Shown here piece after piece: positions 1 to 64,000 of a DNA stretch of 64,000 bases (position 1 is its first letter; each line of letters begins with the position of its first letter). Made by a program: the position numbers and the translations under genes. The notes beneath the pieces are model-generated. The model was not told the origin of the DNA. It searched no databases and saw only the letters and a list, made by a program, of their open reading frames with translations. Location of the stretch: the IMG/VR virus record IMGVR_UViG_2756170199_000003, positions 74,881 to 138,880 of that record. One strand, given 5' to 3'. The stretch is from a virus. Its lineage: Duplodnaviria; Caudoviricetes.

Positions 1-49
1 ATTGCTAATCGTCAAGGTGACTCACTGGAAATCGGGAGACACGCCGTAT

Positions 50-2155
50 TCAGGTTGTCGCGCTCGACGTCTGGTCCAGCCGGACGGACTGGATCACGAT
101 GGTGGCAACCGTCTTCATGCCGGCCGCGGCGATCTGCAGGATCGTGGTCCAGCTGTAGCCACGCTGCGCATCGGCACCCGTGATCGTGGTGGTGGGCGTG
201 ATCGTGAAGCGGTTATCGAAGATGTTCGCCACGCGCGTCGTGATGAAGTTGTTCACGTTCTTGATGAGTTGCGCGTTGGTCATTGAAGACACGCCACAGA
301 ACTGCCGGCGCGCCAGGTCGCCGATCTTCTCGAGCGTGCAGATCGCACTCACCGTAAAGAAACTGTTGAGCACCGACGTGTCGTTGTCGTAGATGGTTTT
401 CAGCGCCGGGAAGTACGCCTGCCGGCGCGCGCACGCCTCCACCCCCACCATGCCGTTGGCCCAGTCCTGGTTGCGTGCGGTTGCGCTCCAGAAGGTCACG
501 TTGATGTTCGAGAACAGGTTGATCTGCGAGCCCGGCTGCATGTCGAAGGCGTAGCCTGATTTCCACTTGCCATTGCTTGCACCCATGTAGGCGGCCGCCT
601 TCGACGCCAGCTCGATCGTCAGTGGCAGCGGGCCGGTGTAGAGCGAGCCCGTCAACGTGCCAGAGCCCGGCACCACCATGCCGCGTGCGCAGGGCGTGCC
701 GAAGTAGTCCGACTCCGGGTACTGCTGCAGGAACGCCTTGAGTGCCACCGCCATTGACGATTCCTCAGAGGCCGTCAGAGGTGGCGAGAGTGTCGAGAAG
801 GTCGACAGCGTGATGAAGGTGTCGGGACGTTGCGAAATGAACTGCGCGAGCGCCTTCTTGGTGTCGATGGGGAAGCCCGAATCCCAGAAATGGGAATACG
901 GGTACATCACGAGTTCCTGGATCGGATCGGCCGCATCGGCAAAGCGCGCCGCATCCTCCGCCACCAGCGCCGCGAAGCTCGCGTCATCCATCGAGCCATC
1001 GCTGCCGCCACTTGCCCACAGCGTGCTTGCCTGCCCCAGGTAGGCCGCGTCCGGATCCGTCGTATTGAACTGGAAGGTCGAGTATGGCGCGCCTCTGGAG
1101 GACACACCGCTCACGAAGTTGAATAGCCACTGCTCTCCATCCTCGCCGGTGAAATCGGAGAATGGATTGATTGCCGCGTCCTCGGCGGCGTAGAACATGC
1201 CAATGAGCGTGGCCAGATTGTCATCGTAGACGTGCAGGCTGCCAAAGGGGCCGTAGACGTCGGCTGTGCCCGCCGGGTTGTTCAGATCCTGCCACGCATT
1301 CAGGAAGATGTCCTGAATCGATATCTGCGCGTCGAGCGCCGTGTCGATCGTAGCCGGCTTGAACGTGACATCGAGATACGTCGAGCCGTTGGTCATGCGC
1401 GTCACGGTGCCCGTGCTCGAGGCCGAGGCGCGCGTGACACACGACACCCGGAACGGATAGACCAGGTCGTCCTCGATGAAGTTTGCGTTCGCTGGCGTCG
1501 ATGAGTTCGCCGTGGGCGCCCACAGACGCAGTCCGTTGTTATTGCCGTACGCACCAAAACTCGGCACCAGCAGATCGAGCACCGGATAGCGCTGCGAGGT
1601 ATCCGATCCGGAGGACTGGTCGCCCGCCAGAATCTGCACCTCACCGTAGTCACTCGTCCCATCGGGGTTGTAGGTCACAGTCGACACCACCCACTTGACG
1701 ATGTAGCCCGGCAGCGTCGAGTTTGCGCCCGTCACCGGTACGGGTGCGCCACTCTCGTCGGTTGTGAATGAGCCGTCCGTATTGCGCTCGTACTGCGTGA
1801 TCGGCGCAGGCATCACGTCGAGACAAAGGCGCAGTGATGCAGGCGGATTCGCGTCTGCCGGCTGCAGCCGCTTCACCATGATCGCGTTGCCCTGCGCGTT
1901 CACCGTATTGGCAAGCACAGTCGCGTGATTGGCCCAGGCCTTGCGCAGATCGAACGAATCGGCGCCATACATGTTGGTCAGATCGACGCCCGAAACGACC
2001 TCTTCCGTGACGGGGCCCATCTGGGCGTAGAGATAGATGTAGGGAAGGTGCTGGGGAATCTGCTCCGGGACGGGCGTCACCTGCTGCGTACTGAGGTCAT
2101 CAGTGCGCTGGAAGATGGTCATCGGAGCGCCATTGACAATCATGGCCGTTGTCAT
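50..2155 (-). CDS. Contractile tail sheath protein, phiKZ gp29-like
   Basis: ~700 aa. Start at ATG 2155 (MTTAMIVNGAP) with AGGA RBS. N-terminal PQHLP..YLYAQMGP, central GGSDG and WDSGFP, C-terminal FPALKTIYDNDTSVLNS and RGYSW as recalled for phiKZ-type sheaths. Divergent from the gp28-gp25-like block. Confidence 0.85.
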   Translation of the reverse strand: MTTAMIVNGAPMTIFQRTDDLSTQQVTPVPEQIPQHLPYIYLYAQMGPVTEEVVSGVDLTNMYGADSFDLRKAWANHATVLANTVNAQGNAIMVKRLQPADANPPASLRLCLDVMPAPITQYERNTDGSFTTDESGAPVPVTGANSTLPGYIVKWVVSTVTYNPDGTSDYGEVQILAGDQSSGSDTSQRYPVLDLLVPSFGAYGNNNGLRLWAPTANSSTPANANFIEDDLVYPFRVSCVTRASASSTGTVTRMTNGSTYLDVTFKPATIDTALDAQISIQDIFLNAWQDLNNPAGTADVYGPFGSLHVYDDNLATLIGMFYAAEDAAINPFSDFTGEDGEQWLFNFVSGVSSRGAPYSTFQFNTTDPDAAYLGQASTLWASGGSDGSMDDASFAALVAEDAARFADAADPIQELVMYPYSHFWDSGFPIDTKKALAQFISQRPDTFITLSTFSTLSPPLTASEESSMAVALKAFLQQYPESDYFGTPCARGMVVPGSGTLTGSLYTGPLPLTIELASKAAAYMGASNGKWKSGYAFDMQPGSQINLFSNINVTFWSATARNQDWANGMVGVEACARRQAYFPALKTIYDNDTSVLNSFFTVSAICTLEKIGDLARRQFCGVSSMTNAQLIKNVNNFITTRVANIFDNRFTITPTTTITGADAQRGYSWTTILQIAAAGMKTVATIVIQSVRLDQTSSATT

Positions 2156-2297
2156 GGTTGCGATCCTGAAAGGAAATGCTATGGCCTGGGGGTAATCTGG
2201 AATGGCGATGCGGCGCATCATATAAATTCGTCCGCTTCGCAATCCTCAATAACCTTCGACCACGTCATCACGAACTTTCAGGACGAGGCGGCGGAGA

Positions 2298-3242
2298 ATG
2301 AAACGCTATGCGACGGCGTACGAGACCACGCAATGCAGTGGCTATGTGCTGGACAAACTTGAAACATCGCTGAAAGCGGCATACCTTGCGGGAGCGCTTA
2401 TGCCTGCCAGTGAGGCGGCGACGGTACTCGAGGTACAAGGCGGTCAGCCACTTGCAGATGCGATACCCGAATTTGCCCACCCGTTTCTCGTCGCGCACGC
2501 GCACGGCGGCACTCACGACGAAGGTGGGACCATCGTGTTCGACGCTCGCCCATTCGGCGCCTTTGACCGCCTGCGCGGGCAATTCGTCGTCCGCAACGAG
2601 ATCGAATATGGCCTGCAGTTGCGACGCGCCCAGCTCAATGACATCTGGGTCAATGACGATCCGGCGTTGCTGCGGGATGCGTCACCGGTGGCAATGAGTT
2701 TCTTCGCGAGCTGGATCAGCGAGAACGTAGCCCGCCGCTTCGCGCTTGACCCGCGCGAGCAGCTGAATCTGGCGATCCTCAGCGCCATTCACTATCTCTC
2801 GCTGTTTGCCGATGAGGACAGCCTCGATACCCACGCGCGCCTGAAAATCGCAATGCAGGTCTCCCGCGGCCTACGCTGTCCGGCCGAGGATGTAATGACG
2901 CTGCTCGAGAAACAGCAGCATGCGGGCGCCGGCATTGTCGGTCTATGCGCGGATGCGGCTGACGCGACAGGCAGCGTGAGATTGCGCGAGCTCAGCCCCG
3001 GCATTCTCATCAGCATCATCAAGGGAACGTGGTGGGGCATCAATGCAGCCGAAATGCTCGCTGTCGCGCTTGAACATCCACCGACATGGCTCGCGCTGCT
3101 GGCCGCCGCGCACGTCGAGCGCACCTACCGCAACTCCGGCCTCGCGCGCATGGTAGAGCGCCAGGCGCATAAGGAACCGAACCAGCTCTTCCTGCGCGCG
3201 GTACTCAATCTCGCTCACCTGTCGGATCGTCGCGCTCATTGA
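2298..3242 (+). CDS. phiKZ-like virion structural protein (gp28-like by synteny)
   Basis: 314 aa ORF with GGAG RBS and an ALEHPPTW motif. Lies between sheath and terminase block. Confidence 0.65.
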   Translation: MKRYATAYETTQCSGYVLDKLETSLKAAYLAGALMPASEAATVLEVQGGQPLADAIPEFAHPFLVAHAHGGTHDEGGTIVFDARPFGAFDRLRGQFVVRNEIEYGLQLRRAQLNDIWVNDDPALLRDASPVAMSFFASWISENVARRFALDPREQLNLAILSAIHYLSLFADEDSLDTHARLKIAMQVSRGLRCPAEDVMTLLEKQQHAGAGIVGLCADAADATGSVRLRELSPGILISIIKGTWWGINAAEMLAVALEHPPTWLALLAAAHVERTYRNSGLARMVERQAHKEPNQLFLRAVLNLAHLSDRRAH

Positions 3243-3297
3243 CCCGCCTGCGCCCGCCTCCCCCTTCACTTCTCCGTCTTTCCACCCGGGTTTGGCC

Positions 3298-5940
3298 ATG
3301 TACGACTATCTCGTCGATAACGCGCTGCGCAACGTCTGGTGTGCGCCCACGCAGGACCGCCAGGCAATCCTGCAGCCCGCGCGCCTCACCCCGGATGGCG
3401 GAGTGACCAATAGCGTGCAGATCGACTGGTCTGAATACCAGCTGCCGGCAAGCAACGCACCATTCCACGTCTACCAGATCGGACAGATCAGTCCGTGGCT
3501 GCTCGGCCTGCTGGCGTGGGCCATCACCTGGACACCGTTCTCACTGGCGATGAACCGGTTGAACCTGATCGTCGACCTGTATGTGAACTCCGGCATCCAG
3601 CTACCGCGCTTCCAGTCGTATTTCATGATCACACGCGACCGCAACATCGTGATCGCGGTGCGGTTCCAGCCCACTATCAGCATCAATCTCGATCGCGAGC
3701 CACTGTGTCTGCGGCTCTACAGCAACGCCTTCTTCCAGAGCCCACGTGCCACCTCCGGCGACACAAAATACGTGATCCAGACGGGCGGGCTGGTACCAAA
3801 GCTCAAGAGCGACATCCTGCCCGTCCAGAACACCGTCACGGCACTTCAGGCACTTCCGGGCGTCGTGTACTGCTTCGTCAACGGCTTCAAGGTCGACGCC
3901 ATCAATGTCGTCACAGCGCAGCCCGGCGATGTGGTCGAGTACGTCTATGACAGTTCCATCTACCGGATCGCCGACTTCACGCTGTCCGGCCTGCCGGTAT
4001 TCAACAGCACGCTCGACAGCAAGTACAAGTACCTGCTTCATTACGATGGACGCGCCCGACATACCATCGACTTCGAGGACGACATCGATGTGTGGGTAAT
4101 CTATACGCTACCCACGAGTCTCACACAGGGCGTCTTCTACCACCACAACGAAGCGGATGCGATCCGCAACGTTACGCACCGCGACTACGCGTTGCCTACG
4201 GCCTACGTGGCGGGCTACCTCGCGGCGCGCGGAAACTGGGAGTCAGAAGCAAACGTCACGATCCGGCTGCACATCCGTCGGGCCGGACTCGAGCGCCCGC
4301 TCGTCTACGAGGCCAACCGCATTTTCGAGCTTTACAAGCTCAGCGATGCCCAGATCGTGAGCGCATTGGCGGGCGTGAACGCCACGCTTGAAAACTGGCA
4401 GGCGGCCACGCTGGAAGCGTCGCCCTACACCCGGATCATGGGCGCATACGGTGGTGTCGCGGCGAGTTCAGGTGGTGCCAATACCTTCGACCGCCAGACG
4501 GTCGAGGATGCGTACGGCTATAACGCCACGGGCCGGCTCGTGGGCATGAGCCCGCTGATCCCCGTGCTGGAATCAGGCCAGTTGCTCGTTAGCCTCCCCT
4601 ACAACCTCCAGAGCAACGTCACGGCGTGGGAATACGACAGCAACGGCACGCTGCTTGGCTACTACGGCCACGCGAGCGGTGGCGTGTATGTCTGCGAGAA
4701 CAGCAACTGTGTGCTCGTCGAGGTGATCTATGGCGGCGCCGCCCAGATGCCCGACGATACCTACGGGCAGGCCACCCAGTTGATCGATACGCGTCTGGAC
4801 TACCGCATGTACACGTGCGATATCGCGTCTCTCACCGGCAAGCCGCTCTTCAACTGGCGCGACGTCACCGGCAGCAGCCAGTATGCGATCCAGGACGGCA
4901 TCCTCACGTGGCTGATCGACACCACCAAAGCCTATACATGTGTGCGAAGCAACCGCACGATGCTCGCCTACACGCTGTACATCCAGCCAAAGGAAGGCAT
5001 CCTGCCGATTGAGATCCAGCAGCAGGGCATCCTCAACTACGTGCTGCAGCTCTTCGCGATGCAGATCCCGATGGGCCAGCTCGACGTGTTCGTGAACGGC
5101 CGCTCCATGATCCAGGGCCTGGACTATGTGATGCAGTTTCCCACGATCATGATCAACAACGTCTCGGCGCTGTCGTTTCCGCAGGACAGGCAGCAGCAGA
5201 TCACGATCCGCTGGACCGGATTCTGCAGGAACGATCTGTCGATCCCGTCCCATCGCGATACGGGCTGGGTGCAGTACGGGCTGCTCTCGAACAACAACCG
5301 CTACAACATCCGCGACGACGACGTTACCCGCATCGCGGTGGGCGGTGGCGTGTTCCCGAAGTCCGCACTAAAATTCGCCGAAGACGACGCCAACATCCTC
5401 TCGCCGCTGCCCGTCAACGGGCTGCCGTATCAGGTGCAGAAGGTGGTGGTGCCGATGCTGGGGGTCACCAACGAGGATACCCAGACCTACTTCGACAAGG
5501 CTCTCGCGATCGACCGGGCCGTCGAAGACTACATGACGCTCTACTATCCGCTGCCGGCTCCCGGTGCAGCAAGCGGCCCGGACGTCATCAACGCGCTCTA
5601 CCCGCTTTTCAGCCCCTTCTGCTGCAAGATCATCTACGACCTCGTGCTCGGCATCATCGACGAGACACCCCTGCAATCGTTCTACAACGACGACTTCGTG
5701 CGTGGAGTCTGCCAACCCTATGAGTATCTGCTGGCGTTCGACCCGACCCAGCCAGCCACCGCGCAGGATCCGCGGTTCGTGAGGATCCAGCCGCACAACC
5801 TGACCGTGACCATTGCGCTCGACATCTATGCGTACAACTTCGTGAACAACGTGATCCGCATCTATCTGAACAACCTGGTGCTGCTCAACAACTACGTATC
5901 GATTGCCGATCTGGCGGGTAGCAGCGCGATCGGCAGTTGA
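3298..5940 (+). CDS. phiKZ-like virion/baseplate structural protein (gp27-like)
   Basis: ~880 aa. NVWCAPTQDRQ N-terminus, FHVYQIG and VFVNGRSMIQGLDY motifs. Synteny with sheath and terminase. Confidence 0.75.
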   Translation: MYDYLVDNALRNVWCAPTQDRQAILQPARLTPDGGVTNSVQIDWSEYQLPASNAPFHVYQIGQISPWLLGLLAWAITWTPFSLAMNRLNLIVDLYVNSGIQLPRFQSYFMITRDRNIVIAVRFQPTISINLDREPLCLRLYSNAFFQSPRATSGDTKYVIQTGGLVPKLKSDILPVQNTVTALQALPGVVYCFVNGFKVDAINVVTAQPGDVVEYVYDSSIYRIADFTLSGLPVFNSTLDSKYKYLLHYDGRARHTIDFEDDIDVWVIYTLPTSLTQGVFYHHNEADAIRNVTHRDYALPTAYVAGYLAARGNWESEANVTIRLHIRRAGLERPLVYEANRIFELYKLSDAQIVSALAGVNATLENWQAATLEASPYTRIMGAYGGVAASSGGANTFDRQTVEDAYGYNATGRLVGMSPLIPVLESGQLLVSLPYNLQSNVTAWEYDSNGTLLGYYGHASGGVYVCENSNCVLVEVIYGGAAQMPDDTYGQATQLIDTRLDYRMYTCDIASLTGKPLFNWRDVTGSSQYAIQDGILTWLIDTTKAYTCVRSNRTMLAYTLYIQPKEGILPIEIQQQGILNYVLQLFAMQIPMGQLDVFVNGRSMIQGLDYVMQFPTIMINNVSALSFPQDRQQQITIRWTGFCRNDLSIPSHRDTGWVQYGLLSNNNRYNIRDDDVTRIAVGGGVFPKSALKFAEDDANILSPLPVNGLPYQVQKVVVPMLGVTNEDTQTYFDKALAIDRAVEDYMTLYYPLPAPGAASGPDVINALYPLFSPFCCKIIYDLVLGIIDETPLQSFYNDDFVRGVCQPYEYLLAFDPTQPATAQDPRFVRIQPHNLTVTIALDIYAYNFVNNVIRIYLNNLVLLNNYVSIADLAGSSAIGS

Positions 5941-5957
5941 TCGATGCCGGAGGTCGC

Positions 5958-7664
5958 ATGTCCGACTTCGGAAGTTCAGTCGAGCTGCCGGTCGGCACCG
6001 ACGGCGGCGTACCCATCAAGAGCCCCGACAACAGCCTGTGGGAGATCTGGGCCTACCAGAATCTCTGGCTCGGCGCCGCGGGCACGAACAAGTACATACC
6101 GAAGATCAACGACTACGTCTGCGACTACACGATCAACCAGTGGTGGAGAGTCGCGCTGGTCGATCCCGTCACCTACGTGCCGACGCTCGTGCCGCTCACC
6201 ACCACACCCAATGCGGCGATGACCGAGGGGGACCTGCTTCAGGGCGTGGGGCTTGGCACGCTTGCCGACACGTTTCGCGTCTATCTCGACACCAGCGTCA
6301 TTCCGTTCATCCTCGCCGTGGACGGCAGGCTCTGGTATCCGGGGCCCGATGTCGCGTCAGTCAAGCTTTTCACGGGCGCGGATTTCACCACCAACGAGAA
6401 CTGCATCAGCGGCTACTACGACCAGTCGGGCAAACTGGTTTCCCAGGCGATTCCCCTCGCACCCGTGTCGGTCGAGTTCCCCGATGGCTCCATGGGTACG
6501 GTCTCAGGCGTGCCGGTCTGTTACACGAACGTGCGTCTGGCTGACGCCACGCCGGTCACCGCGGTCGCCTACTCCTCGACCGGTGCAGTCGTATCCATCC
6601 GGCAGCTCCTGATCCAGAACACCGGTTGCATCCGTCTGGCCGACTCCGGCGTGAAGTATGTCGTGGGGATCGAACTCAGGACACCGTTCCTCTCAAGCTC
6701 GGACCCGACGCTCATCCAGTTCCCGATCAATGTGATTCTCGCGAACCTGAACCTGATGGGCATTGTGCGTTACAGCGACGGTTCGAGCGCCATGCTGCCA
6801 GTGGACAACACGAAGTTCCAGATACTCGGCTTCAATGCCTTTGTCTCGACAATCGTCGGACAGTCCTTCAACGTCGTGCTCAAGTACAACCTCTCGCCCG
6901 ACGAGGCGGTCTTCAACGCGAATTCGGTCGAACAGCAGGGGTTCATCACCCGGGCCTACCGGATGACGTCCATCAACTCCGCCGGTGCGTACGCTCTCAA
7001 GCTCTTCGCTTTCCCCGTCTGGCGCGACAGTGTCACGGGCTACCGGCTCGACTGGTTTCTCTACAACCTCGATCGCAGCACCTGGTGGAATGTCACGAGC
7101 CTGGTGCAGTTCTCGCCAGCTTTTCCGGCCTTCCAGCCGCTGCAGTACGGCGTGCAGCAGGACATCAACGCACAGGTGCAGCTGAGCAAGGTCGACCTGA
7201 GCTTCACGAACTATCTTTTCAGTGCCACGCTGGCGATCACGCTGCTTGGACCCGGCATGCAGGACTCGCCCTGGCAGATCCAGTTCGAGCCTGGGCAGAT
7301 GCCCCCCTACGGTCCCGGCAATGTCGCAGCTGTCAACGAGGTCCAGGCCAACCAGTACACGATCAATATCGCCAGCGGCTATAAAAAGCAGGGCGACTGG
7401 CTACAGGCGCTCTATTACAACACCCTGCCGCTGACCGATCCGGCCACCGAGGCGAAGTTGCCGGTGCCGAGCCACTTCGCGATCCAGATGCCCGATGGCA
7501 GCGAGCCGATCGTCTGCCCGATCTCGCAGTGGGCGGCGACGTTCAGCACGAGCGTGACGATTCCCGACGACAGCACGCTCTACGTAACGTTCTTCCTGCG
7601 CACCACGACCAACGACCTGCAGCTCTCGATCTGCGGCCTGCCGGTGCGCTATCCGGGTACGTAG
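5958..7664 (+). CDS. phiKZ-like virion structural protein (gp26-like)
   Basis: GGAGG RBS before ATG 5958. ~570 aa beta-rich protein (YIPKINDYV, KLFAFPVW). Directly upstream of terminase. Confidence 0.7.
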   Translation: MSDFGSSVELPVGTDGGVPIKSPDNSLWEIWAYQNLWLGAAGTNKYIPKINDYVCDYTINQWWRVALVDPVTYVPTLVPLTTTPNAAMTEGDLLQGVGLGTLADTFRVYLDTSVIPFILAVDGRLWYPGPDVASVKLFTGADFTTNENCISGYYDQSGKLVSQAIPLAPVSVEFPDGSMGTVSGVPVCYTNVRLADATPVTAVAYSSTGAVVSIRQLLIQNTGCIRLADSGVKYVVGIELRTPFLSSSDPTLIQFPINVILANLNLMGIVRYSDGSSAMLPVDNTKFQILGFNAFVSTIVGQSFNVVLKYNLSPDEAVFNANSVEQQGFITRAYRMTSINSAGAYALKLFAFPVWRDSVTGYRLDWFLYNLDRSTWWNVTSLVQFSPAFPAFQPLQYGVQQDINAQVQLSKVDLSFTNYLFSATLAITLLGPGMQDSPWQIQFEPGQMPPYGPGNVAAVNEVQANQYTINIASGYKKQGDWLQALYYNTLPLTDPATEAKLPVPSHFAIQMPDGSEPIVCPISQWAATFSTSVTIPDDSTLYVTFFLRTTTNDLQLSICGLPVRYPGT

Positions 7665-7702
7665 CGGGATAACTGCTCGAGGCACCGGGCCAGTATCTGA
7701 CC

Positions 7703-7743
7703 AGCGCCGGGACCGCCTGAGCGATACAGGCGGTCCCGGCGCT
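7703..7743 (+). terminator. Perfect 17-bp hairpin (terminator/attenuator) upstream of terminase
   Basis: AGCGCCGGGACCGCCTG-agcgata-CAGGCGGTCCCGGCGCT, with only a weak U-tract. Confidence 0.6.
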
Positions 7744-7763
7744 TCTGACGGGAGGGCGTCAAC

Positions 7764-10025
7764 GTGATCCTCTTCCTCGATGATTTCAGCCTGTATCCGC
7801 GCGCCATCATCGACACCGAAACCACCAACGAGAGCTTCGTGAGGCTCGCGGCGATCTACCGCAAGATGGGGATACGTAACCACGCGTTTCTCCTCGCGCT
7901 GCTCAATCCTGATCTGCAAGGCGTGGACCCATTTTCTCCCGATCTCACGCTCGATCAGATGGCGGCGATCGCCGTCGAGTGCAAGACCAATCCCTTCTAT
8001 TTTTTCCGCGAGGTATGCCGCATACCCATGAGCGGCAGCACCGAAGCCGTCCCGTTTCAGGCCAGCCGCGGCAACATCGCGCTCATCTGGTGCTTCTTCA
8101 ATCACCTGATGATCTTCCTCGTGATGATCCGGCAGACCGGTAAGTCGGTGGCGGCCGATACGCTCATGGTGCTGTTGCTCAACTTCATCTGCGTGAACAC
8201 CGAAATCAACCTGCTCACGAAAGATGAAATCCTGCGGCGCACCAACGTGGACCGCATCAAGAAGATCATTGATGAGTTGCCACCCTACCTGCAGCAGCGC
8301 ACCCGGCAGGACACGCACAACGGCGAGGAAATCAGCGTCAATCGCCTTGGCAACAAGTACAAGACGCACGTCCCGCAGGCGTCCGAGAAAGGCGCCTACA
8401 AGGTGGGACGAGGCCTCACCACGCCGGTCATCCAGATCGACGAAGGACCGTTCCAGCCGAATGTGAGCATTGCCGTACCGTCCGCACTCGCCGCGCGCAA
8501 TGCAGCAGTCGACGCGGCCCGCGCGAATGGTTCGCCTTATGGCGTCATTTTCACCAACACCGCGGGCAAGATCGACGACCGCGACGGCGCCTTCATCTAT
8601 CGCATGCAGGGCAGCGCCGCACCGTGGAACGAGAAATTCTTCGACGCTGCAGACGCCCAGGAGCTCGAGCAGCTGGTGCGCAAGTCCTCCCACGGCGAGA
8701 AAACCCCCGACGGCAGCCGGCGCAGTGTCTATCGCGTGAACATCACGTTCGGCCACCGACAGCTCGGCAAGACCGACGAATGGCTACGGGAAAAGATCGA
8801 GGAAGCTGCGGTCAGCGGAGACGACGCGAATCGGGACTTCTTCAATATGTGGACCTCCGGCACGCAGACGCATCCCCTGCGACGCGAAGTCCTCGAGCGG
8901 ATTGTGGAATGCCGGCAGGATCCAAAGTTCACCGAGATCAGCAAGGAAGGCTATATCACGCGCTGGTATGTGGAAGAGCACGCGATCGAGGCAAGAATGC
9001 GTGCCGGGCGCTTCGTCATCGGACTGGACCCGTCAAACGCCTCCGGTGGTGACGACATCTCGCTCGTCGCGCTCGATATCGACACACTTGAGGTCGTCGC
9101 CGCGGGCACCTATAACGAAACCAACATCCTGCTTTTCTGCAGCTGGGTAGCGCAGTGGCTGATCCGCTGGGACACCACGACGCTGGTCATTGAGAACCGC
9201 AGTCTCGGGCAGGCCCTGATCGACTACCTGCTCTACATGCTGCCAGGACACGCCATCGATCCGTTCCGGCGGCTCTTCAACCGGATCGTCCAGGAGTACG
9301 ACGAGCTGCCGGCCCGCTTTCACGAGATCCAGGTACCGATGGGACGACGCCCCACCGACATCTACACGCGATACAAGAAGGCGTTTGGCTTCACGACATC
9401 GGGCGGTGCTGGTATCTATTCGAGAAGCGAGCTCTATTCGGCCTCGCTCCAGCTTGCCGCCAAACGCGCGGGTGCGCTCAGCTACGATCCGGTGCTGATC
9501 GAACAGATCGCCCATCTGACCACACGCAATGGCCGCATCGATCACGAAGAAGGCTTGCATGACGACATGGTGATCGGCTGGCTGCTGGCCCACTGGCTCG
9601 TCACTCGCGGCAAGATGCTGGCGTTCTACGGGATCGACGACCGGCGCATTGGCTCAGCACTGCACGTGGGCTCGCGCGAGAGCGTCATTGATCATGCGAT
9701 ACGCCGCGAGCAGCAGGCGATCCAGGAGGAGATCCGGCGCCTGTACGACGAACTCTCCCGCGAACCCAACGAATGGGTAGCCGCGCGCATTGAACATCAG
9801 ATGCGCCTGCTCGACCGCCGCGTAGTCCTGCAGGAAGGTGAAATCTTCAGCATGGACACCTTGATCAACCAGGCAAAGGACAGGAAGCGGGAACGAAGAC
9901 TGCAGCGTCGCACGGCGACGCCTCCTGCGGACCCAAGCCCCCCACCCCAGGGATTCTTCAGCGACATTCCGCCGGGCGTCACACCGGGCACCCCCGTGCG
10001 CACACTCAAACGTGGTGGCTGGTAA
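7764..10025 (+). CDS. terL: Terminase large subunit, phiKZ gp25-like
   Basis: GTG start after GGGAGG. Walker A RQTGKS, Walker B IQIDE, RNase H-like nuclease motifs IGLDPS, LVIEN and HDDMVIGW. Confidence 0.92.
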   Translation: MILFLDDFSLYPRAIIDTETTNESFVRLAAIYRKMGIRNHAFLLALLNPDLQGVDPFSPDLTLDQMAAIAVECKTNPFYFFREVCRIPMSGSTEAVPFQASRGNIALIWCFFNHLMIFLVMIRQTGKSVAADTLMVLLLNFICVNTEINLLTKDEILRRTNVDRIKKIIDELPPYLQQRTRQDTHNGEEISVNRLGNKYKTHVPQASEKGAYKVGRGLTTPVIQIDEGPFQPNVSIAVPSALAARNAAVDAARANGSPYGVIFTNTAGKIDDRDGAFIYRMQGSAAPWNEKFFDAADAQELEQLVRKSSHGEKTPDGSRRSVYRVNITFGHRQLGKTDEWLREKIEEAAVSGDDANRDFFNMWTSGTQTHPLRREVLERIVECRQDPKFTEISKEGYITRWYVEEHAIEARMRAGRFVIGLDPSNASGGDDISLVALDIDTLEVVAAGTYNETNILLFCSWVAQWLIRWDTTTLVIENRSLGQALIDYLLYMLPGHAIDPFRRLFNRIVQEYDELPARFHEIQVPMGRRPTDIYTRYKKAFGFTTSGGAGIYSRSELYSASLQLAAKRAGALSYDPVLIEQIAHLTTRNGRIDHEEGLHDDMVIGWLLAHWLVTRGKMLAFYGIDDRRIGSALHVGSRESVIDHAIRREQQAIQEEIRRLYDELSREPNEWVAARIEHQMRLLDRRVVLQEGEIFSMDTLINQAKDRKRERRLQRRTATPPADPSPPPQGFFSDIPPGVTPGTPVRTLKRGGW

Positions 10026-10246
10026 TTCGAGATAGCCGAATCGCATGAAACTGCGCTCACTATTCGCAATACACATTGCGCCCTGACAATTGTTGAAGAT
10101 TCAAGGGCACCAGGTCGTTGAATCTTCAACACTCAGCCGCTATAAAGTGAGATGGCCCTTAAAAGGTCGCAATCACGGCTCATCTCAATATAGCAGTCCT
10201 CCCCTTCGGGCCGTGCCTTCCTCAAAATCCAGGGAGCTCTACGCCT

Positions 10247-12754
10247 ATGGCGGACTTGCTGAACGCATTGCAATCGATACCTGGCCGGCAGGCGTACTTT
10301 CTCGAAGTGCCCGGTACGGCAGCTGCCGCGGCGTTGTCCGTGGTGTCGTTCGATGCGACCGAAACGATGGGCTCGCCCATTGAGGTGAGCATCGAACTCA
10401 CCCATCCCCTGCAGCTCGCACGCGCGGACTTCCTGAACCGCGACGCCACATTCTCGATCGTGCCCGACGACGGTGTGCCGAAGAAGTTTTCGGGATACAT
10501 CGAGCGCTTCTCGACGATCAAGACCACGAAGGACTTCACCCGGTACCGTCTGGTCCTGAAGTCACATTTCGGGCGCCTGCAGGCGGTTACCAACACGCAG
10601 GTTTTCCAGCACCTCACCACCCCGCAGATCATCCGGCAGATCCTGAGCTCACACGGTATCAGGGATCACCAGATGTCCTTCCGGCTGCGCGGCAAATACC
10701 CCAAGCATCTGTGGCGTTTCCAGCACCAGATGACAGATTTTTCCTATGTGCACATGCTCATGGAAAAGGCTGGCATTTACTGCTTCGTCGTCGAGACCGA
10801 ATACGGTGACCAGATTGTTTTTGGTGACGACATCGACCACTACATCTACGACCCCCGTCTCATCGTCCCCTATCGCGAAGCAGCCGGCCTTGAAGCCGGT
10901 GGTAGTGAGGCGATAACGTCGATCAGAACACATAGCGTGACGGTGCCGCAGTCCATCGTCGTCGCTGACTACAACCCGGATCAGGCGTGGGAGCGTTTTC
11001 GAGATGAGGCCAACCTCGCCCCGCAGGACGAAACCACCTACGGCCAGACCTACATCTACGGCACCAACCACCTCGATCAGGACGGCGCCAAGTGGGAAGC
11101 ACAGCTGCGACATGAGGCGGCCCTCGCCCGCCAGGTGATCTACGAGGGTGAGAGCAATGTGCTAGCGCTTCAGTGTGCTCGTGTACTCGAAACAGACATC
11201 GCGCTACCCGACGCCCCGAAGGGCCAGGTGGTCATCGAAGTCAAGCACAGTGGCGCGCGCGACAAGGGCTATTCGAACACGTACAGGGCGATTCCTGCGG
11301 ACCGGCGCTTCCGGCTCCAGCTCGAGCCTTCGAATTGGGCAAAAATCCCGGGGACGCTTTCGGCACGAATTTGCAGTCCCGATAAATATTCCTTTGGCTA
11401 CCTCAATTCCGTTGGCTACTACGTCGTCAGACTCGATGCCGATTTTGGTACCTGGTCGAAGGGTGGCGAGAGCGTGCCGTTGCGTCTCGCAAAACCCTTC
11501 GCCGGCAAACTGCAGACCGGCATGCACTTCGTCGCGCTGGATAACGACGAGGCAAAGATCTCCTTCAGGGATGGGGACCCGGACAAGCCAGAAATCAGCG
11601 GCTTCCACCACCATAGCCAGGCCCGCGATCTGGTGACGAATGACCGCCGCTGGCTGTCCCGCAACATGATCCGTACGCAGAAGAACAACAAGCTGCGTAT
11701 GGAGGACTGGAACGGACAGGAAGGCATCAAGCTTAGCACGGACCACTCGGGCAAGTCACAGCTCAATCTCGGCTACCTCGTCAATGGCAAGCTTGAATAC
11801 CGCGGCGAGGGGCATGAGCTCCGCACATCGGGATGGGGGGTACTGCGCGCCGGCAAGGGCGTGATGGTGACCAGCTATGACCGCCCAGGCGCCACTGGCG
11901 CACAGCGCGACATGCAGGAGACGATGGCGCAACTGGACAGCGCGCTGGAGCTCGCCAAAGCGCTCGCGGCATCCGCCACCAGCGCCAAGGCGGAACCTGC
12001 CGACACCAACGCGCAGCAGCAGGTGAAGGATGATCTGGATAACCTGAAGAAGCCAGGCTTGCTGATGAGCACGCCAGCCTCCGCTGCATTGGTAGCGGCC
12101 GGTGGCATCCAGTTCTCGGCGGAAGACAACATCACTGGCGTAGCCGGCAGGAATGCTGACTTCAGTGTCATGAAACGCTTTACCGCCGCGGTCGGCGAGA
12201 AGATTTCGCTGTTCGCGCAGAAGTTCGGCATCAAGATCTTCGCAGCCAAAGGCCCCGTTGATTTCCAGGCACAGGGCGGGCCGATGTCGCTTACCGCGGC
12301 CAAGGACGTCAACGTCGGCAGCGTCAATGGCAAGGTCAATCTCGCGGCGGCCAAGGAAATCATCCTCGAATGCGGAGGTGCGTTCGTCCAGATCAAGGAC
12401 GGCAGCATCACGCTCGGCGGTCCGGGCGATCTGTTCTTCAAAACGATCACCGTACAGAAGAAAAGCAAAGCGTCGCAAACGCCAGCTTTCCCTGTCCTGC
12501 CCGATGGCAATATCTACGAGCAGGACTTCAAACTCGTCAATCACGCGGACGGCACCTTACTCCGGAACGCAGCATACAAGATCACGTCCGAAAGCGGCAC
12601 CCAGTTCGCAGGCGTCGCTTCGGACAACGCAATCACACGTCTTGCTGTGACCAGTCCCGCCGAGAAACTCACGGTCAAACTGAATTCCGAAGATGCCGAC
12701 ACCTATCACCAGCATCTCCGCGATGCGTGGGGCAACCCCGCATCCAACGATTGA
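10247..12754 (+). CDS. vgrG: Type VI secretion spike protein VgrG (DUF2345-type C-terminal region)
   Basis: gp27-like N-terminal hub, gp5 OB-fold (LRLAKPFAG..GMHF, GDPDKP), NNKLRMED, LNLGYLV, GHELRT, IILECGGAFVQIKDGSITLGGPG, and a short C-terminal extension. Confidence 0.95.
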   Translation: MADLLNALQSIPGRQAYFLEVPGTAAAAALSVVSFDATETMGSPIEVSIELTHPLQLARADFLNRDATFSIVPDDGVPKKFSGYIERFSTIKTTKDFTRYRLVLKSHFGRLQAVTNTQVFQHLTTPQIIRQILSSHGIRDHQMSFRLRGKYPKHLWRFQHQMTDFSYVHMLMEKAGIYCFVVETEYGDQIVFGDDIDHYIYDPRLIVPYREAAGLEAGGSEAITSIRTHSVTVPQSIVVADYNPDQAWERFRDEANLAPQDETTYGQTYIYGTNHLDQDGAKWEAQLRHEAALARQVIYEGESNVLALQCARVLETDIALPDAPKGQVVIEVKHSGARDKGYSNTYRAIPADRRFRLQLEPSNWAKIPGTLSARICSPDKYSFGYLNSVGYYVVRLDADFGTWSKGGESVPLRLAKPFAGKLQTGMHFVALDNDEAKISFRDGDPDKPEISGFHHHSQARDLVTNDRRWLSRNMIRTQKNNKLRMEDWNGQEGIKLSTDHSGKSQLNLGYLVNGKLEYRGEGHELRTSGWGVLRAGKGVMVTSYDRPGATGAQRDMQETMAQLDSALELAKALAASATSAKAEPADTNAQQQVKDDLDNLKKPGLLMSTPASAALVAAGGIQFSAEDNITGVAGRNADFSVMKRFTAAVGEKISLFAQKFGIKIFAAKGPVDFQAQGGPMSLTAAKDVNVGSVNGKVNLAAAKEIILECGGAFVQIKDGSITLGGPGDLFFKTITVQKKSKASQTPAFPVLPDGNIYEQDFKLVNHADGTLLRNAAYKITSESGTQFAGVASDNAITRLAVTSPAEKLTVKLNSEDADTYHQHLRDAWGNPASND

Positions 12755-12799
12755 CCGCGTATTTCTGAAAGCATTCCAGTAACCAAAGGTTCCGAGAAT

Positions 12800-13771
12800 A
12801 TGGGCAAACGCATTCCACAAGAAGCAGAAGATCCAGCCTACGAAAGTGACCAAACACGGCCTCAGGCAACCACGCCTGTCGCCAATCTTGCGGAGCCGAT
12901 CTCCAAGGGATACCTCTGCAAAAAGTGCTGCGCCGCACTTAACAAACCGCGTCGAAACCGGTTGAACCACCCGATGTACCAGCGCACCGTGACTCGCTCG
13001 ATCTGGGAAGACAACGTCGAAAAGCGACAGTATTTTCGCTATAAGGGCGAGGTCGGCTATGACATGACGAAAAAGCCACCGGCTCCGATCATGTCGGCCA
13101 AGAAAAAGGAAGAAAACCGCCCCAGCGAGTTTCCGTTAGCTGGAATCTGGCGCATAAAGCGCGAACTCCAAGCGGTGGTCGAAACTGCTGGAGAGGCCGC
13201 GGGAGACCTGATAACACGAAACGAGCTCGAAGCGCTTGGCGGTTCGGTATTGCGCATCCCAGACGTCATTGTCCTTCATTGTGATAGTGATCTTCTCAAA
13301 CAACTCGAATCCCAAACGGCCGATATCAAACGCTTCATTCCAGAACAGAAGAATATTGAGCGGATCGTTGAGGTTAAGTTCTTCGACGATACCCTCTCGG
13401 AATATCAAGGTCGCGCGTATAGTCAGATTGCAGGGCCAGCCGAATTCAACCTCCTTGAACCGACGAACCCAGATCCAGATTGCGGTTGCGGATGTCAGAA
13501 GGACGAAAAAAAACAGAAGACAGAGCAAAAGCAAACCTCTCGATCGTCTGCTTCTCAGCGTCCGCCAATTCCGTTCATTCCGCCTGTTACACCGCCGCGC
13601 GGCGGGAAAGATGAGGACCGTCTTATCGTTGACCCAGTCGCTTCGAGTTCATACGACGGCGAGCAATCATTGAGCGATGTATTACCCCGCACACCAACGA
13701 GCAACTTGTCAGGCTCCTCAGTGATACTGCTCGACGTGCTGCTTATACTCGCTGCGGCCGCAGCCCTTTAA
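12800..13771 (+). CDS. T6SS nuclease effector, VRR-NUC / PD-(D/E)XK (TseV-like)
   Basis: YKGEVGYDM, RIPDVIV and IVEVKF motifs. Sits between vgrG and a DUF3396-like gene. Lower GC than flanks. Confidence 0.75.
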   Translation: MGKRIPQEAEDPAYESDQTRPQATTPVANLAEPISKGYLCKKCCAALNKPRRNRLNHPMYQRTVTRSIWEDNVEKRQYFRYKGEVGYDMTKKPPAPIMSAKKKEENRPSEFPLAGIWRIKRELQAVVETAGEAAGDLITRNELEALGGSVLRIPDVIVLHCDSDLLKQLESQTADIKRFIPEQKNIERIVEVKFFDDTLSEYQGRAYSQIAGPAEFNLLEPTNPDPDCGCGCQKDEKKQKTEQKQTSRSSASQRPPIPFIPPVTPPRGGKDEDRLIVDPVASSSYDGEQSLSDVLPRTPTSNLSGSSVILLDVLLILAAAAAL

Positions 13772-13788
13772 CTGATCCAGACTCCGAA

Positions 13789-14808
13789 ATGACATCTGAC
13801 GAACTCGACGACTACGTTTACGACTGCGACCGCACAGCCCCTGACAGCCCTGAAGGAGCTGACTTCCGATACGTGGTGAAACTCGTACTTCGCGCCACGT
13901 TATTTTTTCGCGCAGGACACACGCAGGAAATTCGCCAGGGACTGAAGGCCTGCTTCGACGAGTATTTTCTGGCATTCGGCAAGAATCTGCATTGGGGATG
14001 GGAACCCCAACCATCCGGAAAGCCGACGCCTCGAATCTTCGATCAAAATCTTATCGATGCTACTCGTAGTGCCTTCGACAACACGAAAGAAGGTAGCAAC
14101 ATTGAACTCGCTTTCATGAGCGGATTTAACCAATACTACGTTGGCGATTATGGAATCAAGTGTCTGACCATGCCAAACTGGGAAGACTCAATGGGTTACG
14201 ATTCCTATTTCAGCTTCTGGTTGCCTTGTGATACTTATCATGAAGGCCGATGGGATGGTGGCAATTTCCCTGCCCATGAATTCCTGCTTGCGTGCTGCAA
14301 ACGTCTTAAAGCTTCACAAGGCTACGCTGGATTCGCTCTTGCGCTGCCGCACGAATATGCCAAATGGGAACCCTACGAACTGAAGTTGGCCCAAAAATAC
14401 TACGGACTGGAGATCGACAAGGCAGCGGCAACATCACTCATGATCGACGAGTGGCGCGGAGTCAAGGACGTCAACTGGTACACCATCCTTGGCGAACCCT
14501 ATGTTGAAAAATTAGGCGGCAACCACGCCATCCGCGCAAAGCTTGCAGCCCCCAACTTTCAGCTTTACGACTTTGGCGCAGGGATTACCATCCGGGCAGG
14601 CGCTGAACCTGAAATGGCTCCAGTAAGCAATGGTCTGCCATCTGCATATGTAGCAGTCAATGACGTCATTCGACCAATCAGGACGACACAAATCCGATCG
14701 ATGGGTCTTGGCTCAAACGCAGGCGAATTGCGCTTCAATATCCGACTGACTGACCTGTGGATGAGACGGTTTGATGCGCCGGGGATTTGGCCGCCGGCAC
14801 ATCCATAA
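13789..14808 (+). CDS. Cognate immunity protein, DUF3396 (TsiV-like)
   Basis: GYAGFAL, KYYGLEID, VKDVNWYTILG..YVEKLGG, IRAGAEP, WMRRFD pattern typical of DUF3396. Immediately downstream of the effector. Confidence 0.8.
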   Translation: MTSDELDDYVYDCDRTAPDSPEGADFRYVVKLVLRATLFFRAGHTQEIRQGLKACFDEYFLAFGKNLHWGWEPQPSGKPTPRIFDQNLIDATRSAFDNTKEGSNIELAFMSGFNQYYVGDYGIKCLTMPNWEDSMGYDSYFSFWLPCDTYHEGRWDGGNFPAHEFLLACCKRLKASQGYAGFALALPHEYAKWEPYELKLAQKYYGLEIDKAAATSLMIDEWRGVKDVNWYTILGEPYVEKLGGNHAIRAKLAAPNFQLYDFGAGITIRAGAEPEMAPVSNGLPSAYVAVNDVIRPIRTTQIRSMGLGSNAGELRFNIRLTDLWMRRFDAPGIWPPAHP

Positions 14809-14906
14809 CACGGCCAATCGTGTTCGATTAACAGCGGCAGGCCCCCGTCCCGTATATCGCAACGGTTTGCGACGACGGTGGCCTGACCGCATCGAATGAG
14901 GTTTGC

Positions 14907-15539
14907 GTGACAAGTAATGAACGTACGGCTCACCGCCGTGTACTGCCATTTTTCTGCTCACCGCCGGCATGGGTTCTGATTCGCGTCGATGTGCCGGGAC
15001 TCTCCATTGTGAGAGAACGCACCGAGCATGGTGGAGCGGTGCTGTGCTTCCTGTCGCTACTCGACGCGATGATCGAGGTCGTCCATGCCGCACGCGTTGG
15101 CAGGGAGTTGCGTATCCTTCGCGCATCAGATGTCGATTTCAGTCTGTTCCGGGACCTCGACGGACAAGGACTGCTCGCGAGCCTGCATAGTGCATGGCTC
15201 GCATCGGGTCCGAAGATCCTTGCCCGACCATCTGGCGTCTTGGCTAGGTTCACAACGGACCTACATGAATGGGCCGGCGATCCGGTTTTCTTCGAAGTTC
15301 AGTCGGACACGCTTGGCTTGTTCAACGACACCTATGAACTGGCAGGTCTTTTCGCCTGGCGCGAGACCAATCAAATCGTACAGCGATGGGACGAGGCACG
15401 CCTTCGCGACGCCGCGAAAAGAGCGCTCAATGCGGTTGAGGTGACAGGCGGTCAAGCGGAGGACTGCAACGGCTTGGCCCTGTTCAATCCTGAGTCAATG
15501 GAATGGCACTTCGTGCCGCCCAGAGAGCAGGAATCGTGA
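14907..15539 (+). CDS. Hypothetical protein
   Basis: 210 aa ORF with no recognised motif. Start uncertain. Confidence 0.5.
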   Translation: MTSNERTAHRRVLPFFCSPPAWVLIRVDVPGLSIVRERTEHGGAVLCFLSLLDAMIEVVHAARVGRELRILRASDVDFSLFRDLDGQGLLASLHSAWLASGPKILARPSGVLARFTTDLHEWAGDPVFFEVQSDTLGLFNDTYELAGLFAWRETNQIVQRWDEARLRDAAKRALNAVEVTGGQAEDCNGLALFNPESMEWHFVPPREQES

Positions 15540-15677
15540 GCAGCAACACCTTTGTCCAGCCTGGTCGTGGATTCGTCGGCCGGTCCATCAATCGCGTGGT
15601 CGCGCTGCACACTGCTTCAGAACGTGCTCCGGTTGATCTTTGCCCGGCTGCCTATCATGCAGCCGGATAGCGTCGTC

Positions 15678-16907
15678 TCATGTCCCTGAGTAGTGCCGCA
15701 TGGTCATCGTACGGATTACGATGTAGAGAAGGATCGCTGTGCGTACCGATGCAATCACGCTGTCGTTCCGGTTTCCCGTGGCCTTCTTCACGCACCACTC
15801 GGCTTTATCCCTGAGCGAAAAGAGCGCAGGATCGATGCTGCGCGACGAAGTATAGACCCCACGCAGCCTGGCAAGGAGCGTCGGCAGATCCACGTGGTTG
15901 CGCACCATGGTGCGCTCTTCAGCAAGATAGTCGAAGCTGTGAATGAGCGTTTCGTCGAGCAGATCGCCGATGCGCTTCGCAGCTGAGTGCTGGTAGCTGT
16001 CCGAAATCCATTCGAGTGTCTGCCGGAAGAGGCGTGGCGGTGTCGTGTACATCAGCTTGCAGATCAGCTCGAACAGCTCTTCCTTGATGAACGAGTGCCG
16101 GTCGGTGACGATCGAGTGCAGGTACCGCGTGTACGCAATCAGGTTGCGGTTACGATCCTTGAGCACCACGTTACCATCGTAGTCGACGAGCGACGAGCTC
16201 GACTGGATGCGCATACCCTGATGATGGACCTGCAGGAACACGTCGTAAATGTTCTTGAGCATGTCGCGGATGCGGCTTTGCGTATCGTTGAGCAGGTAGA
16301 TCACCTCGAGGTCGTTGTCCATCCGGGAGATGGTCTTGAAATGCAGGCCCTGGGGGGAGATGAGGTCGCGCGTACGCTGCTCCAGCACGGCGTTCCACGT
16401 GCCAAACTGCTTGATCGCGAATTTACCGGACAGCAGCGCGTAGGTGGCCTCCGCTGTGGCCCGGTCGGCGGGATAGCGGAAGTGGCGAAAGAGGCGGGAG
16501 GTCAGAAACTTGTACTGGAGCACGAGCGCAACGTCCATCATGGTTGTCTGCTTCGCGGCGTCGTTGAGTTTCGGGCTCACGTAAAGCGCGTGCAGCAGCC
16601 ATGCGCACGAGAGATTCATCGTGTCACTGGAGACCTTGAAGGTGGGATTGACGGTAGGTAGCGCGACGAGCTCCTGGGCAAGCACACCCTCTTCGACTTT
16701 CAGGATCTCCTCGAACCACCGGTCACGGTCGTCGTCGGTGAAGCGCACCACCTCCACGCCCGTGAGATTGCCGCCAAAGAACTTGATGTGATCGGGGTTC
16801 TTGAAAACAAAGGCGTGACGGTACTGGCTTACCCTGCGGGCGAATGCTGCATCCATCGCGAGGTCGTGGCAAGCCTCGAGGAACACGCCCTCGATGTTTT
16901 TCGCCAT
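15678..16907 (-). CDS. Conserved phiKZ-like jumbo phage protein (probable virion protein)
   Basis: ~410 aa. KNPDHIKFFGGNLTGV and LRGVYTSSRS motifs recalled from phiKZ-related phages. AGGA RBS. Confidence 0.6.
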   Translation of the reverse strand: MAKNIEGVFLEACHDLAMDAAFARRVSQYRHAFVFKNPDHIKFFGGNLTGVEVVRFTDDDRDRWFEEILKVEEGVLAQELVALPTVNPTFKVSSDTMNLSCAWLLHALYVSPKLNDAAKQTTMMDVALVLQYKFLTSRLFRHFRYPADRATAEATYALLSGKFAIKQFGTWNAVLEQRTRDLISPQGLHFKTISRMDNDLEVIYLLNDTQSRIRDMLKNIYDVFLQVHHQGMRIQSSSSLVDYDGNVVLKDRNRNLIAYTRYLHSIVTDRHSFIKEELFELICKLMYTTPPRLFRQTLEWISDSYQHSAAKRIGDLLDETLIHSFDYLAEERTMVRNHVDLPTLLARLRGVYTSSRSIDPALFSLRDKAEWCVKKATGNRNDSVIASVRTAILLYIVIRTMTMRHYSGT

Positions 16908-16970
16908 GGCCAATTCCTGAAATCCGATGAAAAGCCGCTGAGGAGCCGCCGGCAGCGTCCGGGTGCGGCT

Positions 16971-17675
16971 CTATGCGCGCCGGCGCGCGACCCAGTCCTT
17001 TGCAAATGCCTCAAGCGAGGGAAACACCCTCGATCCGTAGGCATGCACCAGTGCCTCGAGCGCCTGTGCGAGTTCGACCACGCGCGGCTCGGGATTGCTG
17101 CTGTCGCTGCCGTTGACTGAGGGTTGGGTGGCATCCATGACGACCACGTAGTTATCCGGGCCACTACCATGCTGACCGAGTTCGGCCAGATCCTGACTCA
17201 CTTCGACAATGTGCTCGGGCTTGACGTCGGTCGCCGAAACGCCATAGACGGTAGTCGCACCAGCGCCTGGCGTCGTGTCGGCGCTGGCGAGTTCCACGTT
17301 GTTGATGAGTTGGGCAAGCGCGAGGGCGTCATTAGCCTGCGATTCGAGCGCCTGCGATTCGAGCGCCTGCGACTGGCCGCCCGGTCGACCGCCGGAATCG
17401 AGCAGGGCTTTTGACGTTTCCGGTGCGCCATCCTGCGCGCTGCCATGCCCATCCCGGCTGCCCGCGGCAGCGTCAGACTCCGTGGCACCCGGTGAGGCGA
17501 CCGCAGTTGCCTCATCCGTGGCTTCGCCCGTCGAAGACTCGGGACGCGCATAGACCTCGTTGAGCGCCTGCGAAAAGACTTCCGAGAGCGGCCCCTTGAT
17601 CTCAATGAGTTCCTTGCTGTCATCCCCGGCAGAGTCCAGTTGCCCTTCGAGCGCTGCCCTGAGCAATGAAGCCAT
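16971..17675 (-). CDS. Probable internal head protein with multiple A/S-x-E protease sites
   Basis: GGAG RBS before ATG 17675 (MASLLRAALE). Acidic low-complexity middle with repeated ALE/SLE. Confidence 0.5.
   Translation of the reverse strand: MASLLRAALEGQLDSAGDDSKELIEIKGPLSEVFSQALNEVYARPESSTGEATDEATAVASPGATESDAAAGSRDGHGSAQDGAPETSKALLDSGGRPGGQSQALESQALESQANDALALAQLINNVELASADTTPGAGATTVYGVSATDVKPEHIVEVSQDLAELGQHGSGPDNYVVVMDATQPSVNGSDSSNPEPRVVELAQALEALVHAYGSRVFPSLEAFAKDWVARRRA
17335..17372. repeat. 15-bp tandem repeat (about 2.5 copies) encoding SQALE
   Basis: GCCTGCGATTCGAGC twice plus GCCTGCGA. Confidence 0.85.
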
Positions 17676-17809
17676 GCTGCCTCCGTGTGTTTTGCCGTCA
17701 TGGCGTACACAGGATTGGCGCCGGGACGCCGCGCGCTGTCGTCTTTGCGCATTGCGTTTCCGCGCGCACACGCACGCGTATAAAGCGTATATATCGAGTA
17801 TTTCTATAA

Positions 17810-17838
17810 AGAGAAGAGATATGAAATATCTCTTCTCT
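17810..17838. repeat. Perfect 13-bp inverted repeat with 3-nt loop in an AT-rich intergenic island
   Basis: AGAGAAGAGATAT-GAA-ATATCTCTTCTCT. Confidence 0.9.
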
Positions 17839-18188
17839 ACGCTGTATACGCTCCTTATGTATACGATAAAGCGATTGCGCGGGCGCGCGTGCGGGCGCGC
17901 TGATATCCAGCATTGGTAATTTTTTACCAGAAAGAAAACGACGAAAATTCCCCGATCCGCTTATCGCCCCTGAAACGGGGCTAAGCCGATAGCGAGAATA
18001 CTGCCAGAATCAACGACAACGGGCCCACAAGCGGCTCTCGCGGCCTACGCAATACCGATACAGCCACGACTCCTCCCAGCGGCACACAGGGCGTCCCCTG
18101 ATCATGGCGGCAAGCGGGCAAGGTCGAGGGGAAAATACCCGCGCCGGCACTCCTGTGCGCATGCCCGTACCCAACTCAACCTGCGCCC

Positions 18189-18992
18189 CTAGCGCGGTCC
18201 ACCGATCTGCATGCGCAGCGCCCTCAACCATCGCTCGCCGTCGTTCATGATCGCGATCTTCGCCCACTTCTCCTTCAGGTAATCCTCGTAGTTCTGTTCC
18301 GCATCGGCGTAGCTGTCGATGATCTCCTTGATCTTGCCCAGATTCTGGCCCCCCCTCAGTTCACCGATGTCGAGCTGCACCGTGTAGGTGTTGTAGATGT
18401 AGGACTTGACCGCGTACTCGACGAGCTTGCAGAACGCGTGATAGCTGCGCAGCTGGATGTTGTTCAGGTTCTCGTCGTTGGCCACGATGCAGCGCAGGTA
18501 TGAGTTCGAGGGCACCGTCAGCACGTCGCGCACGAGCACGACGTTTTCGCCAATGAGTTCGATTCGCGCGGTTGAGGTGATCGGCACCATGCCCATCGCA
18601 TCCACCACGGCATTGCCGACCTGCAGCATCGTGTTGGCCTGGTTAAGCGCCGCGATGCCCACCGACGAAATACGCGTTGGATCGGCGAACGACACATTCA
18701 GCACCGTCAGAATGCTCCGACCATTGGTTCGTTTCTTCGGAATGCGAAACACGGTGTCAAAGGGCGTCTCCCCGCGCTGGCCACACCCGTCGAGCAGGAT
18801 CCAGACCTCCGTACCGCCCAGCAGGTTGCAGTCGATCAGCACACGCGGGCGAACCACCAGACTGATGATCTGGTCTTCGATACCTGCGGTCGTGTCCCGC
18901 CAGTATTCCTCCCGCCTGAAAAACACCACGTGCAGCACCTCTGGTGGAATCCGGTAACGCACGTCGAACACACTTTTTGCGATGGCGTTCAT
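18189..18992 (-). CDS. Conserved phiKZ-like jumbo phage protein
   Basis: Start MNAIAKS at 18992. RVLIDCNLLGG, LVEYAVKSYIYN and IIDSYADAEQNY motifs recalled from phiKZ-related phages. Confidence 0.6.
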   Translation of the reverse strand: MNAIAKSVFDVRYRIPPEVLHVVFFRREEYWRDTTAGIEDQIISLVVRPRVLIDCNLLGGTEVWILLDGCGQRGETPFDTVFRIPKKRTNGRSILTVLNVSFADPTRISSVGIAALNQANTMLQVGNAVVDAMGMVPITSTARIELIGENVVLVRDVLTVPSNSYLRCIVANDENLNNIQLRSYHAFCKLVEYAVKSYIYNTYTVQLDIGELRGGQNLGKIKEIIDSYADAEQNYEDYLKEKWAKIAIMNDGERWLRALRMQIGGPR

Positions 18993-19068
18993 AAAGGGGC
19001 CTCTTTGCCCCTGCCGCGTCCTGTGCGGATGGGCAGCGGCCCGAATCAACTTAAAGAAAAGACGGCGA

Positions 19069-19076
19069 TATATCAC
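19069..19076 (+). promoter_or_regulatory. TATATCAC putative phage early promoter
   Basis: One of five intergenic copies, about 50 nt before GGAGG-ATG 19129. Confidence 0.6.
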
Positions 19077-19128
19077 CGATGCGGAGTCGATCAGATCTCC
19101 ACAACATTTCTTTACGGAGGACCACGAC

Positions 19129-19470
19129 ATGAACCATGCGATTCAGGAAATGTTTTCCAGTTGTGTGAAGTATTTCGACGCGCTCAGCTATCTGGCCGAA
19201 CGCAATGCCTCGGTGAGTTTTGCACGGGTCAATCTGGGCGAGTACTCGGTCGTCCACCTGCGCTGCGGAAACGCCACCGTGATTTCGAGCGAGATCATTC
19301 GCGTCTTCGACCGGGAGGGTAACCCGGTGGATAAGGTCACGCTGCCCTACACGCAGCAACGTGCCTGGTACAAGCGACTCGTCGTCGAGGAAGGCTTTCC
19401 CGCTGCGAACCTGATTGAACTTCTCGATGAACGCAGTCGCGATTATTTCTGGCGGGAGCGGCTGCAGTAG
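19129..19470 (+). CDS. Hypothetical early protein
   Basis: GGAGG RBS, ATG 19129, 113 aa. Confidence 0.55.
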   Translation: MNHAIQEMFSSCVKYFDALSYLAERNASVSFARVNLGEYSVVHLRCGNATVISSEIIRVFDREGNPVDKVTLPYTQQRAWYKRLVVEEGFPAANLIELLDERSRDYFWRERLQ

Positions 19471-19587
19471 GTCAGGGAGTCGTCACACACAACAGCTACG
19501 GGATCATGGATGCTGGTTGGGCAGCATCCATGATCCCGTAGCTATTTTTCTTCGCAATCCGAACTCATACACAAGGACCAATACGCT

Positions 19588-19944
19588 ATGTTTGCCAAGA
19601 TGCTGATGGGCGCTGCCAAGGAAAACCGCCACGTTGGAGTTCCCCGTTCCATAGTCGAGGGTGAACACATCGAATTCTCGTACGACCTTCATGGACGGCC
19701 TTTCATGAAGGTCTGGCGTTTCGGGAGCTGCGAGGAGCTCCCCGTGTTCGGCGACGTCTACCTCATGTCCGGAACCGGCGAGACCATCGATCGTTTCAGC
19801 CCGCCGCTGAATTTTGTTGGTCGCGGCGCCGACGGCTGGAAAGACCGCCCCGGCGATTCAAAATCGCCTCCCGACCACACACCGCCGCCGGCGAACCTCC
19901 CATCCGTTCCACGGTTGCTTACAGGACTAACCCGTCATGTGTGA
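19588..19944 (+). CDS. Hypothetical protein
   Basis: AAGGA RBS, 118 aa. Confidence 0.5.
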   Translation: MFAKMLMGAAKENRHVGVPRSIVEGEHIEFSYDLHGRPFMKVWRFGSCEELPVFGDVYLMSGTGETIDRFSPPLNFVGRGADGWKDRPGDSKSPPDHTPPPANLPSVPRLLTGLTRHV

Positions 19945-20431
19945 CTACCCGCGCAAGATCATCGTGCTGCGGCACGCCGAACCTACCATCGAGCCATGGA
20001 GCCAGCGTCTGTCATCGATCGGCCGCGAGCGTGCCGCATCGCTCGCCACGTATATTCCCCGAAATTTTGGCAAGCCAGACGTTATCTTCGCACTCGCCCC
20101 TACAACCGGCCTGCACCCGCTGCTCACGGTCCTACCATTGTGGCAGGACCTTGATGACGTTCCGCTGGACGTCTCCTGCGACAGCGACGAGATCCGTGTG
20201 CTGGCGCGCTATATCGTCAGGCAGGGCGAGCCGATTCCCGGCAGCCGCTTCGCCGGTCGCAATGTACTGATCTGCTGGGATCCGAAGGGGCTGCCGGCGC
20301 TCATGATGGCGCTCGGTGCATCGACACAAACTTTCCGCGATCCGTGGCCTGAGAGCGATTTCAACAGCATTTACGTCCTCACTCGCGACAACGAGCGCGT
20401 GATCAACACGCGTTACGAAATGATATTCTGA
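19937..20431 (+). CDS. Histidine phosphatase superfamily protein (SixA/PGM-like)
   Basis: N-terminal IIVLRHAE, LS..GRERA and VLICW motifs. The second catalytic His appears replaced (WD instead of WH). Confidence 0.7.
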   Translation: MCDYPRKIIVLRHAEPTIEPWSQRLSSIGRERAASLATYIPRNFGKPDVIFALAPTTGLHPLLTVLPLWQDLDDVPLDVSCDSDEIRVLARYIVRQGEPIPGSRFAGRNVLICWDPKGLPALMMALGASTQTFRDPWPESDFNSIYVLTRDNERVINTRYEMIF

Positions 20432-20498
20432 GAAGTCCGTTCCTGCGAGTGGTGTCAACCACGGAAACGGTATAACCCTGTTTCGGATGGAGTAAATA

Positions 20499-20798
20499 AT
20501 GACAGACAACGAAGAATTTTACGATGCGGAGATAGGGCCTGCCATTCTCGAGATCATGAACAAGTGCAAGGCGCGGGGAATGTCTTTTGTCGCTCTTGTC
20601 GAATACGCTCCCGGCAAGCGAGAACGCTCGACTTTTCTACCGTCCGATGCGGGAATCGAGATGATTATGGCTGAGCTGTGCGCGAGAAACGGGCCGTATC
20701 TCGACGCCTACGTTGCGGACGTCAATGCCTATGCGAAGAAGAACCATATTGACACGACTGACAGCTTCATTCTGCAGCGCATGCGTGGCCTCACCTAG
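20499..20798 (+). CDS. Hypothetical protein
   Basis: GGAG RBS, 99 aa. Confidence 0.55.
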   Translation: MTDNEEFYDAEIGPAILEIMNKCKARGMSFVALVEYAPGKRERSTFLPSDAGIEMIMAELCARNGPYLDAYVADVNAYAKKNHIDTTDSFILQRMRGLT

Positions 20799-20966
20799 CA
20801 GTGGGGTAGCGATGATACTCGCAGTTGCGGCGAGATAGCATGTTTTCTACGATACCGGCGTTGCCTCTCGTCGCCCGTTACCTGCTTAAGTTCCGCCTCC
20901 AGCACGTGATCGTGCCGCCGTAGGGCGGCACGCCATTCCGACCTTCTTTTGTTCGAGGACCGCTCA

Positions 20967-21425
20967 ATGTTTAGGCAGGCCACGCTCATTCAGGACGTGA
21001 CCCTCTACCGCGCGAGTCTGGCGCCCACGCTCACCGGACTCGTGATCCAGTATGCCCAGGCGGGCTGCGTCGAAGAGGAGGCTCTGGAATGGATCGTCGC
21101 CCATCAGATCGAAGAGTGCTACTGCATGGTGATCGCCAATCACCACCGCAACTATCGCACCTATTCCGAGCTGCACGACAGGCTCAGGCACGCACTGCCC
21201 TTCCCGCTCGAGCGTCTCACGCGACACCTCATCAAGGTACCCGACATCTATGGAGACCAGACGCTCACGATGCGGCTCACGCGGCGCGACCTGTTCCTTT
21301 ACTACCACCTGGAAACCCGACCGGTTCTTCCCGATCATGACCCAACGTATCGAATATCCGGTCATCAGGTCGCTGGTGATCGATCCCATCCCGACCGCCC
21401 TGATTATCGAAAGAGTCCTTGGTGA
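20967..21425 (+). CDS. Hypothetical phage protein
   Basis: GAGGA RBS. First gene of a tightly coupled operon. Confidence 0.55.
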   Translation: MFRQATLIQDVTLYRASLAPTLTGLVIQYAQAGCVEEEALEWIVAHQIEECYCMVIANHHRNYRTYSELHDRLRHALPFPLERLTRHLIKVPDIYGDQTLTMRLTRRDLFLYYHLETRPVLPDHDPTYRISGHQVAGDRSHPDRPDYRKSPW

Positions 21426-21984
21426 CTACCTGATCCCGGCGCCGGCGGGAATCTACACGCTTGGCGGCATTACGCCGGTGATGCTGCCCGAACGAACGTA
21501 TTACCAGGAAGGTCCGGGCCAGCGCCGGCAGGTTCAGTGCATCGAGGACATCGTGCCAGGCCTGCCCGTCTTCGACGACGACGGCGATATTGCGGTCGCC
21601 GTCTCGCAGATTCCCTTCCTCTCCCACGTCTCGCCATGGCCCGTGCGTGCGATCGAGGCCGTGGAGCGCACCTTGCGTAACGTGCTCAATCACTACGGCG
21701 ACCCGGATGAACGCCGTCACAACACCGATCCCTGCGCCCTTTACCTTGATCTCGTGCAACCCGAGTTCCGCAAAAACCTCGACATCGTCGACCAGATCCT
21801 GCTGCTGGTAAGCAGCTTGCGCAGTCAGGTAAAAGATTTCGCAGGCAACGACCGGTGGATTATTCATTTTCTCAGGCGCCAGCGTACTACGATGATTATT
21901 GAACAATCCATAGACTGGCGTATCGTCCAGTACTACAGGCTCTGTGATCAGCTCAGTGATCGCAGCAGGGAGCGGAAGCGATGA
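21337..21984 (+). CDS. Hypothetical phage protein
   Basis: ~215 aa, ATGA overlap with the next gene. Confidence 0.6.
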   Translation: MTQRIEYPVIRSLVIDPIPTALIIERVLGDYLIPAPAGIYTLGGITPVMLPERTYYQEGPGQRRQVQCIEDIVPGLPVFDDDGDIAVAVSQIPFLSHVSPWPVRAIEAVERTLRNVLNHYGDPDERRHNTDPCALYLDLVQPEFRKNLDIVDQILLLVSSLRSQVKDFAGNDRWIIHFLRRQRTTMIIEQSIDWRIVQYYRLCDQLSDRSRERKR

Positions 21985-22460
21985 GCGAGGCAATCGCGCG
22001 ATATCATCAAGCCCCGACCACGAGCGCGACGACACTCATCTCGCTGGCCGAAGCAGTCACTTTGCTGCGCCACCGTATCCGCGAGCTTCTTGAGCGCGAC
22101 GAATCGGGCTGGGCGTTTGAAAACCTGCGATATCTTCCCGATGGACAGATCGACGTGTCGAACTACCTGGCCGTTCTGCTTTCGGAGATTCTCACAGGTG
22201 GCCGCAGTTATATGAGGCATGCCAGTCCCGCAAGCGAGAGTCAGTCGATCCTGTGCCACATGGGGATCGATGAGGAATGCGCGCGCGAGCTCAATCAGGA
22301 AATGTTCGCCGCAGCGCTTGAGCGCATCGTCAAGCACCTGCCGCAGGCCGCGTTCAACGATCGTGGCGAGTACGACTTCCTGCTCACCCGGTTTGACCTC
22401 ATCGCAATCCGGACGCTGAACCGGCCGAAACCACCTACCCAAGCAAAGCGAGTGCCATGA
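21981..22460 (+). CDS. Hypothetical phage protein
   Basis: 159 aa, ATGA-coupled on both sides. Confidence 0.6.
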   Translation: MSEAIARYHQAPTTSATTLISLAEAVTLLRHRIRELLERDESGWAFENLRYLPDGQIDVSNYLAVLLSEILTGGRSYMRHASPASESQSILCHMGIDEECARELNQEMFAAALERIVKHLPQAAFNDRGEYDFLLTRFDLIAIRTLNRPKPPTQAKRVP

Positions 22461-22900
22461 AAGCAATCGTGCTCGGCACGCGCGCCCTTGTCGAGGAGTA
22501 CGAGCCCTACGAGCCATTCTTCGGGTTCTACGAGCACGGTATCCGTGATCTCGTGAAAGAGGCCGTGCTCATCCACTCGACGACGAGCCCGTTTGCAAGG
22601 AGCTATCACCCCAAAGGTCTGGTCGAGAAGGTCATATCGGATTTCGGCTATGCGTTTGACTGCTATCGCGACTCGTGCGATGAGGTGGACGCCGTACCGC
22701 TGTATGACGAGCAGTTCCTGACACGCAATCTCGATGTTATCCGCTATGCCGCGCACTGCGTGGAGGATGCGGTCGCGAGTCTCTTCCGGCCCCACCTGCC
22801 GACACGCTATTTCGAGGTGGTGGACGACCATCAGGGCGAGGCGCTACGCCCGCGCTGGATCGGCTCCGATCTGCTCGTGCATGTGCGTCTGCTCAGTTAG
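22457..22900 (+). CDS. Hypothetical phage protein
   Basis: 147 aa, coupled to the previous gene. Confidence 0.6.
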   Translation: MKAIVLGTRALVEEYEPYEPFFGFYEHGIRDLVKEAVLIHSTTSPFARSYHPKGLVEKVISDFGYAFDCYRDSCDEVDAVPLYDEQFLTRNLDVIRYAAHCVEDAVASLFRPHLPTRYFEVVDDHQGEALRPRWIGSDLLVHVRLLS

Positions 22901-22914
22901 CCGGGGAGGACCGC

Positions 22915-23322
22915 ATGGATTACGCAACGAGTCCGTCTGGCAATGTGTTGCCATGCATGGTGATGGACGCACCGTCCGAATTGCGCAGGCTCAGGGCGTG
23001 GATCGAGGACGTTTCGAGACCCACAGTCGATATTGATGCGTTCTACAGCCAGATTTTCCACTGCCTCACGCTTGCCGGCCAGGATGCGCTCTCCGATCTC
23101 CATCAGTTCGCCAATGACGTTGGCTACGGCGATGCGCTCTACGGCCAGCATGCACTGCTGCGTCACGAACAGCACGCGGTCGCGATGCTCGTGGTCGCAG
23201 CGGGCGAAGCGCTCTACGCCGAACTGAACGCCCGGTGCCTCTATCAGGACGATGGCGTCTTTCCCTACTACTTCATAACCTGTCACGGCAATGGGCTACT
23301 CATTTTCGAAAACTTCGACTGA
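22915..23322 (+). CDS. Hypothetical phage protein (paralog family)
   Basis: GGAGG RBS. C-terminal LY.EL...CLY..DG.FPYYF...GN.LLI pattern shared with the next two genes. Confidence 0.6.
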   Translation: MDYATSPSGNVLPCMVMDAPSELRRLRAWIEDVSRPTVDIDAFYSQIFHCLTLAGQDALSDLHQFANDVGYGDALYGQHALLRHEQHAVAMLVVAAGEALYAELNARCLYQDDGVFPYYFITCHGNGLLIFENFD

Positions 23323-23815
23323 TCCGGACAGCGTGATTCTCGAGACGCGTCCGCTTCTTCACGATCTCTTTACCCGCTACCCCGATCTTGAAGAAAGCTA
23401 TGAGGACTTCATTGGCCGCATTATCGATTGTCTGGCCTACGAGAAGCGCGCACCCGATCGCCTTGCAGATATGTGCACGCAGATGGTGCAGGACGCGTTG
23501 CGCTTTGTCCCCCAGCAGGACGACGCGGCAGGCCTCTCCAGAGCCGATGAGGACCGTGAGGGCAGGCGTCGCATTGACGCGGTCATCCGCATGTCCAACG
23601 AGATGTACCGCGTTGGCATGCAGTTCTACGAACTCATCGTGCATCTCGGACTCTACCGGGACGGTTACCTTCACTATGAGTTCAGTGACCTCGTGGGCCA
23701 CGCCGTTATCCTGCAACGCCTGATGGTGCCACTGCTCGTGCTGCGCGGGCCGGTCGACTATCTGACCGACGAGGAACTCTGGGCCTGGAGCGACACCATC
23801 CGGCGCCACCACTGA
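23291..23815 (+). CDS. Hypothetical phage protein (paralog family)
   Basis: FYELIVHLGLYRDGYLHYEFSDLVGHAVIL. Confidence 0.6.
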   Translation: MGYSFSKTSTDPDSVILETRPLLHDLFTRYPDLEESYEDFIGRIIDCLAYEKRAPDRLADMCTQMVQDALRFVPQQDDAAGLSRADEDREGRRRIDAVIRMSNEMYRVGMQFYELIVHLGLYRDGYLHYEFSDLVGHAVILQRLMVPLLVLRGPVDYLTDEELWAWSDTIRRHH

Positions 23816-23825
23816 AGGTGTTGCC

Positions 23826-24251
23826 ATGTCCGGCCGTGAATCCGACGCGCACTATCCTGCACACGTGGTGTTGCCCACCGCGGATCTCGTCAAGACATTT
23901 CGCCGGCAGTTGCAGGGAGTAAAGCTCTCGCGGGAGGGCTTCGAGGAAATCGTCAGGCAGGTGCTGGATGTGTTCATGCAGTGGGAGGCAGAGCACGACC
24001 TGCATAACTTCGAGCACCGTCTGGCCGCCCTGCCCGACATTCATCGTCTGACACTACCCGAGCTTGAAGAGGATCCGACCCACACGATCCACATCCGGCT
24101 CATCAACGCCACGCAGTCTTTCGCGCACCAATTCTTTGAGCGCCTGAAGACGCGTGGCCTCTTCCCTGCTAACGCCCCCATGGCGGACCTGGATTACGCC
24201 TTCGACTGTTTTCTTGGCGACGACATCGTGCTGTTTCATTGCCCGTTCTGA
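23826..24251 (+). CDS. Hypothetical phage protein (paralog family)
   Basis: FFERLKTRGLF...DYAFDCFLGDDIVL. Confidence 0.6.
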   Translation: MSGRESDAHYPAHVVLPTADLVKTFRRQLQGVKLSREGFEEIVRQVLDVFMQWEAEHDLHNFEHRLAALPDIHRLTLPELEEDPTHTIHIRLINATQSFAHQFFERLKTRGLFPANAPMADLDYAFDCFLGDDIVLFHCPF

Positions 24252-24265
24252 AAACGCGAGGCGTC

Positions 24266-24673
24266 ATGTCGTATGACTACCAGATTGGACAGGTCCTCAC
24301 CTTCGACGTATATCCAGCTCCGGTACTCGGCAACAACTTCCAGAATGTCACTGTGCAGGGCATTCTCGATCAGGAAAGCGCCAACCAGGTCATCGACACG
24401 GTCGGCCTGCACATCAAGGTCTGGCCGTGGCTCGAACCGCAGGGCACGCCCAACGATCCGTCCCAGTACAACTACATCAAGGTCAAGACACAATCCGGAT
24501 CCGTGACGGCACTTGGCATGCCATGGATCAACGAAAGCACCATTCAGGCCACCACGAGCCAAACGATAACGGCGCTGATCAGCAACGTGACGGCGAACGA
24601 CATTCAGGGCGTGCAGAACGCACTGATCAGTAACGGCTACACGGCCATTCACGTTTCCATTTCCGTTACCTGA
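24266..24673 (+). CDS. Conserved phiKZ-like small beta-rich protein
   Basis: GAGG RBS. F.VYP..VLGNNFQNVTV.GILD and LG.PWI motifs recalled from phiKZ-related phages just upstream of the DNA polymerase. Confidence 0.6.
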   Translation: MSYDYQIGQVLTFDVYPAPVLGNNFQNVTVQGILDQESANQVIDTVGLHIKVWPWLEPQGTPNDPSQYNYIKVKTQSGSVTALGMPWINESTIQATTSQTITALISNVTANDIQGVQNALISNGYTAIHVSISVT

Positions 24674-24994
24674 TGCGGCGGACGACAAGCCGCCACATCA
24701 CGCTCTGGACATTTTTTACGCGCAACCTGCATGATCTGCAGGGCGCGTCACTTCGTGCGCAACGTCAGGATGCTGGTGATTTTGGGTGGAAGAAGGGCAT
24801 GGGCAATGTCCGGGTTGCCTGCTGGTCGACGCGATGTCACCGCGGGAACTTCAATGGGGATTGGAGAGATGCCACTGGAGACGGCGCGCTCTCGCGCCGG
24901 CTTCATTCGAGCGCGATCTTATCCTTGGGGTCGCCAGATGGAACCGGGCGTGATGGTGCCCGGCCGGCGGATGATCCGTCGTCTCCTGTCGCTC

Positions 24995-25026
24995 GAGGTG
25001 GGCCTCGCGGCCCACCTCTTTTTTTT
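24995..25026 (+). terminator. Rho-independent terminator
   Basis: GAGGTGGGCC-tcgc-GGCCCACCTC followed by T8. Confidence 0.8.
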
Positions 25027-25027
25027 G

Positions 25028-25543
25028 CTACCTGCGCGCACCTTGGGATGGACTGGTTTCTTTACGTGAGGGACGCGACGCTTCGCCTGAAGCCAGCATC
25101 GTGCCGCGGCAGCCTAGCGCACCGCACCGGCAGGCATACTGCGCGCGCGTGGCACGGGACGTCCGTACCGGCAGCTCCAGCGCGTAGTCGATAAAGAGCT
25201 CTTCGCCTGCGGCAATGCTGCGCGTCGCCTCGATATAGACGCGCCCGTTGTCCTCTACCGCCTCGCAGTTCGCGCTGCAGGCGTGATTGAGCCATCGCAC
25301 CGTGTTACCACCGCGGCCGCCATCGATCACCCGCCCGTCGGCAAGTCCAAAGAGAAACGTGTGGGCTTCGTGCTCGCGTTTCGAGTGAAAGCGCATCGCC
25401 TCGGTCCAGCTTGTCACAAACCCCTTGTATTGCGCGATGCGGTCACCTGCGGCCAGTGCCCGCTGTGCAAACACCCCCCTGCCGTGAACTGGCGAGTGTC
25501 GCACCACGAACCGCCTTACGTTGGACGTCAGTTCCCGTTTCAT
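25028..25543 (-). CDS. SET-domain protein lysine methyltransferase with post-SET cysteines
   Basis: SPVHGRGVFA, RWLNHACSANC, GEELFIDY and CRCGALGCRG motifs. Confidence 0.92.
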   Translation of the reverse strand: MKRELTSNVRRFVVRHSPVHGRGVFAQRALAAGDRIAQYKGFVTSWTEAMRFHSKREHEAHTFLFGLADGRVIDGGRGGNTVRWLNHACSANCEAVEDNGRVYIEATRSIAAGEELFIDYALELPVRTSRATRAQYACRCGALGCRGTMLASGEASRPSRKETSPSQGARR

Positions 25544-25590
25544 TTTTACCTGCCGTGCTCATGCTGTGTCAGCCTGGATGGAGAGCAGAC

Positions 25591-27789
25591 ATGGGTCGCG
25601 CAACCGATAACCCCTTTGTCCTGCCAGCGCGCCAGTATAAGAGAGATATCGACGTCCTGGAGCACTACGTTCGACAGAGTGTTCACTATCTCGCGACGAT
25701 GACCGGCGCGCCACTTGCCGAGTGTCTGAGGTTCGTCCAGTCGGGACTCTCTCCCGGTGGCAGGTTCGCTTTTCAGGATCCCGGTGTCACGTATCTTCAG
25801 CGCCTTGAGAACGGCGATCGTGAGCTCAGGAACAGTACGCTTCAGGCCTTTCTGTCCTCATCCATCGGACAGCACGAACTCATCGCGCCGACGTTCACGA
25901 CGTACGTGCATCCGCAGGTCAGGGAGTCCCTGCTTACCGGCTTTATCGGCGCCAACAAGGTGCAACGCGGAATTGCCAAGCGCGCGATGTTCCAGGCCCG
26001 CAGCGACGGCAATACGCTGCTCGAGATCCTGAAGGACAACGAGCAGACGAACATGAAGCTCGCGAGCAACGCCTGCTCCGGGGCACATGTTTCGGCCTCG
26101 ACGCCGCTCTTCAATCTCTCCGCTCACTCTACCCTCACCTCGAACTGCCGCGTGACGGCGTGCTACGGCTCCGCGAACAACGAGAAGCTCCTTGCAGGCA
26201 ACCGGCACTACTGGTCGCCCGACGTGGTGAAGAACAACATCACATCGATCCGTCTCGCCACCGACTACGAAGCACTCGAGGCCGCCATGCAGCGTTACGG
26301 GATCCGTCATCCGGAAGTCGGCGAGACGATGGACTGCATCCTGCGCTCGACCCGCTTCTATTTCCGCGATCCGGCTCATCACCAGCTGATCGGGGAGTAC
26401 GTCAGCAAACTCACGCCCATCGAACGCAGCGCGTTTGTCTATACAGGCGATCTCTATCACCTGAGGCTCCATAACGACGCCGTTATCCGCACCTTTATCG
26501 GGAAGCTCGCGACGCGTGTCGGCGTCGTGCATCCCACCCCCGATGCCATTCTTGCCGCGGCATTGCCAGAGGTCACGGCACTCGCCGTTCAGCTATGCGC
26601 GCAGGAGATGCGCGGCAGGAAGCTCGATGGCGTTGCCGGTACGCCCGCTCAGGGTATCGTTGCCTCCACCGTCGTCAATATCCAGGCAACGCTTGCCGAA
26701 TACCGCGATTTCATCCGAGCGTTCTTCGTCACAAAAAGCGTGCCGGCGTCGGTCGCAGCCTTTCCCGAAAGCATCCGGCGCGTGGCGCTCATGGGTGACA
26801 CGGACTCAACACTTTTCACCGTGCAGGACTGGGTGATCTGGTACAACCACGGGCGTCTTGGCTTCGACGCGGCCTCGCAGGCCGTGGCGGCCGCACTCGT
26901 CTTTCTCGCGTCGATGAGCGTGGCTCATCTGCTCGCCAGGATGTCGGCAAACTTCGGCGTCGAGGAAAAACGCCTCTTCGACACCGTGATGAAGAACGAA
27001 TACCGGTTCGTGATGTTCACGCCTACACCGGTTGCGAAACACTACTATGCCCTGATCGACTGCCGCGAGGGCCATCTCTACGTCGAACCTGAAGCGGAGA
27101 TCAAGGGCGTGCATCTGAAGTCATCGAGCGCACCACCTGGCATTACCGCACGCGCCAAGACACTCATGATCGACATCATGAAAGCGGTTGCACGCGAGGA
27201 GAAGCTCTCGCTCACCCGTATCCTCGGCGAGATTTCGGCAATCGAACACGACATCATCGCGTCGGTCATGGAGCGCTCAAGCTGCGAGTATTTCCGCATC
27301 GGCCAGATCAAGCCCGCAGAAGCCTATACGCTGGCTCCCGAACGCTCCATCTACGCTCACTACCTGTTCTGGAACGCAACCTTCGGGCCACGTGACGGTA
27401 TCGCAGGCATACCGCCGTACACTGCCGTCAAGATTCCCGTGGACATGGGCTCGCCCACGCGCCTGCAGACGTGGCTTACCACGATGCAGGACCGGACACT
27501 TGCGGCTCGTCTCGCTGCCTGGCTTGCCGCGCACGGCCGACGCTCACTCACGACGCTTTACGTGCCACTCGAGATAATCGAGGCGCACGGCATTCCGCCC
27601 GAAATCCTTCAGCGTGTAGCAATCAGGAAGCTCGTCAAGGACACCATGAAGACCTTCTATCTTGTGCTCGAGAGTCTGGGTGTGGGAATGGAGAACCGTC
27701 AGATCACGCACCTTGTGAGCGATGACTATCCACCTGCTGCCCCGAAATCAGCGACGACATCCGAAGGGACAGCCCCAGTGACGTCATAA
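25591..27789 (+). CDS. Split family-B DNA polymerase, polymerase subunit (phiKZ gp50-like)
   Basis: Start MGRATDNPF after GGAG. Motif B K...NACSG, HSTLTS.CR, motif C GDTDS, MKNEY, KHYY, EIKGVHLKSS. Confidence 0.88.
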   Translation: MGRATDNPFVLPARQYKRDIDVLEHYVRQSVHYLATMTGAPLAECLRFVQSGLSPGGRFAFQDPGVTYLQRLENGDRELRNSTLQAFLSSSIGQHELIAPTFTTYVHPQVRESLLTGFIGANKVQRGIAKRAMFQARSDGNTLLEILKDNEQTNMKLASNACSGAHVSASTPLFNLSAHSTLTSNCRVTACYGSANNEKLLAGNRHYWSPDVVKNNITSIRLATDYEALEAAMQRYGIRHPEVGETMDCILRSTRFYFRDPAHHQLIGEYVSKLTPIERSAFVYTGDLYHLRLHNDAVIRTFIGKLATRVGVVHPTPDAILAAALPEVTALAVQLCAQEMRGRKLDGVAGTPAQGIVASTVVNIQATLAEYRDFIRAFFVTKSVPASVAAFPESIRRVALMGDTDSTLFTVQDWVIWYNHGRLGFDAASQAVAAALVFLASMSVAHLLARMSANFGVEEKRLFDTVMKNEYRFVMFTPTPVAKHYYALIDCREGHLYVEPEAEIKGVHLKSSSAPPGITARAKTLMIDIMKAVAREEKLSLTRILGEISAIEHDIIASVMERSSCEYFRIGQIKPAEAYTLAPERSIYAHYLFWNATFGPRDGIAGIPPYTAVKIPVDMGSPTRLQTWLTTMQDRTLAARLAAWLAAHGRRSLTTLYVPLEIIEAHGIPPEILQRVAIRKLVKDTMKTFYLVLESLGVGMENRQITHLVSDDYPPAAPKSATTSEGTAPVTS

Positions 27790-27821
27790 GGGGCCGCTGT
27801 CGCGGCCCCATGGAGTAGTCA

Positions 27822-28145
27822 ATGAAAACGCCATTTGCGTTGCGCCGACGCGAGGACTGGGAGAACACGCCGATTGAAACGGAAGACCTTCCCGATGGCT
27901 GGACCGACGTGCTGATCCAGCTCATCGAAACCGGGCCCGTGGACGACGGTGACATCGTCAGCAAGAACGCCCGCGATGCGCTGATCGAGCGTGGCTTCGC
28001 CGACAAGGTCATCATCGACCAGTTCGAAGCGGGTACCTGCGCAACCTACTACGGACGCGAGCTGTACTGTCAGCTCGTCGACGAATGGGGACTGGCCGAA
28101 GCTATCGCGAAACGTCATGCCCAGTCCATTCTCAAACGTTACTGA
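27822..28145 (+). CDS. Hypothetical protein (possible winged helix)
   Basis: GGAG RBS, 107 aa. Confidence 0.55.
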   Translation: MKTPFALRRREDWENTPIETEDLPDGWTDVLIQLIETGPVDDGDIVSKNARDALIERGFADKVIIDQFEAGTCATYYGRELYCQLVDEWGLAEAIAKRHAQSILKRY

Positions 28146-28157
28146 ACGCATACGTAC

Positions 28158-29279
28158 TCATGCATTTACCGTGCGCACGGCCACGCGTGTCACGTTTGCC
28201 TTGCGCTCAATCGTGTCGAGCTCATCGAGCACGGACTGGCGCGTGAGCGCGTCCATCACACCGTCAAACAGACGCTCCTGTCTCCAGCCGAGAAATGTAC
28301 GCTCAACCAGATTGATTTCGGACTGGTTGCGTGTTCGCGGTGAACCCGCCGTCGCGCTCAATACAAAATCAAGCATCGGCAGGCGCGCGATCGCGAGTGC
28401 CCACATAACCTGTCTTGTCGGCGCCATGTCAGGAAGATGCATGGCCTCTTCAAGGTTGCGGCGCGCTGCCACCGGCACGCTTTGTAACACCCCCACGAAA
28501 TTCTTGCCTTGCCTCTCCAGGTTCACTACGATTTCCTCATAACAGCGATCGAGTCGTGTCGCTACGTCGACCAGGGCAAATGGATGCTGCCGGGTCGACC
28601 ACCCTGCAGGTACACGCGCCTGCACACAGCGAATCCGGTTGAGGAGAGTCTGATCGAGTTGACTGAACAGCATGTTGGGTAGCACGAACCCGTGAACGAA
28701 CATCGTGAGGGATTTTTCATCCACGCCACCCGTCTTTCTTTTTTCCTCTTCACGAAAGGCGCGATACTGAACCATCAACATGGGCAAATTGATAGCGATC
28801 ACCGCCATTCCTGTTTCCGACCCTGCAAACCGGCCATCCGGGAGATTCATTCCCAGATCGCTGCCCGAATGTCTCAGCACGCGTAGAGGTGTGGCATTGC
28901 GCCAGTCGCGATGGGCAAGCATGAGATCAAAATACTCTGTATGAACAACGAGAATCTCATCGTGGCCCGCGCCGTAGAACACGCCATTCCAGATTTTCCC
29001 ACGGGATATTGAGGACGTCATCTTCATTGCCGTCGACAGATTGAGCGCCATCGCGTCGACATTGGCATGGTAACGCTCGAGCGTGAGCGCGAGCGGCACA
29101 TCGACGCTCTGCACCAGCCTGACCACAGGGTGATCGCTTCTGACTGCCCCCGCAGCATGCCGGTAGTAGCGGATGACCTGCCCGAGATTGCGGCGCAGGC
29201 CCGCGCGCACGGCTTGCCACGCCCCTGGCACCTGAATGCCCTGGAGCGAGCGTGGTACCAGGTTGAATAACTTGTGCAT
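28158..29279 (-). CDS. Conserved phiKZ-like protein (gp52-like by synteny)
   Basis: 373 aa on the opposite strand between DNA polymerase and chimallin, as in phiKZ-like genomes. FVHGFVLPNML motif. Confidence 0.6.
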   Translation of the reverse strand: MHKLFNLVPRSLQGIQVPGAWQAVRAGLRRNLGQVIRYYRHAAGAVRSDHPVVRLVQSVDVPLALTLERYHANVDAMALNLSTAMKMTSSISRGKIWNGVFYGAGHDEILVVHTEYFDLMLAHRDWRNATPLRVLRHSGSDLGMNLPDGRFAGSETGMAVIAINLPMLMVQYRAFREEEKRKTGGVDEKSLTMFVHGFVLPNMLFSQLDQTLLNRIRCVQARVPAGWSTRQHPFALVDVATRLDRCYEEIVVNLERQGKNFVGVLQSVPVAARRNLEEAMHLPDMAPTRQVMWALAIARLPMLDFVLSATAGSPRTRNQSEINLVERTFLGWRQERLFDGVMDALTRQSVLDELDTIERKANVTRVAVRTVNA

Positions 29280-29600
29280 GGTTCGATATATCGAGTGAAA
29301 GAGATTCGCCCATAAAATTTGAGCGCCCCGGTGCCGCCAGGCGTGGCTGGCACGCGTGTACGGGTTGCTGCCCGCTCTACCGGAGAAGGCAAGTGCCGGA
29401 ATTCTTCATCGCGTAAGAATTTACTGCGGCCGCCCATATCCTGTGGAGAGGACGTTCGCATTCCCCTCCATCTGGCTGGCTGAATGAGCCCGGCCAGGGA
29501 ATGCCGTGCCATGTCTCTTCATGTTGACGTGATTTTTCGTTCCAGCAGTGCACCTTGTGCGCGTCGCCGGATGTGGATCTATTCAACGGAATTTCACTGA

Positions 29601-29608
29601 TATATCAC
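29601..29608 (+). promoter_or_regulatory. TATATCAC putative phage early promoter of chmA
   Basis: About 70 nt upstream of AAAGGA-ATG 29676. Confidence 0.65.
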
Positions 29609-29675
29609 CCACTTGTCATTAGCTAGGAATGCTAACGACCGTATACGTTATTCAACCTTGACGAAAGGAATTGCC

Positions 29676-31685
29676 ATGGCAGTGAAACTCCCTTCAAACC
29701 ACGCCGGTGACGAGCCGGGTGCAGACTCGAGCATGGCCCAGGCGTTCAGCCAGGCCCAGCAGACGGAGAGCGAGCGGTTCTCGTCGCAATCCGGAGCCGC
29801 AGAGGCACGCGAACGTCCAGCAGGCACGGGTGGCCACTTTGCATTTTCGAGTTCGACCCATTTCCTCGAGACCGTGCTCCCGGCCAATTCGGAGAGCGAG
29901 GTTCTCACGAAGATCCACGACATGCTCAAGGCGCGGTTCGTATCCTCAAGCCCCGAGCACGAACTCACACTCGTGCCGGTCAATCGCGATGACACCACGC
30001 AGCTCGAATTTTCGGTCATGGTGATCGCGTTGCGCCACAAGTCATGGCCCGAACTTGGTGTCGCCTACTACACCATGATCCTCGAGGGTTCGGCACCTGA
30101 ACTCCCGCCGATCCTGCGCTCCGAAGGCGGCGAAACATTCGATGATCCGCGCTTTCCCAGCGACATGAACACGGCGGCGCTTGACGCCGAGGTCCGCGAG
30201 CGGCTGATGCGCGTCTTTCCGCAGCATCCGCTGTGGAGCGCTGGCGTGGGTGTAGTGCGGCGCGACTTCAACCCGGAAAACAGGGAGCTGGCCCACAGGC
30301 TGGCCAAGCGCGTGAGCGACGCGTGTGTGCTGGAGCTCAAGCGACACCAACCAGGCGGATTCCACGATCTGAACCTGGTCGAAGCCGTCGGCAGCGATAC
30401 GCTGGTCATCCGTCCGACCTTCGGCAACGGGCAGATTTACGACGTCATGGGTCATCCGGTCCGCGGTGATATCGAGATCCTCAGTACGATTCCGGGCAAA
30501 CAGGTTCCTGGTCAGCCGGAGCTGACGATGCGCGACACGGTCGTGTCGGTGGTCCACGGTTTCGTGGATCTCGTCTGGTCGCCTGAAGAACCGCAGATCC
30601 TGCCGTACATGCAAACGCCCGCGGCCGCCGGCGTCAACTCCGCGCTTCGCCGGAAGTACTACCCGCGCTTTGTGATCACAAACTGCGGCGCCGCCCAGGT
30701 GCCGACGCTGGGCGGCCAGTTGCTCTCGATCATGATAGCGACCGCGTGTCTGTCCCCGGGTCTGTGGGTGGAAGCTTTCCGTCCCCCACAAGGTCATGCG
30801 AGCGGCAATGAGGTCAACTGGAGAAATATCGGCGCCCTGAACATCGAGGCGAACCTCGAGAACGACCCGAGCGGCTACGGCACACCGCTGAACAGCATGC
30901 TCGACTCGTTCATCCGCGAGACGGGCCCGAACGGCAGCCCGTTCCGCACGCTCATCGCCAACACCATCCGTGAAAAGCTGGTGGTCTCGATGGACATTGT
31001 CGAATGCGGTATCGAGTCGTATCTGAGCGAAGTGCTCTATCTCGCCGCCGAGGGCAATTCAAGCAACAGCCGGCCGGCCAACATGCAGATCATCCAGTCG
31101 ATGGAAGATCTGACAGACGGCCACTTCCTGCCGATTTACAACCGCCTCTGGCAGCAGGCCAACCCTAAGCTCAGCCTGCGGCCCGAGGACCGGCGTCTGG
31201 TCACCGACGAGTGCAACCGGATTCTCAAGGGAACCCTCGTCTACGGTGGCGAACTGATGTCGACGGACTATGTGGACTACCTCGCGAACCTGAACGTCGC
31301 GGGTCCGAACAATCACGAGGATGTCCTCACATGGTCCGATACCTTCTCGAACGTCGGCATCAAGCTCAACCAGCGCGTGGCCAAGCGCTCGAAGATCACC
31401 AAGGCGATCGCTGGCCCGGCGACCAAGTTCACCGCGGCAGCCCGCCGCGTCACACTTGCGAGCGACGTACTCGCCGCAGGGTTGATGGCGCTCGGCGAGC
31501 TCAAGCTGAACATGGTGTTTCAGTCAGCGGGGCTCGGACGGCCGCAGTACCAGCGTGCGGTCAATCCGTTCCTCGACGCCGCTGCGCTCGATCCGAATGT
31601 CAACGCCGGCTTCTTCGGCAGCGGCTTCGGGACTCCGTCGGCGCAATACGGCAACCGTGCGGGCTTTAACCGCTTCATGTCCTGA
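29676..31685 (+). CDS. chmA: Chimallin, major phage nuclear shell protein (phiKZ gp54 / 201phi2-1 gp105-like)
   Basis: ~670 aa immediately upstream of the nvRNAP beta' gene, the conserved chmA locus. Disordered N-terminal arm, GFVDLVW, YYPRFVIT, W..AFRP, RNIGALN, and a Gly/Phe-rich C-terminal tail. Own promoter motif and strong terminator. Confidence 0.78.
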   Translation: MAVKLPSNHAGDEPGADSSMAQAFSQAQQTESERFSSQSGAAEARERPAGTGGHFAFSSSTHFLETVLPANSESEVLTKIHDMLKARFVSSSPEHELTLVPVNRDDTTQLEFSVMVIALRHKSWPELGVAYYTMILEGSAPELPPILRSEGGETFDDPRFPSDMNTAALDAEVRERLMRVFPQHPLWSAGVGVVRRDFNPENRELAHRLAKRVSDACVLELKRHQPGGFHDLNLVEAVGSDTLVIRPTFGNGQIYDVMGHPVRGDIEILSTIPGKQVPGQPELTMRDTVVSVVHGFVDLVWSPEEPQILPYMQTPAAAGVNSALRRKYYPRFVITNCGAAQVPTLGGQLLSIMIATACLSPGLWVEAFRPPQGHASGNEVNWRNIGALNIEANLENDPSGYGTPLNSMLDSFIRETGPNGSPFRTLIANTIREKLVVSMDIVECGIESYLSEVLYLAAEGNSSNSRPANMQIIQSMEDLTDGHFLPIYNRLWQQANPKLSLRPEDRRLVTDECNRILKGTLVYGGELMSTDYVDYLANLNVAGPNNHEDVLTWSDTFSNVGIKLNQRVAKRSKITKAIAGPATKFTAAARRVTLASDVLAAGLMALGELKLNMVFQSAGLGRPQYQRAVNPFLDAAALDPNVNAGFFGSGFGTPSAQYGNRAGFNRFMS

Positions 31686-31695
31686 TGTTCTTCAG

Positions 31696-31732
31696 GCCCG
31701 GCAGGGGAAGTTTCCCTGCCGGCTTTTTTTTC
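31696..31732 (+). terminator. Rho-independent terminator after chmA
   Basis: CCGGCAGGGGA-agt-TTCCCTGCCGG followed by T8. Confidence 0.8.
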
Positions 31733-31837
31733 CGCGCAGGTATTTGAGCCTGTACGGCCTGTGCATAGGTTTTTATTGAACCGGGTAATCCAGTGCAGGT
31801 ACCCCCTTCATGCGCACCACCCGCACGGAGAAAGAAA

Positions 31838-33343
31838 ATGGGAATCAGCCTTCGCCCGATCGACCACGACCAGGTCTTCCATTACCGCACGTCCCGGGAA
31901 CCCATCATCGTCAACGATCTTCCCGACACCACAACCGAAGAAAAGAAATATGTCGATAACCTCATCTTCACGCGCTACGATCTCATCCACTCCGACCTGC
32001 TGTCGAACATCCCCTCGTGTGCCTGCGGCAATACGCTCGGGGTAGACAAGCTCGGCAACGGTCACGACATTCGCGCGGTCGTCTGCCCGGACTGCCACAC
32101 CGAAGTCACCGCGCCGTATCAGGGCGATCTCGAACCGCTCATCTGGATGCGCGCGCCCAAAGGTGTGAAGGCGCTCATCAAGCCGCGCATGCTGACGATG
32201 CTCAGCGAGCATTTCCAGAAAAACAGCTTCGACGTGATCCGCTGGATCTGCGATCGGACGTACAAGGCGCCCGTAAAGGAGCCGCCGGTCATGGAGGCGG
32301 TCCGCGCCTCAGGCCTGCCCCGCGGTTACAACCATTTCGTCGAGAACTTCGACGCCATCATGGCGTTCCTGTTCAACCTGAAGCTCTATCCAAAGAAGGA
32401 ACTTGCGCCGCTCAGGGAATTCATCACGCGGTACCGAAACGTCATCTTCTCCCAGTATCTGCCGCTACCGAACCGGTCGCTGCTGGTGCTTGAGGAAACG
32501 AACCACGCGGCTTACACCGATTGCACCGCGCCGATTGCAATCGACGCGATCCGCATGATGGTCGGGATCGATTCGCCGGCGGCGGTGTATTCCGACATCG
32601 TGCGTGAAAACCGCACGATCCGCATGCTCTTCCAGACGGCCGGCTATTACGACATCACATTGCGGGAGTTTCTCGCGTCCAAGTCGGGCGTGTTCCGCAA
32701 GAACGTGTTCGGCACGCGCTGCCACTTCGCTTTCCGTGCGGTCATCAGTTCGAACACAGGCCCTCACGACTACTCCGAGGTGCATATTCCGTGGAGTGTC
32801 GGGGTCGTGGTGTTCGAGTTGCATCTGAAGAACTTCCTGATGCGCGAAGGCATGACGCCGTGGGAAGCGGAAACGTACCTGAACGCACACGTCAACCAGT
32901 ACAGCGAGAAGCTCGATGCGTATTTCAAACGCCTGATCGAAGAGTCGCCCTGGCCTGGGATACCGGTGACCGTGCAGCGAAATCCGAGCCTGCATCGTGC
33001 CAGTATCCAGCTGCTGTTCATCACGCGCGTCACCCGCGACGTCGCGCAGCCGACAGTCGTATTCAGCATTCTCGACGTCACCGGGCCCAACGCGGACTAC
33101 GACGGCGACATGATGAATCTCGTGCTCCCCATCGATCACGTCCTAACCCGCGAGCTTTATCCCCTCATGCCGCACCAGAGCGCATTCAGCATGAACGAGC
33201 CGCGTGCACTTTCGAAGAATCTCTCGATGCCAAAGACCGTCGTGCTGACGATCAGCAACTGGATGCACTGGCCAGAGTCGGAGCTGGACGCACCCGACCC
33301 CGCAGTATTGCAACGCATGGCGCTCATCCCCGAGGCGGCATGA
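31838..33343 (+). CDS. Non-virion RNA polymerase beta' N-terminal/catalytic subunit (phiKZ gp55-like)
   Basis: Zn-finger C.CG...C..C, KSGVFRKNVFGTR, RAVISS, QRNPSL, catalytic NADYDGD. Confidence 0.93.
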   Translation: MGISLRPIDHDQVFHYRTSREPIIVNDLPDTTTEEKKYVDNLIFTRYDLIHSDLLSNIPSCACGNTLGVDKLGNGHDIRAVVCPDCHTEVTAPYQGDLEPLIWMRAPKGVKALIKPRMLTMLSEHFQKNSFDVIRWICDRTYKAPVKEPPVMEAVRASGLPRGYNHFVENFDAIMAFLFNLKLYPKKELAPLREFITRYRNVIFSQYLPLPNRSLLVLEETNHAAYTDCTAPIAIDAIRMMVGIDSPAAVYSDIVRENRTIRMLFQTAGYYDITLREFLASKSGVFRKNVFGTRCHFAFRAVISSNTGPHDYSEVHIPWSVGVVVFELHLKNFLMREGMTPWEAETYLNAHVNQYSEKLDAYFKRLIEESPWPGIPVTVQRNPSLHRASIQLLFITRVTRDVAQPTVVFSILDVTGPNADYDGDMMNLVLPIDHVLTRELYPLMPHQSAFSMNEPRALSKNLSMPKTVVLTISNWMHWPESELDAPDPAVLQRMALIPEAA

Positions 33344-33402
33344 GCATAACTGAATCAACCAGGATGAATGAACATGTCTGAACGTAATGTGAGGAGGCGG
33401 CC

Positions 33403-34026
33403 ATGATGCTAACCGCAAGCGGCGACAACGAATTCGACGCGCTCGTTTATGGCGCCCGCAAACATCCGGGCACGATCGCCTACCTGCAGAAGCAGCTGGA
33501 ACCCTTTCGGAGTGCAGGCGGATTGACCGAGTTCGGAAGGCAGTTCGCCGATACCGCTCGCAGTCTCTACGAATCGTTCAACGGATCCGAAGCCATGCGC
33601 CTCGCACGTGCTGCTGTACGTCGCGCAGGTGCGCTCTACATGAGCGACACGATCCAGTCGATCTGGGAACTCGGCCGTCTGCAGAACGCCCCCGTGGCGA
33701 TGCAGCGCTGGATCATGGCGGAGCCTGAAACCCGCAGGCTCTATCAAGAGCAACGCTGTGATGGCTTTTCCGACACTTATATCGACGTCGAGCCTGGTGC
33801 GATCGGCGAAGAGCATTACGACTGGCGCCGCATCCACGACGGCATGGCACAGAAAACTGCCGACGGCAAGCTCGTCTTCGAACAGTACTGGGAGCCCCTG
33901 AAGGAGGGCGATCGCCATCTCGAACTCGACGAGCAGAGCGACATCATCGCTACGCACTCGTTTGCCAACGCGCATGCGCTTGCTGGCAGGGAAGATCACA
34001 CCAGCAATGAGGGCGGCATGCTATAG
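33403..34026 (+). CDS. Conserved phiKZ-like protein (gp59-like by synteny)
   Basis: GGAGG RBS. MQRWIMAEP, DGFSDTY and HYDWRRI.DG motifs. Confidence 0.6.
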   Translation: MMLTASGDNEFDALVYGARKHPGTIAYLQKQLEPFRSAGGLTEFGRQFADTARSLYESFNGSEAMRLARAAVRRAGALYMSDTIQSIWELGRLQNAPVAMQRWIMAEPETRRLYQEQRCDGFSDTYIDVEPGAIGEEHYDWRRIHDGMAQKTADGKLVFEQYWEPLKEGDRHLELDEQSDIIATHSFANAHALAGREDHTSNEGGML

Positions 34027-34128
34027 CCGCATTTTCATTATCCGGAAGGGCGTGCCTGTCCTTCCGGATCCGCACGTTCTTCCTTTTTTTCTCGCGCGCC
34101 CTATTCCGACTCATGCGCAAGACAGACC

Positions 34129-34136
34129 TATATCAC
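34129..34136 (+). promoter_or_regulatory. TATATCAC putative early promoter
   Basis: Follows a hairpin/T-tract at ~34040-34090 and precedes ATG 34196. Confidence 0.55.
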
Positions 34137-34195
34137 CTCTGTGGAAGCCGGAAAAGCCTCCGGCAACTCCATCATATCGGAGCGACAGACGCAAG

Positions 34196-34754
34196 ATGGC
34201 CCCATTCGCAAACGACGATACAACGCTGACCGTTGCGGTCAGGACGACGTCGAGTGTTTTACACGTACTGCGCGCAAGTGATACAGAAACCTTCGTGCTT
34301 CCGGCTTTCATCCGTGACGATGAAGCCGTCGCCATTTTCCACACCATCGAAGATCACGCCCCATTCTGCGAAATCGCGTTCAGGTAGCGCGTTATGCCCG
34401 TGCGGGCATTACACCGTCACCGGAGAAAATTTGAAATTCACTGAAATCCAAACGTTTGACGATCTTGCACACTGGTCCGTCCGGTGGGCAAACGATGAAG
34501 CAGCAATGCACAAGTTCGAGAAGTGTATGGCCCATCTGTGCCGACAACTCGAATCCTGTGGTGGTCTGGAGCGCGTGGTGTTCAGCGCGACTATCGGTGA
34601 GCTGTTTGCCGACACCGGTGAATCGATACACGCGTACTTCTTCGAATTTAACGACCTGATCTACAGCTTCCCTTACCACCTGCAGACCGGGAGATTTTAC
34701 GACGCGCGTTATATCTCGCCCGACGTTCCGGGCATGAACAGACTGATCCAGTAA
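34196..34754 (+). pseudogene. Possible frameshifted hypothetical gene (34196-34387 plus 34233-34754 frames)
   Basis: A short ORF with GGAG RBS stops at 34387. A protein-like frame continues to 34754 without its own obvious RBS or start. Confidence 0.3.
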
Positions 34755-34805
34755 GCCGGCTCGCCCGGATTTGTTCGATTGGTCCGGTTATGAGGGGCGT
34801 CCATC

Positions 34806-35264
34806 ATGACCACACCCGCTCCGACACTCTCAACCGCCGGCTGGATCGTCTCGGCCCAGCAGAAGGCGGACCGACTGATGGCCTGGCTTTACGCGACTCA
34901 GGCCAACCAGTCCTACATCTTCAATGGCAATGTGACGAGCCTGCAGTATCTGATCGCGCAGAACACGGGCAATATCCCGGCGACCTGCTCAGCCTTGCAG
35001 AACGCGCTGACCCAATTTTTTTCCCGCTACTACGACCTTGCCCGCGTGCAGGTCGCAAGCGACGACGTGCTCAATGGGAACCAGAGCAGCCTCATCACGC
35101 TGTATGTGTACGCAGAGCTCACCGAGGATGGCGTCGTCTACCCCCTGACCGGCCTCATTGAGCTCTCCAGCTCGAAACTGCTGCGCGTGATCGCGCTGAA
35201 CAACAGCGGCGCATCTGGCACGCAGGTGGCCGTGCAGCACGTCCTTCAGGACATCACTTCATGA
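34806..35264 (+). CDS. phiKZ-like virion protein (possible baseplate wedge-like)
   Basis: PTLST.GW...KAD.L and QS..F.G.VTSL.YLI motifs. GAGG RBS preceded by TATG. Confidence 0.55.
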   Translation: MTTPAPTLSTAGWIVSAQQKADRLMAWLYATQANQSYIFNGNVTSLQYLIAQNTGNIPATCSALQNALTQFFSRYYDLARVQVASDDVLNGNQSSLITLYVYAELTEDGVVYPLTGLIELSSSKLLRVIALNNSGASGTQVAVQHVLQDITS

Positions 35265-35977
35265 ATACCGAGAACACCGAACCGGCTGACGGACCTCCGA
35301 GCTATGGCGACCCACATCGCGTGATTGGCGCAGACGGCTGCGACGCGCAGCTGCGTGCCGAGGCGCCCATACCCGGTTGGGTCGAAAGTTTCGGGCGGCA
35401 CATCGAGCGCGCAATTTTTGGCGGGCTGATGCAACAGCAGCACGAATATCTGGAGCATCGGCGCTTGCCTCACACCGTGCGCACCTGGGAAATCAGGACC
35501 ACGCCCTGGCTGCTCGAGGACGGCTACATTCTCGTATTGACCGAGTTCCCGATCGCGACCGAAACGTGCTGCGTGGTGGCGTTCACACCGGTCTACGCCG
35601 ACGGGCGTACGGCAATGGAACGCAGCACGGCTGACGATGCCATTGAACTGAATGTCATTGACTTCGAGGTTTTCGTCTATCAGGAACGGGGACGCACCGC
35701 ATTCGAAAATGCCCGCATGATCCTGCACCCGCATTACATCGCGGAGCTGAAGCGTCAGGCGTTCGCCCTAAGACTTCAGTACATCCAGTTCTTCTACTTC
35801 ACCCAGCTCGTACCGAAAGTGCGCGAAGCCTTCGAGGATCCGCATGGTCATCTGGAATCATTTCTCAACCGCATGCGGCAGACAGTTTCCCAACAACACG
35901 CCACTTCACCGCCGTCAACCGCGAACCATGATGACTCAACAGGTGGCCCGACTTTCATCGATCAGGATTCCACGTGA
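35261..35977 (+). CDS. Hypothetical phage protein
   Basis: 238 aa, ATGA-coupled. Confidence 0.55.
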   Translation: MNTENTEPADGPPSYGDPHRVIGADGCDAQLRAEAPIPGWVESFGRHIERAIFGGLMQQQHEYLEHRRLPHTVRTWEIRTTPWLLEDGYILVLTEFPIATETCCVVAFTPVYADGRTAMERSTADDAIELNVIDFEVFVYQERGRTAFENARMILHPHYIAELKRQAFALRLQYIQFFYFTQLVPKVREAFEDPHGHLESFLNRMRQTVSQQHATSPPSTANHDDSTGGPTFIDQDST

Positions 35978-36612
35978 AACCAACTTCAGAAGTTCCTTCA
36001 ACTGAAGCGCGCGTTGCACCAGCTGCTACGCATCCGGGCAATTTCATCTGCAGCGTGGCGCAGTCCCTGTGTGAAATTTCCGCCGAGGATGTCGCAAAAC
36101 TTCCCGAAGACCAGTTCGTCAACGTTTTCCTGCCGCTGCTCGCAGGCGATACCGAACTACCTTATCCCGCGACGATCGCCGACTGGATATCGATCGCTGG
36201 CAGCCCTTACAAGTGCGTCGATGTATTTGATAATTCAACGGGTGAAATCCTGTTTCGCGTGCCGCCCTTTTTCGATTATCACGGCGTAAATCCTGTCAGG
36301 GACATTAGCAAACGCGGCGGCGTAGACAGACCCGCCCAGCCCGCTTTTACCGACATCATCGCAACCGCCGCGAATCTCGCCGGTCTTCACGCCAATCAGG
36401 CGCGGGCCTTCGTCGAGCAGTCGTTGCGCTCGCGCGCGCATCTCATGAACAGCAACGTCCTGCTCGCGCGCCATGTCCTGCAGTTCAACGCCATCCTCAA
36501 ACGCTACGGGCGCAAACCGCTGTTTGCCGAATCGGAACAGGCGGCCATTGCTGCACGGGACGCGACAGCGCGCGATTGCCACGCAGCACCCGACGTATAT
36601 GAGGACTTCTGA
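35974..36612 (+). CDS. Conserved phiKZ-like hypothetical protein
   Basis: E..FVNVFLP, W..IAG.PY..VDV and LF.VPP motifs. Precedes sbcD-like gene. Confidence 0.6.
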   Translation: MKPTSEVPSTEARVAPAATHPGNFICSVAQSLCEISAEDVAKLPEDQFVNVFLPLLAGDTELPYPATIADWISIAGSPYKCVDVFDNSTGEILFRVPPFFDYHGVNPVRDISKRGGVDRPAQPAFTDIIATAANLAGLHANQARAFVEQSLRSRAHLMNSNVLLARHVLQFNAILKRYGRKPLFAESEQAAIAARDATARDCHAAPDVYEDF

Positions 36613-37714
36613 TATCCACGTCGCTGTTCTCAGCGATATCCATCTCGGCAACCGACGCACACCTACCCGAGACATCATCCGCAATCTCGACGCCGCCTTC
36701 CCTGATAACGGGGAAACCGCCCAGCTTGATCTGATCTGTCTGGCAGGCGATGTCTTCCATACGCTCTTCACGCTCAACGATCACGACGTTCTGGAAATCG
36801 ACTTCTGGATCTGCCGGCTCCTCACCCTTTGCAAGAAACACGACATCATCCTTTACGTGGTTGAGGGAACCCGCAGTCACGACTGGGAACAACTCGCGCG
36901 TTTCGACGCGATTAACCAGTTCGCTGGCATTGGCGCGAAGCTCCGGTACGTGAACCAGATCAGCCTCGAGTACGAACCTTCGCTCGACATCTGGGTGGGC
37001 TGCGTGCCGGACGAGAGCGCACCGACCACTGATCAGGCGCTGGAACGCTTCATGCAGCTCATGAAGGCAAAGGGAATTGTTCAGGTCGACCTGATGTTCA
37101 TGCACGGCAGCTTCGATTTTCAGGTTCCGGCTGTCTCACGCACACAGAAGCACGACTCGAAAGCATGGCTGGCCATTACGCGGTATCTGGTGTTTGTGGG
37201 CCATGAACATATCCATTCAAGCTTCGAGCGCATCTACGCCCAAGGGTCGTTCGACCGGATTGCCCACGGCGAGGAAGGACCGAAAGGGCATCTTCGTGCC
37301 ATCCTGCATCACAACGGCGAATACGAAATCACTTTCGTCGAGAACACCGGTGCGCGACGGTACATCACGATCGCCTGCACTGATCTCGGTGTGGAAGACG
37401 CGTTGCGAACAATCGATGCCCGTCTGCGCGAGCTGCCCGAGCATTCCGCCGTGCGTATCGAGGCGAATCACGACCATCCGCTGCTCGCCGACATGGATGC
37501 ACTCGTGCGCCTCTACCCGTTTTTCAGCTGGAGCAAAAATCCGCTGCATGCGGAGAACGAAGCGCTCACGACATACGACGAGGACGATGTTTTCGAACCC
37601 ATCACGATTCACGCCGGCAATATCCTGCAGCTCGTAAGCGAACGCATGATCGCCGCGGGCGTCTCCCCCACTGTGCTCTCACTCGCACAGCAAAAAATCC
37701 AGGAATGCATGTGA
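36599..37714 (+). CDS. SbcD/Mre11-like metallophosphoesterase nuclease
   Basis: SDIHLG, AGDVF, EGTRSHD, MHG, GHEH and GSFDR motifs. Confidence 0.88.
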   Translation: MRTSDIHVAVLSDIHLGNRRTPTRDIIRNLDAAFPDNGETAQLDLICLAGDVFHTLFTLNDHDVLEIDFWICRLLTLCKKHDIILYVVEGTRSHDWEQLARFDAINQFAGIGAKLRYVNQISLEYEPSLDIWVGCVPDESAPTTDQALERFMQLMKAKGIVQVDLMFMHGSFDFQVPAVSRTQKHDSKAWLAITRYLVFVGHEHIHSSFERIYAQGSFDRIAHGEEGPKGHLRAILHHNGEYEITFVENTGARRYITIACTDLGVEDALRTIDARLRELPEHSAVRIEANHDHPLLADMDALVRLYPFFSWSKNPLHAENEALTTYDEDDVFEPITIHAGNILQLVSERMIAAGVSPTVLSLAQQKIQECM

Positions 37715-38712
37715 TGGCTACCTCCCCTGGGCTCGCTGCACGAGCCGTGGGTGCCTTTCCGCTTTCGATCGGCACCTCGCTTGCGCTCGAAGGCGCGCTG
37801 GGCATCTATCCCGAGCGCGCCGAATCCCCCGCACCCATTCTTCGCTACGACGAACTCTGGTGCAATCTGAAGACGCTTTTTCGAAACTGCATCGGCGCAC
37901 TCGACCGCACGAGCGCCGCGACCGTGCTTCCGAACGAGGTGGCATGGACACTGCAGGAGGAAGCGAGCCAGATCGTGAATCTTGTCACCGAGACTACGCG
38001 TAGCCGCGTGCAGACCGTGTTTTACGTGAGCAACTATTCGGGACTCGCAGCACGATACCCACACGCGACATTGCGCGCGGACACAACCACCCGGCAGAAG
38101 CAGTATGCGGCCATCCAGAAAGCCACGATTGAACACCTGCTCAAATCGCGCCGAAAGCCTGCGCACAAACACGATGGCGACAGCCAGGATGCGCCTGACG
38201 ACCTGCGCGGCCCACCGCAGGAATCCGCCGATCGCTTTGCGGTTTTTGATCTGAAGCTCTCGCCTGTCACCACAACAAACAGCCAGACAGACAACCCTTC
38301 GAGCAACGCCCAAGGCATATCCTCCCGCAAGCTCCCCGACCGACCTCCCCCGCGTGTACTGCTACTCACCCACTATCCGTACGACCTCTTTTCATCAAGG
38401 CGCTTCAGGAGCATGACGCTGCTGGAGTCGCATACCGGGCGCCTGAAGGAGAAAGCGCTCTGGCACACGAAGTATCACGAAGGCCGCTCACTCGCGATGA
38501 TCCCGTTTCGCGAGGACCTCATCCAGGTATTCGGTGACAGCGAGCTGTTTGCACCCATGCGCATTGATCTGCGACGCGAACTCATCGAGGTCGCACAGAA
38601 AATGCAGTGGAACCCCACGACGACCTACGAGCGCATTGCGCTCGGCGTGGACTTCATCAGGAACCCGTACGCACGGGAGGTCCTGAAGAAAATCATCTCA
38701 AGCCGCTATTAG
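37705..38712 (+). CDS. Conserved phiKZ-like protein (gp66-like)
   Basis: G.FPLSIGTSLALE, NLKTLFRN, THYPYDL, LLESHTG and VFGD motifs. Synteny. Confidence 0.6.
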   Translation: MHVMATSPGLAARAVGAFPLSIGTSLALEGALGIYPERAESPAPILRYDELWCNLKTLFRNCIGALDRTSAATVLPNEVAWTLQEEASQIVNLVTETTRSRVQTVFYVSNYSGLAARYPHATLRADTTTRQKQYAAIQKATIEHLLKSRRKPAHKHDGDSQDAPDDLRGPPQESADRFAVFDLKLSPVTTTNSQTDNPSSNAQGISSRKLPDRPPPRVLLLTHYPYDLFSSRRFRSMTLLESHTGRLKEKALWHTKYHEGRSLAMIPFREDLIQVFGDSELFAPMRIDLRRELIEVAQKMQWNPTTTYERIALGVDFIRNPYAREVLKKIISSRY

Positions 38713-38825
38713 CCGCTCTGGCACGCACGAGCCAGGAGGCACCTGTTGTACCAATCCAGTTTTTATTGGCCACGGCCATGTTGTGTCGCGAGTGGCGTGG
38801 CTATTCAACCGTAAAGGAACCAACG

Positions 38826-39506
38826 ATGTCAGAGTCCCGCAAGGAACGCAGCAAGACCATACTCGACTCCCGCCGCATGATGCTATCTGCACCGCTTGAT
38901 AAAGGAAAAGGTGGTGCGGGCGGGAAAAAGATCTGGTCGACGCTGCGCGTAGATGTGTTCTCCAATATGCCATGGATCACCGTCTACACCAATGATCCCG
39001 ACGATCAGAAAAATGACGACGGGCGCATCAAGGCACGAATTTCGCCACTGGAGTTTGCAGCGATGCTTCTCGATCTGGAGAACATGATCGGGGAGTCCGC
39101 TGGCGAGGACAAGGAACGTGCGCTTGTCAATTTCGATCCCGATTCTCCACGAGGTGAGGAGCGCCAGAAACAGTCCGCATTCCGTTATGGAAAGAACAAG
39201 AACGGCATCGTCTGGGTAGGGCTGTACATGCCCAAACGACCGTTCATCCGTTTCGAATTCCGGTTCAGCCAGTTTCACGCACTCCAGCACAAAGGCGGCG
39301 AGCAGTTCAGCGAAGCCGAAGCCTCGCAGCTTTTCGCACGGGGCTGGGTGCAGCTCGTCAGGCAATACGTTGTCGATCTGATGAGAACGGGATATGAACA
39401 CTGGCAACCCGATAACGATTCGGGTGCAAAGAAAAACAGGGGCGGGAGTTCATCTTCGTCGCGCAACAGCTATCCTGAAATGGAGGATGACGACATTCCC
39501 ATGTGA
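38826..39506 (+). CDS. Probable ChmC-like nucleic-acid-binding protein (phiKZ gp67 position)
   Basis: AAGGA RBS. Sits directly before the gp68-like subunit. Gly/Ser-rich disordered tail ending in acidic EDDDIPM. Confidence 0.55.
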   Translation: MSESRKERSKTILDSRRMMLSAPLDKGKGGAGGKKIWSTLRVDVFSNMPWITVYTNDPDDQKNDDGRIKARISPLEFAAMLLDLENMIGESAGEDKERALVNFDPDSPRGEERQKQSAFRYGKNKNGIVWVGLYMPKRPFIRFEFRFSQFHALQHKGGEQFSEAEASQLFARGWVQLVRQYVVDLMRTGYEHWQPDNDSGAKKNRGGSSSSSRNSYPEMEDDDIPM

Positions 39507-39644
39507 GCGCTCCAGCTCACTGTTCGTGATTCCGTTTCGACCCGGAGACATTTCCTTACGAACTGTACGCGAGGCAGCCAGACCTGGCTGCCCGCTTTCT
39601 TTCCCCAATGAAACGACACCAGGAATCCAAAGGAGATTGAGCGA

Positions 39645-39652
39645 TATATCAC
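39645..39652 (+). promoter_or_regulatory. TATATCAC putative early promoter
   Basis: About 40 nt before GGAGG-ATG 39690. Confidence 0.65.
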
Positions 39653-39689
39653 TGTCCTGCTGAATTGCCAGGCGCTTTTCTGGAGGGAC

Positions 39690-41270
39690 ATGGTGAAACT
39701 AAGAATCAGCAAGATAGGACTCGCCGAAAACACCCGCACCGAAGTTGAACTCGAGCATCAGGGCAAGACGATCGAGTGGAATGTTTCGGAATTCAGGAAT
39801 CTCATCAAAAACCTCGACTACGACGTTTTCGAGCAGATCAACCAGTACTGGGCACGAATGCCGCCCGCAAGGCTTGACGAGGCATTCACGGTCTATAGCG
39901 AGATCCGGGACGTCTTCCGGGAGTGTTACGAAACACATGCATTGATGCGAAGGCTCCAGGAGCCCGTAGCGAAGCTTTGCGAGCTTCATACGCTCGAGGA
40001 TATCCGCCACTGGATCGACTTCCACGGCAGCCTGCGATGGCCTGACGATGTGAGGGATGAGTTCGTGATGTACGAGATGCCCGGTACACGCGAAGGTACG
40101 TATTTGCGCGAGGAATACGGCTGGCTGGTCGCTATTGCCATCGCGCTGCGCGTGATCTTTCCCGTGTGGGGCGAATTCATTGCGCGCATCCGCGCCGAGG
40201 TACCAACGGGCTGGAAGGAATTCTACGCGTTGCAGCTTCTGGCACGCACCTCGCTTGGCCAGAGCCCCCACATGACGCGGCTTCGTACCTATGTTGAGCT
40301 CAACGCCGGGATCGAAGCGATGCGGGGCGATGTCGGCTCGAGCGCACATGTCTTCAAGGGCATCAGCACGGAAGACTACCCGACGCTGCTCGCCGCGATC
40401 GTGCTCGTACGCAAGCTGAGTATCGCTGACGTGCGGGGACTCGACGCCTCGTCGAATCTCGTCTCCTGCGTTTTCATGTCGATCAGGCACAAGATCCGCC
40501 CCGGCTCTGAAGGAGGATTCAACGGCATCATCAAGGAAAAGAAGGAACCCGAAACATACGGTCAGGACGACGCCAACCAGCAGTCGCGACTTGAGGGGTG
40601 CAAGGAGAAGATGCCGGTTGCCGACGGCAAGATCGCGCCCTTCGTCGACTATGCACGCGACATGCGTCACATCGCGAGACGGATCGCACCGGACATGCCG
40701 CCCGATTATCTGGAAATGTCGCTGGAATCGGTCAGGGCGCTCGAGCAGGTGCGAGAGCGGCGCGTGCAGAAGATCCTGACCATGTATGTCCTGAACTACC
40801 GCAACCAGTTGCGCTCGCGCTCGCTTTTCCACCTACTCCCCTCACAGATGCTGGAGGCGATCGCCGTGGCCCAGGCCGTGTTCTGGCACAAGGGCTATCG
40901 CGAACTGGCCGCGCTGGTGAGCGCGCTTGCGGTCTCCGACACCGACGTCATGTACCTCGGCAGCATGGAAGCGCGCGCAAAAATCCCGCAGGCCACGATT
41001 GAGGAACTCGAGCGCTGGTACCCGTATCCGCGTATGCCCGGCGGAAAGCAGTCCGGCAAGCAGAAAGCCGCCCGCGTGCCCACCAGTGCCGAGGTCGCCA
41101 TCGATCTCGTGCTCAAACAGCTCGATGAAACCGGCTGGCGTCTCACGCTTCCAGCGCCATGGGTCGAAGAACTCACGCGCAATCCACGCGAGCGGCACTA
41201 CCCCGTCCCCGGAAACATCCGCGTCAAACTCGCGCAACTTGCCGTTGCGCTCGCATCAAGGAGCTTCTAA
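39690..41270 (+). CDS. Non-virion RNAP promoter-specificity subunit (phiKZ gp68-like)
   Basis: 526 aa. F..IN.Y, TYL..EY..L and PVWGEFI motifs. Conserved position in the gp65-gp75-like block. Confidence 0.65.
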   Translation: MVKLRISKIGLAENTRTEVELEHQGKTIEWNVSEFRNLIKNLDYDVFEQINQYWARMPPARLDEAFTVYSEIRDVFRECYETHALMRRLQEPVAKLCELHTLEDIRHWIDFHGSLRWPDDVRDEFVMYEMPGTREGTYLREEYGWLVAIAIALRVIFPVWGEFIARIRAEVPTGWKEFYALQLLARTSLGQSPHMTRLRTYVELNAGIEAMRGDVGSSAHVFKGISTEDYPTLLAAIVLVRKLSIADVRGLDASSNLVSCVFMSIRHKIRPGSEGGFNGIIKEKKEPETYGQDDANQQSRLEGCKEKMPVADGKIAPFVDYARDMRHIARRIAPDMPPDYLEMSLESVRALEQVRERRVQKILTMYVLNYRNQLRSRSLFHLLPSQMLEAIAVAQAVFWHKGYRELAALVSALAVSDTDVMYLGSMEARAKIPQATIEELERWYPYPRMPGGKQSGKQKAARVPTSAEVAIDLVLKQLDETGWRLTLPAPWVEELTRNPRERHYPVPGNIRVKLAQLAVALASRSF

Positions 41271-41273
41271 ACC

Positions 41274-42752
41274 ATGAATATCCCCACCCGCATCGCCATC
41301 AAACGCCTGATCATCTTCGAGACGGGTACGTACAACACCCAGTACATGCGCCCCTATGACAATGAACTCCAGGGGACCGGACTCAATATGGTCTGCGAGG
41401 CACTCCAGGGCGAAAGCCGCTTCACCCCGGCGCGCCTTGCCGGCATCGCAAACCAGATTGTGACCCCGCGGGCAACACCCGAGAAAGCCATCGGTATCGT
41501 GAACGGCTGGGACACGCCGCGATGCCGGTTCGTGATGGAAGTGGAAACCCAGAACATGGGTGGCGCGACCAGTTCGTCGGTGATTCTTGGCTGGACCAGC
41601 CACATGGGCATCATCGATGAAAGCGGACGCCGTATCGATCCGAACATGCAGTTCTTCGTGAACTCCGTGATGCAGGTGCGCACTCATATCGAAGCCACGC
41701 CGGCTGGCAACCAGGTCTACACCAACGTTACCGAGAACGCCCAGGTGCTGGTCGATCCGACGTACTTCGATGCGTATGTGAAGGACAAGACGACGAGCAT
41801 GCGCCCGGAGGACATGTACGCGACGATGGGTCTGAGCCATCTGCGCAACCTTCGCGATACGCTCGATACGCGCACGACCCTCACGCGCACGCCCGTAGCC
41901 TCGAACCGGACCAACTCCATCGCCGCCTTCTACGCGGCCAACGTGCTCGACAACTACCGGAAGGCGGCCGACAGCAACAACTTCGGTCTGCAGCCCGAAA
42001 CCGAAGTGCTCGATTCCGCACGGGGCTACGCGCAGGAGAGCCTGCTCGCTCTCAATCCGTTCTTCCGGGTGATGCAGGAGTACCAGGACGGCATGCTCAC
42101 CAACTTCTTCACGTGGTCCGACCTGTGCAGGCTGGACCCGGAGGTTGTGAACAAGGTCCAGCCGCGGCGGCTCAGACCGGACGTACTCGTCCATCGTGTC
42201 AGCAGTGGCATGTCGGCAGACTGGGAAGCATCCAACCGGATCACCCAGGTTGCCGCCCTCCTCGCCCAGTCCGTGCCAGCGCTGATGTCCGTGCTCAAGC
42301 TGAGCAAGCTCGTGTTCACCGCGACCAACGGTCAGGTCTTCTCACCAGGCTCGGCCAGCATCATCAACGGGCAGTCGTCCATCACGTTCACGGTTATCGA
42401 TGCCAACAGCTTCTCCGCGGAAGATCTTTCGCCGTACCTCAACCAGTTCAGGATCAATCTGGAGCACATGATCCTCAACGATGTGTCGCACCACAACCAG
42501 TTCGACTTCGCGCTGAGGATGGAGGTCGACCTGCTGGGCGAGACCTGGATCCACCTCTCGCTCGACAGGGGACCCGTTATCACCTATGCGACACCGAGTT
42601 TCGCGGATGCGCTCAATCCACCTGTCCTCACGAGCCAGACCGACCTGAGCCGCCGTCTGGCGGGCGACTTCCACGAGATCTGCACGAGCATCACGAACTA
42701 CGACGGCACAAGTGAGATGGCGCCACGCAGAACGCAGTTCGGGCTCGTTTGA
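41274..42752 (+). CDS. Probable nuclear protein-import factor PicA/Imp1 (phiKZ gp69-like)
   Basis: 492 aa following the gp68-like gene. ETGTY..QY.RPY, I.NGW...R.RF, IDP.M.F.VNS, MRPED and P.FAD.L..P motifs. Confidence 0.62.
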   Translation: MNIPTRIAIKRLIIFETGTYNTQYMRPYDNELQGTGLNMVCEALQGESRFTPARLAGIANQIVTPRATPEKAIGIVNGWDTPRCRFVMEVETQNMGGATSSSVILGWTSHMGIIDESGRRIDPNMQFFVNSVMQVRTHIEATPAGNQVYTNVTENAQVLVDPTYFDAYVKDKTTSMRPEDMYATMGLSHLRNLRDTLDTRTTLTRTPVASNRTNSIAAFYAANVLDNYRKAADSNNFGLQPETEVLDSARGYAQESLLALNPFFRVMQEYQDGMLTNFFTWSDLCRLDPEVVNKVQPRRLRPDVLVHRVSSGMSADWEASNRITQVAALLAQSVPALMSVLKLSKLVFTATNGQVFSPGSASIINGQSSITFTVIDANSFSAEDLSPYLNQFRINLEHMILNDVSHHNQFDFALRMEVDLLGETWIHLSLDRGPVITYATPSFADALNPPVLTSQTDLSRRLAGDFHEICTSITNYDGTSEMAPRRTQFGLV

Positions 42753-42878
42753 CACGTTCACCAGGGACCCAACCACAGGCTCCATTTCCGGCTCGCACTA
42801 CAAACCCGGGCACGGAGCCTGATTTACTGATATCCAGACTGAAGGAGCGGGACCACGCAAGCGGGCCCGATTCACTAC

Positions 42879-44162
42879 ATGACACCAACGCTCATTGACG
42901 TCTACAGGCAGTTACTGAAGACAGCGAATCTGTCCGTCACGGCCGACAACATGATTTCCGGCACCCTCCTGGGTGAGACCGAGCCCGTGCTGGTCGAAGG
43001 CAAGCGGCTCGTACTGCCAACGAATGAATTTCAGACCGCGGACAAGTCGGAGATCGTGCTGTTTCATCCGCTCGCAGAGCAGGTCACGCGAGGCAGCTCT
43101 CCCGTACTCGATAAATATCGTGCGCTGCTGGTTCATCACCTGGACATGATCGCAAGCCTTCAGATGAAGCATCTGTTGCGTATTGCCAGCTCACCCGAGC
43201 TGCACAAGGATCTGAGCCCCGACCAGTCCGAGTTCCTCTCGTTCGTCAAGGAAGCCGACGAAAAGACCATGGAGCTCCTCGAGAAAGTGCTGGACGTGAT
43301 GGAAATGGGCCAGACCGCGCGCCAACCCGTTTCGATTTTCCTGAAGAAGACCGGAACGCTCGCCGGCAAGCGCCACAAGCGCGTGGGTGTCGTGAGCTTT
43401 CCGCTATGGCAGGAGTTGCAGAAACCCGAACAGGATATCTGGGGCGTCGCGTGCCGCAAGAAGGACAAGGAAACGCTCACCGCGCTGCTGGAGTTCATGT
43501 TCCCGCAAATCGGTGAACCCGAGGCATACAACCGCGGATCGGACTCGGGAATCGCGACGAATCTCCACGCGCTGATGCAGGCAGCACTTGCCGTCGTTGA
43601 GGCACTGAACGACATCACCCAGACGTTCGACATGCCCGAGAAGTTCCTGATCGACACCGACTGGCAGGAAACCTTCATGAACCTGAATCTGCTGCAGGCG
43701 GAAATCTGGCGTGTCCCGCCACAGGCGGGCAACGAGGGGGTACCCTGGGACGAACCGCAGCCGGCGGCCAGTGCGACGTCGACGGCTGTGACCCGGATGG
43801 AGACACATCTGGAAAGCACGCGGCGCCCGTTCAACGACACGAAGGCGCGAGTGGCATCGCAACCTGCTGTGAATAGTGGCGTCAGCGGGCAATCGCGCCC
43901 GGAGGCTGGACTCGAGTACACGAAGGACGGGCTCGATTTCAGCTCGGTAATACGCGCGAATCCGGCGCTCGCCAGCACGGGGGCTCCCCAGGTTCAGCCG
44001 GCTGCCCCACCGCAGACCTCGCAGTGGGCCCAACGCGCAATGGAGGCGCGCTCGCGCCCGCCGATGTTCCAGCGCGGCAACGAGAGCTGGTCAGGAGGCG
44101 GTAGCACCAGCGGCAGCATTTTCCCGGGCACGTCCGGCGGTGGGCGCCGGGGCCTGGTCTGA
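42879..44162 (+). CDS. Conserved phiKZ-like protein (gp70-like)
   Basis: GKRLVLPT, FHPL.E and PPQ.GNEG motifs, with a disordered C-terminal tail. Confidence 0.6.
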   Translation: MTPTLIDVYRQLLKTANLSVTADNMISGTLLGETEPVLVEGKRLVLPTNEFQTADKSEIVLFHPLAEQVTRGSSPVLDKYRALLVHHLDMIASLQMKHLLRIASSPELHKDLSPDQSEFLSFVKEADEKTMELLEKVLDVMEMGQTARQPVSIFLKKTGTLAGKRHKRVGVVSFPLWQELQKPEQDIWGVACRKKDKETLTALLEFMFPQIGEPEAYNRGSDSGIATNLHALMQAALAVVEALNDITQTFDMPEKFLIDTDWQETFMNLNLLQAEIWRVPPQAGNEGVPWDEPQPAASATSTAVTRMETHLESTRRPFNDTKARVASQPAVNSGVSGQSRPEAGLEYTKDGLDFSSVIRANPALASTGAPQVQPAAPPQTSQWAQRAMEARSRPPMFQRGNESWSGGGSTSGSIFPGTSGGGRRGLV

Positions 44163-44239
44163 GTCATTGATGCCACGGGAGAAGCGTTTGCGCTTCTCCC
44201 GTCTTTTCCCCAATTTGCAGTCAATCAACAGGAGAACGG

Positions 44240-44488
44240 ATGGCTGGTTTGCTGAATCAGGCTCAGGCTGAAGCTGCGCTTGCGGCGATGGTCGCACTGA
44301 ACAACGTCTACGGTATCGTTCATCTCCGTATCGAACGCAAGGATGACGGCTGGCTGCACGTCGCCGAGCACAAGGACGGACGCGTACATGTGTATATCCG
44401 TGGCTCGACCAGCAGGTACCGCGTGGGTACGTCCGAGTGCTTCAAGGACCAGCACGCTTTTGCCAGCGCTTACGGACTGGATAGCTGA
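44240..44488 (+). CDS. Hypothetical protein
   Basis: AGGAG RBS, 82 aa, flanked by hairpins. Confidence 0.5.
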   Translation: MAGLLNQAQAEAALAAMVALNNVYGIVHLRIERKDDGWLHVAEHKDGRVHVYIRGSTSRYRVGTSECFKDQHAFASAYGLDS

Positions 44489-44623
44489 ACATAGCGCCCG
44501 CCCGAAGGCGGGCGCTGCGAAGAGAAGTTACCGGAACAGATGGTCGGCACCATCGGGCACACGCCCTCATGCAGACACGACGGATCAGGTGCCCTTCTTT
44601 TTTTGCTTTCACCCAGGCGCCGC

Positions 44624-45013
44624 TCACGTCGTCATGACGCTGCTGGTCATATACGCCGAGCGCAGCTGCTCGATCACATTCTGGGGAGGCAGCAGAAGCA
44701 GTGAAGTGCGCGCGCCAAATTCAGTTGGGGCCGTGTAGTTGTTCATGCGCATCGCAACCCAGTGAAACTGGGGCGCAACGCCAAGATTCTGGAGGAATCC
44801 GAACAGATCATTTTCATATGCCCAGTCCGAGTCCTGAGCCGTCACCGCGACCAGTTGCGTCGCCGGGTGTGTCCTGAGAAATCCCATGTGATCTTCCAGA
44901 ACCCGACGAAATCCATCGGTGTAGTAGACGGCGGGACCGGGATTGATCATCAGACTGCCTATCGGGGCAACGGCGGGCGCAACCGCGGATGCAACGACAG
45001 CGGTACTGGCCAT
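44624..45013 (-). CDS. Small conserved jumbo-phage protein (possible LysM-like baseplate wedge)
   Basis: GAGG RBS. FR.VLEDH..L and Y..D.FG.L....HW...RMN...P motifs. Confidence 0.5.
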   Translation of the reverse strand: MASTAVVASAVAPAVAPIGSLMINPGPAVYYTDGFRRVLEDHMGFLRTHPATQLVAVTAQDSDWAYENDLFGFLQNLGVAPQFHWVAMRMNNYTAPTEFGARTSLLLLPPQNVIEQLRSAYMTSSVMTT

Positions 45014-45045
45014 GGTGCACATCCTCACGAAAAACGGTTGAGACC

Positions 45046-45053
45046 TATATCAC
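45046..45053 (+). promoter_or_regulatory. TATATCAC putative early promoter of the nvRNAP beta/beta' operon
   Basis: About 90 nt upstream of ATG 45143. Confidence 0.65.
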
Positions 45054-45142
45054 CCCTGTAGCACCCGAACGGGCACCGCACAGAAGCTTTTTTGTGCTGT
45101 GTTCCAGCGGGAGCGGTGGAGACGTTTTTTCAGGAAGACCCC

Positions 45143-47443
45143 ATGAACGATCTGAGTGAATCACATGCGATATCGGCAGCAGCAGATTTTGCGACCGGCG
45201 TATTGCGTGAAGAACCCAACGAGCTCCACATGGAGCTGCTCAACATCCTGAGTCTGAATCCCTGGGACGGTAACGACAGTGCCGTGCGAAAGCAGATGTT
45301 TGCTTCTCACCTCGGCCAGATGCTGACTTTCAAAGGTGCGACGGAGCGGTACTGCCAGACCGGCGCCGAACGCGAATTCGCGAAATACACGTTCTCAACG
45401 CGAGTTCCGGTTGACTGCCAGGTGATCCGGATCATCGATCGTTACCGGGTGACGCCCGGCGAAGATAGCGTGATCCGCAGTCGCCAGGACAATCCTCACA
45501 CGCTGATCATCTACGAGGACGTCAACACCAGTGAGATCGGCTGCATCAACATCCAGACCCATACCTCGTATCACAGTCACTTTGGATTCCGCAACGCAAT
45601 CCGGCCCGTGCTCTCACATATCCGGCCGGGCGACTATCTGGCAGCGGGCACGATCCTGACCGACTCGCCTTCGGTCACGGAAACCGGAGGATATAAATAC
45701 GGGCGCGAATGCAATGTAGCGTTCATGACGATGCCACCGACGTCAGAGGACGGGCATCTGATCTGCTCGGATGTACTCAAAGAATTCACGTTCAACAGGT
45801 TCGAAAGTCGCGTAGTGGAATTCGGCCACCGATATTTCCCGCTCAATACTTACGGCGATATCACCTGCTTCCAGGGCTTCCCCAACATCGGTGATTTCGT
45901 ACGGCCCGACGGCCTGCTTATGGCCTTGCGCTCTTACGACCGCGATCCGCAGAGCTACGATCGCGAGCTCGCCATCGTTGAACAGGGCGTTCATGACCTG
46001 ATGGAGGTCGACCATGTCTTCGACCGGCTGATCTATGCGGGCGCGGGTGGCGGACGGGTCATCGACATCCGGGTGCATCACGACCGCCAGGCGAGTGTGT
46101 TCCCGACGCCTCGGGGCATGGAGCAGCAGGCGTCGCGCTATGACGACGCGCTTCACGAGTTCTACAGCGATATCGTCGGGGAATATAAACGCCTCGAGCG
46201 TGAGCGAGGCGCGGAATATCTGCGACTGACACCCGAGTTTCGCCGGCTGGTGCGCGAGGCGCTCGACGCCACGATGCAACCGAAAGAGCGCGTCTTCAAG
46301 CTCTATCGTAATGCGCCGATTGACGACTGGCGAATCGAGTTCGTAATCGAGTACGAGGTCACGCCCACCATCGGATTCAAGATCACCGACACACATGGCG
46401 GCAAGGGCGTGATCTGCAAGATCGCCCCTCCCGAAGCGATGCCCGTGGACCAGGACGGCAATCGCGCAGACATCGTGTTCGCACCGAATTCGATCGTCTC
46501 ACGCGAGAATCCTGGCCGCGCCTACGAGCTCTTCATCAATGCGTATTCACGCGACGTCGTGAAGCAGATCTGCCAGTGGTTCGGACTGGAACCTCGCGAG
46601 CGGAACCCACTGCCCAGAATCCGCGAGATCGAATCGACGAATCCCGCCCTCTTCCAGCAGGCACTGGACCATCTCGTCGGCTACTACGCCATCGTGGTAC
46701 CGAACATGGCGAAATGGTTCGCACCCGATCCAACCCTTGCGGCCGACAAGCGGTACACGAGACCGATGGCCGAACATCTGGCCAGCATCATCGCGGCCGG
46801 CATGCTCACGCTGCATTACCCGCCCGATAATCCGCGACCAGCCGCAGACATCGTGAGACTTCTGCGGAAGAACTATCACTCGACCTATGGACCTGTCAGC
46901 TACATCGGGCACAACGGCGAGCGACGGGTAACGAAGGCGCCGGTGCGCATTGGAAGCATGAACATCATCCTGCTTGAGAAGACTGCGGACGACTGGACAG
47001 CCGTCTCCTCCGGCAAGACACAACATTTCGGAGTCCTGTCACCGGTTACCAACGTCGACAAATACGCCCTGCCGTGGCGACCCCAATCGATCCGTGCGTT
47101 TGGCGAGGCGGAGATGCGACTCGTCGCGGCGTATTGCGGTCAGCGAGCGGTCGCCGAGATAGTCGATCGCAACAACAGCCGCGAGACGCACCGGGAAATT
47201 CTCGATGCGATCCTGCGTGCGGAGAAGCCTTCCGATATCGAGTGCGCGGTTGACCGCTCGCGCGTGCCCTACGGCAACAACCGGCCGTTACAGCTGGTGA
47301 AGCATCTGCTTGCATGCATGGGCATGGAGTTCGAGTACACGCCCTACGAGCCCGACTGGTCGAGCCCCGGATCGCAGCAACCCGATCCCGGCGGGCAGAA
47401 AGTCGGCCCTCCCCCAACTGCCGAACTGGAGGTTGCACCATGA
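45143..47443 (+). CDS. Non-virion RNAP beta C-terminal subunit (phiKZ gp71/73-like), uninterrupted
   Basis: S..R..M..SH..Q, EDG...., GFKITDTHGGKGVI, ADIVF.P.S..SR.N and R.FGE.E motifs. Confidence 0.92.
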   Translation: MNDLSESHAISAAADFATGVLREEPNELHMELLNILSLNPWDGNDSAVRKQMFASHLGQMLTFKGATERYCQTGAEREFAKYTFSTRVPVDCQVIRIIDRYRVTPGEDSVIRSRQDNPHTLIIYEDVNTSEIGCINIQTHTSYHSHFGFRNAIRPVLSHIRPGDYLAAGTILTDSPSVTETGGYKYGRECNVAFMTMPPTSEDGHLICSDVLKEFTFNRFESRVVEFGHRYFPLNTYGDITCFQGFPNIGDFVRPDGLLMALRSYDRDPQSYDRELAIVEQGVHDLMEVDHVFDRLIYAGAGGGRVIDIRVHHDRQASVFPTPRGMEQQASRYDDALHEFYSDIVGEYKRLERERGAEYLRLTPEFRRLVREALDATMQPKERVFKLYRNAPIDDWRIEFVIEYEVTPTIGFKITDTHGGKGVICKIAPPEAMPVDQDGNRADIVFAPNSIVSRENPGRAYELFINAYSRDVVKQICQWFGLEPRERNPLPRIREIESTNPALFQQALDHLVGYYAIVVPNMAKWFAPDPTLAADKRYTRPMAEHLASIIAAGMLTLHYPPDNPRPAADIVRLLRKNYHSTYGPVSYIGHNGERRVTKAPVRIGSMNIILLEKTADDWTAVSSGKTQHFGVLSPVTNVDKYALPWRPQSIRAFGEAEMRLVAAYCGQRAVAEIVDRNNSRETHREILDAILRAEKPSDIECAVDRSRVPYGNNRPLQLVKHLLACMGMEFEYTPYEPDWSSPGSQQPDPGGQKVGPPPTAELEVAP

Positions 47444-49437
47444 GACGCTTCGCTGCCAGGACGCTGCTGGGCCACAGCACTGAGGCGCTGTGGGGCATGC
47501 TTTACGGGCCCTTCCGGCTGGTCTTTGACGACGGTGAGCTTGAGGTGGATCACCGCTCGACGCTGTACAGCAGCTATGGCTGGGATCTCCTCAGGGAATA
47601 TCCCGCGGCACCCATGCTCATGCGGCATCACGTGACGCATGTCCTGAATGGTCGACGCCTGAACACCGACACACACCTGAAGCTGCTGGCCAACGTCGAC
47701 TGGGACGTGCTCGACGCTTACGGAGAGCACGGTCAGCGCGATCCCTCCGTGACGATCGACCGGATCGGCCGCCGGACCTGTGAGATCGTCAACGCGATGT
47801 ACAACGATCTGTCCGTACGCCTGGAGGAGTACGTCGTCTCGTTCGATATCACGGACTTTGTTGATGTGGTCGATCATCCACCGATCGTCAAGGCAAAGAG
47901 GGCTATCTACGCGGTGCCGCTCGACAAGGTCACAGACCGCATGCTCGACGAAGCGTATGCGGATGTGGGCAGGATCATCCGCGAAGATCCTGCGCTCGAT
48001 CGCAATCCCATTGTGATCGGGGCGCGCTCGAACACGGTGCGCTTCGAGCAGTTGCTCGAGTGCGTGGCGTTTCGCGGCAAGATCACGGACATCGATTCGA
48101 ACCAGTTCGAGTTGCCGATCCTGCCGAGCTACACCGAAGGCATCCGCGGTTTTCGTGATTCGCTCATCGAATCGCGCTCGGCGGCCAAGGCACTCTTCTT
48201 TGCGTCCGCGCCGCTGCAGGATGCCGAGTACTTCTCCAGACGCCAACAGCTCATGGCGATGAATATCCAGCGTCTTCATCATGGTGACTGCGGCACTACG
48301 GAGTTCACGCACTGGATGGTGCGCAAGGAGGACCTGCGGCTGCTCGCCGGGATGAACCGGCTCGATGAAGAGTCAGGCGAACTGCTGTGCATCAGCAAGC
48401 AGGACACGCATCTGGTCGGCAAAACGATCCGGTTGCGTACCGTACTGCATTGTGCGCATCCCGATCCGGCGGGAGTGTGTTCAACCTGTGTGGGTGAGCT
48501 TGCCCGATCGGTTCCCGATGGTACGAATATCGGGCACCAGTTCTGCATGGTGCTGTTTGGCCAGTCCACGCAGCTGGTGATCTCCATCAAGCACCTGGAC
48601 AAGTCCGCATCTATCGAACCTGCCGTGCTCCTTGAAGCCGACAGGCTGTTCCTCAAACTTGGATCCGACGCCAATTCGTATCTGCTCGCCGATCGTCTGA
48701 AGGGAAAGAACATCAGACTCATCATTCCAGCGGAGGCCATACCGAACATCAACGACATTTTCGAAATCGACGATGTCGAGAACCTGAACATCGCACGCTT
48801 CTCCAGCATCGGGCGCATCAGCATCCTCGTGGGTACCTCGGACGAGGCGACCGGGCCTGACATTCCGACCCGTGCCGGTCAGCGCATCGCGTCCATGACC
48901 CATGAACTGATGCGGCACATCAGGAAGGTGGGCTGGACGAATGACGGGAAAGGCAATCACGTCATCGACATGCATGGCTGGAATGCGTCGCATCCCATTC
49001 TTGCCTTGCCCTTCAAGCACTTCAACATGTCCGATCATTCGAAAGACATTGCGAAACTGCTTGAGTCAAGCGTTGGCATGATGCAGGCACGGGACAAGGA
49101 TACGCGGCCGGACGACGCGCTCGTCGAACTCTTCGACCTCGTCAACAGCAAGCTCGATGTGAGCCTGGCCATCCTTGCCATTGTGCTCAAGCAGGCCATG
49201 ATTGTCTCGGCGGAGAACCGCGACTACAGCTTGCCCAAGCCAGGGATGACCGCCGGGCTGGGTGTGATGTCGCAGTCGATGAAACACCGCTCTCTTTCTG
49301 CTGCGATGGCGTTTGAACACCACCGCGAAGTGCTGACGGACCCGGTCAGCTTCCTGCACAAGCGGCGTATGGATCACCCGTTCGACGTGTTCCTCATGCC
49401 ACGCGAAATCCTCCAGCCCGAGACGTTGTCCACCTGA
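47440..49437 (+). CDS. Non-virion RNAP beta' C-terminal subunit (phiKZ gp74-like)
   Basis: GGAGG RBS with ATGA overlap. RG..TDIDS, ESRSAAK, EYFSRR.Q, DCGT, Zn-site C..P...VC..C.G, IS.KH and RSLS..MAFE motifs. Confidence 0.9.
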   Translation: MRRFAARTLLGHSTEALWGMLYGPFRLVFDDGELEVDHRSTLYSSYGWDLLREYPAAPMLMRHHVTHVLNGRRLNTDTHLKLLANVDWDVLDAYGEHGQRDPSVTIDRIGRRTCEIVNAMYNDLSVRLEEYVVSFDITDFVDVVDHPPIVKAKRAIYAVPLDKVTDRMLDEAYADVGRIIREDPALDRNPIVIGARSNTVRFEQLLECVAFRGKITDIDSNQFELPILPSYTEGIRGFRDSLIESRSAAKALFFASAPLQDAEYFSRRQQLMAMNIQRLHHGDCGTTEFTHWMVRKEDLRLLAGMNRLDEESGELLCISKQDTHLVGKTIRLRTVLHCAHPDPAGVCSTCVGELARSVPDGTNIGHQFCMVLFGQSTQLVISIKHLDKSASIEPAVLLEADRLFLKLGSDANSYLLADRLKGKNIRLIIPAEAIPNINDIFEIDDVENLNIARFSSIGRISILVGTSDEATGPDIPTRAGQRIASMTHELMRHIRKVGWTNDGKGNHVIDMHGWNASHPILALPFKHFNMSDHSKDIAKLLESSVGMMQARDKDTRPDDALVELFDLVNSKLDVSLAILAIVLKQAMIVSAENRDYSLPKPGMTAGLGVMSQSMKHRSLSAAMAFEHHREVLTDPVSFLHKRRMDHPFDVFLMPREILQPETLST

Positions 49438-49530
49438 GCGCCAGTGGCAAGGAGCGGCAACCAGAAAATACCTCCCCAGGGCATCTGTTGGCAGACAGAT
49501 GCCCTCCTTTTCTTCATCGAGATTTTTGTC

Positions 49531-51078
49531 ATGGCGGAGTTACGCATATCGACACGATCGCATCATTTCGTGGTCGACCAGATGTCGCCCCAGGGCAGGC
49601 AGGCCACGGAGAGATTCGCAAGGCAGTTCATCCACTATGGTCGCCGGCAACGCGCCCAACGCTATAACAGGTACAGCGCCCGCAACGCCCGCTCCGTCAG
49701 CGAGTACTCTGCGTGGCGCGAGGACCGCCGCGAGTGTCGCTTCCATATCAACGTGCTCGAGCGCTTCGAGCAACACCTCAAGGACTACGGACTCGATCAT
49801 GAATCTCTGGTGGAGCGGGTCGCAGAAGTTCCACCTCCTGCATGCAGGATCGCGCTCCTGATTCGCGAAGGCTGGTCGCTGCGTGACTACCAGGAGCCGG
49901 CTGTCAATTACGTCACTGCGGATGCGGGCTCACGATCACGGTTTCTGGGTCTGCAGACTGGCAAGGGCAAGGGGATCACTGCGCTTTTCGCAATCAGGGA
50001 TCTCGCAGTGAGGACGCTCGCCTTCCTGCAACCGAAGTACATCGAAAAATGGGTGATGGACATCCGCGAGATCTGTCAGGTCGAACTCGAAGACGTGATG
50101 GTCGTGCGCGGCGTTCAGCATCTCAAGGCACTCCTCACGATGGCCGGTTCTGGCAGTCTGCACAGCCCGATCGTGATCATCAGCAGCAAGACCATGCAGC
50201 GCTGGATCAACGTCTACGAGCAATATGGCGAGGAGACGCTCAAGATGGGCTACGCCTGCCTGCCTGATCAACTGATGGGTTGGCTTGGGGTGGGCTTGCG
50301 GCTGATCGATGAAGTGCACCAGCATTTTGCGATGCAGTTCCGTCTGGATCTCTATACGCACTGCGAACGTTCGTTGTCGCTTTCTGCAACGCTGCTGCAC
50401 ACCGACGGCTTCCTGAACCGCATGTACGAAGTCGCGTATCCGGACGCGACGCGTTACAACGGGCCGGCCTATGACCGGTATGTTCGCGCCACTGCCCTCT
50501 TCTACCGGTTCAGGCACCCACGACATATCCGCTTTCTCGATCCCCTGAGCCACAGCTATTCGCATTATCGCTTCGAAATGAGCGTAATGAAGGATCCGGC
50601 CGTGCTGGACAGCTATCTGGATCTGATCGACAGCATTGTGAAGTCGAAGTATGAGCTCACTTATCGGCCCGGAGAAAAGCTCGTGATCTTCTTCGGCTCT
50701 GTAGCGATGTGTACGCGCGCGACAGCGTTCTTTCGCGCGCGCTATCCGGGCCGGGATGTACGGCGTTATGTTGAGGAGGATCCGTTCGCGAATGCGATGG
50801 AGCCCGACATGGTCATTACGACCTTACAGTCGTACGGCGCCGCATTTCATCCGAAGGAGCTATCCACCGTCATTCTGACGGTCGCTGTGAACAGCCTCCA
50901 GGCCAATCTGCAGGTCCTCGGACGGCTGCTTCCACTTTCGGCTGGGAAGACTCCGGAATTCATCTATCTGGTCTGCATGGATATCGCACAGCACCGGATC
51001 TATCACGAGAGCAAGGTCGAGCTCTTCCGGCAGCGCGCATTGCACTGCGAAACGCAGTACGTGCATGCGCCGATATGA
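49531..51078 (+). CDS. Superfamily 2 DEAD/DEAH helicase (phiKZ gp75-like)
   Basis: Q motif LRDYQ, QTGKGK, DEVH, SAT and Q.LGR motifs. Confidence 0.88.
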   Translation: MAELRISTRSHHFVVDQMSPQGRQATERFARQFIHYGRRQRAQRYNRYSARNARSVSEYSAWREDRRECRFHINVLERFEQHLKDYGLDHESLVERVAEVPPPACRIALLIREGWSLRDYQEPAVNYVTADAGSRSRFLGLQTGKGKGITALFAIRDLAVRTLAFLQPKYIEKWVMDIREICQVELEDVMVVRGVQHLKALLTMAGSGSLHSPIVIISSKTMQRWINVYEQYGEETLKMGYACLPDQLMGWLGVGLRLIDEVHQHFAMQFRLDLYTHCERSLSLSATLLHTDGFLNRMYEVAYPDATRYNGPAYDRYVRATALFYRFRHPRHIRFLDPLSHSYSHYRFEMSVMKDPAVLDSYLDLIDSIVKSKYELTYRPGEKLVIFFGSVAMCTRATAFFRARYPGRDVRRYVEEDPFANAMEPDMVITTLQSYGAAFHPKELSTVILTVAVNSLQANLQVLGRLLPLSAGKTPEFIYLVCMDIAQHRIYHESKVELFRQRALHCETQYVHAPI

Positions 51079-51220
51079 ACGGCATGCCCCCGTATGTGTG
51101 AAGGCATCCGTTTTAATTAGTAATCCGAACTTAATTGAAACTGGATGTGAACACATATCACGACACCGGAGCACGCCGTGGGGCCGTGCCTTCACTTATT
51201 TACCCAGGAGGGAGATGATC

Positions 51221-51781
51221 ATGCTTACGCTCGTACGCGATGCTGTGCTGGAGCGTCCGGCTGAAAAGCCGGAGTTCGGCAAAAGTGTAGCCGTGCTGGA
51301 GCAGTTTGGCTTTTACGACTACGCAACGATCGGGGTAGCAGACGCCCGTCTGCACTTCACCGTCGGAATGACCGAGGTGAACCTGCCGGAATTTTTCGTA
51401 ACCGGGAACGTGTCAGATGGATATGCCGGGGATCTGTTTGCGGCCGTCAGCAAGGAATTCCTGACGACGAAGGGACGTACCGCGCTTGGGATCCGCGGTG
51501 ACCTGATGCCCTTCCCTGTCGAGTTGCGCCTGATTGCAACGCCTCTGGAGCGGCGGCTGCCGGCCGAAGGGGGCAGCTATGCGGATATGATGAGGTGGCT
51601 CGATTGGCACTGGCCAGGGCGGGTCTGCATGGTGCAGATCATCTGGCCCGACGACAGCGGCCGGTTGCCAGACGAAACAGGGTTTGATGCCACCTGCTGT
51701 CGCCAGACCGTTCATCCACGACTGCCGTTTATCGGTGGCACGGTCTCCGATGCGTGCGCACTCCAGGGAGGCAATGCATGA
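51221..51781 (+). CDS. DUF4262-like protein
   Basis: AGGAGG RBS. FTVGM....PE..V.G and QIIWPD..GRLP motifs. Confidence 0.6.
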   Translation: MLTLVRDAVLERPAEKPEFGKSVAVLEQFGFYDYATIGVADARLHFTVGMTEVNLPEFFVTGNVSDGYAGDLFAAVSKEFLTTKGRTALGIRGDLMPFPVELRLIATPLERRLPAEGGSYADMMRWLDWHWPGRVCMVQIIWPDDSGRLPDETGFDATCCRQTVHPRLPFIGGTVSDACALQGGNA

Positions 51782-52380
51782 GTGCACTCGATACGCTGTA
51801 CCGCAATCGCGACCGGAATCAGGTGGAGTTTGACCGCTTCGAAGGCCAACTGTTGGAGCTTATCAGGAGGTCCCGTGAGAGCGGCCCATTGCCCGCGGCC
51901 ATTCGTGAGTTGCGCGATGTTGCCTCATTGAAAGCTGGCGATGACGAGGCCCGTTGCGTCGCGGTACATCAATGCCAGAGGCTGCTGTGGTGGCTTGCCA
52001 AACCAGCCTGGCAAGTCGACGAGGCGTGTGGACTGGTCTACGGGGTCGATCCCGCTGCGGAGAGAGATGGTGCCGCACAGGCTGGCTGTTATGCACTTGA
52101 CGGACGGCTGCTGACCGCCGATTCGTCAGAGGCGTATCACGCGTGGCTTCTGCTCGAGTCGCTCTATCTCCACATGGAAAACCGGATCGAGCAAGCCATC
52201 ACCGTTTCCGATCTTTCCTGCGAAATCAGTCCGGCTGATTTCATCAACTGGTGCCACGATGAGGGCGTCGACACAAGCTACCTCCGGTTGATCCGCACAC
52301 TTGTTGGTCTTGGCGAAAACCGGCTTGTGGGACGGCTACCACTTGCTGACGTGCAGATCTTCGTCTCAGGCAGGCAATGA
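51778..52380 (+). CDS. Hypothetical protein
   Basis: GGAGG RBS and ATGA coupling, 200 aa. Confidence 0.55.
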   Translation: MSALDTLYRNRDRNQVEFDRFEGQLLELIRRSRESGPLPAAIRELRDVASLKAGDDEARCVAVHQCQRLLWWLAKPAWQVDEACGLVYGVDPAAERDGAAQAGCYALDGRLLTADSSEAYHAWLLLESLYLHMENRIEQAITVSDLSCEISPADFINWCHDEGVDTSYLRLIRTLVGLGENRLVGRLPLADVQIFVSGRQ

Positions 52381-53613
52381 CGAAGCCTGCCGCAGGGTCG
52401 GCCCTTGCACGCGATGGGACTGGGGCACTCCCGGTCCCATCTCTTCCTTCTCATTTTTTTTGTCTTTCCGGCCAGGCTTGACCAGATCCAGGATCCCCTC
52501 GACGTAGGCACGGGTAGTCGCCGTCACGGGCCTTTTGGCTTCGGTTTTCGTGATCGGGGCGACCGAAGCCGCGGGCGTAACTTCACGCAGGCGGCCAGAG
52601 GCCAGCGCTGCGGCAAACCCCACCTGCCAGTTCGGCACCTGACGCGCAACTGCTTCCTCGGCGTTGTAGACGGACAGGCATTCGCCCGACGTATCCACGG
52701 TGTGAGTATTCCCGTCCGTATCCTCGAACGATTTCCCGGCGTTCTGCCTTGCGATAGCGCGTGCCTGTACGACGCGTTGCTTGCGTGCCTGGTCTTCGGC
52801 GCGAGTTTCGTTGCGCTGGCGCAGCTGATGCGAGAAATCGACCGGGTTGTTCAGCAGGGAGCCGAGATAGCAGATCGGACGCTTGGCGAGCTTCAGGTGT
52901 TGCCACGTGACTTCGACGACATCGGAGAGACGCTTACCGGCCTCACGTGCCTGACGCATGAGTTTAAAGATCAGGAAATCAGAAAAACCCAGGGTGCGAA
53001 GGCGCTGAAGATCCGACGGCACCTCGCCCGGTTGTCTCTTTTGAAAAGAAGCAGGGGAAAGATCCTTATATATACCACCGTGTGCCACCGTGGCAGACGG
53101 TGTATTTGCTTCTTCTGGGGTCTTCGGTTCGGCAGTGCTGGCAGTGTCCGCGGTGGCGGTAACGACTGGAGCAGGGCGCGGCTCGATAAGCCCAAGGAGC
53201 TCTGCAGCCTGCCCGGTCAGGTGGAGATATGCGCGGCCAAAGAGACCTGCTTCGACATAGCGGGTCTGGGGACGACGTTCGATAAGTCCGGCCTGTTCGA
53301 GATCGTCCAGGGCACGGTAGAGCGTGCGCATGGATTGGAGGGCCCGGCCGGTAAGGAGCTCTCGGCGGGCAAAAATCGATGCGAAGGGGCGTCCGGCGTC
53401 GACGGTGCGAGCGAGCGCTGAGAGCAGGGCGCGGGCACGTTGCGAGATGCCGTCAATGTGGTTTGCTCGAAATGCGGCGCGGAAGATCACCCACGGAAGA
53501 TTCGTGGTGTCGCACTGGAACGCCGAGAGGGCGTCCTGATCGGCCGGGTCAGCAGGGGCTGGAGAAGGGTGTGTTGATCCCTCGCCAGCAACGAAGTGTT
53601 GCGCGATAGACAT
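52366..53613 (-). CDS. Plasmid replication initiator (Burkholderiaceae 'replication protein O'-like, winged HTH)
   Basis: 415 aa. N-terminal wHTH (SMRTLYRALDDLEQAGLIER), LIFKLM..A...GKRLSDVV. Third gene of a parA-parB-rep cassette. Confidence 0.72.
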   Translation of the reverse strand: MSIAQHFVAGEGSTHPSPAPADPADQDALSAFQCDTTNLPWVIFRAAFRANHIDGISQRARALLSALARTVDAGRPFASIFARRELLTGRALQSMRTLYRALDDLEQAGLIERRPQTRYVEAGLFGRAYLHLTGQAAELLGLIEPRPAPVVTATADTASTAEPKTPEEANTPSATVAHGGIYKDLSPASFQKRQPGEVPSDLQRLRTLGFSDFLIFKLMRQAREAGKRLSDVVEVTWQHLKLAKRPICYLGSLLNNPVDFSHQLRQRNETRAEDQARKQRVVQARAIARQNAGKSFEDTDGNTHTVDTSGECLSVYNAEEAVARQVPNWQVGFAAALASGRLREVTPAASVAPITKTEAKRPVTATTRAYVEGILDLVKPGRKDKKNEKEEMGPGVPQSHRVQGPTLRQASSLPA

Positions 53614-53650
53614 GTCGAGCGTTCCATTTCGAAAAATGGATTGAAAACGC

Positions 53651-53678
53651 TTGACTGGCTATTTCACTGCGCTACACT
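53651..53678 (+). promoter_or_regulatory. Sigma70-like promoter antisense to rep leader
   Basis: TTGACT-N16-TACACT. Confidence 0.55.
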
Positions 53679-53684
53679 CGGGGC

Positions 53685-53795
53685 TTGTCGAAGCGCCTTT
53701 CCAGTTTCCAGCTGGAGAGTGTAGTGAGCGAAGGTTTCCAGCCAAGCCCACTTACGCAAAAGCCCTCAGTTTCCAGCTGGGGGCTTTTGTCTTTC
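53685..53795 (+). ncRNA. Putative counter-transcribed copy-number control RNA (ctRNA)
   Basis: Promoter above, plus terminator CAAAAGCCCTCAG-tttccag-CTGGGGGCTTTTG followed by a T-rich tail, in the parB-rep spacer on the opposite strand. Confidence 0.5.
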
Positions 53796-53863
53796 TGGCA
53801 GTTATTTCACTGTGTCGTCCTTATCCGTACTACGGATCGCAATAAAATCAATCACTTAGTGTT

Positions 53864-54856
53864 TTAAGATTTCACTGCAAGTGTTTCGAGGTGTTGCTTG
53901 ATGGCTTCTTGAACAGCATCTGCGACGGCTTCGGACTGGAATTCGATGCGCATGATGTTTTTTGTCTTGCGCACGTCGCACCACGTACTTTTCCCGGCCT
54001 TTACCTTGTACGACTCGGCGACCACCTTGACTGCCTTGGGCGTCTCGACGGCCTTCGCATATTTGACCGCCTGCCCTTGATCCAACTCACACTCAGAGAG
54101 GCGTCGCACCGCTTCCACAACTCGATCTGTCTTCCCGCCTTCTGCAATGGTTGCCAGCTCCGCTGCCGCGTTGGCACCCATGATTGCCTTGTTGGCTTCG
54201 AGGATTGCGAGTGCTTGCTCGGGCAGGCGGCTGAAAGAGAGAAGGGCGTTGATGTGCGAGCTGCTGATGCCGACGCGCTCACCGAGCTCCGCCTGACTCA
54301 GTTCGGGATGCTTTGCATGGATGCGCGTCAGGCCGATGTACTTCTCATAGTCGGTCAGGTCTGACTGCATCAGGTTAGCCCAGAAGGCGCCGTCATCTGC
54401 TTCGTCACCCGTGGCATCACCCAGTACACAGCGAATGCTCGAACGGCCCAGTTCCCGATAGGCGTCGACCCGATGATGACCCGACTGGATTTCATATCCG
54501 CCTTCCGCACGAGGCAGGATGACAACCAGTTGGATAAGTTTGTTGTGACGCAGGTTCTCCCGCAGCTCGCCGAATTTTTCGGGCGGCATATAGCGTCGGC
54601 GGCCCGCGACTTCATGTATCTGGTCGAGCGGAATCTCGACACCGCTCGGCGAGCCGCTCTGCTTCTGGGCTCGGAGTTCGGCCAACTCCGCGGACATTGC
54701 ATCGATTTCGGCTTGCTTTTCACGCATCGCCGATTGGAACGCCAACGCCCCACCGGGGGCAGTTCTTGGGCGGAAGGGATCACCGGCAGTCGAGTGGGAG
54801 GGCTCAGGGACCTCGATGTCCTTTGTTTTTTCACTGAGTCGTTGTGCGGCGCGCAT
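53864..54856 (-). CDS. parB: ParB/RepB partition protein
   Basis: ParB box YEIQSGHHRV.A, AN..QSDL..YE, HTH SQAELGERVGISSSHI. TAATG coupling with parA. Confidence 0.92.
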   Translation of the reverse strand: MRAAQRLSEKTKDIEVPEPSHSTAGDPFRPRTAPGGALAFQSAMREKQAEIDAMSAELAELRAQKQSGSPSGVEIPLDQIHEVAGRRRYMPPEKFGELRENLRHNKLIQLVVILPRAEGGYEIQSGHHRVDAYRELGRSSIRCVLGDATGDEADDGAFWANLMQSDLTDYEKYIGLTRIHAKHPELSQAELGERVGISSSHINALLSFSRLPEQALAILEANKAIMGANAAAELATIAEGGKTDRVVEAVRRLSECELDQGQAVKYAKAVETPKAVKVVAESYKVKAGKSTWCDVRKTKNIMRIEFQSEAVADAVQEAIKQHLETLAVKS

Positions 54857-56097
54857 TAGACCTCCATCTGGGAAGACGACCACGCTTGAACAAACTGCGA
54901 GTCGATATGCCTGACCAACTGATCCATCGGATCCTTGAATCGCGTGTATGCCGCGACGCTGCCTTCGGGCTTCGTTAGGTCATAGACGGTAGAAAGCTGA
55001 GCAGATGCGCTCTTGGGGACGACCGACTCTGGGATTTCATACGGGAGAACACGATCTCCGTACGCCTTTTGAAGCCAGCCTCGAACAACGCCAGAAAGAT
55101 CATCGTTCTTGGATTTAGTCAGGACGACATTAACAAAGTCGAAGTTCTTCGTCTCGCGCATTGCCGGAACGTGGCGCGCCATTTCCGTGAAGAGAAACCA
55201 GAATTGCGTGGAACTCGCGAAGTCGAGGCCTTCAGGCGGGCAGGGCATCAGTAGTCCGTCAGCCGCCATCAGAGCGTTGATGGTCAAATAACTCAGAGAG
55301 GGCGGGGTGTCGACGATGATTGCATCGTATCTGTCCTTGATGTCGGCCAGACCTTGATTCAGGATGTTCCAGAACGCGAACTCGTGGTCGCCGGCCAGCT
55401 TGCCGGGAATATGAAATTCAGCGCTGAAGAGTCCGGACGACGCGGGGATCAAGTCTAGGTCTTGCCAGTAGGTTTCCTGAATTGCGTAGTCCAGTCCCGA
55501 CTCATCCCCGTAGATCAGAGGCATGAGTGTCTTTTCTTCGCTTATTTCCGTCTCGGGGGAGAAGCCACATAGCTGTGTTGCGGTACCTTGCGGATCACAG
55601 TCAATAACCAGAACCTTTCGGCCGCGCAAAGTGAGTCCCTGTGCCAGCGAGACGGCGGTTGTGGTTTTCGCTACACCACCCTTGAAGTTGGCGACAGTCA
55701 CAACCTTACCGGGCGCGTTTTCTGGTCGCGCAGGACGATTGCCAGCAGCGCGGATGTAACGTAACGTTTCGTCCAAGGTGAAGGTCTTGCTCTTGCCGTT
55801 GCCAATTGATGTGCCGGCGGGGAGGTCGCCCTTCGTGGTCAGGTACTGAAATCGCAGTTTCTCGAGTCCACAAAGGCTCGCGACCTGCGCACTGGTGAAC
55901 GTGGGCGGACGCTTGCGCGGGTATGGTTCCAGCATCCGGTCGCGAATCTGATTGAGTACCCCAGCTGCGCGCTCGGCGACGTCGGCCAAGGTGTCCATGG
56001 ATGCGGCAAAGTCGAGCGCAGGCGGCAGTTTGGTAGCGAGCAAAGTGCTTGCATTCACGAGAGAAACCTCTTGATTGTGAATTCCTCGGTTTTTCAA
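54856..56097 (-). CDS. parA: ParA/RepA type Ia partition ATPase with N-terminal HTH
   Basis: NFKGGVAKTT, VIDCDPQG, IVDTPP. N-terminal MerR-like HTH. Exact start uncertain. Confidence 0.95.
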   Translation of the reverse strand: MKNRGIHNQEVSLVNASTLLATKLPPALDFAASMDTLADVAERAAGVLNQIRDRMLEPYPRKRPPTFTSAQVASLCGLEKLRFQYLTTKGDLPAGTSIGNGKSKTFTLDETLRYIRAAGNRPARPENAPGKVVTVANFKGGVAKTTTAVSLAQGLTLRGRKVLVIDCDPQGTATQLCGFSPETEISEEKTLMPLIYGDESGLDYAIQETYWQDLDLIPASSGLFSAEFHIPGKLAGDHEFAFWNILNQGLADIKDRYDAIIVDTPPSLSYLTINALMAADGLLMPCPPEGLDFASSTQFWFLFTEMARHVPAMRETKNFDFVNVVLTKSKNDDLSGVVRGWLQKAYGDRVLPYEIPESVVPKSASAQLSTVYDLTKPEGSVAAYTRFKDPMDQLVRHIDSQFVQAWSSSQMEV

Positions 56098-56910
56098 AAA
56101 AGCACCATCAACCGAAGAATGTGTCGCACGACAGAATTTTGGTGAACTCTAGCCGGTTAACGGGGCGAGAGCAAGTTAACTTTCCGATGGCCAAGCCCCG
56201 TCGGGTAAGGTCTTGGCGGGAAAAGCTAGAGATCGGTTGAAGATCAGATCAATCCGTGAAACATTGTTGGAAGAAGTTTGAGGGACTTGAACCCTATATA
56301 GAGCGGGGGTTTGAGGGCCACGACACCGTTTTGTTTCACGCAGAATCGGCGCCGGATAGGGCGCAAGTACCCTGGAGAGTGCGACAAGGTGTTCGCAAAC
56401 CCCAAAATCGGCCCTCGTGTGTCGGCAATGTAGTGTTCAATACGTAAATCGTAGTTTCGGTCTTTCGGGGTGATTTGAAGCGGTTCGCCTGCTGACCGTG
56501 CTGCAGTTGGCAGCGCAAGCGGAGCAGGGAATGCAGATAGGGCGGCGCCGGCTTACGCTGTCCGGACAGCCAGAACCCAGAGTTGAGTGAACAGGTGGTT
56601 GGTCGATCTGCCTGATGGCAGGGAAGGGTGGTTGACGTCGATCCGTGCTGAATTGGTCGATAGCTGGAAAAGTTGTTGAGGTTGGGGAAGCCGAAGCTAC
56701 AGATGCGCCCATGTGGACCGCTCCGACACATGATCAGTCCCGCCAGTATTTTCTACCCGCAGCCATACACGTCTCGTGAACCGCACCCCGTCATGGCGCG
56801 ACCAACCGGGCCAGCATCGTATGGGGTGGCCGCGTCCGAACTCATTGCTACCGAACGTTCCAGCGACCGGGCGTGTCCACCAGTGTGATGACGCGTAAGG
56901 GGGAGGGGGC

Positions 56911-57228
56911 ATGACTGCGGCTGATCTGAAGGACACGGACAAGGTCACATTGCGGGTTGAGCGTGCGATCCCGCTGTGGGGTGTGCTTACTGGAATGAGT
57001 GCATTGATCGCGACGGGAGTGTCAGTCATCTGGCACGTCGCCGACATCGCACACGACGTCGCTACAATGCGGGACGTTGGAATTGAGATACGTGCTGAGC
57101 TGAAGGAAGAGAACGCGCAGCTGGTAGCACTGGATGCACGGCTGACGCGGGTCGAAACACTGACGCAGGAACACCAGGACGCGATCTCGCGTTATCGCAA
57201 CGAGAAGTCGAACGAGAGAAGCCGCTAG
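56911..57228 (+). CDS. Small membrane-anchored coiled-coil protein
   Basis: GGAGG RBS. One hydrophobic segment followed by a heptad-rich helix. Confidence 0.5.
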   Translation: MTAADLKDTDKVTLRVERAIPLWGVLTGMSALIATGVSVIWHVADIAHDVATMRDVGIEIRAELKEENAQLVALDARLTRVETLTQEHQDAISRYRNEKSNERSR

Positions 57229-57257
57229 TCGCGACAATTGAACGTATCAGGAATGAC

Positions 57258-57650
57258 GTGAAAAGAAGCAAGGGAAATAAACTTGAAGTCGTAGGAGTGC
57301 GGCTCGATCCGGCCATTGCGCACCGGTTGCGTCTGCTGGCATCGGTCACTGGTCGCAAGCAGTCGGTCTTCTTGCAGCAGATTATCGAGAACGGACTCGG
57401 CGCGATCGAGCAGGCGCATCTGCCGCCGCAGATGCTTGAGGAGATTCGTGCTGGGAAGCTGCCCGCAGTTCCGGGCGAGGCGGTCACTGAAACTGCGCCG
57501 GACCTGTTCGGTATCTCGCCGGCATCCGCGAAGCAGGTTGCGACGAGACGGCCGCGGGCCCGGAGGAGGGTGGAAGTGGAGGGTGGGACCGAAGCGAGCG
57601 AAGCCGGTCCGCTCTTCCAGTTGAGCGGATTACAATCTGCAGATCGTTGA
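57258..57650 (+). CDS. Ribbon-helix-helix (CopG-like) DNA-binding protein
   Basis: VVGVRLD...AHRL..LA..TGRKQS.FLQ.IIE pattern. Confidence 0.65.
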   Translation: MKRSKGNKLEVVGVRLDPAIAHRLRLLASVTGRKQSVFLQQIIENGLGAIEQAHLPPQMLEEIRAGKLPAVPGEAVTETAPDLFGISPASAKQVATRRPRARRRVEVEGGTEASEAGPLFQLSGLQSADR

Positions 57651-57684
57651 ACGTTGGCCCGAGACGGCCTGAACGGGGAACCGG

Positions 57685-57999
57685 ATGCCTGTCTACTGCG
57701 AATATGAAAACGGCTGGACGCTTGCGATGAGTGACGGATCCTGCACGCGGGCCGTTCCCAGTGTGTTCCGGTTCGGCAGACTGTTCTATGGTCGCCCCAC
57801 GATTGAATTCTGGCAGTTCGGTGGTGCCAAGGGAATGCGTGCCTTTGGTCCCGGCGAAACGGAAAACTCCGTGCGCGCCTTCCTCGTTGAACGCGGTTTC
57901 ATTGAGGCGCGTCGCTATCACGCCGATGGTGATGTCGACCTCGAGCACATCGCGGAAATTCTTGGTTTGACGGCGGCGCCGGTCGGGGAGGGCGAGTGA
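57685..57999 (+). CDS. Hypothetical protein
   Basis: 104 aa, GTGA-coupled to the next ORF. Confidence 0.45.
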   Translation: MPVYCEYENGWTLAMSDGSCTRAVPSVFRFGRLFYGRPTIEFWQFGGAKGMRAFGPGETENSVRAFLVERGFIEARRYHADGDVDLEHIAEILGLTAAPVGEGE

Positions 58000-58304
58000 C
58001 GAAAATCGCTGTCCGGTTCGATCCGGGTTTCATGCTGGCCAGCATCGAACTGTGGCGTCAGTCCATCGGCTTCAAGATCACCATGAGGGACGAGTTCAAG
58101 ATCCACATCATGGAAAACCGCCGGTCGATCCTTGAGGGCTATGTGACTTCGGCTGGCATGTGGCTTTCGATGCTAGGCGCGATGCAGCCGGGTGATCTCG
58201 GTGCTGAAGCCGAGCTGCGTTCGGTGCGTGCTGAAGTAGAGGACTTTGCCGCGTGGGCCGAGAGCGAGCTGTCTGTGCTGGATGATCTGGGACAAGAAAA
58301 CTGA
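57996..58304 (+). CDS. Hypothetical protein
   Basis: 102 aa with GGAGG upstream. Confidence 0.5.
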   Translation: MTKIAVRFDPGFMLASIELWRQSIGFKITMRDEFKIHIMENRRSILEGYVTSAGMWLSMLGAMQPGDLGAEAELRSVRAEVEDFAAWAESELSVLDDLGQEN

Positions 58305-58621
58305 ACAGGTGCCTGCCCGTCGGTCACTGCCGACGGGCGACGTGCAAGCATCTGATTCGCAACGACAGACGGCGCAGCGCGCCAACATTGTCCACAGCTT
58401 TATGAACCGAAATTTTATAGCGGACTTCAGCAAAATCGCTGTTGAGACCGTGCTTCGGTGAGCTGACTAAACGCTAGTAGTATTTAGCGGTGGTCGTGTA
58501 AGTTGAATTTATCTTGACGGGCGTGGATCACGTCTAAGGTGTCGGAGGCGTGTGTACGAATTGCGAACTGCTTACGAAATAGCTGACCCAACGAATCACC
58601 AATGACGCAAGGGCTCCTGAC

Positions 58622-59128
58622 TCACTTATCCACAGGGTTATGCAGTTTTTCTGTGGATAAGCAGGCCGCTTGCTGACTTATCCACTCGTCAACGTTTCGC
58701 GCTTGCTCAATCATCGTGGCACGATAAAGCTTTCCATACGCCTGTTCGATCGTGAGGAGCCTCGTAATCAGTACATCTTTCGTCAGCTTGGCAAGGCGAT
58801 GTCGTGCAGCATCGATATCCCGCTCAAGCTTGACCGGATTGGGAAGGGAGGTTGTATCGATGGCTGGCTGGATCTTCCTTCTACGTGGTGGTTGCCATGT
58901 CCGGAAGCGAATGTAAAGCTCGTAAGCAATCGGATTGTTTAGCAGCGTGGTTGCGCTGATCCCGACACGCTCTGGATCAACCTCGCGAGTTGTCGCGACT
59001 ATCGACGCGATTGAGATCCGCTTGGCGTTACGACGAAGTGTTTGGACTGCGCTTTTTACGAGTGCGAGCGTGCGGTCGCGACGGCGTTTGTGGACCTTCT
59101 TGAGCCACGGTCGTGCTGTTTGCGGCAT
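58622..59128 (-). CDS. TnpC-like small basic DNA-binding protein
   Basis: 168 aa, basic, ISIASIV HTH-like segment, overlaps the 3' end of the large recombinase. Confidence 0.55.
   Translation of the reverse strand: MPQTARPWLKKVHKRRRDRTLALVKSAVQTLRRNAKRISIASIVATTREVDPERVGISATTLLNNPIAYELYIRFRTWQPPRRRKIQPAIDTTSLPNPVKLERDIDAARHRLAKLTKDVLITRLLTIEQAYGKLYRATMIEQARNVDEWISQQAACLSTEKLHNPVDK
58625..58686. promoter_or_regulatory. DnaA-box cluster
   Basis: TTATCCACA 58626-58634, TGTGGATAA 58652-58660, TTATCCACT 58678-58686. Confidence 0.7.
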
Positions 59129-61259
59129 CGTTTATCCCCTCAATCGGCGGTTCGTCGGCGCGATACTGCTCAATAAGATCCATTTCGCGCAATTCAATGT
59201 TCGCGGCTTCGATCAGATGTTCAAGCCGAGACAGTTCTGGCAAGAGGCCCTGCTCGCGGTGATAGAGTCGCTCACCTTCTGCCCAGGCACGCCGATGCTC
59301 CACCTGTGAACGCTGAGCCGGATCTGGTACTTTCGCAGCGCATCCAACGCAGGCAAACTGGACCTTGCATAGTCCGTGACTCGTGCAGTGGCCCCCGACT
59401 ACATTTGCGAGCGTGCCAGTTTTTCGAAGCGCATCGTCATAAAGCCGTCGCAGCGCGGCTGGTGATCGTGCTACCGCTTGTTCGACATCAATTGACCGAG
59501 CGATCCTGGACAGGTAGAGGTCAGCGGCATCCGCAATCATAGAGTCCGTGGGCTGTGAGTAGTATTCGGTGACGGGCAGGCTTTTCTGATGAAGCCACGC
59601 GCCGACGATATCGACGGGGATCTTTTCGACTTGCACCGCATGTGTCGCAAAGCCGTGGCGGAGTAAATGTGCCCGCAGGGTTATGATGCGACCAGAGGTG
59701 GTGCGAAGCGCCATACCGTGCAGCAGGAAGCGGACGCAACTGATAATCGCCAGATGGGACAAATGGCGATGTCCCAACTGAAACAGATACGGCGAGGGCC
59801 CGAACCGGTGAGCGCGCCTATGCAATGGATAGAACGGCACGGTTGGTAGTCGCTCGTCGCCTTTCAGGTGGTAGTGCTCGGCAAGCATCTGTGCAGTACG
59901 GGCAAGGAGGCGCTTTGTTTCCGTGCCAATGAAATAGTCATGGCGCTGATTTTTTCGCTCGCCCTTGGGAATCAGCCTCAACAGGTACCGGATGTGCGGG
60001 GCCGATGAATTTTTCGATGTCCGTTCCAGTGTCGGCATCTTGAGCCGTACCAGGCATTCGTGACTCAAGCTGATTTGCATGACTTCGTTCAAACGCGCAC
60101 CAGTGGTCGTGAACACGTCGATGGCCATCAGGCCGAAGGTCAGGCCAGAATACAACGCGTCCACCGACAGCAACGGGTGCTTTAGCGCTTTCTGTGCCGC
60201 GTGGGCGAACTGGTGATAGTGGCTTGTCAGGAGGTCAGAATGATTCGTTGTAAACGCAGAATCTGCATACCCCCAACTCTTACGCCACGCCTGCGCCTCC
60301 GGATCGGCTTGGGGCGCATCGATGTAGCGGAGAACGTCGGCGAACCATAGCGCGGCGTTTGGGTCGACCTGTTGCTGATTTAGCAGCTCAATGACATTAA
60401 CGACTTCGAGTAGACATAGCGTGCCGGGTGGCAGATGTCTGCAGTGGTGCAAGGCTGGTTGCTCCTTCATCAGCTTTCCGGCCGTCCAGATTCGCAGATC
60501 CCATCGCCGAACGCCATCGGCATAAGCGTATTCAACGGGTTGGCTATCCTCGACACTTTGCTTCAGAGCTTGCTGGTACGCCTGCCTGAATTTGGAGAAC
60601 CAATTCCACCGAAGGTGCGCTTCACCCCGCAACTCGGGGTAAACCGGCATCAATGCATCGGTTTCTTCCTTGCGTCGTCGTTCGGTTTCGTGCTCGTGTC
60701 TACCGAAGTCCAGCCACGGGGTGTGAATGACGCGATTGGGTGGTGGCAATAGCCAAGATCGATAGCTGTCACGCCGATTGTCCGGCAAATTCTGCAGCCA
60801 GCGTTGTTCAATCCTGCTGACAGACTGGTAGCGCCGGTAGAACTGTAATCGAGTTCCACGGTTCGATTGACCGATCTCTTCGGTCAAATACAGGTGCAGT
60901 GCCTCATCAACTGCTTGAGCTAAAGCGTCCATGTTGGGCAGATGAACTGCCACCAACGGGGAACCAAACAAACCTCGCAGTCCGCTGTGCAACGCTGCAA
61001 CCAGACCGTATACCGATGTCGGGTCATACCGCTGTCCGGCCAGAATCAACGCCGCCAGTACAAGATGCGGGTACCATGGATGGCGATAGACGTTTCGATA
61101 GAGATATCGAACTGCCTTCGGCGGGACGCAGCATTGAGCGCTATGCACCGATATATCCAGTTCGGTGTAAGGGGCACAGCGAATTTCATCGGGTAATGCG
61201 GGTAACCCGTCTATGGTCGAGAGTTCGGCTGGAACCGGATTAATCTGCCATCGGCTCAT
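59028..61259 (-). CDS. Large tyrosine recombinase (TnpB-like of Tn554 family)
   Basis: TTGARLNEV, HLLRHGFATH, LHQ....T.YY, and a C-terminal Cys cluster GHC...C.....C.GC. Confidence 0.85.
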   Translation of the reverse strand: MSRWQINPVPAELSTIDGLPALPDEIRCAPYTELDISVHSAQCCVPPKAVRYLYRNVYRHPWYPHLVLAALILAGQRYDPTSVYGLVAALHSGLRGLFGSPLVAVHLPNMDALAQAVDEALHLYLTEEIGQSNRGTRLQFYRRYQSVSRIEQRWLQNLPDNRRDSYRSWLLPPPNRVIHTPWLDFGRHEHETERRRKEETDALMPVYPELRGEAHLRWNWFSKFRQAYQQALKQSVEDSQPVEYAYADGVRRWDLRIWTAGKLMKEQPALHHCRHLPPGTLCLLEVVNVIELLNQQQVDPNAALWFADVLRYIDAPQADPEAQAWRKSWGYADSAFTTNHSDLLTSHYHQFAHAAQKALKHPLLSVDALYSGLTFGLMAIDVFTTTGARLNEVMQISLSHECLVRLKMPTLERTSKNSSAPHIRYLLRLIPKGERKNQRHDYFIGTETKRLLARTAQMLAEHYHLKGDERLPTVPFYPLHRRAHRFGPSPYLFQLGHRHLSHLAIISCVRFLLHGMALRTTSGRIITLRAHLLRHGFATHAVQVEKIPVDIVGAWLHQKSLPVTEYYSQPTDSMIADAADLYLSRIARSIDVEQAVARSPAALRRLYDDALRKTGTLANVVGGHCTSHGLCKVQFACVGCAAKVPDPAQRSQVEHRRAWAEGERLYHREQGLLPELSRLEHLIEAANIELREMDLIEQYRADEPPIEGINDAANSTTVAQEGPQTPSRPHARTRKKRSPNTSS

Positions 61260-62619
61260 TCAATTGTCGTCCCAAACGTGTCAGCAATTGCCAATCAGGA
61301 TCATGCGGCGGCTGGCTCCAGATGATCGTTGTCGCCTGGCTATCGCGTGGTATTGTCGGCGGACGCCGTAGCGCCCGATCCAGCTTTGCTTGCAACTGGA
61401 CGTGGATCTCGGCGTGCCGTAATCCATCAAGATGATGATCGTAGCCCGCCAGCGTGGCGGCACCGCTACGCCATCCCATGTAGACGATCAACGCACGGAT
61501 CCGTCGATCACGCTCGGCAATATCGCGAGCTCGAACGTCAATTTCGTGCAGTGCCGTTGTGACATACCAGTGTCGTGCCTGATGCACGTTCGCCTGTATC
61601 CCCTTCAGTAGACACGCTGGCCTCCAAGCCTGATCCCGATACGCGGCTGGCGACATTGCTGTCTGCAGACGGGTAAGGAACAGAGGAACGCGCTGCCACT
61701 CTTGTGGATCACCGTGCTCACGATAGTCGATGAGGCGCCAGTTTTCGGGATCAACTGCACGACGATCATTGTCGAAATACTGCCGTATCCATTTGGCGGT
61801 TGTTTCACTGAAGCACACAATCTTGGTGCGTCGGCCGGCGCTTCCCTTGCTGAAGGCAGATGCCTCAGTGCCCCCGCCGCGGTTGAGCCAATCAGCAAGG
61901 GTAATGGCGCAAATCTCGCTAACACGCGCGCCGGTTTCAAATAGCAGCCGCGTGATGAGTCGATCTCGCAGCGGCCACCCCAAGGCGGCACCAGCAGCAA
62001 AGACCTGACGCGGGAAATCGGGATCATCGATAATCCTTGGAACCCAGATCCCGTTGGACCGTACGTAGTAGGTGTTCGTTAATCTGTTCCGGAGCGGAGG
62101 GGCTGGCTCGATTCCACTTACGCCGGGCATTACTGGAACATCAGCCGCTGGGAATTCCGGAGCGGAAGAAGTGATTTCTGCCTGAATCCGCTCAAACGGA
62201 TGAGGTGCAGGATACAAATGCCTGCGAATCGAAAACGCATAAAAGTGACGGAGTGCAACCAGCGTATGACCTACCTGGCTGCTGTTTTCGCGCGTCATCG
62301 TTAGCAGCACGAATCCGTGACGATGCAGTCGTAACTGGCAGCCGAGTTCGTCGCACAAGAAACGCTCAAACTGAGCCCGTGCGGTACCAGACCCGGCGTT
62401 CCACGAAAGTTGCCGGGCTGCGAGCCACGAAAAATAGTGAATGAGAGCAGCGACATAAGTTCGCGTCGTAGTCGATGCGTACTGCTCCTCCAATTCGCGG
62501 ACAAACCAGCTCAGCTCACGATGTGCCTGTCCCCGCTGGTCAACAACTAACGCGGCACCGCTCTCTGTAGGCGGGTGCCGCAGGAAGAAGCGGGGGCGGA
62601 GTCGGTGATGAGCGACCAT
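61240..62619 (-). CDS. Tyrosine recombinase (TnpA-like)
   Basis: SAM-like N-terminus, LFETGARVSE, HQARHWY and MGW......GYDH motifs. Confidence 0.85.
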   Translation of the reverse strand: MVAHHRLRPRFFLRHPPTESGAALVVDQRGQAHRELSWFVRELEEQYASTTTRTYVAALIHYFSWLAARQLSWNAGSGTARAQFERFLCDELGCQLRLHRHGFVLLTMTRENSSQVGHTLVALRHFYAFSIRRHLYPAPHPFERIQAEITSSAPEFPAADVPVMPGVSGIEPAPPLRNRLTNTYYVRSNGIWVPRIIDDPDFPRQVFAAGAALGWPLRDRLITRLLFETGARVSEICAITLADWLNRGGGTEASAFSKGSAGRRTKIVCFSETTAKWIRQYFDNDRRAVDPENWRLIDYREHGDPQEWQRVPLFLTRLQTAMSPAAYRDQAWRPACLLKGIQANVHQARHWYVTTALHEIDVRARDIAERDRRIRALIVYMGWRSGAATLAGYDHHLDGLRHAEIHVQLQAKLDRALRRPPTIPRDSQATTIIWSQPPHDPDWQLLTRLGRQLNEPMAD

Positions 62620-62700
62620 CCTTCAACTCTACTGGTTCTCATGCCAACATAAAGAATAGAAGGGATCCAACCACATTCAAGCACTACGCGCCGTCTGGTA

Positions 62701-62709
62701 TGTGGATAA
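62701..62709 (-). promoter_or_regulatory. Single consensus DnaA box upstream of recombinase operon
   Basis: TGTGGATAA on the plus strand (TTATCCACA on minus). Confidence 0.55.
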
Positions 62710-62778
62710 CGTGGGTGTGGCGTTGTGAATCAGCGATTCGTCTGAAGAGGCAAATGCGTTTTACAACGGACGGGGTCT

Positions 62779-63219
62779 ATGGATCTTGATGACGCACTTT
62801 CTGCCGTAGAGCATCTGGCAGCCCGGCATCGCCTGCTGGTCGGTCGGGGATATCGATCCGAGGGGGGCGAGTTGCCCGGGATCGACTGGGGCGCGGGTGA
62901 TATCCGGGATGTGCGCAAGCTCCGCGGTCTTGAGTTCGTCAGCGAGATTGGTCCGCAGCTGATGGAAATCTACGAGAACTATGTTGCCGGCCGGCCCAAT
63001 GCGACGACGAGCATCACGCTGTCCACGCGGATGTTGACGATCATCGTGCTGGGCGCCGAGTCGCCGGAGCAGGTGGTCGAGACGCTGCAGAGTGGGGCAG
63101 ACGAGTTGGTCTCGGGGACGGTCAAGGCTTATCTGGCAGATCGTATTTCGGGATGGAAGAGGCCGCTCGCACCGGTGCTGCCATTTCGCGCTCGAGACAG
63201 GGGCTCGCCCACGGAGTAG
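62779..63219 (+). CDS. Hypothetical protein
   Basis: 146 aa ORF with no recognised motif. Confidence 0.45.
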   Translation: MDLDDALSAVEHLAARHRLLVGRGYRSEGGELPGIDWGAGDIRDVRKLRGLEFVSEIGPQLMEIYENYVAGRPNATTSITLSTRMLTIIVLGAESPEQVVETLQSGADELVSGTVKAYLADRISGWKRPLAPVLPFRARDRGSPTE

Positions 63220-63307
63220 CCGATCACTCTGTGCATCGCAAACAGGCCAATGCAGAAATCTGCCTGAGGTATCGTATCTGGAACTCACTGCAGAACCGGA
63301 GCCGTTC

Positions 63308-64000
63308 ATGTGTGGCCGATATTCGCGCGGACAGAAGGACCTGTTCTACGTTGAACCCCTCATGACTGATGCGAATGATCCGCGCTTCAGGGAGCATGCG
63401 GAGATGTTCCGGCCGAGCTGGAATGTGTCACCAGGTACGAAGCAGCCCATCATCGGTCCGGACGGACCGCGACTCGAAATGTGGGGCTTCCGGCCAGCAT
63501 GGCTGGTTGCGCGAAAAGGTCCGATGATGATCAACGCGCGTCTCGACAAGGCGTCGTCGAGTGCATGGAAGGCATTGTTCAGGTCCCATCGCGTACTCAT
63601 TCCAGCGGATGGCTGGTATGAATGGTTGCCGGCCGGAGGTAAGAAGCAGCCGTATTTCATTCAGGCGAACTCCGGGCCTCCGGTCTATTTCGCCGGCTTG
63701 AGCAGCGCACATCTTGACTCGCCGACTGCGAACGAGAACCCCGGGACTGTCTTCGGTTTTGTGATCGTTACGGCACCGGCCGAAAGCGGCATGCTCGACG
63801 TCCATGATCGCCGGCCGCTCGTACTCACGACGGAAGAAGCAAAAGTTTGGCTCGATCCGGATACGACCTTCGAGGAGGCGGTGCATCTTGCCAATCACGC
63901 GGGGAAGTCCTCCGACGATTTTCACTGGCACAAGGTCACGCCGGCGGTGAACCGCACGGGTAACGACAGTCCGTCGTTTAACGAGTCGATCGACGACTAG
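63308..64000 (+). CDS. SOS response-associated peptidase (SRAP/YedK/HMCES family)
   Basis: MCGRY N-terminus after GGAG, WN..P, INAR, GWYEW and HDRRP motifs. Stop at 63998-64000. Confidence 0.92.
   Translation: MCGRYSRGQKDLFYVEPLMTDANDPRFREHAEMFRPSWNVSPGTKQPIIGPDGPRLEMWGFRPAWLVARKGPMMINARLDKASSSAWKALFRSHRVLIPADGWYEWLPAGGKKQPYFIQANSGPPVYFAGLSSAHLDSPTANENPGTVFGFVIVTAPAESGMLDVHDRRPLVLTTEEAKVWLDPDTTFEEAVHLANHAGKSSDDFHWHKVTPAVNRTGNDSPSFNESIDD

Follow-up and report, generated by a model that had tools for sequence, protein, structure and literature searches.

A candidate phage-plasmid chimallivirus in which a nucleus-forming jumbo phage core adjoins a Burkholderiaceae replicon

To our knowledge, the family of nucleus-forming phages is thought to be strictly lytic. 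In the locus analyzed here, core genes of that family are followed by a plasmid replication and partition cassette, which raises the question of whether some members persist in their hosts as plasmids. The window (the whole stretch of 64,000 nucleotides that was analyzed) makes up the right half of a 138.9-kb record in IMG/VR, labeled "provirus" and derived from a soil metagenome of low depth (1-4x). The record, scored at 52% by CheckV, is a trimmed half of an element and is collinear with 49.8-188.6 kb of a contig from P. adhaesiva ZD32-2; the full gene set was read from full-length relatives, the comparison comprising our own record and five assemblies (three Paraburkholderia isolates and two metagenomes). 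Our best reading of these sequences is of a ~280-kb phiKZ-like nucleus-forming jumbo myovirus of Paraburkholderia-type hosts, which appears to have captured a complete Burkholderiaceae replicon downstream of its nvRNAP-helicase block.

Phage core genes and the chimallin

The left end of the window is occupied by virion genes. The tail sheath gene, of the phiKZ gp29 type (50-2242, minus strand; PF20961, E 2e-43; homologue of RAY gp179), encodes a protein 93% identical to that of the P. adhaesiva element, with a dN/dS of 0.057. It is followed on the plus strand by genes for a gp28-like vertex protein (2298-3242; PF25614), a DUF7193 virion protein (3292-5940; PF23823, 852 bits), a virion structural protein (5937-7664; phrog_3430) and the large terminase TerL (7764-10025; phrog_2, E 9e-53; dN/dS 0.072), which shares 39% identity with RAY gp183 across 694 aa. 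The contig carries the tail tube gene as well as those for sheath, gp28 and TerL. Further along the plus strand lie SH3DP, the partner of PolB (24239-24673; PF20287), and the divergent family-B polymerase itself (ORF 25411-27789; PF20286, 744 bits, with the Pfam match starting at about 25627); on the strand opposite PolB is the SET-domain gene that had been predicted (25028-25543, minus strand; PF00856, 70 bits). Also on the plus strand are an SbcD-like nuclease (36473-37714; phrog_100; homologue of RAY gp238), three nvRNAP subunits, i.e., beta' subunit 1 (31793-33343; PF00623; homologue of RAY gp223, E 3e-68), beta subunit 2 (45092-47443; homologue of RAY gp248) and beta' subunit 2 (47314-49437; homologue of RAY gp249), and a non-virion SNF2-type helicase (49444-51078; phrog_16; homologue of RAY gp250, E 1e-79, and of FLC9 gp368). 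The beta2/beta'2 block (45092-49437) matches phrog_3295 (678 bits), phrog_3015 (589 bits) and PF00562; relic nvRNAP fragments occur in other Burkholderiaceae replicons. At the far right of the window, an SRAP (SOS-response-associated peptidase) gene (63092-64000, plus strand; PF02586, 154 bits) has its stop codon at the record end, and the P. adhaesiva element has a 90% identical homologue at the corresponding position.

The original prediction had named intact genes for sheath, terminase, SbcD, helicase and chimallin, followed by rep, parB and parA, and each was found intact in its place; the phage genes are also GC-rich, as it had said (GC3 0.72-0.85). Two of its counts were too high for the window: three of the four nvRNAP subunits could be named here, the homologue of the fourth, beta1, lying in relatives outside the contig, and of the split PolB the divergent part is present while the second part falls outside the contig.

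The chimallin gene, for the phage-nucleus shell protein (29676-31685, plus strand; 669 aa; PF25677, 36.9 bits against a cut-off of 27), matches PDB chimallin 7SQT by sequence (E 2e-6) and stands in the same gene order as RAY gp220-gp223. Its AF2 model has a pLDDT of 80, with N and C tails of low confidence (pLDDT <50). In a Foldseek search of the PDB, all nine matches of the model at E<=1e-3 were chimallins (E 5e-31 to 5e-27, TM 0.76-0.84), and no other fold was significant; on this modeled structure, the chimallin fold is confirmed. The motif TATATCAC is located ahead of this gene, at 29601, and again at the nvRNAP beta2/beta'2 block, at 45046. The phage-type motif was observed six times against 0.38 expected, at sites that are orthologous in three elements. 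It resembles the TATATTAC promoter of phiKZ, consistent with a phiKZ-type promoter motif on the chimallin and nvRNAP genes.

The plasmid replicon and its junction with the phage genes

The helicase is the final core phage gene ahead of the plasmid module. From its stop codon to that of rep is 1.29 kb, in agreement with the spacing of about 1.3 kb first noted, and this interval holds only two small genes, encoding a DUF4262 protein and a 208-aa protein (51065-52380, plus strand; PF14081), with neither an IS nor an integrase, again as predicted. Both small genes are conserved in elements L005, L006 and L009; in the compared FLC9 stretch (272-322 kb) they have no homologue. The order parA-parB-rep, small genes, helicase, nvRNAP is repeated in five further, independent assemblies of 275-286 kb, which shows that the junction did not arise from misassembly.

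The replication initiator Rep (52366-53613, minus strand) belongs to the Burkholderiaceae 'Replication protein O' family, and its 485 homologues are chiefly from Paraburkholderia and Caballeronia. The family is present on 117 Burkholderiaceae plasmids in PLSDB (91 of which match at least 80% of the query) and has zero matches among 50,697 phage records. Since Rep matched no family in Pfam or NCBIfam, it is not recognized as a RepC initiator (PF03428/PF11800). In the two isolate genomes searched, the Rep family was found once per genome, on the phage contig only. To the right of rep in the window are parB (53864-54883, minus strand; PF02195, PF17762) and parA (54856-56097, minus strand; PF13614), encoding a type Ia, RepA/SopA-like ParA of likely 400 aa that matches TIGR03453 with E 2e-63, below the cut-off of that model. 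The three genes of the cassette are intact, and all six elements conserve them, with dN/dS values ranging from 0.03 to 0.25 (ParA 0.033, Rep 0.25). ParA is 97-98% identical across four elements, and at >=87% identity it was found only in two ~280-kb contigs of the clade and one 6-kb contig. The Rep alleles, by comparison, are 53-85% identical between elements; because they diverge while ParA stays uniform, the sequences point to modular exchange at one fixed locus.

Two noncoding regions of the replicon are also conserved. The parB-rep control region (53614-53863) contains an inverted repeat and a pair of GTTTCCAGCTGG boxes separated by 65 bp, together with a sigma70-like promoter in antisense orientation (53651-53678, plus strand; promoter scan) and a hairpin terminator (53768-53795; terminator scan), a layout that makes a ctRNA-like antisense RNA of ~110 nt a candidate product. 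The region matched no Rfam family, and it is near-invariant in five elements whose proteins differ by 20-55%. In plasmid pOLGA2 the layout is the same, the terminator stem differing in sequence yet still pairing. Upstream of parA, ~200 bp (56098-56310) are near-invariant in four elements and carry the inverted repeats GAACTCTAGC/GCTAGAGATC; this is likely the par promoter/operator, and perhaps contains parS. A search for an origin found no conserved iteron array, and a cluster of DnaA boxes at 58.4-58.7 kb occurs in our own element alone.

Full-length relatives and host-type cargo

The same junction is present in contigs from three isolates, Paraburkholderia sp. HC6.4b (282,688 bp), P. adhaesiva ZD32-2 (284,264 bp) and Paraburkholderia sp. 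BCC1886 (286,074 bp), and in two metagenome contigs (275,198 and 278,988 bp). The two ends of the BCC1886 contig overlap exactly over 125 bp, and it therefore closes as a circle, so that the circular replicon anticipated in an isolate assembly exists for this relative, our own record being half an element. A circular assembly also fits a circularly permuted virion genome. In the isolates the elements are separate ~280-kb contigs and no integration junctions were seen. The element is rare, occurring in 2/213 Paraburkholderia species genomes.

Virion, vRNAP, nvRNAP, replication and chimallin genes are physically linked to the replicon. The P. adhaesiva element encodes PhiKZ_MCP (PF25620, 400 bits) and two phiKZ_IP internal head proteins, and the relatives encode MCP, head proteins, sheath, tube, TerL, both PolB parts, DnaB, PhuZ and chimallin together with four vRNAP and four nvRNAP subunits. 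Our own contig carries vRNAP beta'1, beta1 and beta2 upstream of the window, and beta'2 is present in relatives. The core genes expected on the full replicon were thus recovered for capsid, vRNAP and PhuZ in relatives; for the portal, no tool named a gene. Three divergent lineages retain the core set intact, and more than 15 virion, transcription and replication genes have dN/dS values of 0.015-0.16 at dS 0.8-1.4. These values indicate that the element is not decaying, and from the sequence comparison the whole phage gene set is, together with the replicon, under purifying selection. An absence or decay of capsid and vRNAP is rejected on the same grounds. The five elements remain at 275-286 kb with different cargo, and this constant size fits a packaging limit that would still be in force.

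The cargo varies from element to element and is of a kind typical of resident elements. The T6SS cargo of the original prediction could be specified as VgrG (10247-12754; PF05954, PF13296, PF10106), a VRR-NUC effector (12800-13771; PF08774, a marginal 22.7 bits against a cut-off of 23.8) and TsiV immunity (13789-14808; PF11876, 152 bits), all on the plus strand and in the order of an orphan T6SS island of the TseV/TsiV type. The set is absent from the same site in relatives, and its effector and immunity genes have a GC3 of 0.54-0.56 against 0.75-0.85 in the flanks. Relatives carry a whole T6SS cluster and AbiJ, TA, H-NS and KfrA genes, the T6SS region of the P. adhaesiva element amounting to ~49 kb. 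Beyond parA are four small conserved accessory genes (56911-58304, plus strand; 105, 130, 104 and 102 aa), all of which occur in L006, all except the 105-aa gene in L005 and the last two in the P. adhaesiva element; the 130-aa protein has a sub-threshold Pfam match to ribbon-helix-helix proteins (E 0.044, 14.2 bits against a cut-off of 20.5). The 'transposon' of the original prediction, 2.5 kb past parA, is an insertion of a small gene and two tyrosine-recombinase-like genes (58622-62619, minus strand; 168, 743 and 459 aa). The 459-aa protein matches PF00589 and the other two have only weak XerA and DUF6262 matches, so that the insertion can be called Tn554-like only tentatively; it is specific to our own element and absent from that of P. 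adhaesiva.

Lifestyle and comparison with known systems

Since full-length relatives exist as separate ~280-kb contigs in three cultured strains, the supposedly strictly lytic phage family probably has members that live as plasmids. We consider it likely, judging lifestyle from the genes, that the element is a phage-plasmid chimallivirus. The genome would be kept as a low-copy circular plasmid once inside the cell, or in some of the infections: Rep would fire an origin dependent on the host replisome, copy number would be set by the conserved region between parB and rep, with its antisense RNA and inverted repeat, and ParA and ParB would segregate the copies. The lytic genes would stay quiet mainly because, as we propose, phage RNA polymerases recognize their promoters and the host sigma70 polymerase does not. 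Meanwhile, cargo with host-type expression could act in the living host, namely the VgrG-nuclease-immunity set here and the T6SS cluster, AbiJ, TA, H-NS and KfrA genes in relatives, until some trigger would start the lytic nucleus-forming cycle. No repressor, immunity or anti-repressor genes were recognized.

It is unlikely, in our estimate, that the element is instead a domesticated or defective megaplasmid derived from a chimallivirus, producing no infectious virions and keeping phage genes that are host-beneficial or only recently inactivated. The large host-type cargo, including the ~49-kb region in P. adhaesiva, would suit such an origin, as would the relic nvRNAP fragments elsewhere, the absence of PhuZ from our own element (for which the record covers half), the unnamed portal and the lack of an observed virion. 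However, the low dN/dS (at dS of about 1) of more than 15 genes for virion, transcription and replication functions, the core set intact in three divergent lineages, the phage promoter motifs kept at orthologous sites and the total size that is maintained although cargo differs all weaken this alternative, and PhuZ loss is sporadic among active chimalliviruses.

We regard it as improbable that the element is a strictly virulent chimallivirus present as a carrier or persistent infection, with par and rep incidental or serving the lytic cycle. Published surveys have recovered hundreds of lytic chimallivirus genomes from isolate assemblies; presence in isolates alone proves little, because lytic Seoulvirus and Goslarvirus also appear as whole contigs and do so without par/rep. 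The lack of a recognized repressor and the expectation that permuted genomes assemble as circles also agree with a carrier state. Against it, the published persistent phages that were checked do not have ParA plus replication genes, whereas here purifying selection acts on a whole replicon that, with its cis control region, is conserved at a single locus in six elements, the T6SS, AbiJ, TA and H-NS cargo would be useful only in a living host, and a Rep of this type should rely on host replication proteins that are possibly barred from the phage nucleus. An assembly chimera, or rep/par from a different replicon, has a negligible probability: our contig does come from a metagenome of 1-4x depth and Logan contigs have loose ends in the conserved parB-rep region, but the junction is common to six independent assemblies including three isolates and one closed circle (BCC1886, which carries capsid genes and rep/par together), Rep is single-copy in the isolate genomes searched, and nvRNAP beta (92% in the metagenome relative L006, 80% in HC6.4b) and Rep (85%, 76%) diverge in the same order.

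Within the phage-plasmid reading, we can entertain only tentatively that this is a truly temperate nucleus-forming lineage with latency that needs no classical repressor, in which host enzymes would replicate the genome from the Rep origin and ParABS would partition it. Almost all phage genes would then be silent, TATATCAC-type promoters needing phage polymerases and daughter cells containing no virion polymerase. If so, expression of a single polymerase set by the host would suffice for induction, and a resident giant phage would equip its host with T6SS weapons and with defence by abortive infection.

We found no paper describing such a phage-plasmid chimallivirus. With the Chimalliviridae (phiKZ, 201phi2-1, PhiPA3, Goslar, RAY) the element shares the chimallin fold, split vRNAP and nvRNAP, the phiKZ-type MCP, sheath, tube, internal head proteins and divergent PolB, and, in relatives, PhuZ. 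Its nearest cultured relative is Burkholderia phage FLC9, followed by the Ralstonia phages RP12, RP31 and FLC1-1B, and gene order matches in RAY and FLC9; its chimallin is only ~30% identical to that of FLC9 and ~19% to the solved ones. FLC9, which is lytic, is syntenic from chimallin to helicase, yet has no cassette at the locus. This clade differs from the Chimalliviridae in its rep-parAB replicon and control region, its host-type cargo (T6SS, Abi, TA, H-NS), its high GC and its recovery from three cultured isolates as a contig of its own, ~280 kb long. The persistent virulent jumbo phages/BAPS (Seoulvirus, Goslarvirus) likewise yield whole chimallivirus contigs from 'pure' cultures, but in an explicit test phages of this type were without ParA and replication genes, both of which this clade has.

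Phage-plasmids of the P1, N15, PY54, phiKO2 and SSU5 groups also combine a tailed phage with its own initiator and type I ParAB, and they provide the best phage matches of ParA (29-35% identity). Relative to them, this element is five-fold larger, belongs to a family whose members encode their own RNA polymerases and build a protein nucleus, has a replicon from a Burkholderiaceae megaplasmid family and shows no recognizable C1/CI-type immunity. The jumbo plasmid-prophage pBtic235 of Bacillus thuringiensis, compared by description, shares a jumbo genome and plasmid maintenance functions, and there is no report of it as a nucleus-forming (chimallin) phage. The similarity to alphaproteobacterial repABC is in architecture only, ParA matching best the repABC RepA model. 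Closest to the replicon are the Burkholderiaceae parA-parB-rep replicons, such as that of conjugative pOLGA2 of P. phytofirmans, which share its gene order, a Rep of 50-58% identity and, in pOLGA2, the parB-rep intergenic hairpin terminator and antisense promoter of a predicted antisense RNA; unlike them, this replicon lies inside a phage and carries a ParA allele confined to the phage clade; the most similar ParA on a plasmid is 68% identical.

Related replicons and the completeness of the record

Profile searches confirmed that the phage genes listed in the original prediction and the plasmid cassette are present in the window. The genes identified encode the sheath, a gp28-like vertex protein, a DUF7193 protein, a virion protein and TerL, with a VgrG/VRR-NUC/TsiV cassette immediately 3' of TerL, and SH3DP and a divergent family-B polymerase (PolB), with a SET-domain gene on the opposite strand. 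The window also holds genes for a chimallin-family protein, nvRNAP β'1, SbcD, nvRNAP β2 and β'2, and a helicase. The rep, parB and parA genes are on the minus strand, with two small genes between them and the helicase, and the record ends with two tyrosine-recombinase-like genes and a small gene, then an SRAP gene. The upstream half of the contig encodes the tail tube, a 2,248-aa SLT-domain tail protein, three vRNAP subunits, UvsX, RNase H and an SMC-like protein. Two items of the predicted list stood in part: three of the four nvRNAP subunits could be named in the window and the fourth could not, and of the split PolB the window has the divergent polymerase, but the record does not include the second part. 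The SET-domain gene (lysine methyltransferase-like; 25028-25543, minus strand) is directly upstream of PolB, and since a gene of similar size occupies the same site in the element of P. adhaesiva ZD32-2, it may be conserved in the clade rather than being cargo.

A search with Rep returned two close relatives, each on a contig as long as a jumbo-phage genome: a 275,198-bp metagenome contig (85% identity) and a 282,688-bp contig of Paraburkholderia sp. HC6.4b (76%). On both, the gene order runs as in the window, from parA-parB-rep through two small genes and the helicase to the two nvRNAP genes. Single-protein locus scans of the viral and genome collections gave no relatives; an alignment query with the nvRNAP β protein succeeded instead, matching two species-representative genomes, P. 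adhaesiva ZD32-2 (284,264-bp contig) and Paraburkholderia sp. BCC1886 (286,074-bp contig), as well as a 141-kb IMG/VR provirus. The ParA search added a sixth element of 278,988 bp. Megablast against PLSDB gave no match and a protein search of PLSDB no full element. The element is rare: of 213 Paraburkholderia species genomes, 2 carry it, and one relic was also found. Both ends of the BCC1886 contig bear the same 125 bp as an exact direct repeat, so that it closes as a circle; capsid genes and rep/par are on this one contig, which places the cassette on the same replicon as the phage genes. In both isolate genomes searched, the Rep family is single-copy and located on the phage contig. Thus, the co-occurrence of a chimallin-phage core with parAB-rep, which the original prediction proposed to seek in other genomes, was found in isolate and metagenome contigs alike.

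Short nvRNAP-β fragments are present in another Paraburkholderia genome (G138:C4:43954-44220) and on a 545-kb Cupriavidus plasmid (PLSDB NZ_CP017750.1:360759-361256), and may be remnants of phages of this kind. A further nvRNAP-β match, at 21% identity and covering 77% of the query, is in an Enterobacter ludwigii 'plasmid' record of 222 kb (NZ_CP134650.1), which may be a jumbo phage deposited as a plasmid.

The source record is a single 138,880-bp virus sequence, the window being its final 64 kb; it is classed as a provirus by IMG/VR, has a CheckV completeness of 52%, and bears a start codon at one end and a stop codon at the other. Terminal overlap was found neither in this contig nor in that of P. 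adhaesiva. Since the record aligns collinearly along 49.8-188.6 kb of the P. adhaesiva contig, it represents half of a larger element, cut by trimming, rather than a small defective one. The 141-kb provirus (UViG_2852743531_000003; 53% complete) gave the same protein matches to the window as the 282,688-bp HC6.4b contig, and was therefore taken to be that contig cut in half. From these matches, IMG/VR provirus trimming seems to have halved the HC6.4b replicon (141 of 283 kb) near the plasmid-like region, and our record, 52% complete with ends at gene borders, looks to have been trimmed in the same way. Such halving makes elements of this kind easy to miss. One soil-metagenome run contains 47% of the sampled words of our sequence, and short metagenome contigs (300-700 bp, at an even depth of 1-4x with one uncovered bin) match both its phage and rep/par parts at 100% identity, with no joints; taken alone, these reads support the junction weakly. 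No RNA sequencing run is listed as containing the sequence.

Phage genes and their likely promoters

The identity of the chimallin (29676-31685) is genuine on several lines of evidence. The protein scored 36.9 bits against the Pfam chimallin model, where the cut-off is 27, and matched the Goslar chimallin by sequence (E 2e-6). Relatives of chimallin length numbered 681 among 1.84 billion representatives, and an AlphaFold model built on 73 of these (pLDDT 80, pTM 0.80) matched nine solved chimallin chains (E 5e-31 to 5e-27, TM 0.76-0.84) and gave no other significant match. The gene is placed between a PolB neighbor and nvRNAP β'1, as in Erwinia phage RAY (gp220-gp223) and Burkholderia phage FLC9. 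It is the fastest-evolving core gene (dN/dS 0.34): our copy and that of P. adhaesiva are 55% identical, compared to 75-82% for its neighbors. Exact-protein look-ups of this chimallin and of ParA returned no match.

The original prediction had left open a domesticated derivative of such a phage, and had called for capsid, portal and vRNAP to be sought in the rest of the replicon. Using the annotated proteins of RAY as probes, both full-length isolate elements were found to encode the major capsid protein, virion helicase, DnaB, four vRNAP and four nvRNAP subunits and both polymerase parts, together with PhuZ, chimallin, TerL, sheath and tube; Pfam added PhiKZ_MCP (400 bits), two internal head proteins and a second tube family. 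Capsid, vRNAP and PhuZ are thus present in the full-length relatives, while no portal was named by Pfam, a 988-aa homologue of RAY gp290 being a candidate only. In a comparison of our element with that of P. adhaesiva, at a synonymous divergence of 0.8-1.4, dN/dS was 0.015 for the tube, 0.057 for the sheath, 0.072 for TerL, 0.16 for the giant tail protein and about 0.10 for the polymerases and RNAP subunits. At this divergence, these are not the values expected of decaying genes, and the low ratios speak against decay of the phage part. The PhuZ tubulin gene and two small neighbors are absent from our element at 19131-19587 and present at that site in P. adhaesiva; PhuZ is also found in BCC1886, and its loss is sporadic in chimalliviruses according to a published report. 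The five full-length elements measure 275-286 kb in spite of different cargo, a constancy which suggests that a capsid size limit still constrains them. Domestication is, on balance, an unlikely account of these elements.

The motif TATATCAC occurs six times in the window (8952, 19069, 29601, 34129, 39645 and 45046) against 0.38 expected, on the coding strand every time and with a TTCAA-like element upstream. It precedes chimallin, nvRNAP β and other genes, and orthologous sites are found in the elements of both isolates. The predicted phiKZ promoter is TATATTAC (PMC7058600). The motif is likely to be a promoter for a phage RNA polymerase; being conserved and phiKZ-like, it suggests that key phage genes keep phage-type promoters.

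The plasmid replicon

Of the Rep family, 485 homologues were detected; most belong to Paraburkholderia and Caballeronia, and 'Replication protein O' is a frequent annotation. It is carried by 117 PLSDB plasmids of Burkholderia, Cupriavidus, Caballeronia, Paraburkholderia and relatives, and by none of 50,697 phage records. Searches of Pfam, NCBIfam and PHROGs gave Rep only weak wHTH-type matches and no name. ParA is a long type Ia protein whose top-scoring model is the RepA of repABC. The order parA-parB-rep is shared with pOLGA2, a circular conjugative plasmid.

Across five elements, the 250-bp spacer between parB and rep hardly varies, although the proteins of these elements differ by 20-55%. 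Within it lie a hairpin terminator, a long inverted repeat and two GTTTCCAGCTGG boxes separated by 65 bp, together with a sigma70-like promoter opposing the operon. A candidate antisense RNA of about 110 nt (53651-53795, plus strand) would start from a TTGACT-16-TACACT promoter and end at a hairpin and T-run. By analogy with repABC plasmids, the spacer would be a copy-control region encoding this RNA. The spacer of pOLGA2 shares the layout, and although the sequence of its hairpin stem differs, the stem still pairs; the RNA may be a family-wide copy-control RNA of Burkholderiaceae plasmids. An Rfam search of the window and control region yielded no family, the sole match, to Thr_leader, being a chance one at a terminator. 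Upstream of parA, a stretch of about 200 bp also shows almost no variation. Two candidate origin features were rejected, i.e., ATTTCACTG as an iteron, which is not conserved in the relatives, and a DnaA-box cluster (58388-58686) as the oriV of the clade, which is absent from all of them. This cluster has two perfect TTATCCACA boxes 26 bp apart and two near-perfect ones beside an AT-rich stretch; DnaA boxes flank the tyrosine-recombinase trio, with a further perfect box on its far side (62701), and as no relative has the cluster, it is probably part of an inserted recombinase element.

Four elements have ParA proteins of 97-98% identity (dS 0.26); across them Rep is 85%, 75% and 53% identical, and BCC1886 reverses the pattern (ParA 46%, Rep 63%). 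ParA of at least 87% identity was found on two clade contigs of about 280 kb and one 6-kb contig, the next best (68%) being on ordinary plasmids. The discordance at one locus indicates that the locus is fixed and that par and rep are exchanged separately; from these patterns, the replicon appears to behave as one under selection for function and compatibility.

Cargo, lifestyle and known systems

The cargo of our element consists of an orphan VgrG-nuclease-immunity set and a recombinase trio, neither of which is in P. adhaesiva. The latter instead has a region of about 49 kb encoding TssB/C, TssF, TssG, TssA, TssM, ClpV, VgrG, a Tle3 effector and an ankyrin protein; its near-complete T6SS cluster (L010-L012, contig 18-48 kb) thus sits on a chimallivirus-type replicon. 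An AbiJ abortive-infection gene lies near parA in the same element (L019:11994-13139). A PIN toxin and a TIR protein are encoded in HC6.4b, KfrA in one metagenome element, and H-NS, a macro domain and a ligase in another. The H-NS-family gene (L048:5266-5592), near parA on the metagenome contig of 278,988 bp, could act as a silencer of the resident genome. Cargo of these types is a feature of resident elements.

A chimallivirus genome with a complete plasmid replicon is conserved, under selection and resident in cultured Paraburkholderia strains, in agreement with the Burkholderiaceae-like host originally proposed. Its lifestyle is probably that of a phage-plasmid. Marginally less probable than domestication is a lytic phage persisting in a carrier state: published surveys do report isolate assemblies containing lytic chimalliviruses, but these explicitly lack par/rep. 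An assembly chimera at the junction is excluded, as the cassette-to-nvRNAP order recurs in other assemblies.

To our knowledge, Chimalliviridae are generally treated as strictly lytic. Their hallmark is a protein nucleus that excludes host enzymes, which seems at odds with a quiescence dependent on the host replisome. The host polymerase is not expected to read phage-type promoters, and silence in the plasmid state could, speculatively, be achieved through such promoters. No repressor or immunity gene was recognized among the small ORFs. Two recent reviews make no mention of chimalliviruses with a temperate, lysogenic or plasmid form, and we found no report in the literature of this clade or of any chimallin phage with par/rep. 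If the replicon works, nucleus biology would be compatible with vertical inheritance. A phage-plasmid lifestyle would also offer an explanation other than 'carrier state' for jumbo phages in isolate genomes, make phages of about 280 kb vehicles for T6SS and defense genes, and provide P. adhaesiva ZD32-2, Paraburkholderia sp. BCC1886 and HC6.4b as cultured strains in which to study the switch.

Among phages, the best matches to ParA are N15, PY54, phiKO2 and similar phage-plasmids. Burkholderia phage FLC9, the closest lytic phage, is syntenic with our element from the chimallin neighbor to the helicase, but has unrelated small genes at the position of the cassette.

Follow-up and report, generated by a model that had tools for sequence, protein, structure and literature searches.

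We propose that TATATCAC is very probably the -10-like core of a phiKZ-type early promoter class in a GC-rich, chimallin-encoding lineage of Paraburkholderia jumbo phages. The core recurs in intergenic DNA ahead of co-oriented genes, lies within an extended conserved element and occupies positions orthologous to those of phiKZ promoters. From this likeness we infer that transcription starts at the G that follows the core, takes place early and is carried out by the virion polymerase. The promoter class is already known and is ordinary for the family, of which this phage provides a further case.

Copies of the core motif and the extended element

The window analyzed here, 64,000 nucleotides of a 138,880-bp IMG/VR record, contains six exact copies of TATATCAC, all on the + strand, compared with 0.38 expected; a count of at least six was reached by 0 of 100 shuffles. 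Across the whole 138,880-bp record, eight forward copies and no reverse copies were found. Two relatives were used for comparison: C5, a separate 284,264-bp contig (contig 5) of the Paraburkholderia isolate P. adhaesiva ZD32-2, and the IMG/VR record G002. In the intergenic DNA upstream of genes, no other 8-mer is as over-represented as TATATCAC, both in this record (7 vs 0.29 expected) and in the 284-kb relative (6 vs 0.26 expected). An earlier note on this DNA had called such an AT-rich 8-mer unexpected in GC-rich DNA. That note had listed exact + strand copies at 19069, 29601, 34129, 39645 and 45046 together with a CATATCAC variant at 51154; all five coordinates were reproduced, and the variant was found in its place. 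These five copies and the variant are intergenic and precede co-oriented genes. The distance to the start codon, given earlier as 40–90 nt, measures 37–89 nt from the end of the core (52, 67, 59, 37, 89 and 53 nt, respectively), and the genes downstream of the exact copies are those named before: a 113-aa ORF, chmA, a 63-aa ORF, the gp68 orthologue and the gp71-73 orthologue.

The sixth exact copy, absent from the earlier note, lies inside a coding sequence:

7764-10025, terL (terminase large subunit), phrog_2
8952..8959 (+), exact TATATCAC within terL

We rejected this copy as a promoter, as it is intragenic and its PWM score is under the threshold. The orthologous terL codons of C5 read TACATCAC, a synonymous change, and the copy is therefore a coding coincidence that arose by chance.

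The extended motif and its PWM were built from 16 sites, among which orthologous pairs are non-independent samples. The full element covers ~35 nt and consists of an A/T box, T-S-R-G-A-S-A, nATAT[C/T/A]AC, N6 and G. Relative to the predicted start, the A/T box (A-W-T-n-A-A-a) spans -34 to -28, the T-S-R-g-a-S-A block -21 to -15 and the core (n-A-T-A-T-[C>T,A]-A-C) -14 to -7. The core pattern is present at all sites, with position 6 mostly C, and the seventh base after the core is G in 15/16 sites, a sequence signature that marks a predicted start only. Counted from the core, positions -16 and -15 are A in 15/16 sites, and positions -18 and -7 are T in 12/16. A PWM scan returned nine strong sites in the record and eight in the 284-kb relative, all of them intergenic, co-oriented and 17–102 nt ahead of a start codon, while the reversed-sequence control yielded 0 matches. 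Three further copies are located in the rest of the record, outside the window, one of them ahead of a DNA-methylase-like gene. The conserved leader downstream of the G000:69531 site had no match in Rfam. CGTATG was considered as a second promoter motif and rejected, showing no positional pattern.

Predicted transcription units and their conservation

The six intergenic sites would head six + strand transcription units in the window, several of which are bounded by intrinsic terminators:

19049..19083 (+), predicted early promoter 1; core 19069-19076, predicted +1 G 19083, PWM 37.5
19129-19470 (+), 113-aa ORF downstream of promoter 1, then a 20-bp-stem terminator at 19495-19542
29581..29615 (+), predicted chmA early promoter; core 29601-29608, predicted +1 G 29615, PWM 39.1
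29676..31685 (+), chmA (chimallin, nuclear shell protein); phrog_4795 at 1.5e-49; homologues carry PF25677
31838..33343 (+), phiKZ gp55 orthologue (nvRNAP beta'-like); PDB 7OGP chain A, 9e-85
34109..34143 (+), predicted early promoter 3; core 34129-34136, predicted +1 G 34143, PWM 30.7
39625..39659 (+), predicted early promoter of the gp68-like operon; core 39645-39652, predicted +1 G 39659, PWM 42.4
39690..41270 (+), phiKZ gp68 orthologue (nvRNAP promoter-recognition subunit); PDB 7OGP chain B, 1.2e-34
41274-42752, gp69-like, and 42879-44162, gp70-like, after the gp68 orthologue; phiKZ synteny
45026..45060 (+), predicted early promoter of the nvRNAP beta/beta' operon; core 45046-45053, PWM 31.0
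45143-47443 (+), gp71-73 orthologue (nvRNAP); PDB 7OGP chain C, 3e-131
47440-49437 (+), gp74 orthologue (nvRNAP); PDB 7OGP chain D, 2e-96
49444-51078 (+), gp75-like helicase; phrog_16
51134..51168 (+), predicted early promoter, CATATCAC variant; core 51154-51161, predicted +1 G 51168, PWM 30.9

Of these units, the first would express the 113-aa protein, the second chimallin, the third a block of small genes and the fourth the gp68/gp69/gp70-like operon; the other two would express the gp71-73 and gp74 nvRNAP subunits with the helicase, and a DUF4262 gene. Promoter 1 has orthologous sites at C5:142217 and G002:101562. The chmA promoter is identical to its C5 counterpart at 33/35 positions, the predicted chmA transcript would open with a conserved hairpin, and a terminator (31698-31722) lies downstream of the gene. 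The gp55 orthologue sits behind chmA without a TATATCAC of its own; upstream of it, a three-way alignment revealed a different conserved block with TTTTTATTGAACCGGG. Promoter 3, whose upstream box is the weakest of the set, precedes the 63-aa ORF (34196-34387) and then more + strand genes, and no counterpart was found in C5. The promoter of the gp68-like operon follows a terminator at 39573-39592 and corresponds to CATATCAC at the orthologous sites of C5 and G002; the three gp68/gp69/gp70-like genes match phrog_3209, phrog_3141 and phrog_3520. At the 45046 site, this record has A as the +1 base where C5 and G002 have G, and the promoter is identical to C5 at 31/35 positions, as compared to 55% across the rest of the spacer. 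The 51154 variant, which reads GATATCAC at the orthologous sites in C5 and G002, precedes the DUF4262 gene (51215-51781) and an ORF at 51778-52380, followed by a terminator at 52413-52441.

ChmA is 55% identical to its homologue in C5 and 49% to that in G002. Eight of eight orthologous sites are retained in both relatives, and the promoter block is 80% identical compared with 62% in the remainder of the spacers. In a 35-kb inversion, one site was carried along together with its gene. The core of one orthologous site varies among the three replicons and reads TATATCAC, TATATTAC or TATATAAC; both G002 and C5 carry TATATTAC itself at orthologous positions, and in C5 a TATATTAC site also stands ahead of gp122/gp123-like genes. 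The number of sites is about 9–11 in the complete 284-kb relative and nine in this record.

A megablast of 18 kb against a phage collection, a single-protein search with chmA of genome contigs and viral contigs, and an alignment-based chmA search of metagenome contigs each gave no match. A search of sequencing runs found the sequence in one soil-metagenome DNA run and in zero RNA runs.

Comparison with known early promoters

The virion RNAP of phiKZ consists of gp178, gp149, gp180, gp80 and gp176, and its early promoters have the core TATATTAC. The earlier note had likened the sites to phiKZ early promoters standing before early and nuclear genes, and the comparison bears this out: the core shares 7/8 positions with TATATTAC, a G stands six bases past the core in both phages, and the -20 and -30 boxes and the orthologous positions agree. 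Just upstream of its TATATTAC cores phiKZ carries TTGAGA, with TTGAGA-like bases in the same place here and an A/T-rich box farther upstream. From gp50 to gp75, the two phages share a collinear gene order; TATATTAC-N6-G lies 72 nt before gp54 (chmA) in phiKZ vs 67 nt here, and 33 nt before gp68 vs 37 nt here. The two phages differ in that position 6 is mostly C here, in a 60% GC background, and that there are about 9–11 sites per ~280-kb genome here vs 28–32 in phiKZ. In addition, a promoter is predicted directly before the gp71-73 orthologue here, whereas none is present in the phiKZ stretch compared.

The primary TSS of PHIKZ054 carries the early motif by dRNA-seq (PMC8244752), and chmA and the nvRNAP genes are transcribed by the vRNAP (PMC12908238). 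Early promoters of vRNAPs are rich in A and T, with conservation at -10, -20 and -30 and a start ~6 nt past the core, and six early sites were mapped in 201phi2-1, one of them before the gp68 homologue (PMC5312081, PMC11512511, PMC7058600). The A/T box lies ~13 nt ahead of the core here, but in the compiled motifs of 201phi2-1 and OBP a TTTRARR box adjoins it (PMC7058600), so that the upstream architecture is not identical to that of 201phi2-1/OBP. Blocks at -10/-20/-30 with a start ~6 nt after the core are likewise found in 201phi2-1, OBP, EL, N1M2 and AR9, although all of these motifs lie in AT-rich genomes and have a T/A box adjoining the core, unlike here; the AR9 early promoter is AAATATATATTAT-N6-G+1. 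AR9 DNA contains uracil.

The nearest isolated phage is Burkholderia phage FLC9, with a ChmA that is 30% identical. FLC9 carries CATATCAC-N6-G 92 nt before chmA with a ATTCAAAAG box upstream, and its genome contains 11 copies of TATATYAC-N6-G, which are unannotated, putative sites, all on one strand and with C and T at position 6.

Since conservation extends over ~35 nt and thus exceeds a minimal core, the element might mainly be an operator for a phage- or plasmid-encoded DNA-binding regulator of the early genes, perhaps overlapping a promoter, and an element residing as a plasmid would have to keep its lytic genes under control. We consider this extremely improbable, given that the element lacks dyad symmetry, that the same architecture is present in the strictly lytic phiKZ and FLC9, and that no such regulator was found.

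Under the preferred reading as an early promoter, homology with phiKZ, 201phi2-1 and AR9 indicates that the element would be read by a multisubunit RNAP that the virion carries and delivers together with its DNA, and not by host RNA polymerase. Coliphage N4 follows the same logic, in that a small number of early promoters, ignored by host RNAP, are read by an injected polymerase and switch on a second phage polymerase (PMC4496689); the N4 vRNAP, however, is a single giant subunit that recognizes DNA hairpins and has no sequence or structural relation to this system.

Polymerase genes, candidate late elements and a possible plasmid form

Genes for the vRNAP were found at G000 58088-64243 (phrog_2986 and phrog_3148), and gp149-like and gp80-like vRNAP genes were found by tblastn; packaging of the products in the virion is putative. 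Upstream of the vRNAP genes, neither the early motif nor any clear other motif was detected. A candidate late element faces away from the chmA early promoter, on the opposite strand:

29311..29317 (-), candidate late (nvRNAP-type) promoter AAATTTTATGG, proposed only from its resemblance to phiKZ late TATG (PMC7618050)

This heptamer is located 38 nt before a gp52-like virion gene (28158-29279, minus strand) and also recurs ~40 nt ahead of other virion genes.

These observations bear on whether the TATATCAC sites could be middle-class promoters for the non-virion polymerase, or be read by both phage polymerases. PHIKZ054 has an early start plus a middle start (PMC8244752), some nvRNAP genes of 201phi2-1 are on middle promoters (PMC11512511), and a second conserved block precedes the gp55-like gene here. 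Against this, the sites fit the early class and not the late TATG class in their core, their N6-G spacing and their upstream boxes, and the early motif is missing before virion genes, which show a TTTTATG-type element instead. We regard such a middle or dual use as quite improbable. With the sites taken as early promoters, the nvRNAP made from these units would go on to transcribe the genes of the middle and late classes, among them the motif-free vRNAP genes.

The replicon carries partition genes:

53864-54856 (-), parB-like gene; ParB_N and HTH_ParB just below cut-offs
54856-56058 (-), parA; Pfam AAA_31 at 1.6e-38, plus CbiA and ParA

The motif is absent upstream of both genes, and 52400-64000 contains no PWM match. 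A rep-like ORF had no Pfam match. Genes for a tyrosine recombinase and an SRAP protein are close by. The two ends of C5 showed no head/tail overlap, which is uninformative. A published alternative to a plasmid form is that virulent chimalliviruses persistently infect isolate cultures (bioRxiv 10.1101/2024.12.31.630880).

The presence of parA and the parB-like gene, together with the occurrence of the replicon as a contig of its own in an isolate genome, could also favor promoters for host RNA polymerase with sigma-70 or another sigma factor, from which early genes would be expressible on a resident plasmid, and TATAT is similar to the start of a -10 hexamer. A sigma-70 scan made no call and found no sigma-70 features at the six sites. 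Sigma-70 requires a T at the end of the hexamer, which here ends in C, and the conserved box is 13 nt upstream, not 16–18, and is not TTGACA-like. Sigma-70-like sites are rarer in the region than in shuffles (3 vs 6.6, 4 vs 5.9). The extended pattern has nine sites on the 284-kb phage contig and three in phage-derived blocks of contig 4, but only two matches in the remaining ~6.2 Mb of the host genome, and homologous phiKZ promoters function without host RNAP (PMC7618050, PMC10914365). Host-driven promoters are thus very improbable.

With the sites read as early promoters of the virion polymerase, the earlier note's idea that a plasmid form would be silent by default and that induction would need a route to the vRNAP, with no classical repressor, is coherent but conjectural. 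A closed loop, in which the vRNAP reads the TATATCAC promoters, these yield the nvRNAP, and the nvRNAP in turn serves the vRNAP genes, would leave host RNAP without an entry, so that an absent polymerase and not a repressor would keep the resident state. Such a loop is conceivable, though unlikely; if true, induction would hinge on one host-readable promoter before a polymerase gene set.

Overall, the motif maps the putative early transcription units of a jumbo-phage lineage without a cultured member. The phiKZ early-promoter architecture, including its chmA and gp68 positions, persists across very distant hosts and in a 60% GC genome, and the six predicted promoters with their start bases bear on whether a chimallivirus with partition genes stays silent in its host and on how it would be turned on.

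The replicon and its relatives

The window forms the final 64 kb of a 138,880-bp IMG/VR record (G000; 60% GC; classed as 'provirus'; ~52% complete). It encodes chimallin (ChmA, phrog_4795), a gp50-like DNA polymerase, a gp52-like virion protein, the tail sheath and terL, and its genes run collinearly with phiKZ gp50–gp75 from the DNA polymerase through to the gp75-like helicase. Of the five subunits of the phiKZ non-virion RNA polymerase (nvRNAP), four have orthologues here, identified by matches to the solved structure 7OGP:

31838–33343, gp55 orthologue
39690–41270, gp68 orthologue
45143–47443, gp71-73 orthologue
47440–49437, gp74 orthologue

The virion-type RNAP (vRNAP) genes lie upstream of the window (G000 58088–64243). 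The element is a chimallivirus remote from all isolates; among cultured phages, Burkholderia phage FLC9 comes nearest (ChmA identity 30%). ChmA homologues with 92%, 55% and 49% identity are found on 275–284 kb contigs, two of them in Paraburkholderia isolate assemblies. We compared the record with the complete 284,264-bp contig 5 (C5) of P. adhaesiva ZD32-2 and with a further IMG/VR record, G002 (ChmA 49%).

Between the record and contig 5, ChmA (29676–31685) is only 55% identical, while its gp52-like, gp55-like and DNA polymerase neighbours are ~80% identical and ParA 98%; the shell protein is thus diverging much faster than its surroundings or has been exchanged. Further features of the window are:

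25028–25474, minus strand, SET-domain gene
59028–64000, lower-GC stretch
61240–62619, minus strand, tyrosine recombinase (PF00589); contig 5 has no counterpart of it or of the adjoining 743-aa ORF
63308 onward, SRAP peptidase gene (PF02586), after the recombinase region and also present in contig 5

Copies, extent and conservation of the motif

The repeated TATATCAC motif described in the earlier note was confirmed: the window holds six copies, all on the plus strand, against 0.38 expected, and none of 100 shuffles reached six, while the whole record holds eight forward and no reverse copies. Five of the six window copies lie between genes, as does the CATATCAC variant, with distances from core end to start codon of 52, 67, 59, 37, 89 and 53 nt. 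The genes behind them are, in order, a 113-aa ORF, chmA, a 63-aa ORF, the gp68-like, the gp71-73-like and the DUF4262 gene. The remaining exact copy (8952) is within terL; since the same codons of the relative read TACATCAC, we rejected it as a coding coincidence. An unbiased count ranked TATATCAC first for over-representation among the 8-mers of gene-upstream intergenic DNA, both in the record (7 vs. 0.29 expected) and in the relative of 284 kb (6 vs. 0.26 expected).

Alignment of 16 intergenic sites from two replicons revealed that the element exceeds 8 nt. The seventh base past the core is G in 15 of 16 sites. Numbered from the first core base, A occupies positions −1 (12/16), −15 and −16 (15/16 each) and −20 (14/16), T occupies −7 and −18 (12/16 each), and all 16 sites have a purine at −5; numbered from the G, conserved blocks lie near −10, −20 and −30. 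A weight matrix of the aligned positions returned nine strong sites in the record and eight in the relative, along with three weaker TATATTAC sites, all of them intergenic, co-oriented with the next gene and 17–102 nt ahead of it. The same scan of reversed sequences gave no hits.

Eight of the putative promoter sites occupy orthologous positions in all three replicons, preceding the methylase-like, 115-aa, 182-aa and 113-aa genes, chmA, and the gp68-like, gp71-73-like and DUF4262 genes. In an alignment of seven spacers, identity is 80% in the 35-nt promoter block vs. 62% in the remainder, and before the gp71-73-like gene 31 of 35 positions are identical vs. 55% for the rest of the spacer. The first core base varies (T, C or G). 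At one orthologous site the three replicons have C, T or A as the sixth core base, indicating that the phiKZ-type TATATTAC is interchangeable with TATATCAC. This site, TATATAAC on the minus strand at G000:37968, precedes the 114/115-aa gene within a ~35-kb inverted segment (G000:C1 12.2–47.4 kb, upstream of the window, vs. C5 64–98 kb) and has moved with its gene. In the whole 7-Mb P. adhaesiva genome, AA-N15-ATATYAC-N6-G has 14 matches, all forward, nine of them on contig 5.

A second replicon of the same host, contig 4 (C4; 492,647 bp), carries two large chimallivirus gene blocks (C4:82–163 kb and C4:435–487 kb) with ~60 full-length orthologues of contig-5 genes (50–92% amino-acid identity) and ~20 truncated ones. 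The blocks include vRNAP gp178-, gp149- and gp80-like genes and lack chmA, the nvRNAP gp71-73 and gp123 homologues, the major capsid protein and the C5 sheath/terL segment. Four orthologous sites retain the motif (C4:90578, 122839, 162354 and 484544), and the 272-kb non-phage part has no copies. Contig 4 appears to be a decaying relative that has fused with a megaplasmid.

Comparison with known early promoters

The phiKZ early core is TATATTAC and the AR9 early motif is AAATATATATTAT-N6-G(+1) (PMC7058600, PMC5312081); in phiKZ and phiR1-37 transcription is reported to start 6 nt past the consensus (PMC5312081). The 201phi2-1 early promoters, only six of which were mapped, are conserved at −10, −20 and −30 (PMC11512511). 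In the phiKZ sequence we found TATATTAC-N6-G 72 nt ahead of gp54 (chmA) and 33 nt ahead of gp68, each preceded by TTTGAGAT; the corresponding distances in the window are 67 and 37 nt, and TTGAGA stands ahead of two of its cores. The primary start of PHIKZ054 was linked to the early motif by dRNA-seq (PMC8244752), and chmA and the nvRNAP genes are reported as the first transcribed by the virion polymerase (PMC12908238, PMC10914365). FLC9 carries CATATCAC-N6-G 92 nt ahead of chmA and 11 TATATYAC-N6-G copies, on one strand only.

With the shared core, the N6-G, the chmA and gp68 positions in phiKZ and the FLC9 chmA site, the identification of the motif as a phiKZ-like early promoter holds, and the predicted chmA and gp68 promoters are positional orthologues of mapped phiKZ ones. 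The element is a further member of an already known promoter class, and on sequence grounds we consider its promoter interpretation very likely. Assignment to the middle class, or to a dual early/middle class, appears improbable, and an operator role found no support. A host sigma-70 promoter fails as an explanation: a consensus scan calls none of the motif sites, the hexamer terminates in C, the upstream box is at the wrong spacing, and the early region contains fewer sigma-70-like sites than its shuffles.

Transcription units, other signals and lifestyle

Four terminators punctuate the early region:

19495–19542, strong terminator after the 113-aa gene; hairpin with a perfect 20-bp stem that scores as a terminator on either strand
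31698–31722, strong terminator after chmA
39573–39592, terminator directly before the gp68 promoter
52413–52441, strong terminator after the last early gene

The first closes the one-gene unit of the first early promoter. As in phiKZ, no TATATCAC precedes the gp55-like gene; the spacer between it and the chmA terminator holds another block, with TTTTTATTGAACCGGG (31760–31800), that is conserved in three replicons and may serve this subunit as a promoter of a different class. In the complete relative, a TATATTAC-N6-G site separates the major capsid gene from the gp122/gp123-like genes, so that all five nvRNAP genes are downstream of a motif copy. The weight-matrix scan and upstream inspection found no early motif before the vRNAP genes. 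Several virion genes are preceded at ~40 nt by AAATTTTATGG (29311–29317, minus strand; G000:39597 and 44623), which recalls the phiKZ late TATG and is a candidate for a late (nvRNAP) promoter. The copy before the gp52-like gene and the chmA early promoter face away from each other within a shared, highly conserved 399-nt spacer.

Two early leaders upstream of the window also stood out. At G000:C1 69545–69640 (~5.3 kb upstream of the window, with counterparts following C5:120713, C4:162354 and G002:77375), stretches including AAATTCTTACCGCG and CTTCAACTGG are nearly invariant in four replicons, and the protein behind them is only ~35% identical. The region, which has no Rfam match, might act as a conserved leader or encode a small RNA. 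Within ~20 nt downstream of the early promoter of the DNA-methylase-like gene (PF02384) lies a GC-rich hairpin with a T-run (G000:C1 10790–10830; C5:62960–63000), whose stem sequence differs between replicons although the pairing is preserved; it has the appearance of a 5′-leader terminator or attenuator.

The early region is immediately followed by parA and by a parB-like gene just under Pfam cut-offs; the weight-matrix scan placed no early motif upstream of either. Between the rep-like and parB-like genes, ~60 nt containing TATTTCAC (53775–53840) are almost identical in the record and contig 5; this stretch is probably not an early promoter but an element of plasmid control. The relatives are separate replicon-sized contigs in isolates, which, together with the parA and parB-like genes, is compatible with a plasmid lifestyle; virulent chimalliviruses are also known to persist in isolate cultures (bioRxiv 10.1101/2024.12.31.630880, PMC12768965), though the ones concerned had no ParA. 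Homology makes it fair to suppose that the early genes would be unreadable by the host RNAP. The hypothesis put forward in the earlier note, that the resident form would be silent without a classical repressor and that induction would need a route to vRNAP expression, now has defined sites at which this regulatory logic can be tested.

Follow-up and report, generated by a model that had tools for sequence, protein, structure and literature searches.

A phage-nucleus shell gene in a Paraburkholderia jumbo phage lineage that carries a plasmid-type replication and partition module

Phages that form a nucleus are considered strictly lytic, and the protein shell that they build is regarded as the reason why they escape DNA-targeting defences. 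What, then, is to be made of a candidate shell gene on a stretch of phage DNA that also carries plasmid-type genes: is it a genuine shell gene, and what would become of it if the DNA were held in a cell as a plasmid? The stretch analysed here (the window) is 64,000 nucleotides of the IMG/VR virus record IMGVR_UViG_2756170199_000003. An initial annotation had proposed that it encodes a chimallin-like shell protein from a stand-alone transcription unit on a plasmid-like replicon.

The chmA gene and its locus

The features of the locus are as follows.

25411..27789, + strand: divergent family B DNA polymerase, phiKZ gp50-like (PF20286 at 1.4e-223; phiKZ synteny)
28158..29279, - strand: gp52-like gene, divergent upstream neighbour of chmA (phrog_3938 at 6.4e-78)
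29664..29669, + strand: ribosome-binding site AAAGGA, 6 nt upstream of the chmA ATG, read from the sequence
29676..31685, + strand: chmA (P0002), chimallin, the major phage-nucleus shell protein, 669 amino acids (Pfam, PHROG, profile and fold)
31838..33343, + strand: nvRNAP beta' N-terminal subunit, phiKZ gp55-like, downstream of chmA (phrog_2987 at 2.4e-137; Pfam RNA_pol_Rpb1_2)

An open reading frame of about 670 codons had been placed between a gp52-like gene and the nvRNAP beta' gene, and it is there, encoding 669 amino acids with both neighbours in position. The longest frame at the locus in the ORF list spans 29613-31685, and a TTG start at 29613 (giving 690 amino acids) was considered but dropped in favour of the ATG at 29676, because the ribosome-binding site of the latter is conserved and its MAV start is common to the relatives and phiKZ. 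The AAGGAA of this site is invariant in an alignment of four elements, in all of which the start region G.AAGGAA..GCCATGGCAGT is kept.

Used as a single sequence, the protein gives only a weak match in a PDB search (30 bits), and a profile is needed to reveal its relationships. The family search found 681 representatives, and a profile built from 148 relatives matches the chimallins in the PDB along the full length with E values of 1e-77 to 1e-84. The Pfam chimallin family PF25677 scores 37.0 bits over residues 184-605, above its curated cut-off of 27 bits, and phrog_4795 ('nuclear shell protein') matches residues 99-599 at 1.5e-49, in agreement with the chimallin identity first suggested. The nearest match in a cultured phage is that of Burkholderia phage FLC9 (30% identical), whilst searches of phage and plasmid DNA with the chmA locus returned no match.

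The AlphaFold2 model of ChmA (pLDDT 84.6, pTM 0.83) has pLDDT values of 87-98, in 10-residue blocks, across most of residues 71-610, with three loops dipping to 64-77. The tails (residues 1-50 and 622-669) fall largely below 50 (at 1-20, 29-50, 622-630, 637-639 and 642-669), as expected of the disordered N- and C-terminal arms previously described. The proposed comparison of the model with known structures was equally clear: with Foldseek significance set at E <= 0.001, the fold matches only chimallin structures, which occupy ranks 1-9 (E 1.8e-31 to 8.4e-29, TM by target 0.79-0.87), and the match at rank 10 has E 3.7e-3, TM 0.07 and a probability below 0.1. The chimallin two-domain core fold is present in the model.

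By profile and fold, the protein belongs to the same family as phiKZ gp54, 201phi2-1 gp105, the Goslar chimallin and phiPA3 PhuN, with solved chimallin structures available as PDB 7SQQ-7SQV, 8FNE and 8IGG. Like these, it is encoded between gp52-like and gp55-like genes, and it combines a confidently modelled two-domain core with terminal segments of low confidence; its length is similar too (669 amino acids against 626-640), and with phiKZ gp54 it also shares the MAV start and the layout of the early promoter. It differs in sequence, with no more than 18-24% identity to the solved or model chimallins, and in having a GC-rich host. Towards its C-terminus, the near clade shows no variation at Y625, R627, G659 or R666, and R627 is nearly invariant across all 148 sequences. 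By homology, lattice formation should depend on the flexible N- and C-terminal segments joining one protomer to the next, and we infer that ChmA assembles in this way and that the lattice would enclose replicating phage DNA.

The gene is also under constraint. Its dN/dS is 0.15 when compared with a relative with 92% identity, and values of 0.06-0.15 for chmA and its neighbours indicate purifying selection. Within its own lineage, ChmA ranks with the most rapidly changing of the shared proteins (55% identity where the median is 81%, and 35% where it is 57%).

Gene order is collinear with phiKZ gp50-gp75, and the chmA locus reproduces the order of gp50-gp55, as had been claimed in calling this a ChmA-type locus. 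The gp52-like protein is 28% identical to phiKZ gp52 (BLASTP, E 7e-34), its gene agreeing in strand and position with that of phiKZ, where gp52 is annotated as a structural head protein. The wider chimallivirus setting is likewise present, with chmA adjoining the gp55-like subunit gene and with split non-virion and virion RNA polymerases; a virion RNA polymerase subunit and other core genes are found in a full-length relative. By sequence, fold and gene order, the reading frame is an authentic and intact gene for chimallin, the phage-nucleus shell protein, and chmA a new member of the chimallin family. On its own, chmA is an expected component of such a phage.

A phiKZ-type transcription unit

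Four further features frame the gene.

29578..29640, + strand: conserved promoter block, invariant in four elements whose ChmA proteins are 49-92% identical
29590-29599, + strand: AATTTCACTG, within the promoter block
29601-29608, + strand: TATATCAC, within the promoter block
31698..31731, + strand: intrinsic terminator of chmA, comprising an 11-bp GC-rich stem (31698-31722), a 3-nt loop and T8

The promoter has the layout AATTT-N6-TATATCAC, located 68 nt upstream of the ATG, and beyond TATATCAC the block continues with the conserved start of the transcribed region, TTGTCATTAGC.AGGA.TGCTAA. Both layout and distance to the ATG are those of the AATTTGAGATT-TATATTAC arrangement upstream of phiKZ gp54. 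In phiKZ, TATATTAC is the early promoter consensus (PMC7058600), and promoters of the early class are used by the virion RNA polymerase, which is delivered into the cell along with the DNA (PMC7058600, PMC7618050). The window contains six copies of TATATCAC against 0.38 expected, a number reached in no shuffle; every copy is on the + strand, and five precede + strand genes. By a crude consensus count, no sigma-70-like site is present in the interval 27.5-34.5 kb, and two are present in 16-36 kb against 7.1 expected.

At the other end of the gene, the terminator has a folding energy of -22.5 kcal/mol (z -2.75), and its hairpin and T-run are kept in aligned relatives. A separate conserved motif, TTTTTATTGAACCGGG, is seen in the alignment at about 31770-31785, before the nvRNAP beta' gene. 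The promoter motif, ribosome-binding site and terminator ascribed to the shell gene at the outset are thus all present, and promoter and terminator alike are conserved across elements whose ChmA proteins are just 49-55% identical. This supports the stand-alone transcription unit that had been proposed: chmA is monocistronic, preceded by an early promoter of the phiKZ type and followed by a terminator of its own. Transcripts would run from the one to the other and carry chmA alone, probably early in infection. A conserved hairpin predicted in the 5' untranslated region (UUAGC...GCUAA) was set aside, as the leader folds like its shuffles (z -0.3 to -0.5).

The plasmid module and the elements that carry it

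Downstream of chmA lie three genes of plasmid type, so that a plasmid initiator and a partition system are both present on the phage element (52366-56097).

52366..53613, - strand: plasmid-type replication initiator (Rep), annotated 'Replication protein O' in Burkholderiaceae plasmids
53864..54883, - strand: ParB-family partition protein (weak Pfam ParB_N and HTH_ParB; TIGR00180 at 4.6e-13)
54856..56097, - strand: large ParA (RepA/SopA type) partition ATPase (TIGR03453 at 2.2e-63)

Homologues on 117 Burkholderiaceae plasmid records are 50-58% identical to Rep over ~90% of its length, and several of them are placed at record position 1; among 50,697 phage records Rep had no match. ParA is 67% identical to the ParA of a Caballeronia megaplasmid and at most ~35% identical to any in the phage collection, phage-plasmids of the N15/PY54 type included. 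The best PLSDB matches reach 67.5% (ParA) and 58% (Rep), against 90-98% for the copies on sister phage elements: ParB is 90.6% identical to that of G001:C5, and ParA 98% identical to those of G001:C5 and G219. Burkholderiaceae megaplasmids and chromids have modules of the same three genes in the same order (parA-parB-'replication protein O'), but the module in the window is embedded between phage core genes. It occupies one constant position, following the gp75-like helicase gene and ~22-25 kb downstream of chmA, both in the window's record and in five relatives (G001:C5, G185:C11, G217, G219 and G221). ParA alleles across these elements are 46 to 98% identical, and the parAB stretch has 90.7% DNA identity against ~75% for the backbone. 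The module was not found in four large related metagenomic viral contigs (G216, G218, G222 and G223), nor in any cultured phage; the Caballeronia arationis contig G220 ends at about the module site, making its lack of a match uninformative. A Pfam search of the small ORFs around the module recognised no repressor, and an Rfam search of the rep-par region gave nothing meaningful.

One candidate link between module and shell gene was pursued and dropped. The window contains four copies of ATTTCACTG, where 0.42 would be expected; one adjoins the TATATCAC of chmA and three lie in the rep-parB spacer, which suggested a shared operator through which a plasmid protein represses chmA. In G001:C5, however, all three spacer copies are mutated in a spacer otherwise ~95% identical, whilst the chmA copy is kept. 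A better account of the copy next to chmA is that it forms the upstream TTT element of this early promoter, such as is found in phiKZ and 201phi2-1.

The window's own record is an IMG/VR provirus cut from a larger contig (CheckV completeness 52%, about half an element). The description of it as a plasmid-like replicon therefore holds in part: the rep-parB-parA genes and the full-length, separate relatives speak for it, whereas the record itself is a partial cut, and the claim rests on the window's cassette together with those relatives. Five full-length relatives of 275-286 kb differ in accessory content. In an assembly of Paraburkholderia adhaesiva that comprises five contigs, G001:C5 (284 kb) is the fifth; it carries a complete T6SS and catabolic genes beside its phage genes, ~67 kb of bacterial cargo in all. 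G185:C11 was assembled circular, closing on itself with a 125-bp overlap, and the metagenomic relative G217 has direct terminal repeats and a CheckV completeness of 100%. Sheath, terminase, virion structural and internal head proteins, fibres and both virion and non-virion RNA polymerases are intact, as are both polymerase halves and the helicases; the virion and lytic set is counted complete with the major capsid protein and portal not named individually.

Judged by gene content, this is a lineage of ~280-kb Paraburkholderia jumbo phages with a plasmid replication-and-partition module in every testable member. For the relatives, the evidence supports an existence as separate replicons within bacterial isolates, but a persistent infection would look alike. 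The chmA gene was found in two of 213 Paraburkholderia species genomes.

Carriage, persistence or decay

Phages that live as plasmids include P1, N15/PY54, SSU5 and the jumbo pBtic235. Like P1, N15/PY54 and SSU5, the present lineage combines a phage genome with a plasmid initiator and ParAB, and its relatives are found as extrachromosomal replicons. To our knowledge, no phage-plasmid builds a nucleus or supplies RNA polymerases of its own, two recent reviews make no mention of temperate or plasmid forms of nucleus-forming phages, and a chimallivirus built as a phage-plasmid appears to be undescribed so far.

We consider it probable, with some reserve, that the gene is the functional chmA of a Burkholderiaceae chimallivirus and that its lineage is a low-copy phage-plasmid in which chmA is off by default. 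On this reading, replication and partition by the host would maintain the element as a plasmid at low copy number. The type of promoter suggests that chmA would be off by default without the virion RNA polymerase: chmA and the other early genes have non-host promoters, which would need a phage polymerase absent from the carrier cell. We infer both plasmid maintenance and the silence of chmA during carriage from these sequence features. It is unlikely that the shell has been repurposed to enclose the plasmid, because the full phage program is kept and the chmA promoter is of the virion-RNAP type rather than the host type.

A stronger version of this reading, in which a nucleus-forming jumbo phage has a true temperate, plasmid-prophage lifestyle with its lytic program locked, is put forward tentatively, at slightly less than even chances. 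In such a phage a host-dependent rep-parABS module would replicate and partition the 280-kb genome naked in the cytoplasm. The lytic program as a whole, with chmA at its start, would be shut off as its promoters would respond solely to phage RNA polymerases, none of which a carrier cell has, and induction would need host-driven expression of one polymerase set. Several observations count against life as a phage-plasmid. Chimalliviruses turn up in isolate assemblies without plasmid genes; the gene is rare, no repressor was recognised around the module and the window's record is partial; and a virion RNA polymerase injected with the DNA should fire the early genes, chmA included, on entry.

The best of the alternatives, which we nonetheless think unlikely, is an ordinary virulent chimallivirus persisting in cultures (in a carrier state, or as a 'bacterial assembly-associated phage'), its rep-parAB being a passenger or an aid to lytic replication and its chmA serving normal lytic infection only. 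Chimallin-encoding Goslarvirus, Seoulvirus and Bapsvirus ('BAPS') do persist as virulent phages in assemblies (10.1101/2024.12.31.630880; PMC12768965), and their genomes resemble the present lineage in size (~240-280 kb) and in appearing as separate contigs of isolate assemblies. Goslar-like and Seoul-like phages are common in such assemblies and held to be non-temperate, so presence in an assembly is not proof of lysogeny. The scarcity of the element in Paraburkholderia (2/213), the lack of a recognised repressor near the module and a chmA promoter of normal early type fit this explanation too. When the BAPS were screened for plasmid replication and partition genes, however, none were found beyond stray ParB matches (10.1101/2024.12.31.630880), so that the persistent phages screened lacked ParA and plasmid Rep, whereas the present lineage has the full rep-parB-parA in every member testable at that place. 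Nor does a passenger sit easily with a cassette kept at one place in six elements despite ParA identities of 46-98%, or with a parAB stretch more alike (90.7%) than the ~75% identical backbone; a host-type initiator would be hard to use within a shell that excludes host proteins; and one relative, its own contig in a 5-contig assembly, carries ~67 kb of T6SS and metabolic cargo.

It is less probable still that the element is a phage-derived megaplasmid no longer making infectious virions, with chmA a relic or reused, for example as a barrier that keeps host nucleases from the plasmid. In its favour, G001:C5 has acquired ~67 kb of bacterial cargo, whether by replacement or by addition, and at 284 kb behaves as a plasmid-sized replicon. 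Set against this are the purifying selection on chmA and its neighbours (dN/dS 0.06-0.15), the intact sheath, terminase, RNA polymerases, DNA polymerase, helicases, head proteins and fibres, the terminal repeats of one metagenomic copy and a chmA promoter still of the phage-polymerase and not the host type. In addition, the five elements of differing accessory content all measure 275-286 kb, as under a headful limit.

An artefact of assembly or binning, with phage and plasmid DNA wrongly joined and the shell gene not on a plasmid-like molecule, might be suspected of a computational provirus cut from a larger contig but is highly improbable, given the same junctions, in collinear order, in independent isolate assemblies and metagenomes, and phage genes on both flanks of the cassette in G001:C5.

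If this chimallivirus lineage does also live as a plasmid, its DNA would be unshielded for generations, raising the questions of how such DNA survives restriction and CRISPR and of what keeps in check a program that an injected polymerase sets in motion. A chimallivirus genome could then also be maintained in cells that are not infected, in a system amenable to culture and to genetics, for which Paraburkholderia adhaesiva ZD32-2 (GCA_021390575.1), Paraburkholderia sp. BCC1886 and HC6.4b (GCA_014200875.1) are the candidate carrier strains.

The shell gene and its product

The protein encoded by chmA (P0002) matches the Pfam chimallin family (37 bits, curated cut-off 27) and PHROG 4795, 'nuclear shell protein' (1.5e-49). 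An exhaustive search returned 681 family representatives at E <= 0.001, and a profile of 148 relatives matched the chimallin structures solved for Goslar, 201phi2-1 and phiPA3 along the full length (1e-77 to 1e-84). An AlphaFold model built on the alignment of this profile (pLDDT 84.6, pTM 0.83) has ten-residue block means of 87–98 for most of residues 71–610, with 64–77 in three loops and pLDDT below 50 at residues 1–20, 29–50 and most of 622–669. When the PDB was searched with this model using Foldseek, chimallin chains occupied ranks 1–9 (E about 1e-31, TM by target 0.79–0.87), with no credible match below rank 9. The initial annotation had proposed a chimallin-like shell gene, and family, PHROG, profile and fold all agree with it. 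The closest protein from a cultured phage is that of Burkholderia phage FLC9 (30% identity); identity to phiKZ gp54 is 24%.

The longest open frame at the site is 29613–31685. The evidence supports the ATG at 29676 as the start, giving 669 amino acids; it is preceded by AAAGGA (29664–29669), this ribosome-binding site and the first codons (MAV) are kept in four related elements, and the MAV start is common to phiKZ gp54. As the upstream gene lies on the opposite strand and chmA has its own terminator (hairpin of -22.5 kcal/mol, z -2.75 on folding, kept in relatives too), chmA forms a transcription unit of its own. It had been described as such at the outset, with its own motif, ribosome-binding site and terminator.

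Compared with a 92%-identical copy in a 275-kb JGI contig, chmA has dS 0.25, dN 0.038 and dN/dS 0.15 (0.06–0.13 for its neighbours in the same pairing). To judge from these values the gene is in use and under purifying selection. Despite this, few of the proteins shared within the lineage diverge as fast as ChmA: comparing the window's record with G001:C5 (a contig of Paraburkholderia adhaesiva ZD32-2), it is 54.7% identical against a median of 80.6% (third lowest of 54 shared proteins), and between G001:C5 and G185:C11 (a contig of Paraburkholderia sp. BCC1886) 35% against 57% (seventh lowest of 78). ParA, in contrast, is 90–98% identical across elements with ChmA at 35–55%.

Gene order and the chmA promoter

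The order in phiKZ is gp50 (DNA polymerase, +), gp52 (-), gp53, gp54 (shell, +) and gp55 (RNAP, +), with gp65 (SbcD), gp68–gp74 (parts of the non-virion RNA polymerase, nvRNAP) and gp75 (helicase) further on. The window repeats this gp50–gp75 series, and chmA lies where it was first placed, between a gp52-like gene and nvRNAP beta', matching the phiKZ order.

Features of the window
50–10025: sheath, virion proteins, terminase
25411–27789: gp50-like polymerase
28158–29279 (-): gp52-like gene, 28% identical to phiKZ gp52 (E 7e-34)
29601–29608 (+): TATATCAC before chmA
29676–31685 (+): chmA
31698–31731: terminator 3' of the chmA stop, 11-bp stem and eight T
31838–33343: nvRNAP beta'
36473–37714: SbcD
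between SbcD and helicase: gp68-, gp69- and gp70-like genes, then two RNAP beta genes
49444–51078: gp75-like helicase
52366–56097 (-): ParA, ParB and Rep

In relatives, Pfam matches point to a SET-domain (methyltransferase-like) gene immediately ahead of the DNA polymerase (loci L001, 5341–5856; L002, 5213–5653; L003, 5313–5747; all minus strand), with an SH3DP-domain gene upstream of that one; the window ORF 25028–25543 (-) has the same length as the SET-domain gene. At the window's far end an SRAP (SOS-response-associated peptidase) gene (63092–64000, +) runs past the end of the record and is 90% identical to the gene at the corresponding place in G001:C5.

Where 0.38 copies of the 8-mer TATATCAC would be expected, the window has six, a count that no shuffle reached. 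All six copies are on the plus strand, and five precede plus-strand genes, namely two small ORFs, chmA, the gp68-like gene and nvRNAP beta. A perfect palindrome with a 20-bp stem (19495–19542), terminator-like on both strands, lies next to the TATATCAC site at 19069. The early consensus of phiKZ is TATATTAC, and 201phi2-1 has a TTT element ahead of its own (PMC7058600 Table 2); transcription of early genes falls to the virion RNA polymerase, which is injected along with the DNA (PMC7618050). Upstream of phiKZ gp54, AATTTGAGATT-TATATTAC ends about 72 nt before the ATG; in the window, AATTTCACTGA-TATATCAC ends 68 nt before that of chmA. Four elements with no more than 49–92% identity in ChmA share an unchanged block of ~60 nt around the chmA motif, and the sequence on both sides varies freely. 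By analogy with phiKZ, this promoter layout, together with the conserved block and the gene's own terminator, gives good support to early, monocistronic expression of chmA that would depend on a phage polymerase. Both the identity of chmA and its mode of expression can be taken as good as settled by homology.

A different motif, TTTTTATTGAACCGGG (31770–31785), precedes nvRNAP beta', is likewise invariant in four elements and may represent a second promoter type. A crude scan found no sigma-70-like site in 27.5–34.5 kb, and two in 16–36 kb against 7.1 +/- 3.1 expected, a weak indication. The sequence ATTTCACTG occurs four times in the window against 0.42 expected; one copy is at the chmA promoter (29591), and the other three lie in the rep–parB spacer or close to it (53661, 53804, 53869). 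Since G001:C5 keeps none of the spacer copies, the sharing is probably due to chance.

The plasmid module and its replicons

The rep-parB-parA module comes straight after the gp75-like helicase, a position at which phiKZ carries nothing but small genes. Its ParA is of the large RepA/SopA type (TIGR03453, 2.2e-63) and 67% identical to that of a Caballeronia megaplasmid; among phage records ParA reaches at most about 35% identity, the best matches including N15/PY54-type phage-plasmids. Rep matches no Pfam or NCBIfam family and nothing among 50,697 phage records. Aligned across about 90% of its length, it is 50–58% identical to genes annotated 'Replication protein O' in 117 Burkholderiaceae plasmid records, several located at position 1 of their record. 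In five relatives (genes called by a simple GC3-weighted ORF pick) the same module follows chmA at a distance of ~22–25 kb; it was not found in G216, G218, G222 or G223, four large, related viral contigs from metagenomes.

Identity of proteins in the five relatives to those of the window
G001:C5: ParA 98%, Rep 56%, ChmA 55%
G219 (HC6.4b-type cut): ParA 98%, Rep 77%, ChmA 49%
G217 (IMG/VR): ParA 90%, Rep 65%, ChmA 35%
G185:C11: ParA 46%, Rep 66%, ChmA 34%
G221: ParA 46%, Rep 62%, ChmA 35%

Between the window's record and G001:C5, parAB DNA is 90.7% identical and the backbone about 75%, so the module has either been swapped among these elements or is under much tighter constraint. The rep–parB interval at 53651–53800 holds, on the plus strand and thus antisense to parA-parB-rep, a promoter-like TTGACT-16-TACACT, then ~110 nt of structured sequence with two hairpins carrying CAGTTTCCAGCTGG (-49.7 kcal/mol, z -4.3), and then a terminator. 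The structured sequence is near-identical in G001:C5, has no Rfam match and resembles the counter-transcribed copy-control RNAs of repABC plasmids.

The window's record (138,880 bases; IMG/VR class provirus; CheckV 52% complete) is collinear with 49.7–188.6 kb of G001:C5 and is thus about half of a larger element rather than a whole molecule. Window ~58290–62780, missing from G001:C5, codes for a 743-aa protein without a family (59028–61259, -) and a tyrosine recombinase (61240–62619, -), and resembles a small mobile element that has inserted into the backbone of the phage.

Full-size elements
JGI contig: 275,198 bp
G217: 278,988 bp, direct terminal repeats, CheckV 100%
Paraburkholderia sp. 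HC6.4b contig: 282,688 bp
G001:C5: 284,264 bp
G185:C11: 286,074 bp, ends overlapping by an exact 125 bp

The end overlap indicates that G185:C11 was assembled as a circle. P. adhaesiva ZD32-2 was assembled into exactly five contigs (3.38, 1.91, 0.91, 0.49 and 0.284 Mb), so in that strain the element appears as a separate replicon. The plasmid-like replicon of the initial annotation therefore stands as regards the module and the full-size relatives, but the window's own record is only about half an element.

In G001:C5, chimallivirus genes flank the plasmid module on both sides (49.6 to 266 kb). The first 49.6 kb and last ~18 kb (266000–284264) hold a complete gene cluster for type VI secretion (TssF, TssA, TssM, a Tle3 effector, VgrG, TssC, TssK, an OmpA-type TssL and ClpV), as well as MFS and other transporters, dehydrogenases including an aldehyde dehydrogenase, a GMC oxidoreductase and porins; secretion cluster and chimallivirus genes thus share one 284-kb replicon. 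The variable 77 kb of G185:C11 instead encodes fibre-like proteins and a NAPRTase. In the window, a VgrG-like gene (835 aa) and the next two genes (10247–15539) directly follow the terminase in a G+C dip (0.55); the nearest G001:C5 copy, 37% identical, lies at a different place, within the secretion cluster. Despite their very different accessory content, all five elements are 275–286 kb, sizes that fit a headful packaging limit, and from this we infer that they are still packaged.

Phage-plasmid or persisting phage

The best reading of the element, and one we hold to be moderately probable, is a phage-plasmid chimallivirus. Its main rival is a virulent chimallivirus persisting in isolates, as is already known for such phages (10.1101/2024.12.31.630880; PMC12768965), although the preprint describing this explicitly reports no ParA or Rep in its own phages (10.1101/2024.12.31.630880). 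In full-text searches that preprint was also the only paper in which 'chimallin' and 'phage-plasmid' occurred together; the searches turned up no description of a comparable jumbo phage from Paraburkholderia, and in two reviews of 2025–2026 neither temperate nor plasmid forms of nucleus-forming phages come up.

A replication initiator that acts together with host proteins would be of little use within a shell from which these are kept out, which suggests a plasmid state without the shell; nothing here favours reuse of the shell to enclose the plasmid. Against a plasmid state stands the virion polymerase, which enters alongside the DNA and would be expected to switch on the early genes, chmA among them. 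With a promoter that is not of host type, chmA would be silent by default in the plasmid state. The initial annotation held that a shell gene carried in a bacterial cell 'must be silenced', and a chmA that is off by default would be a concrete version of that idea.
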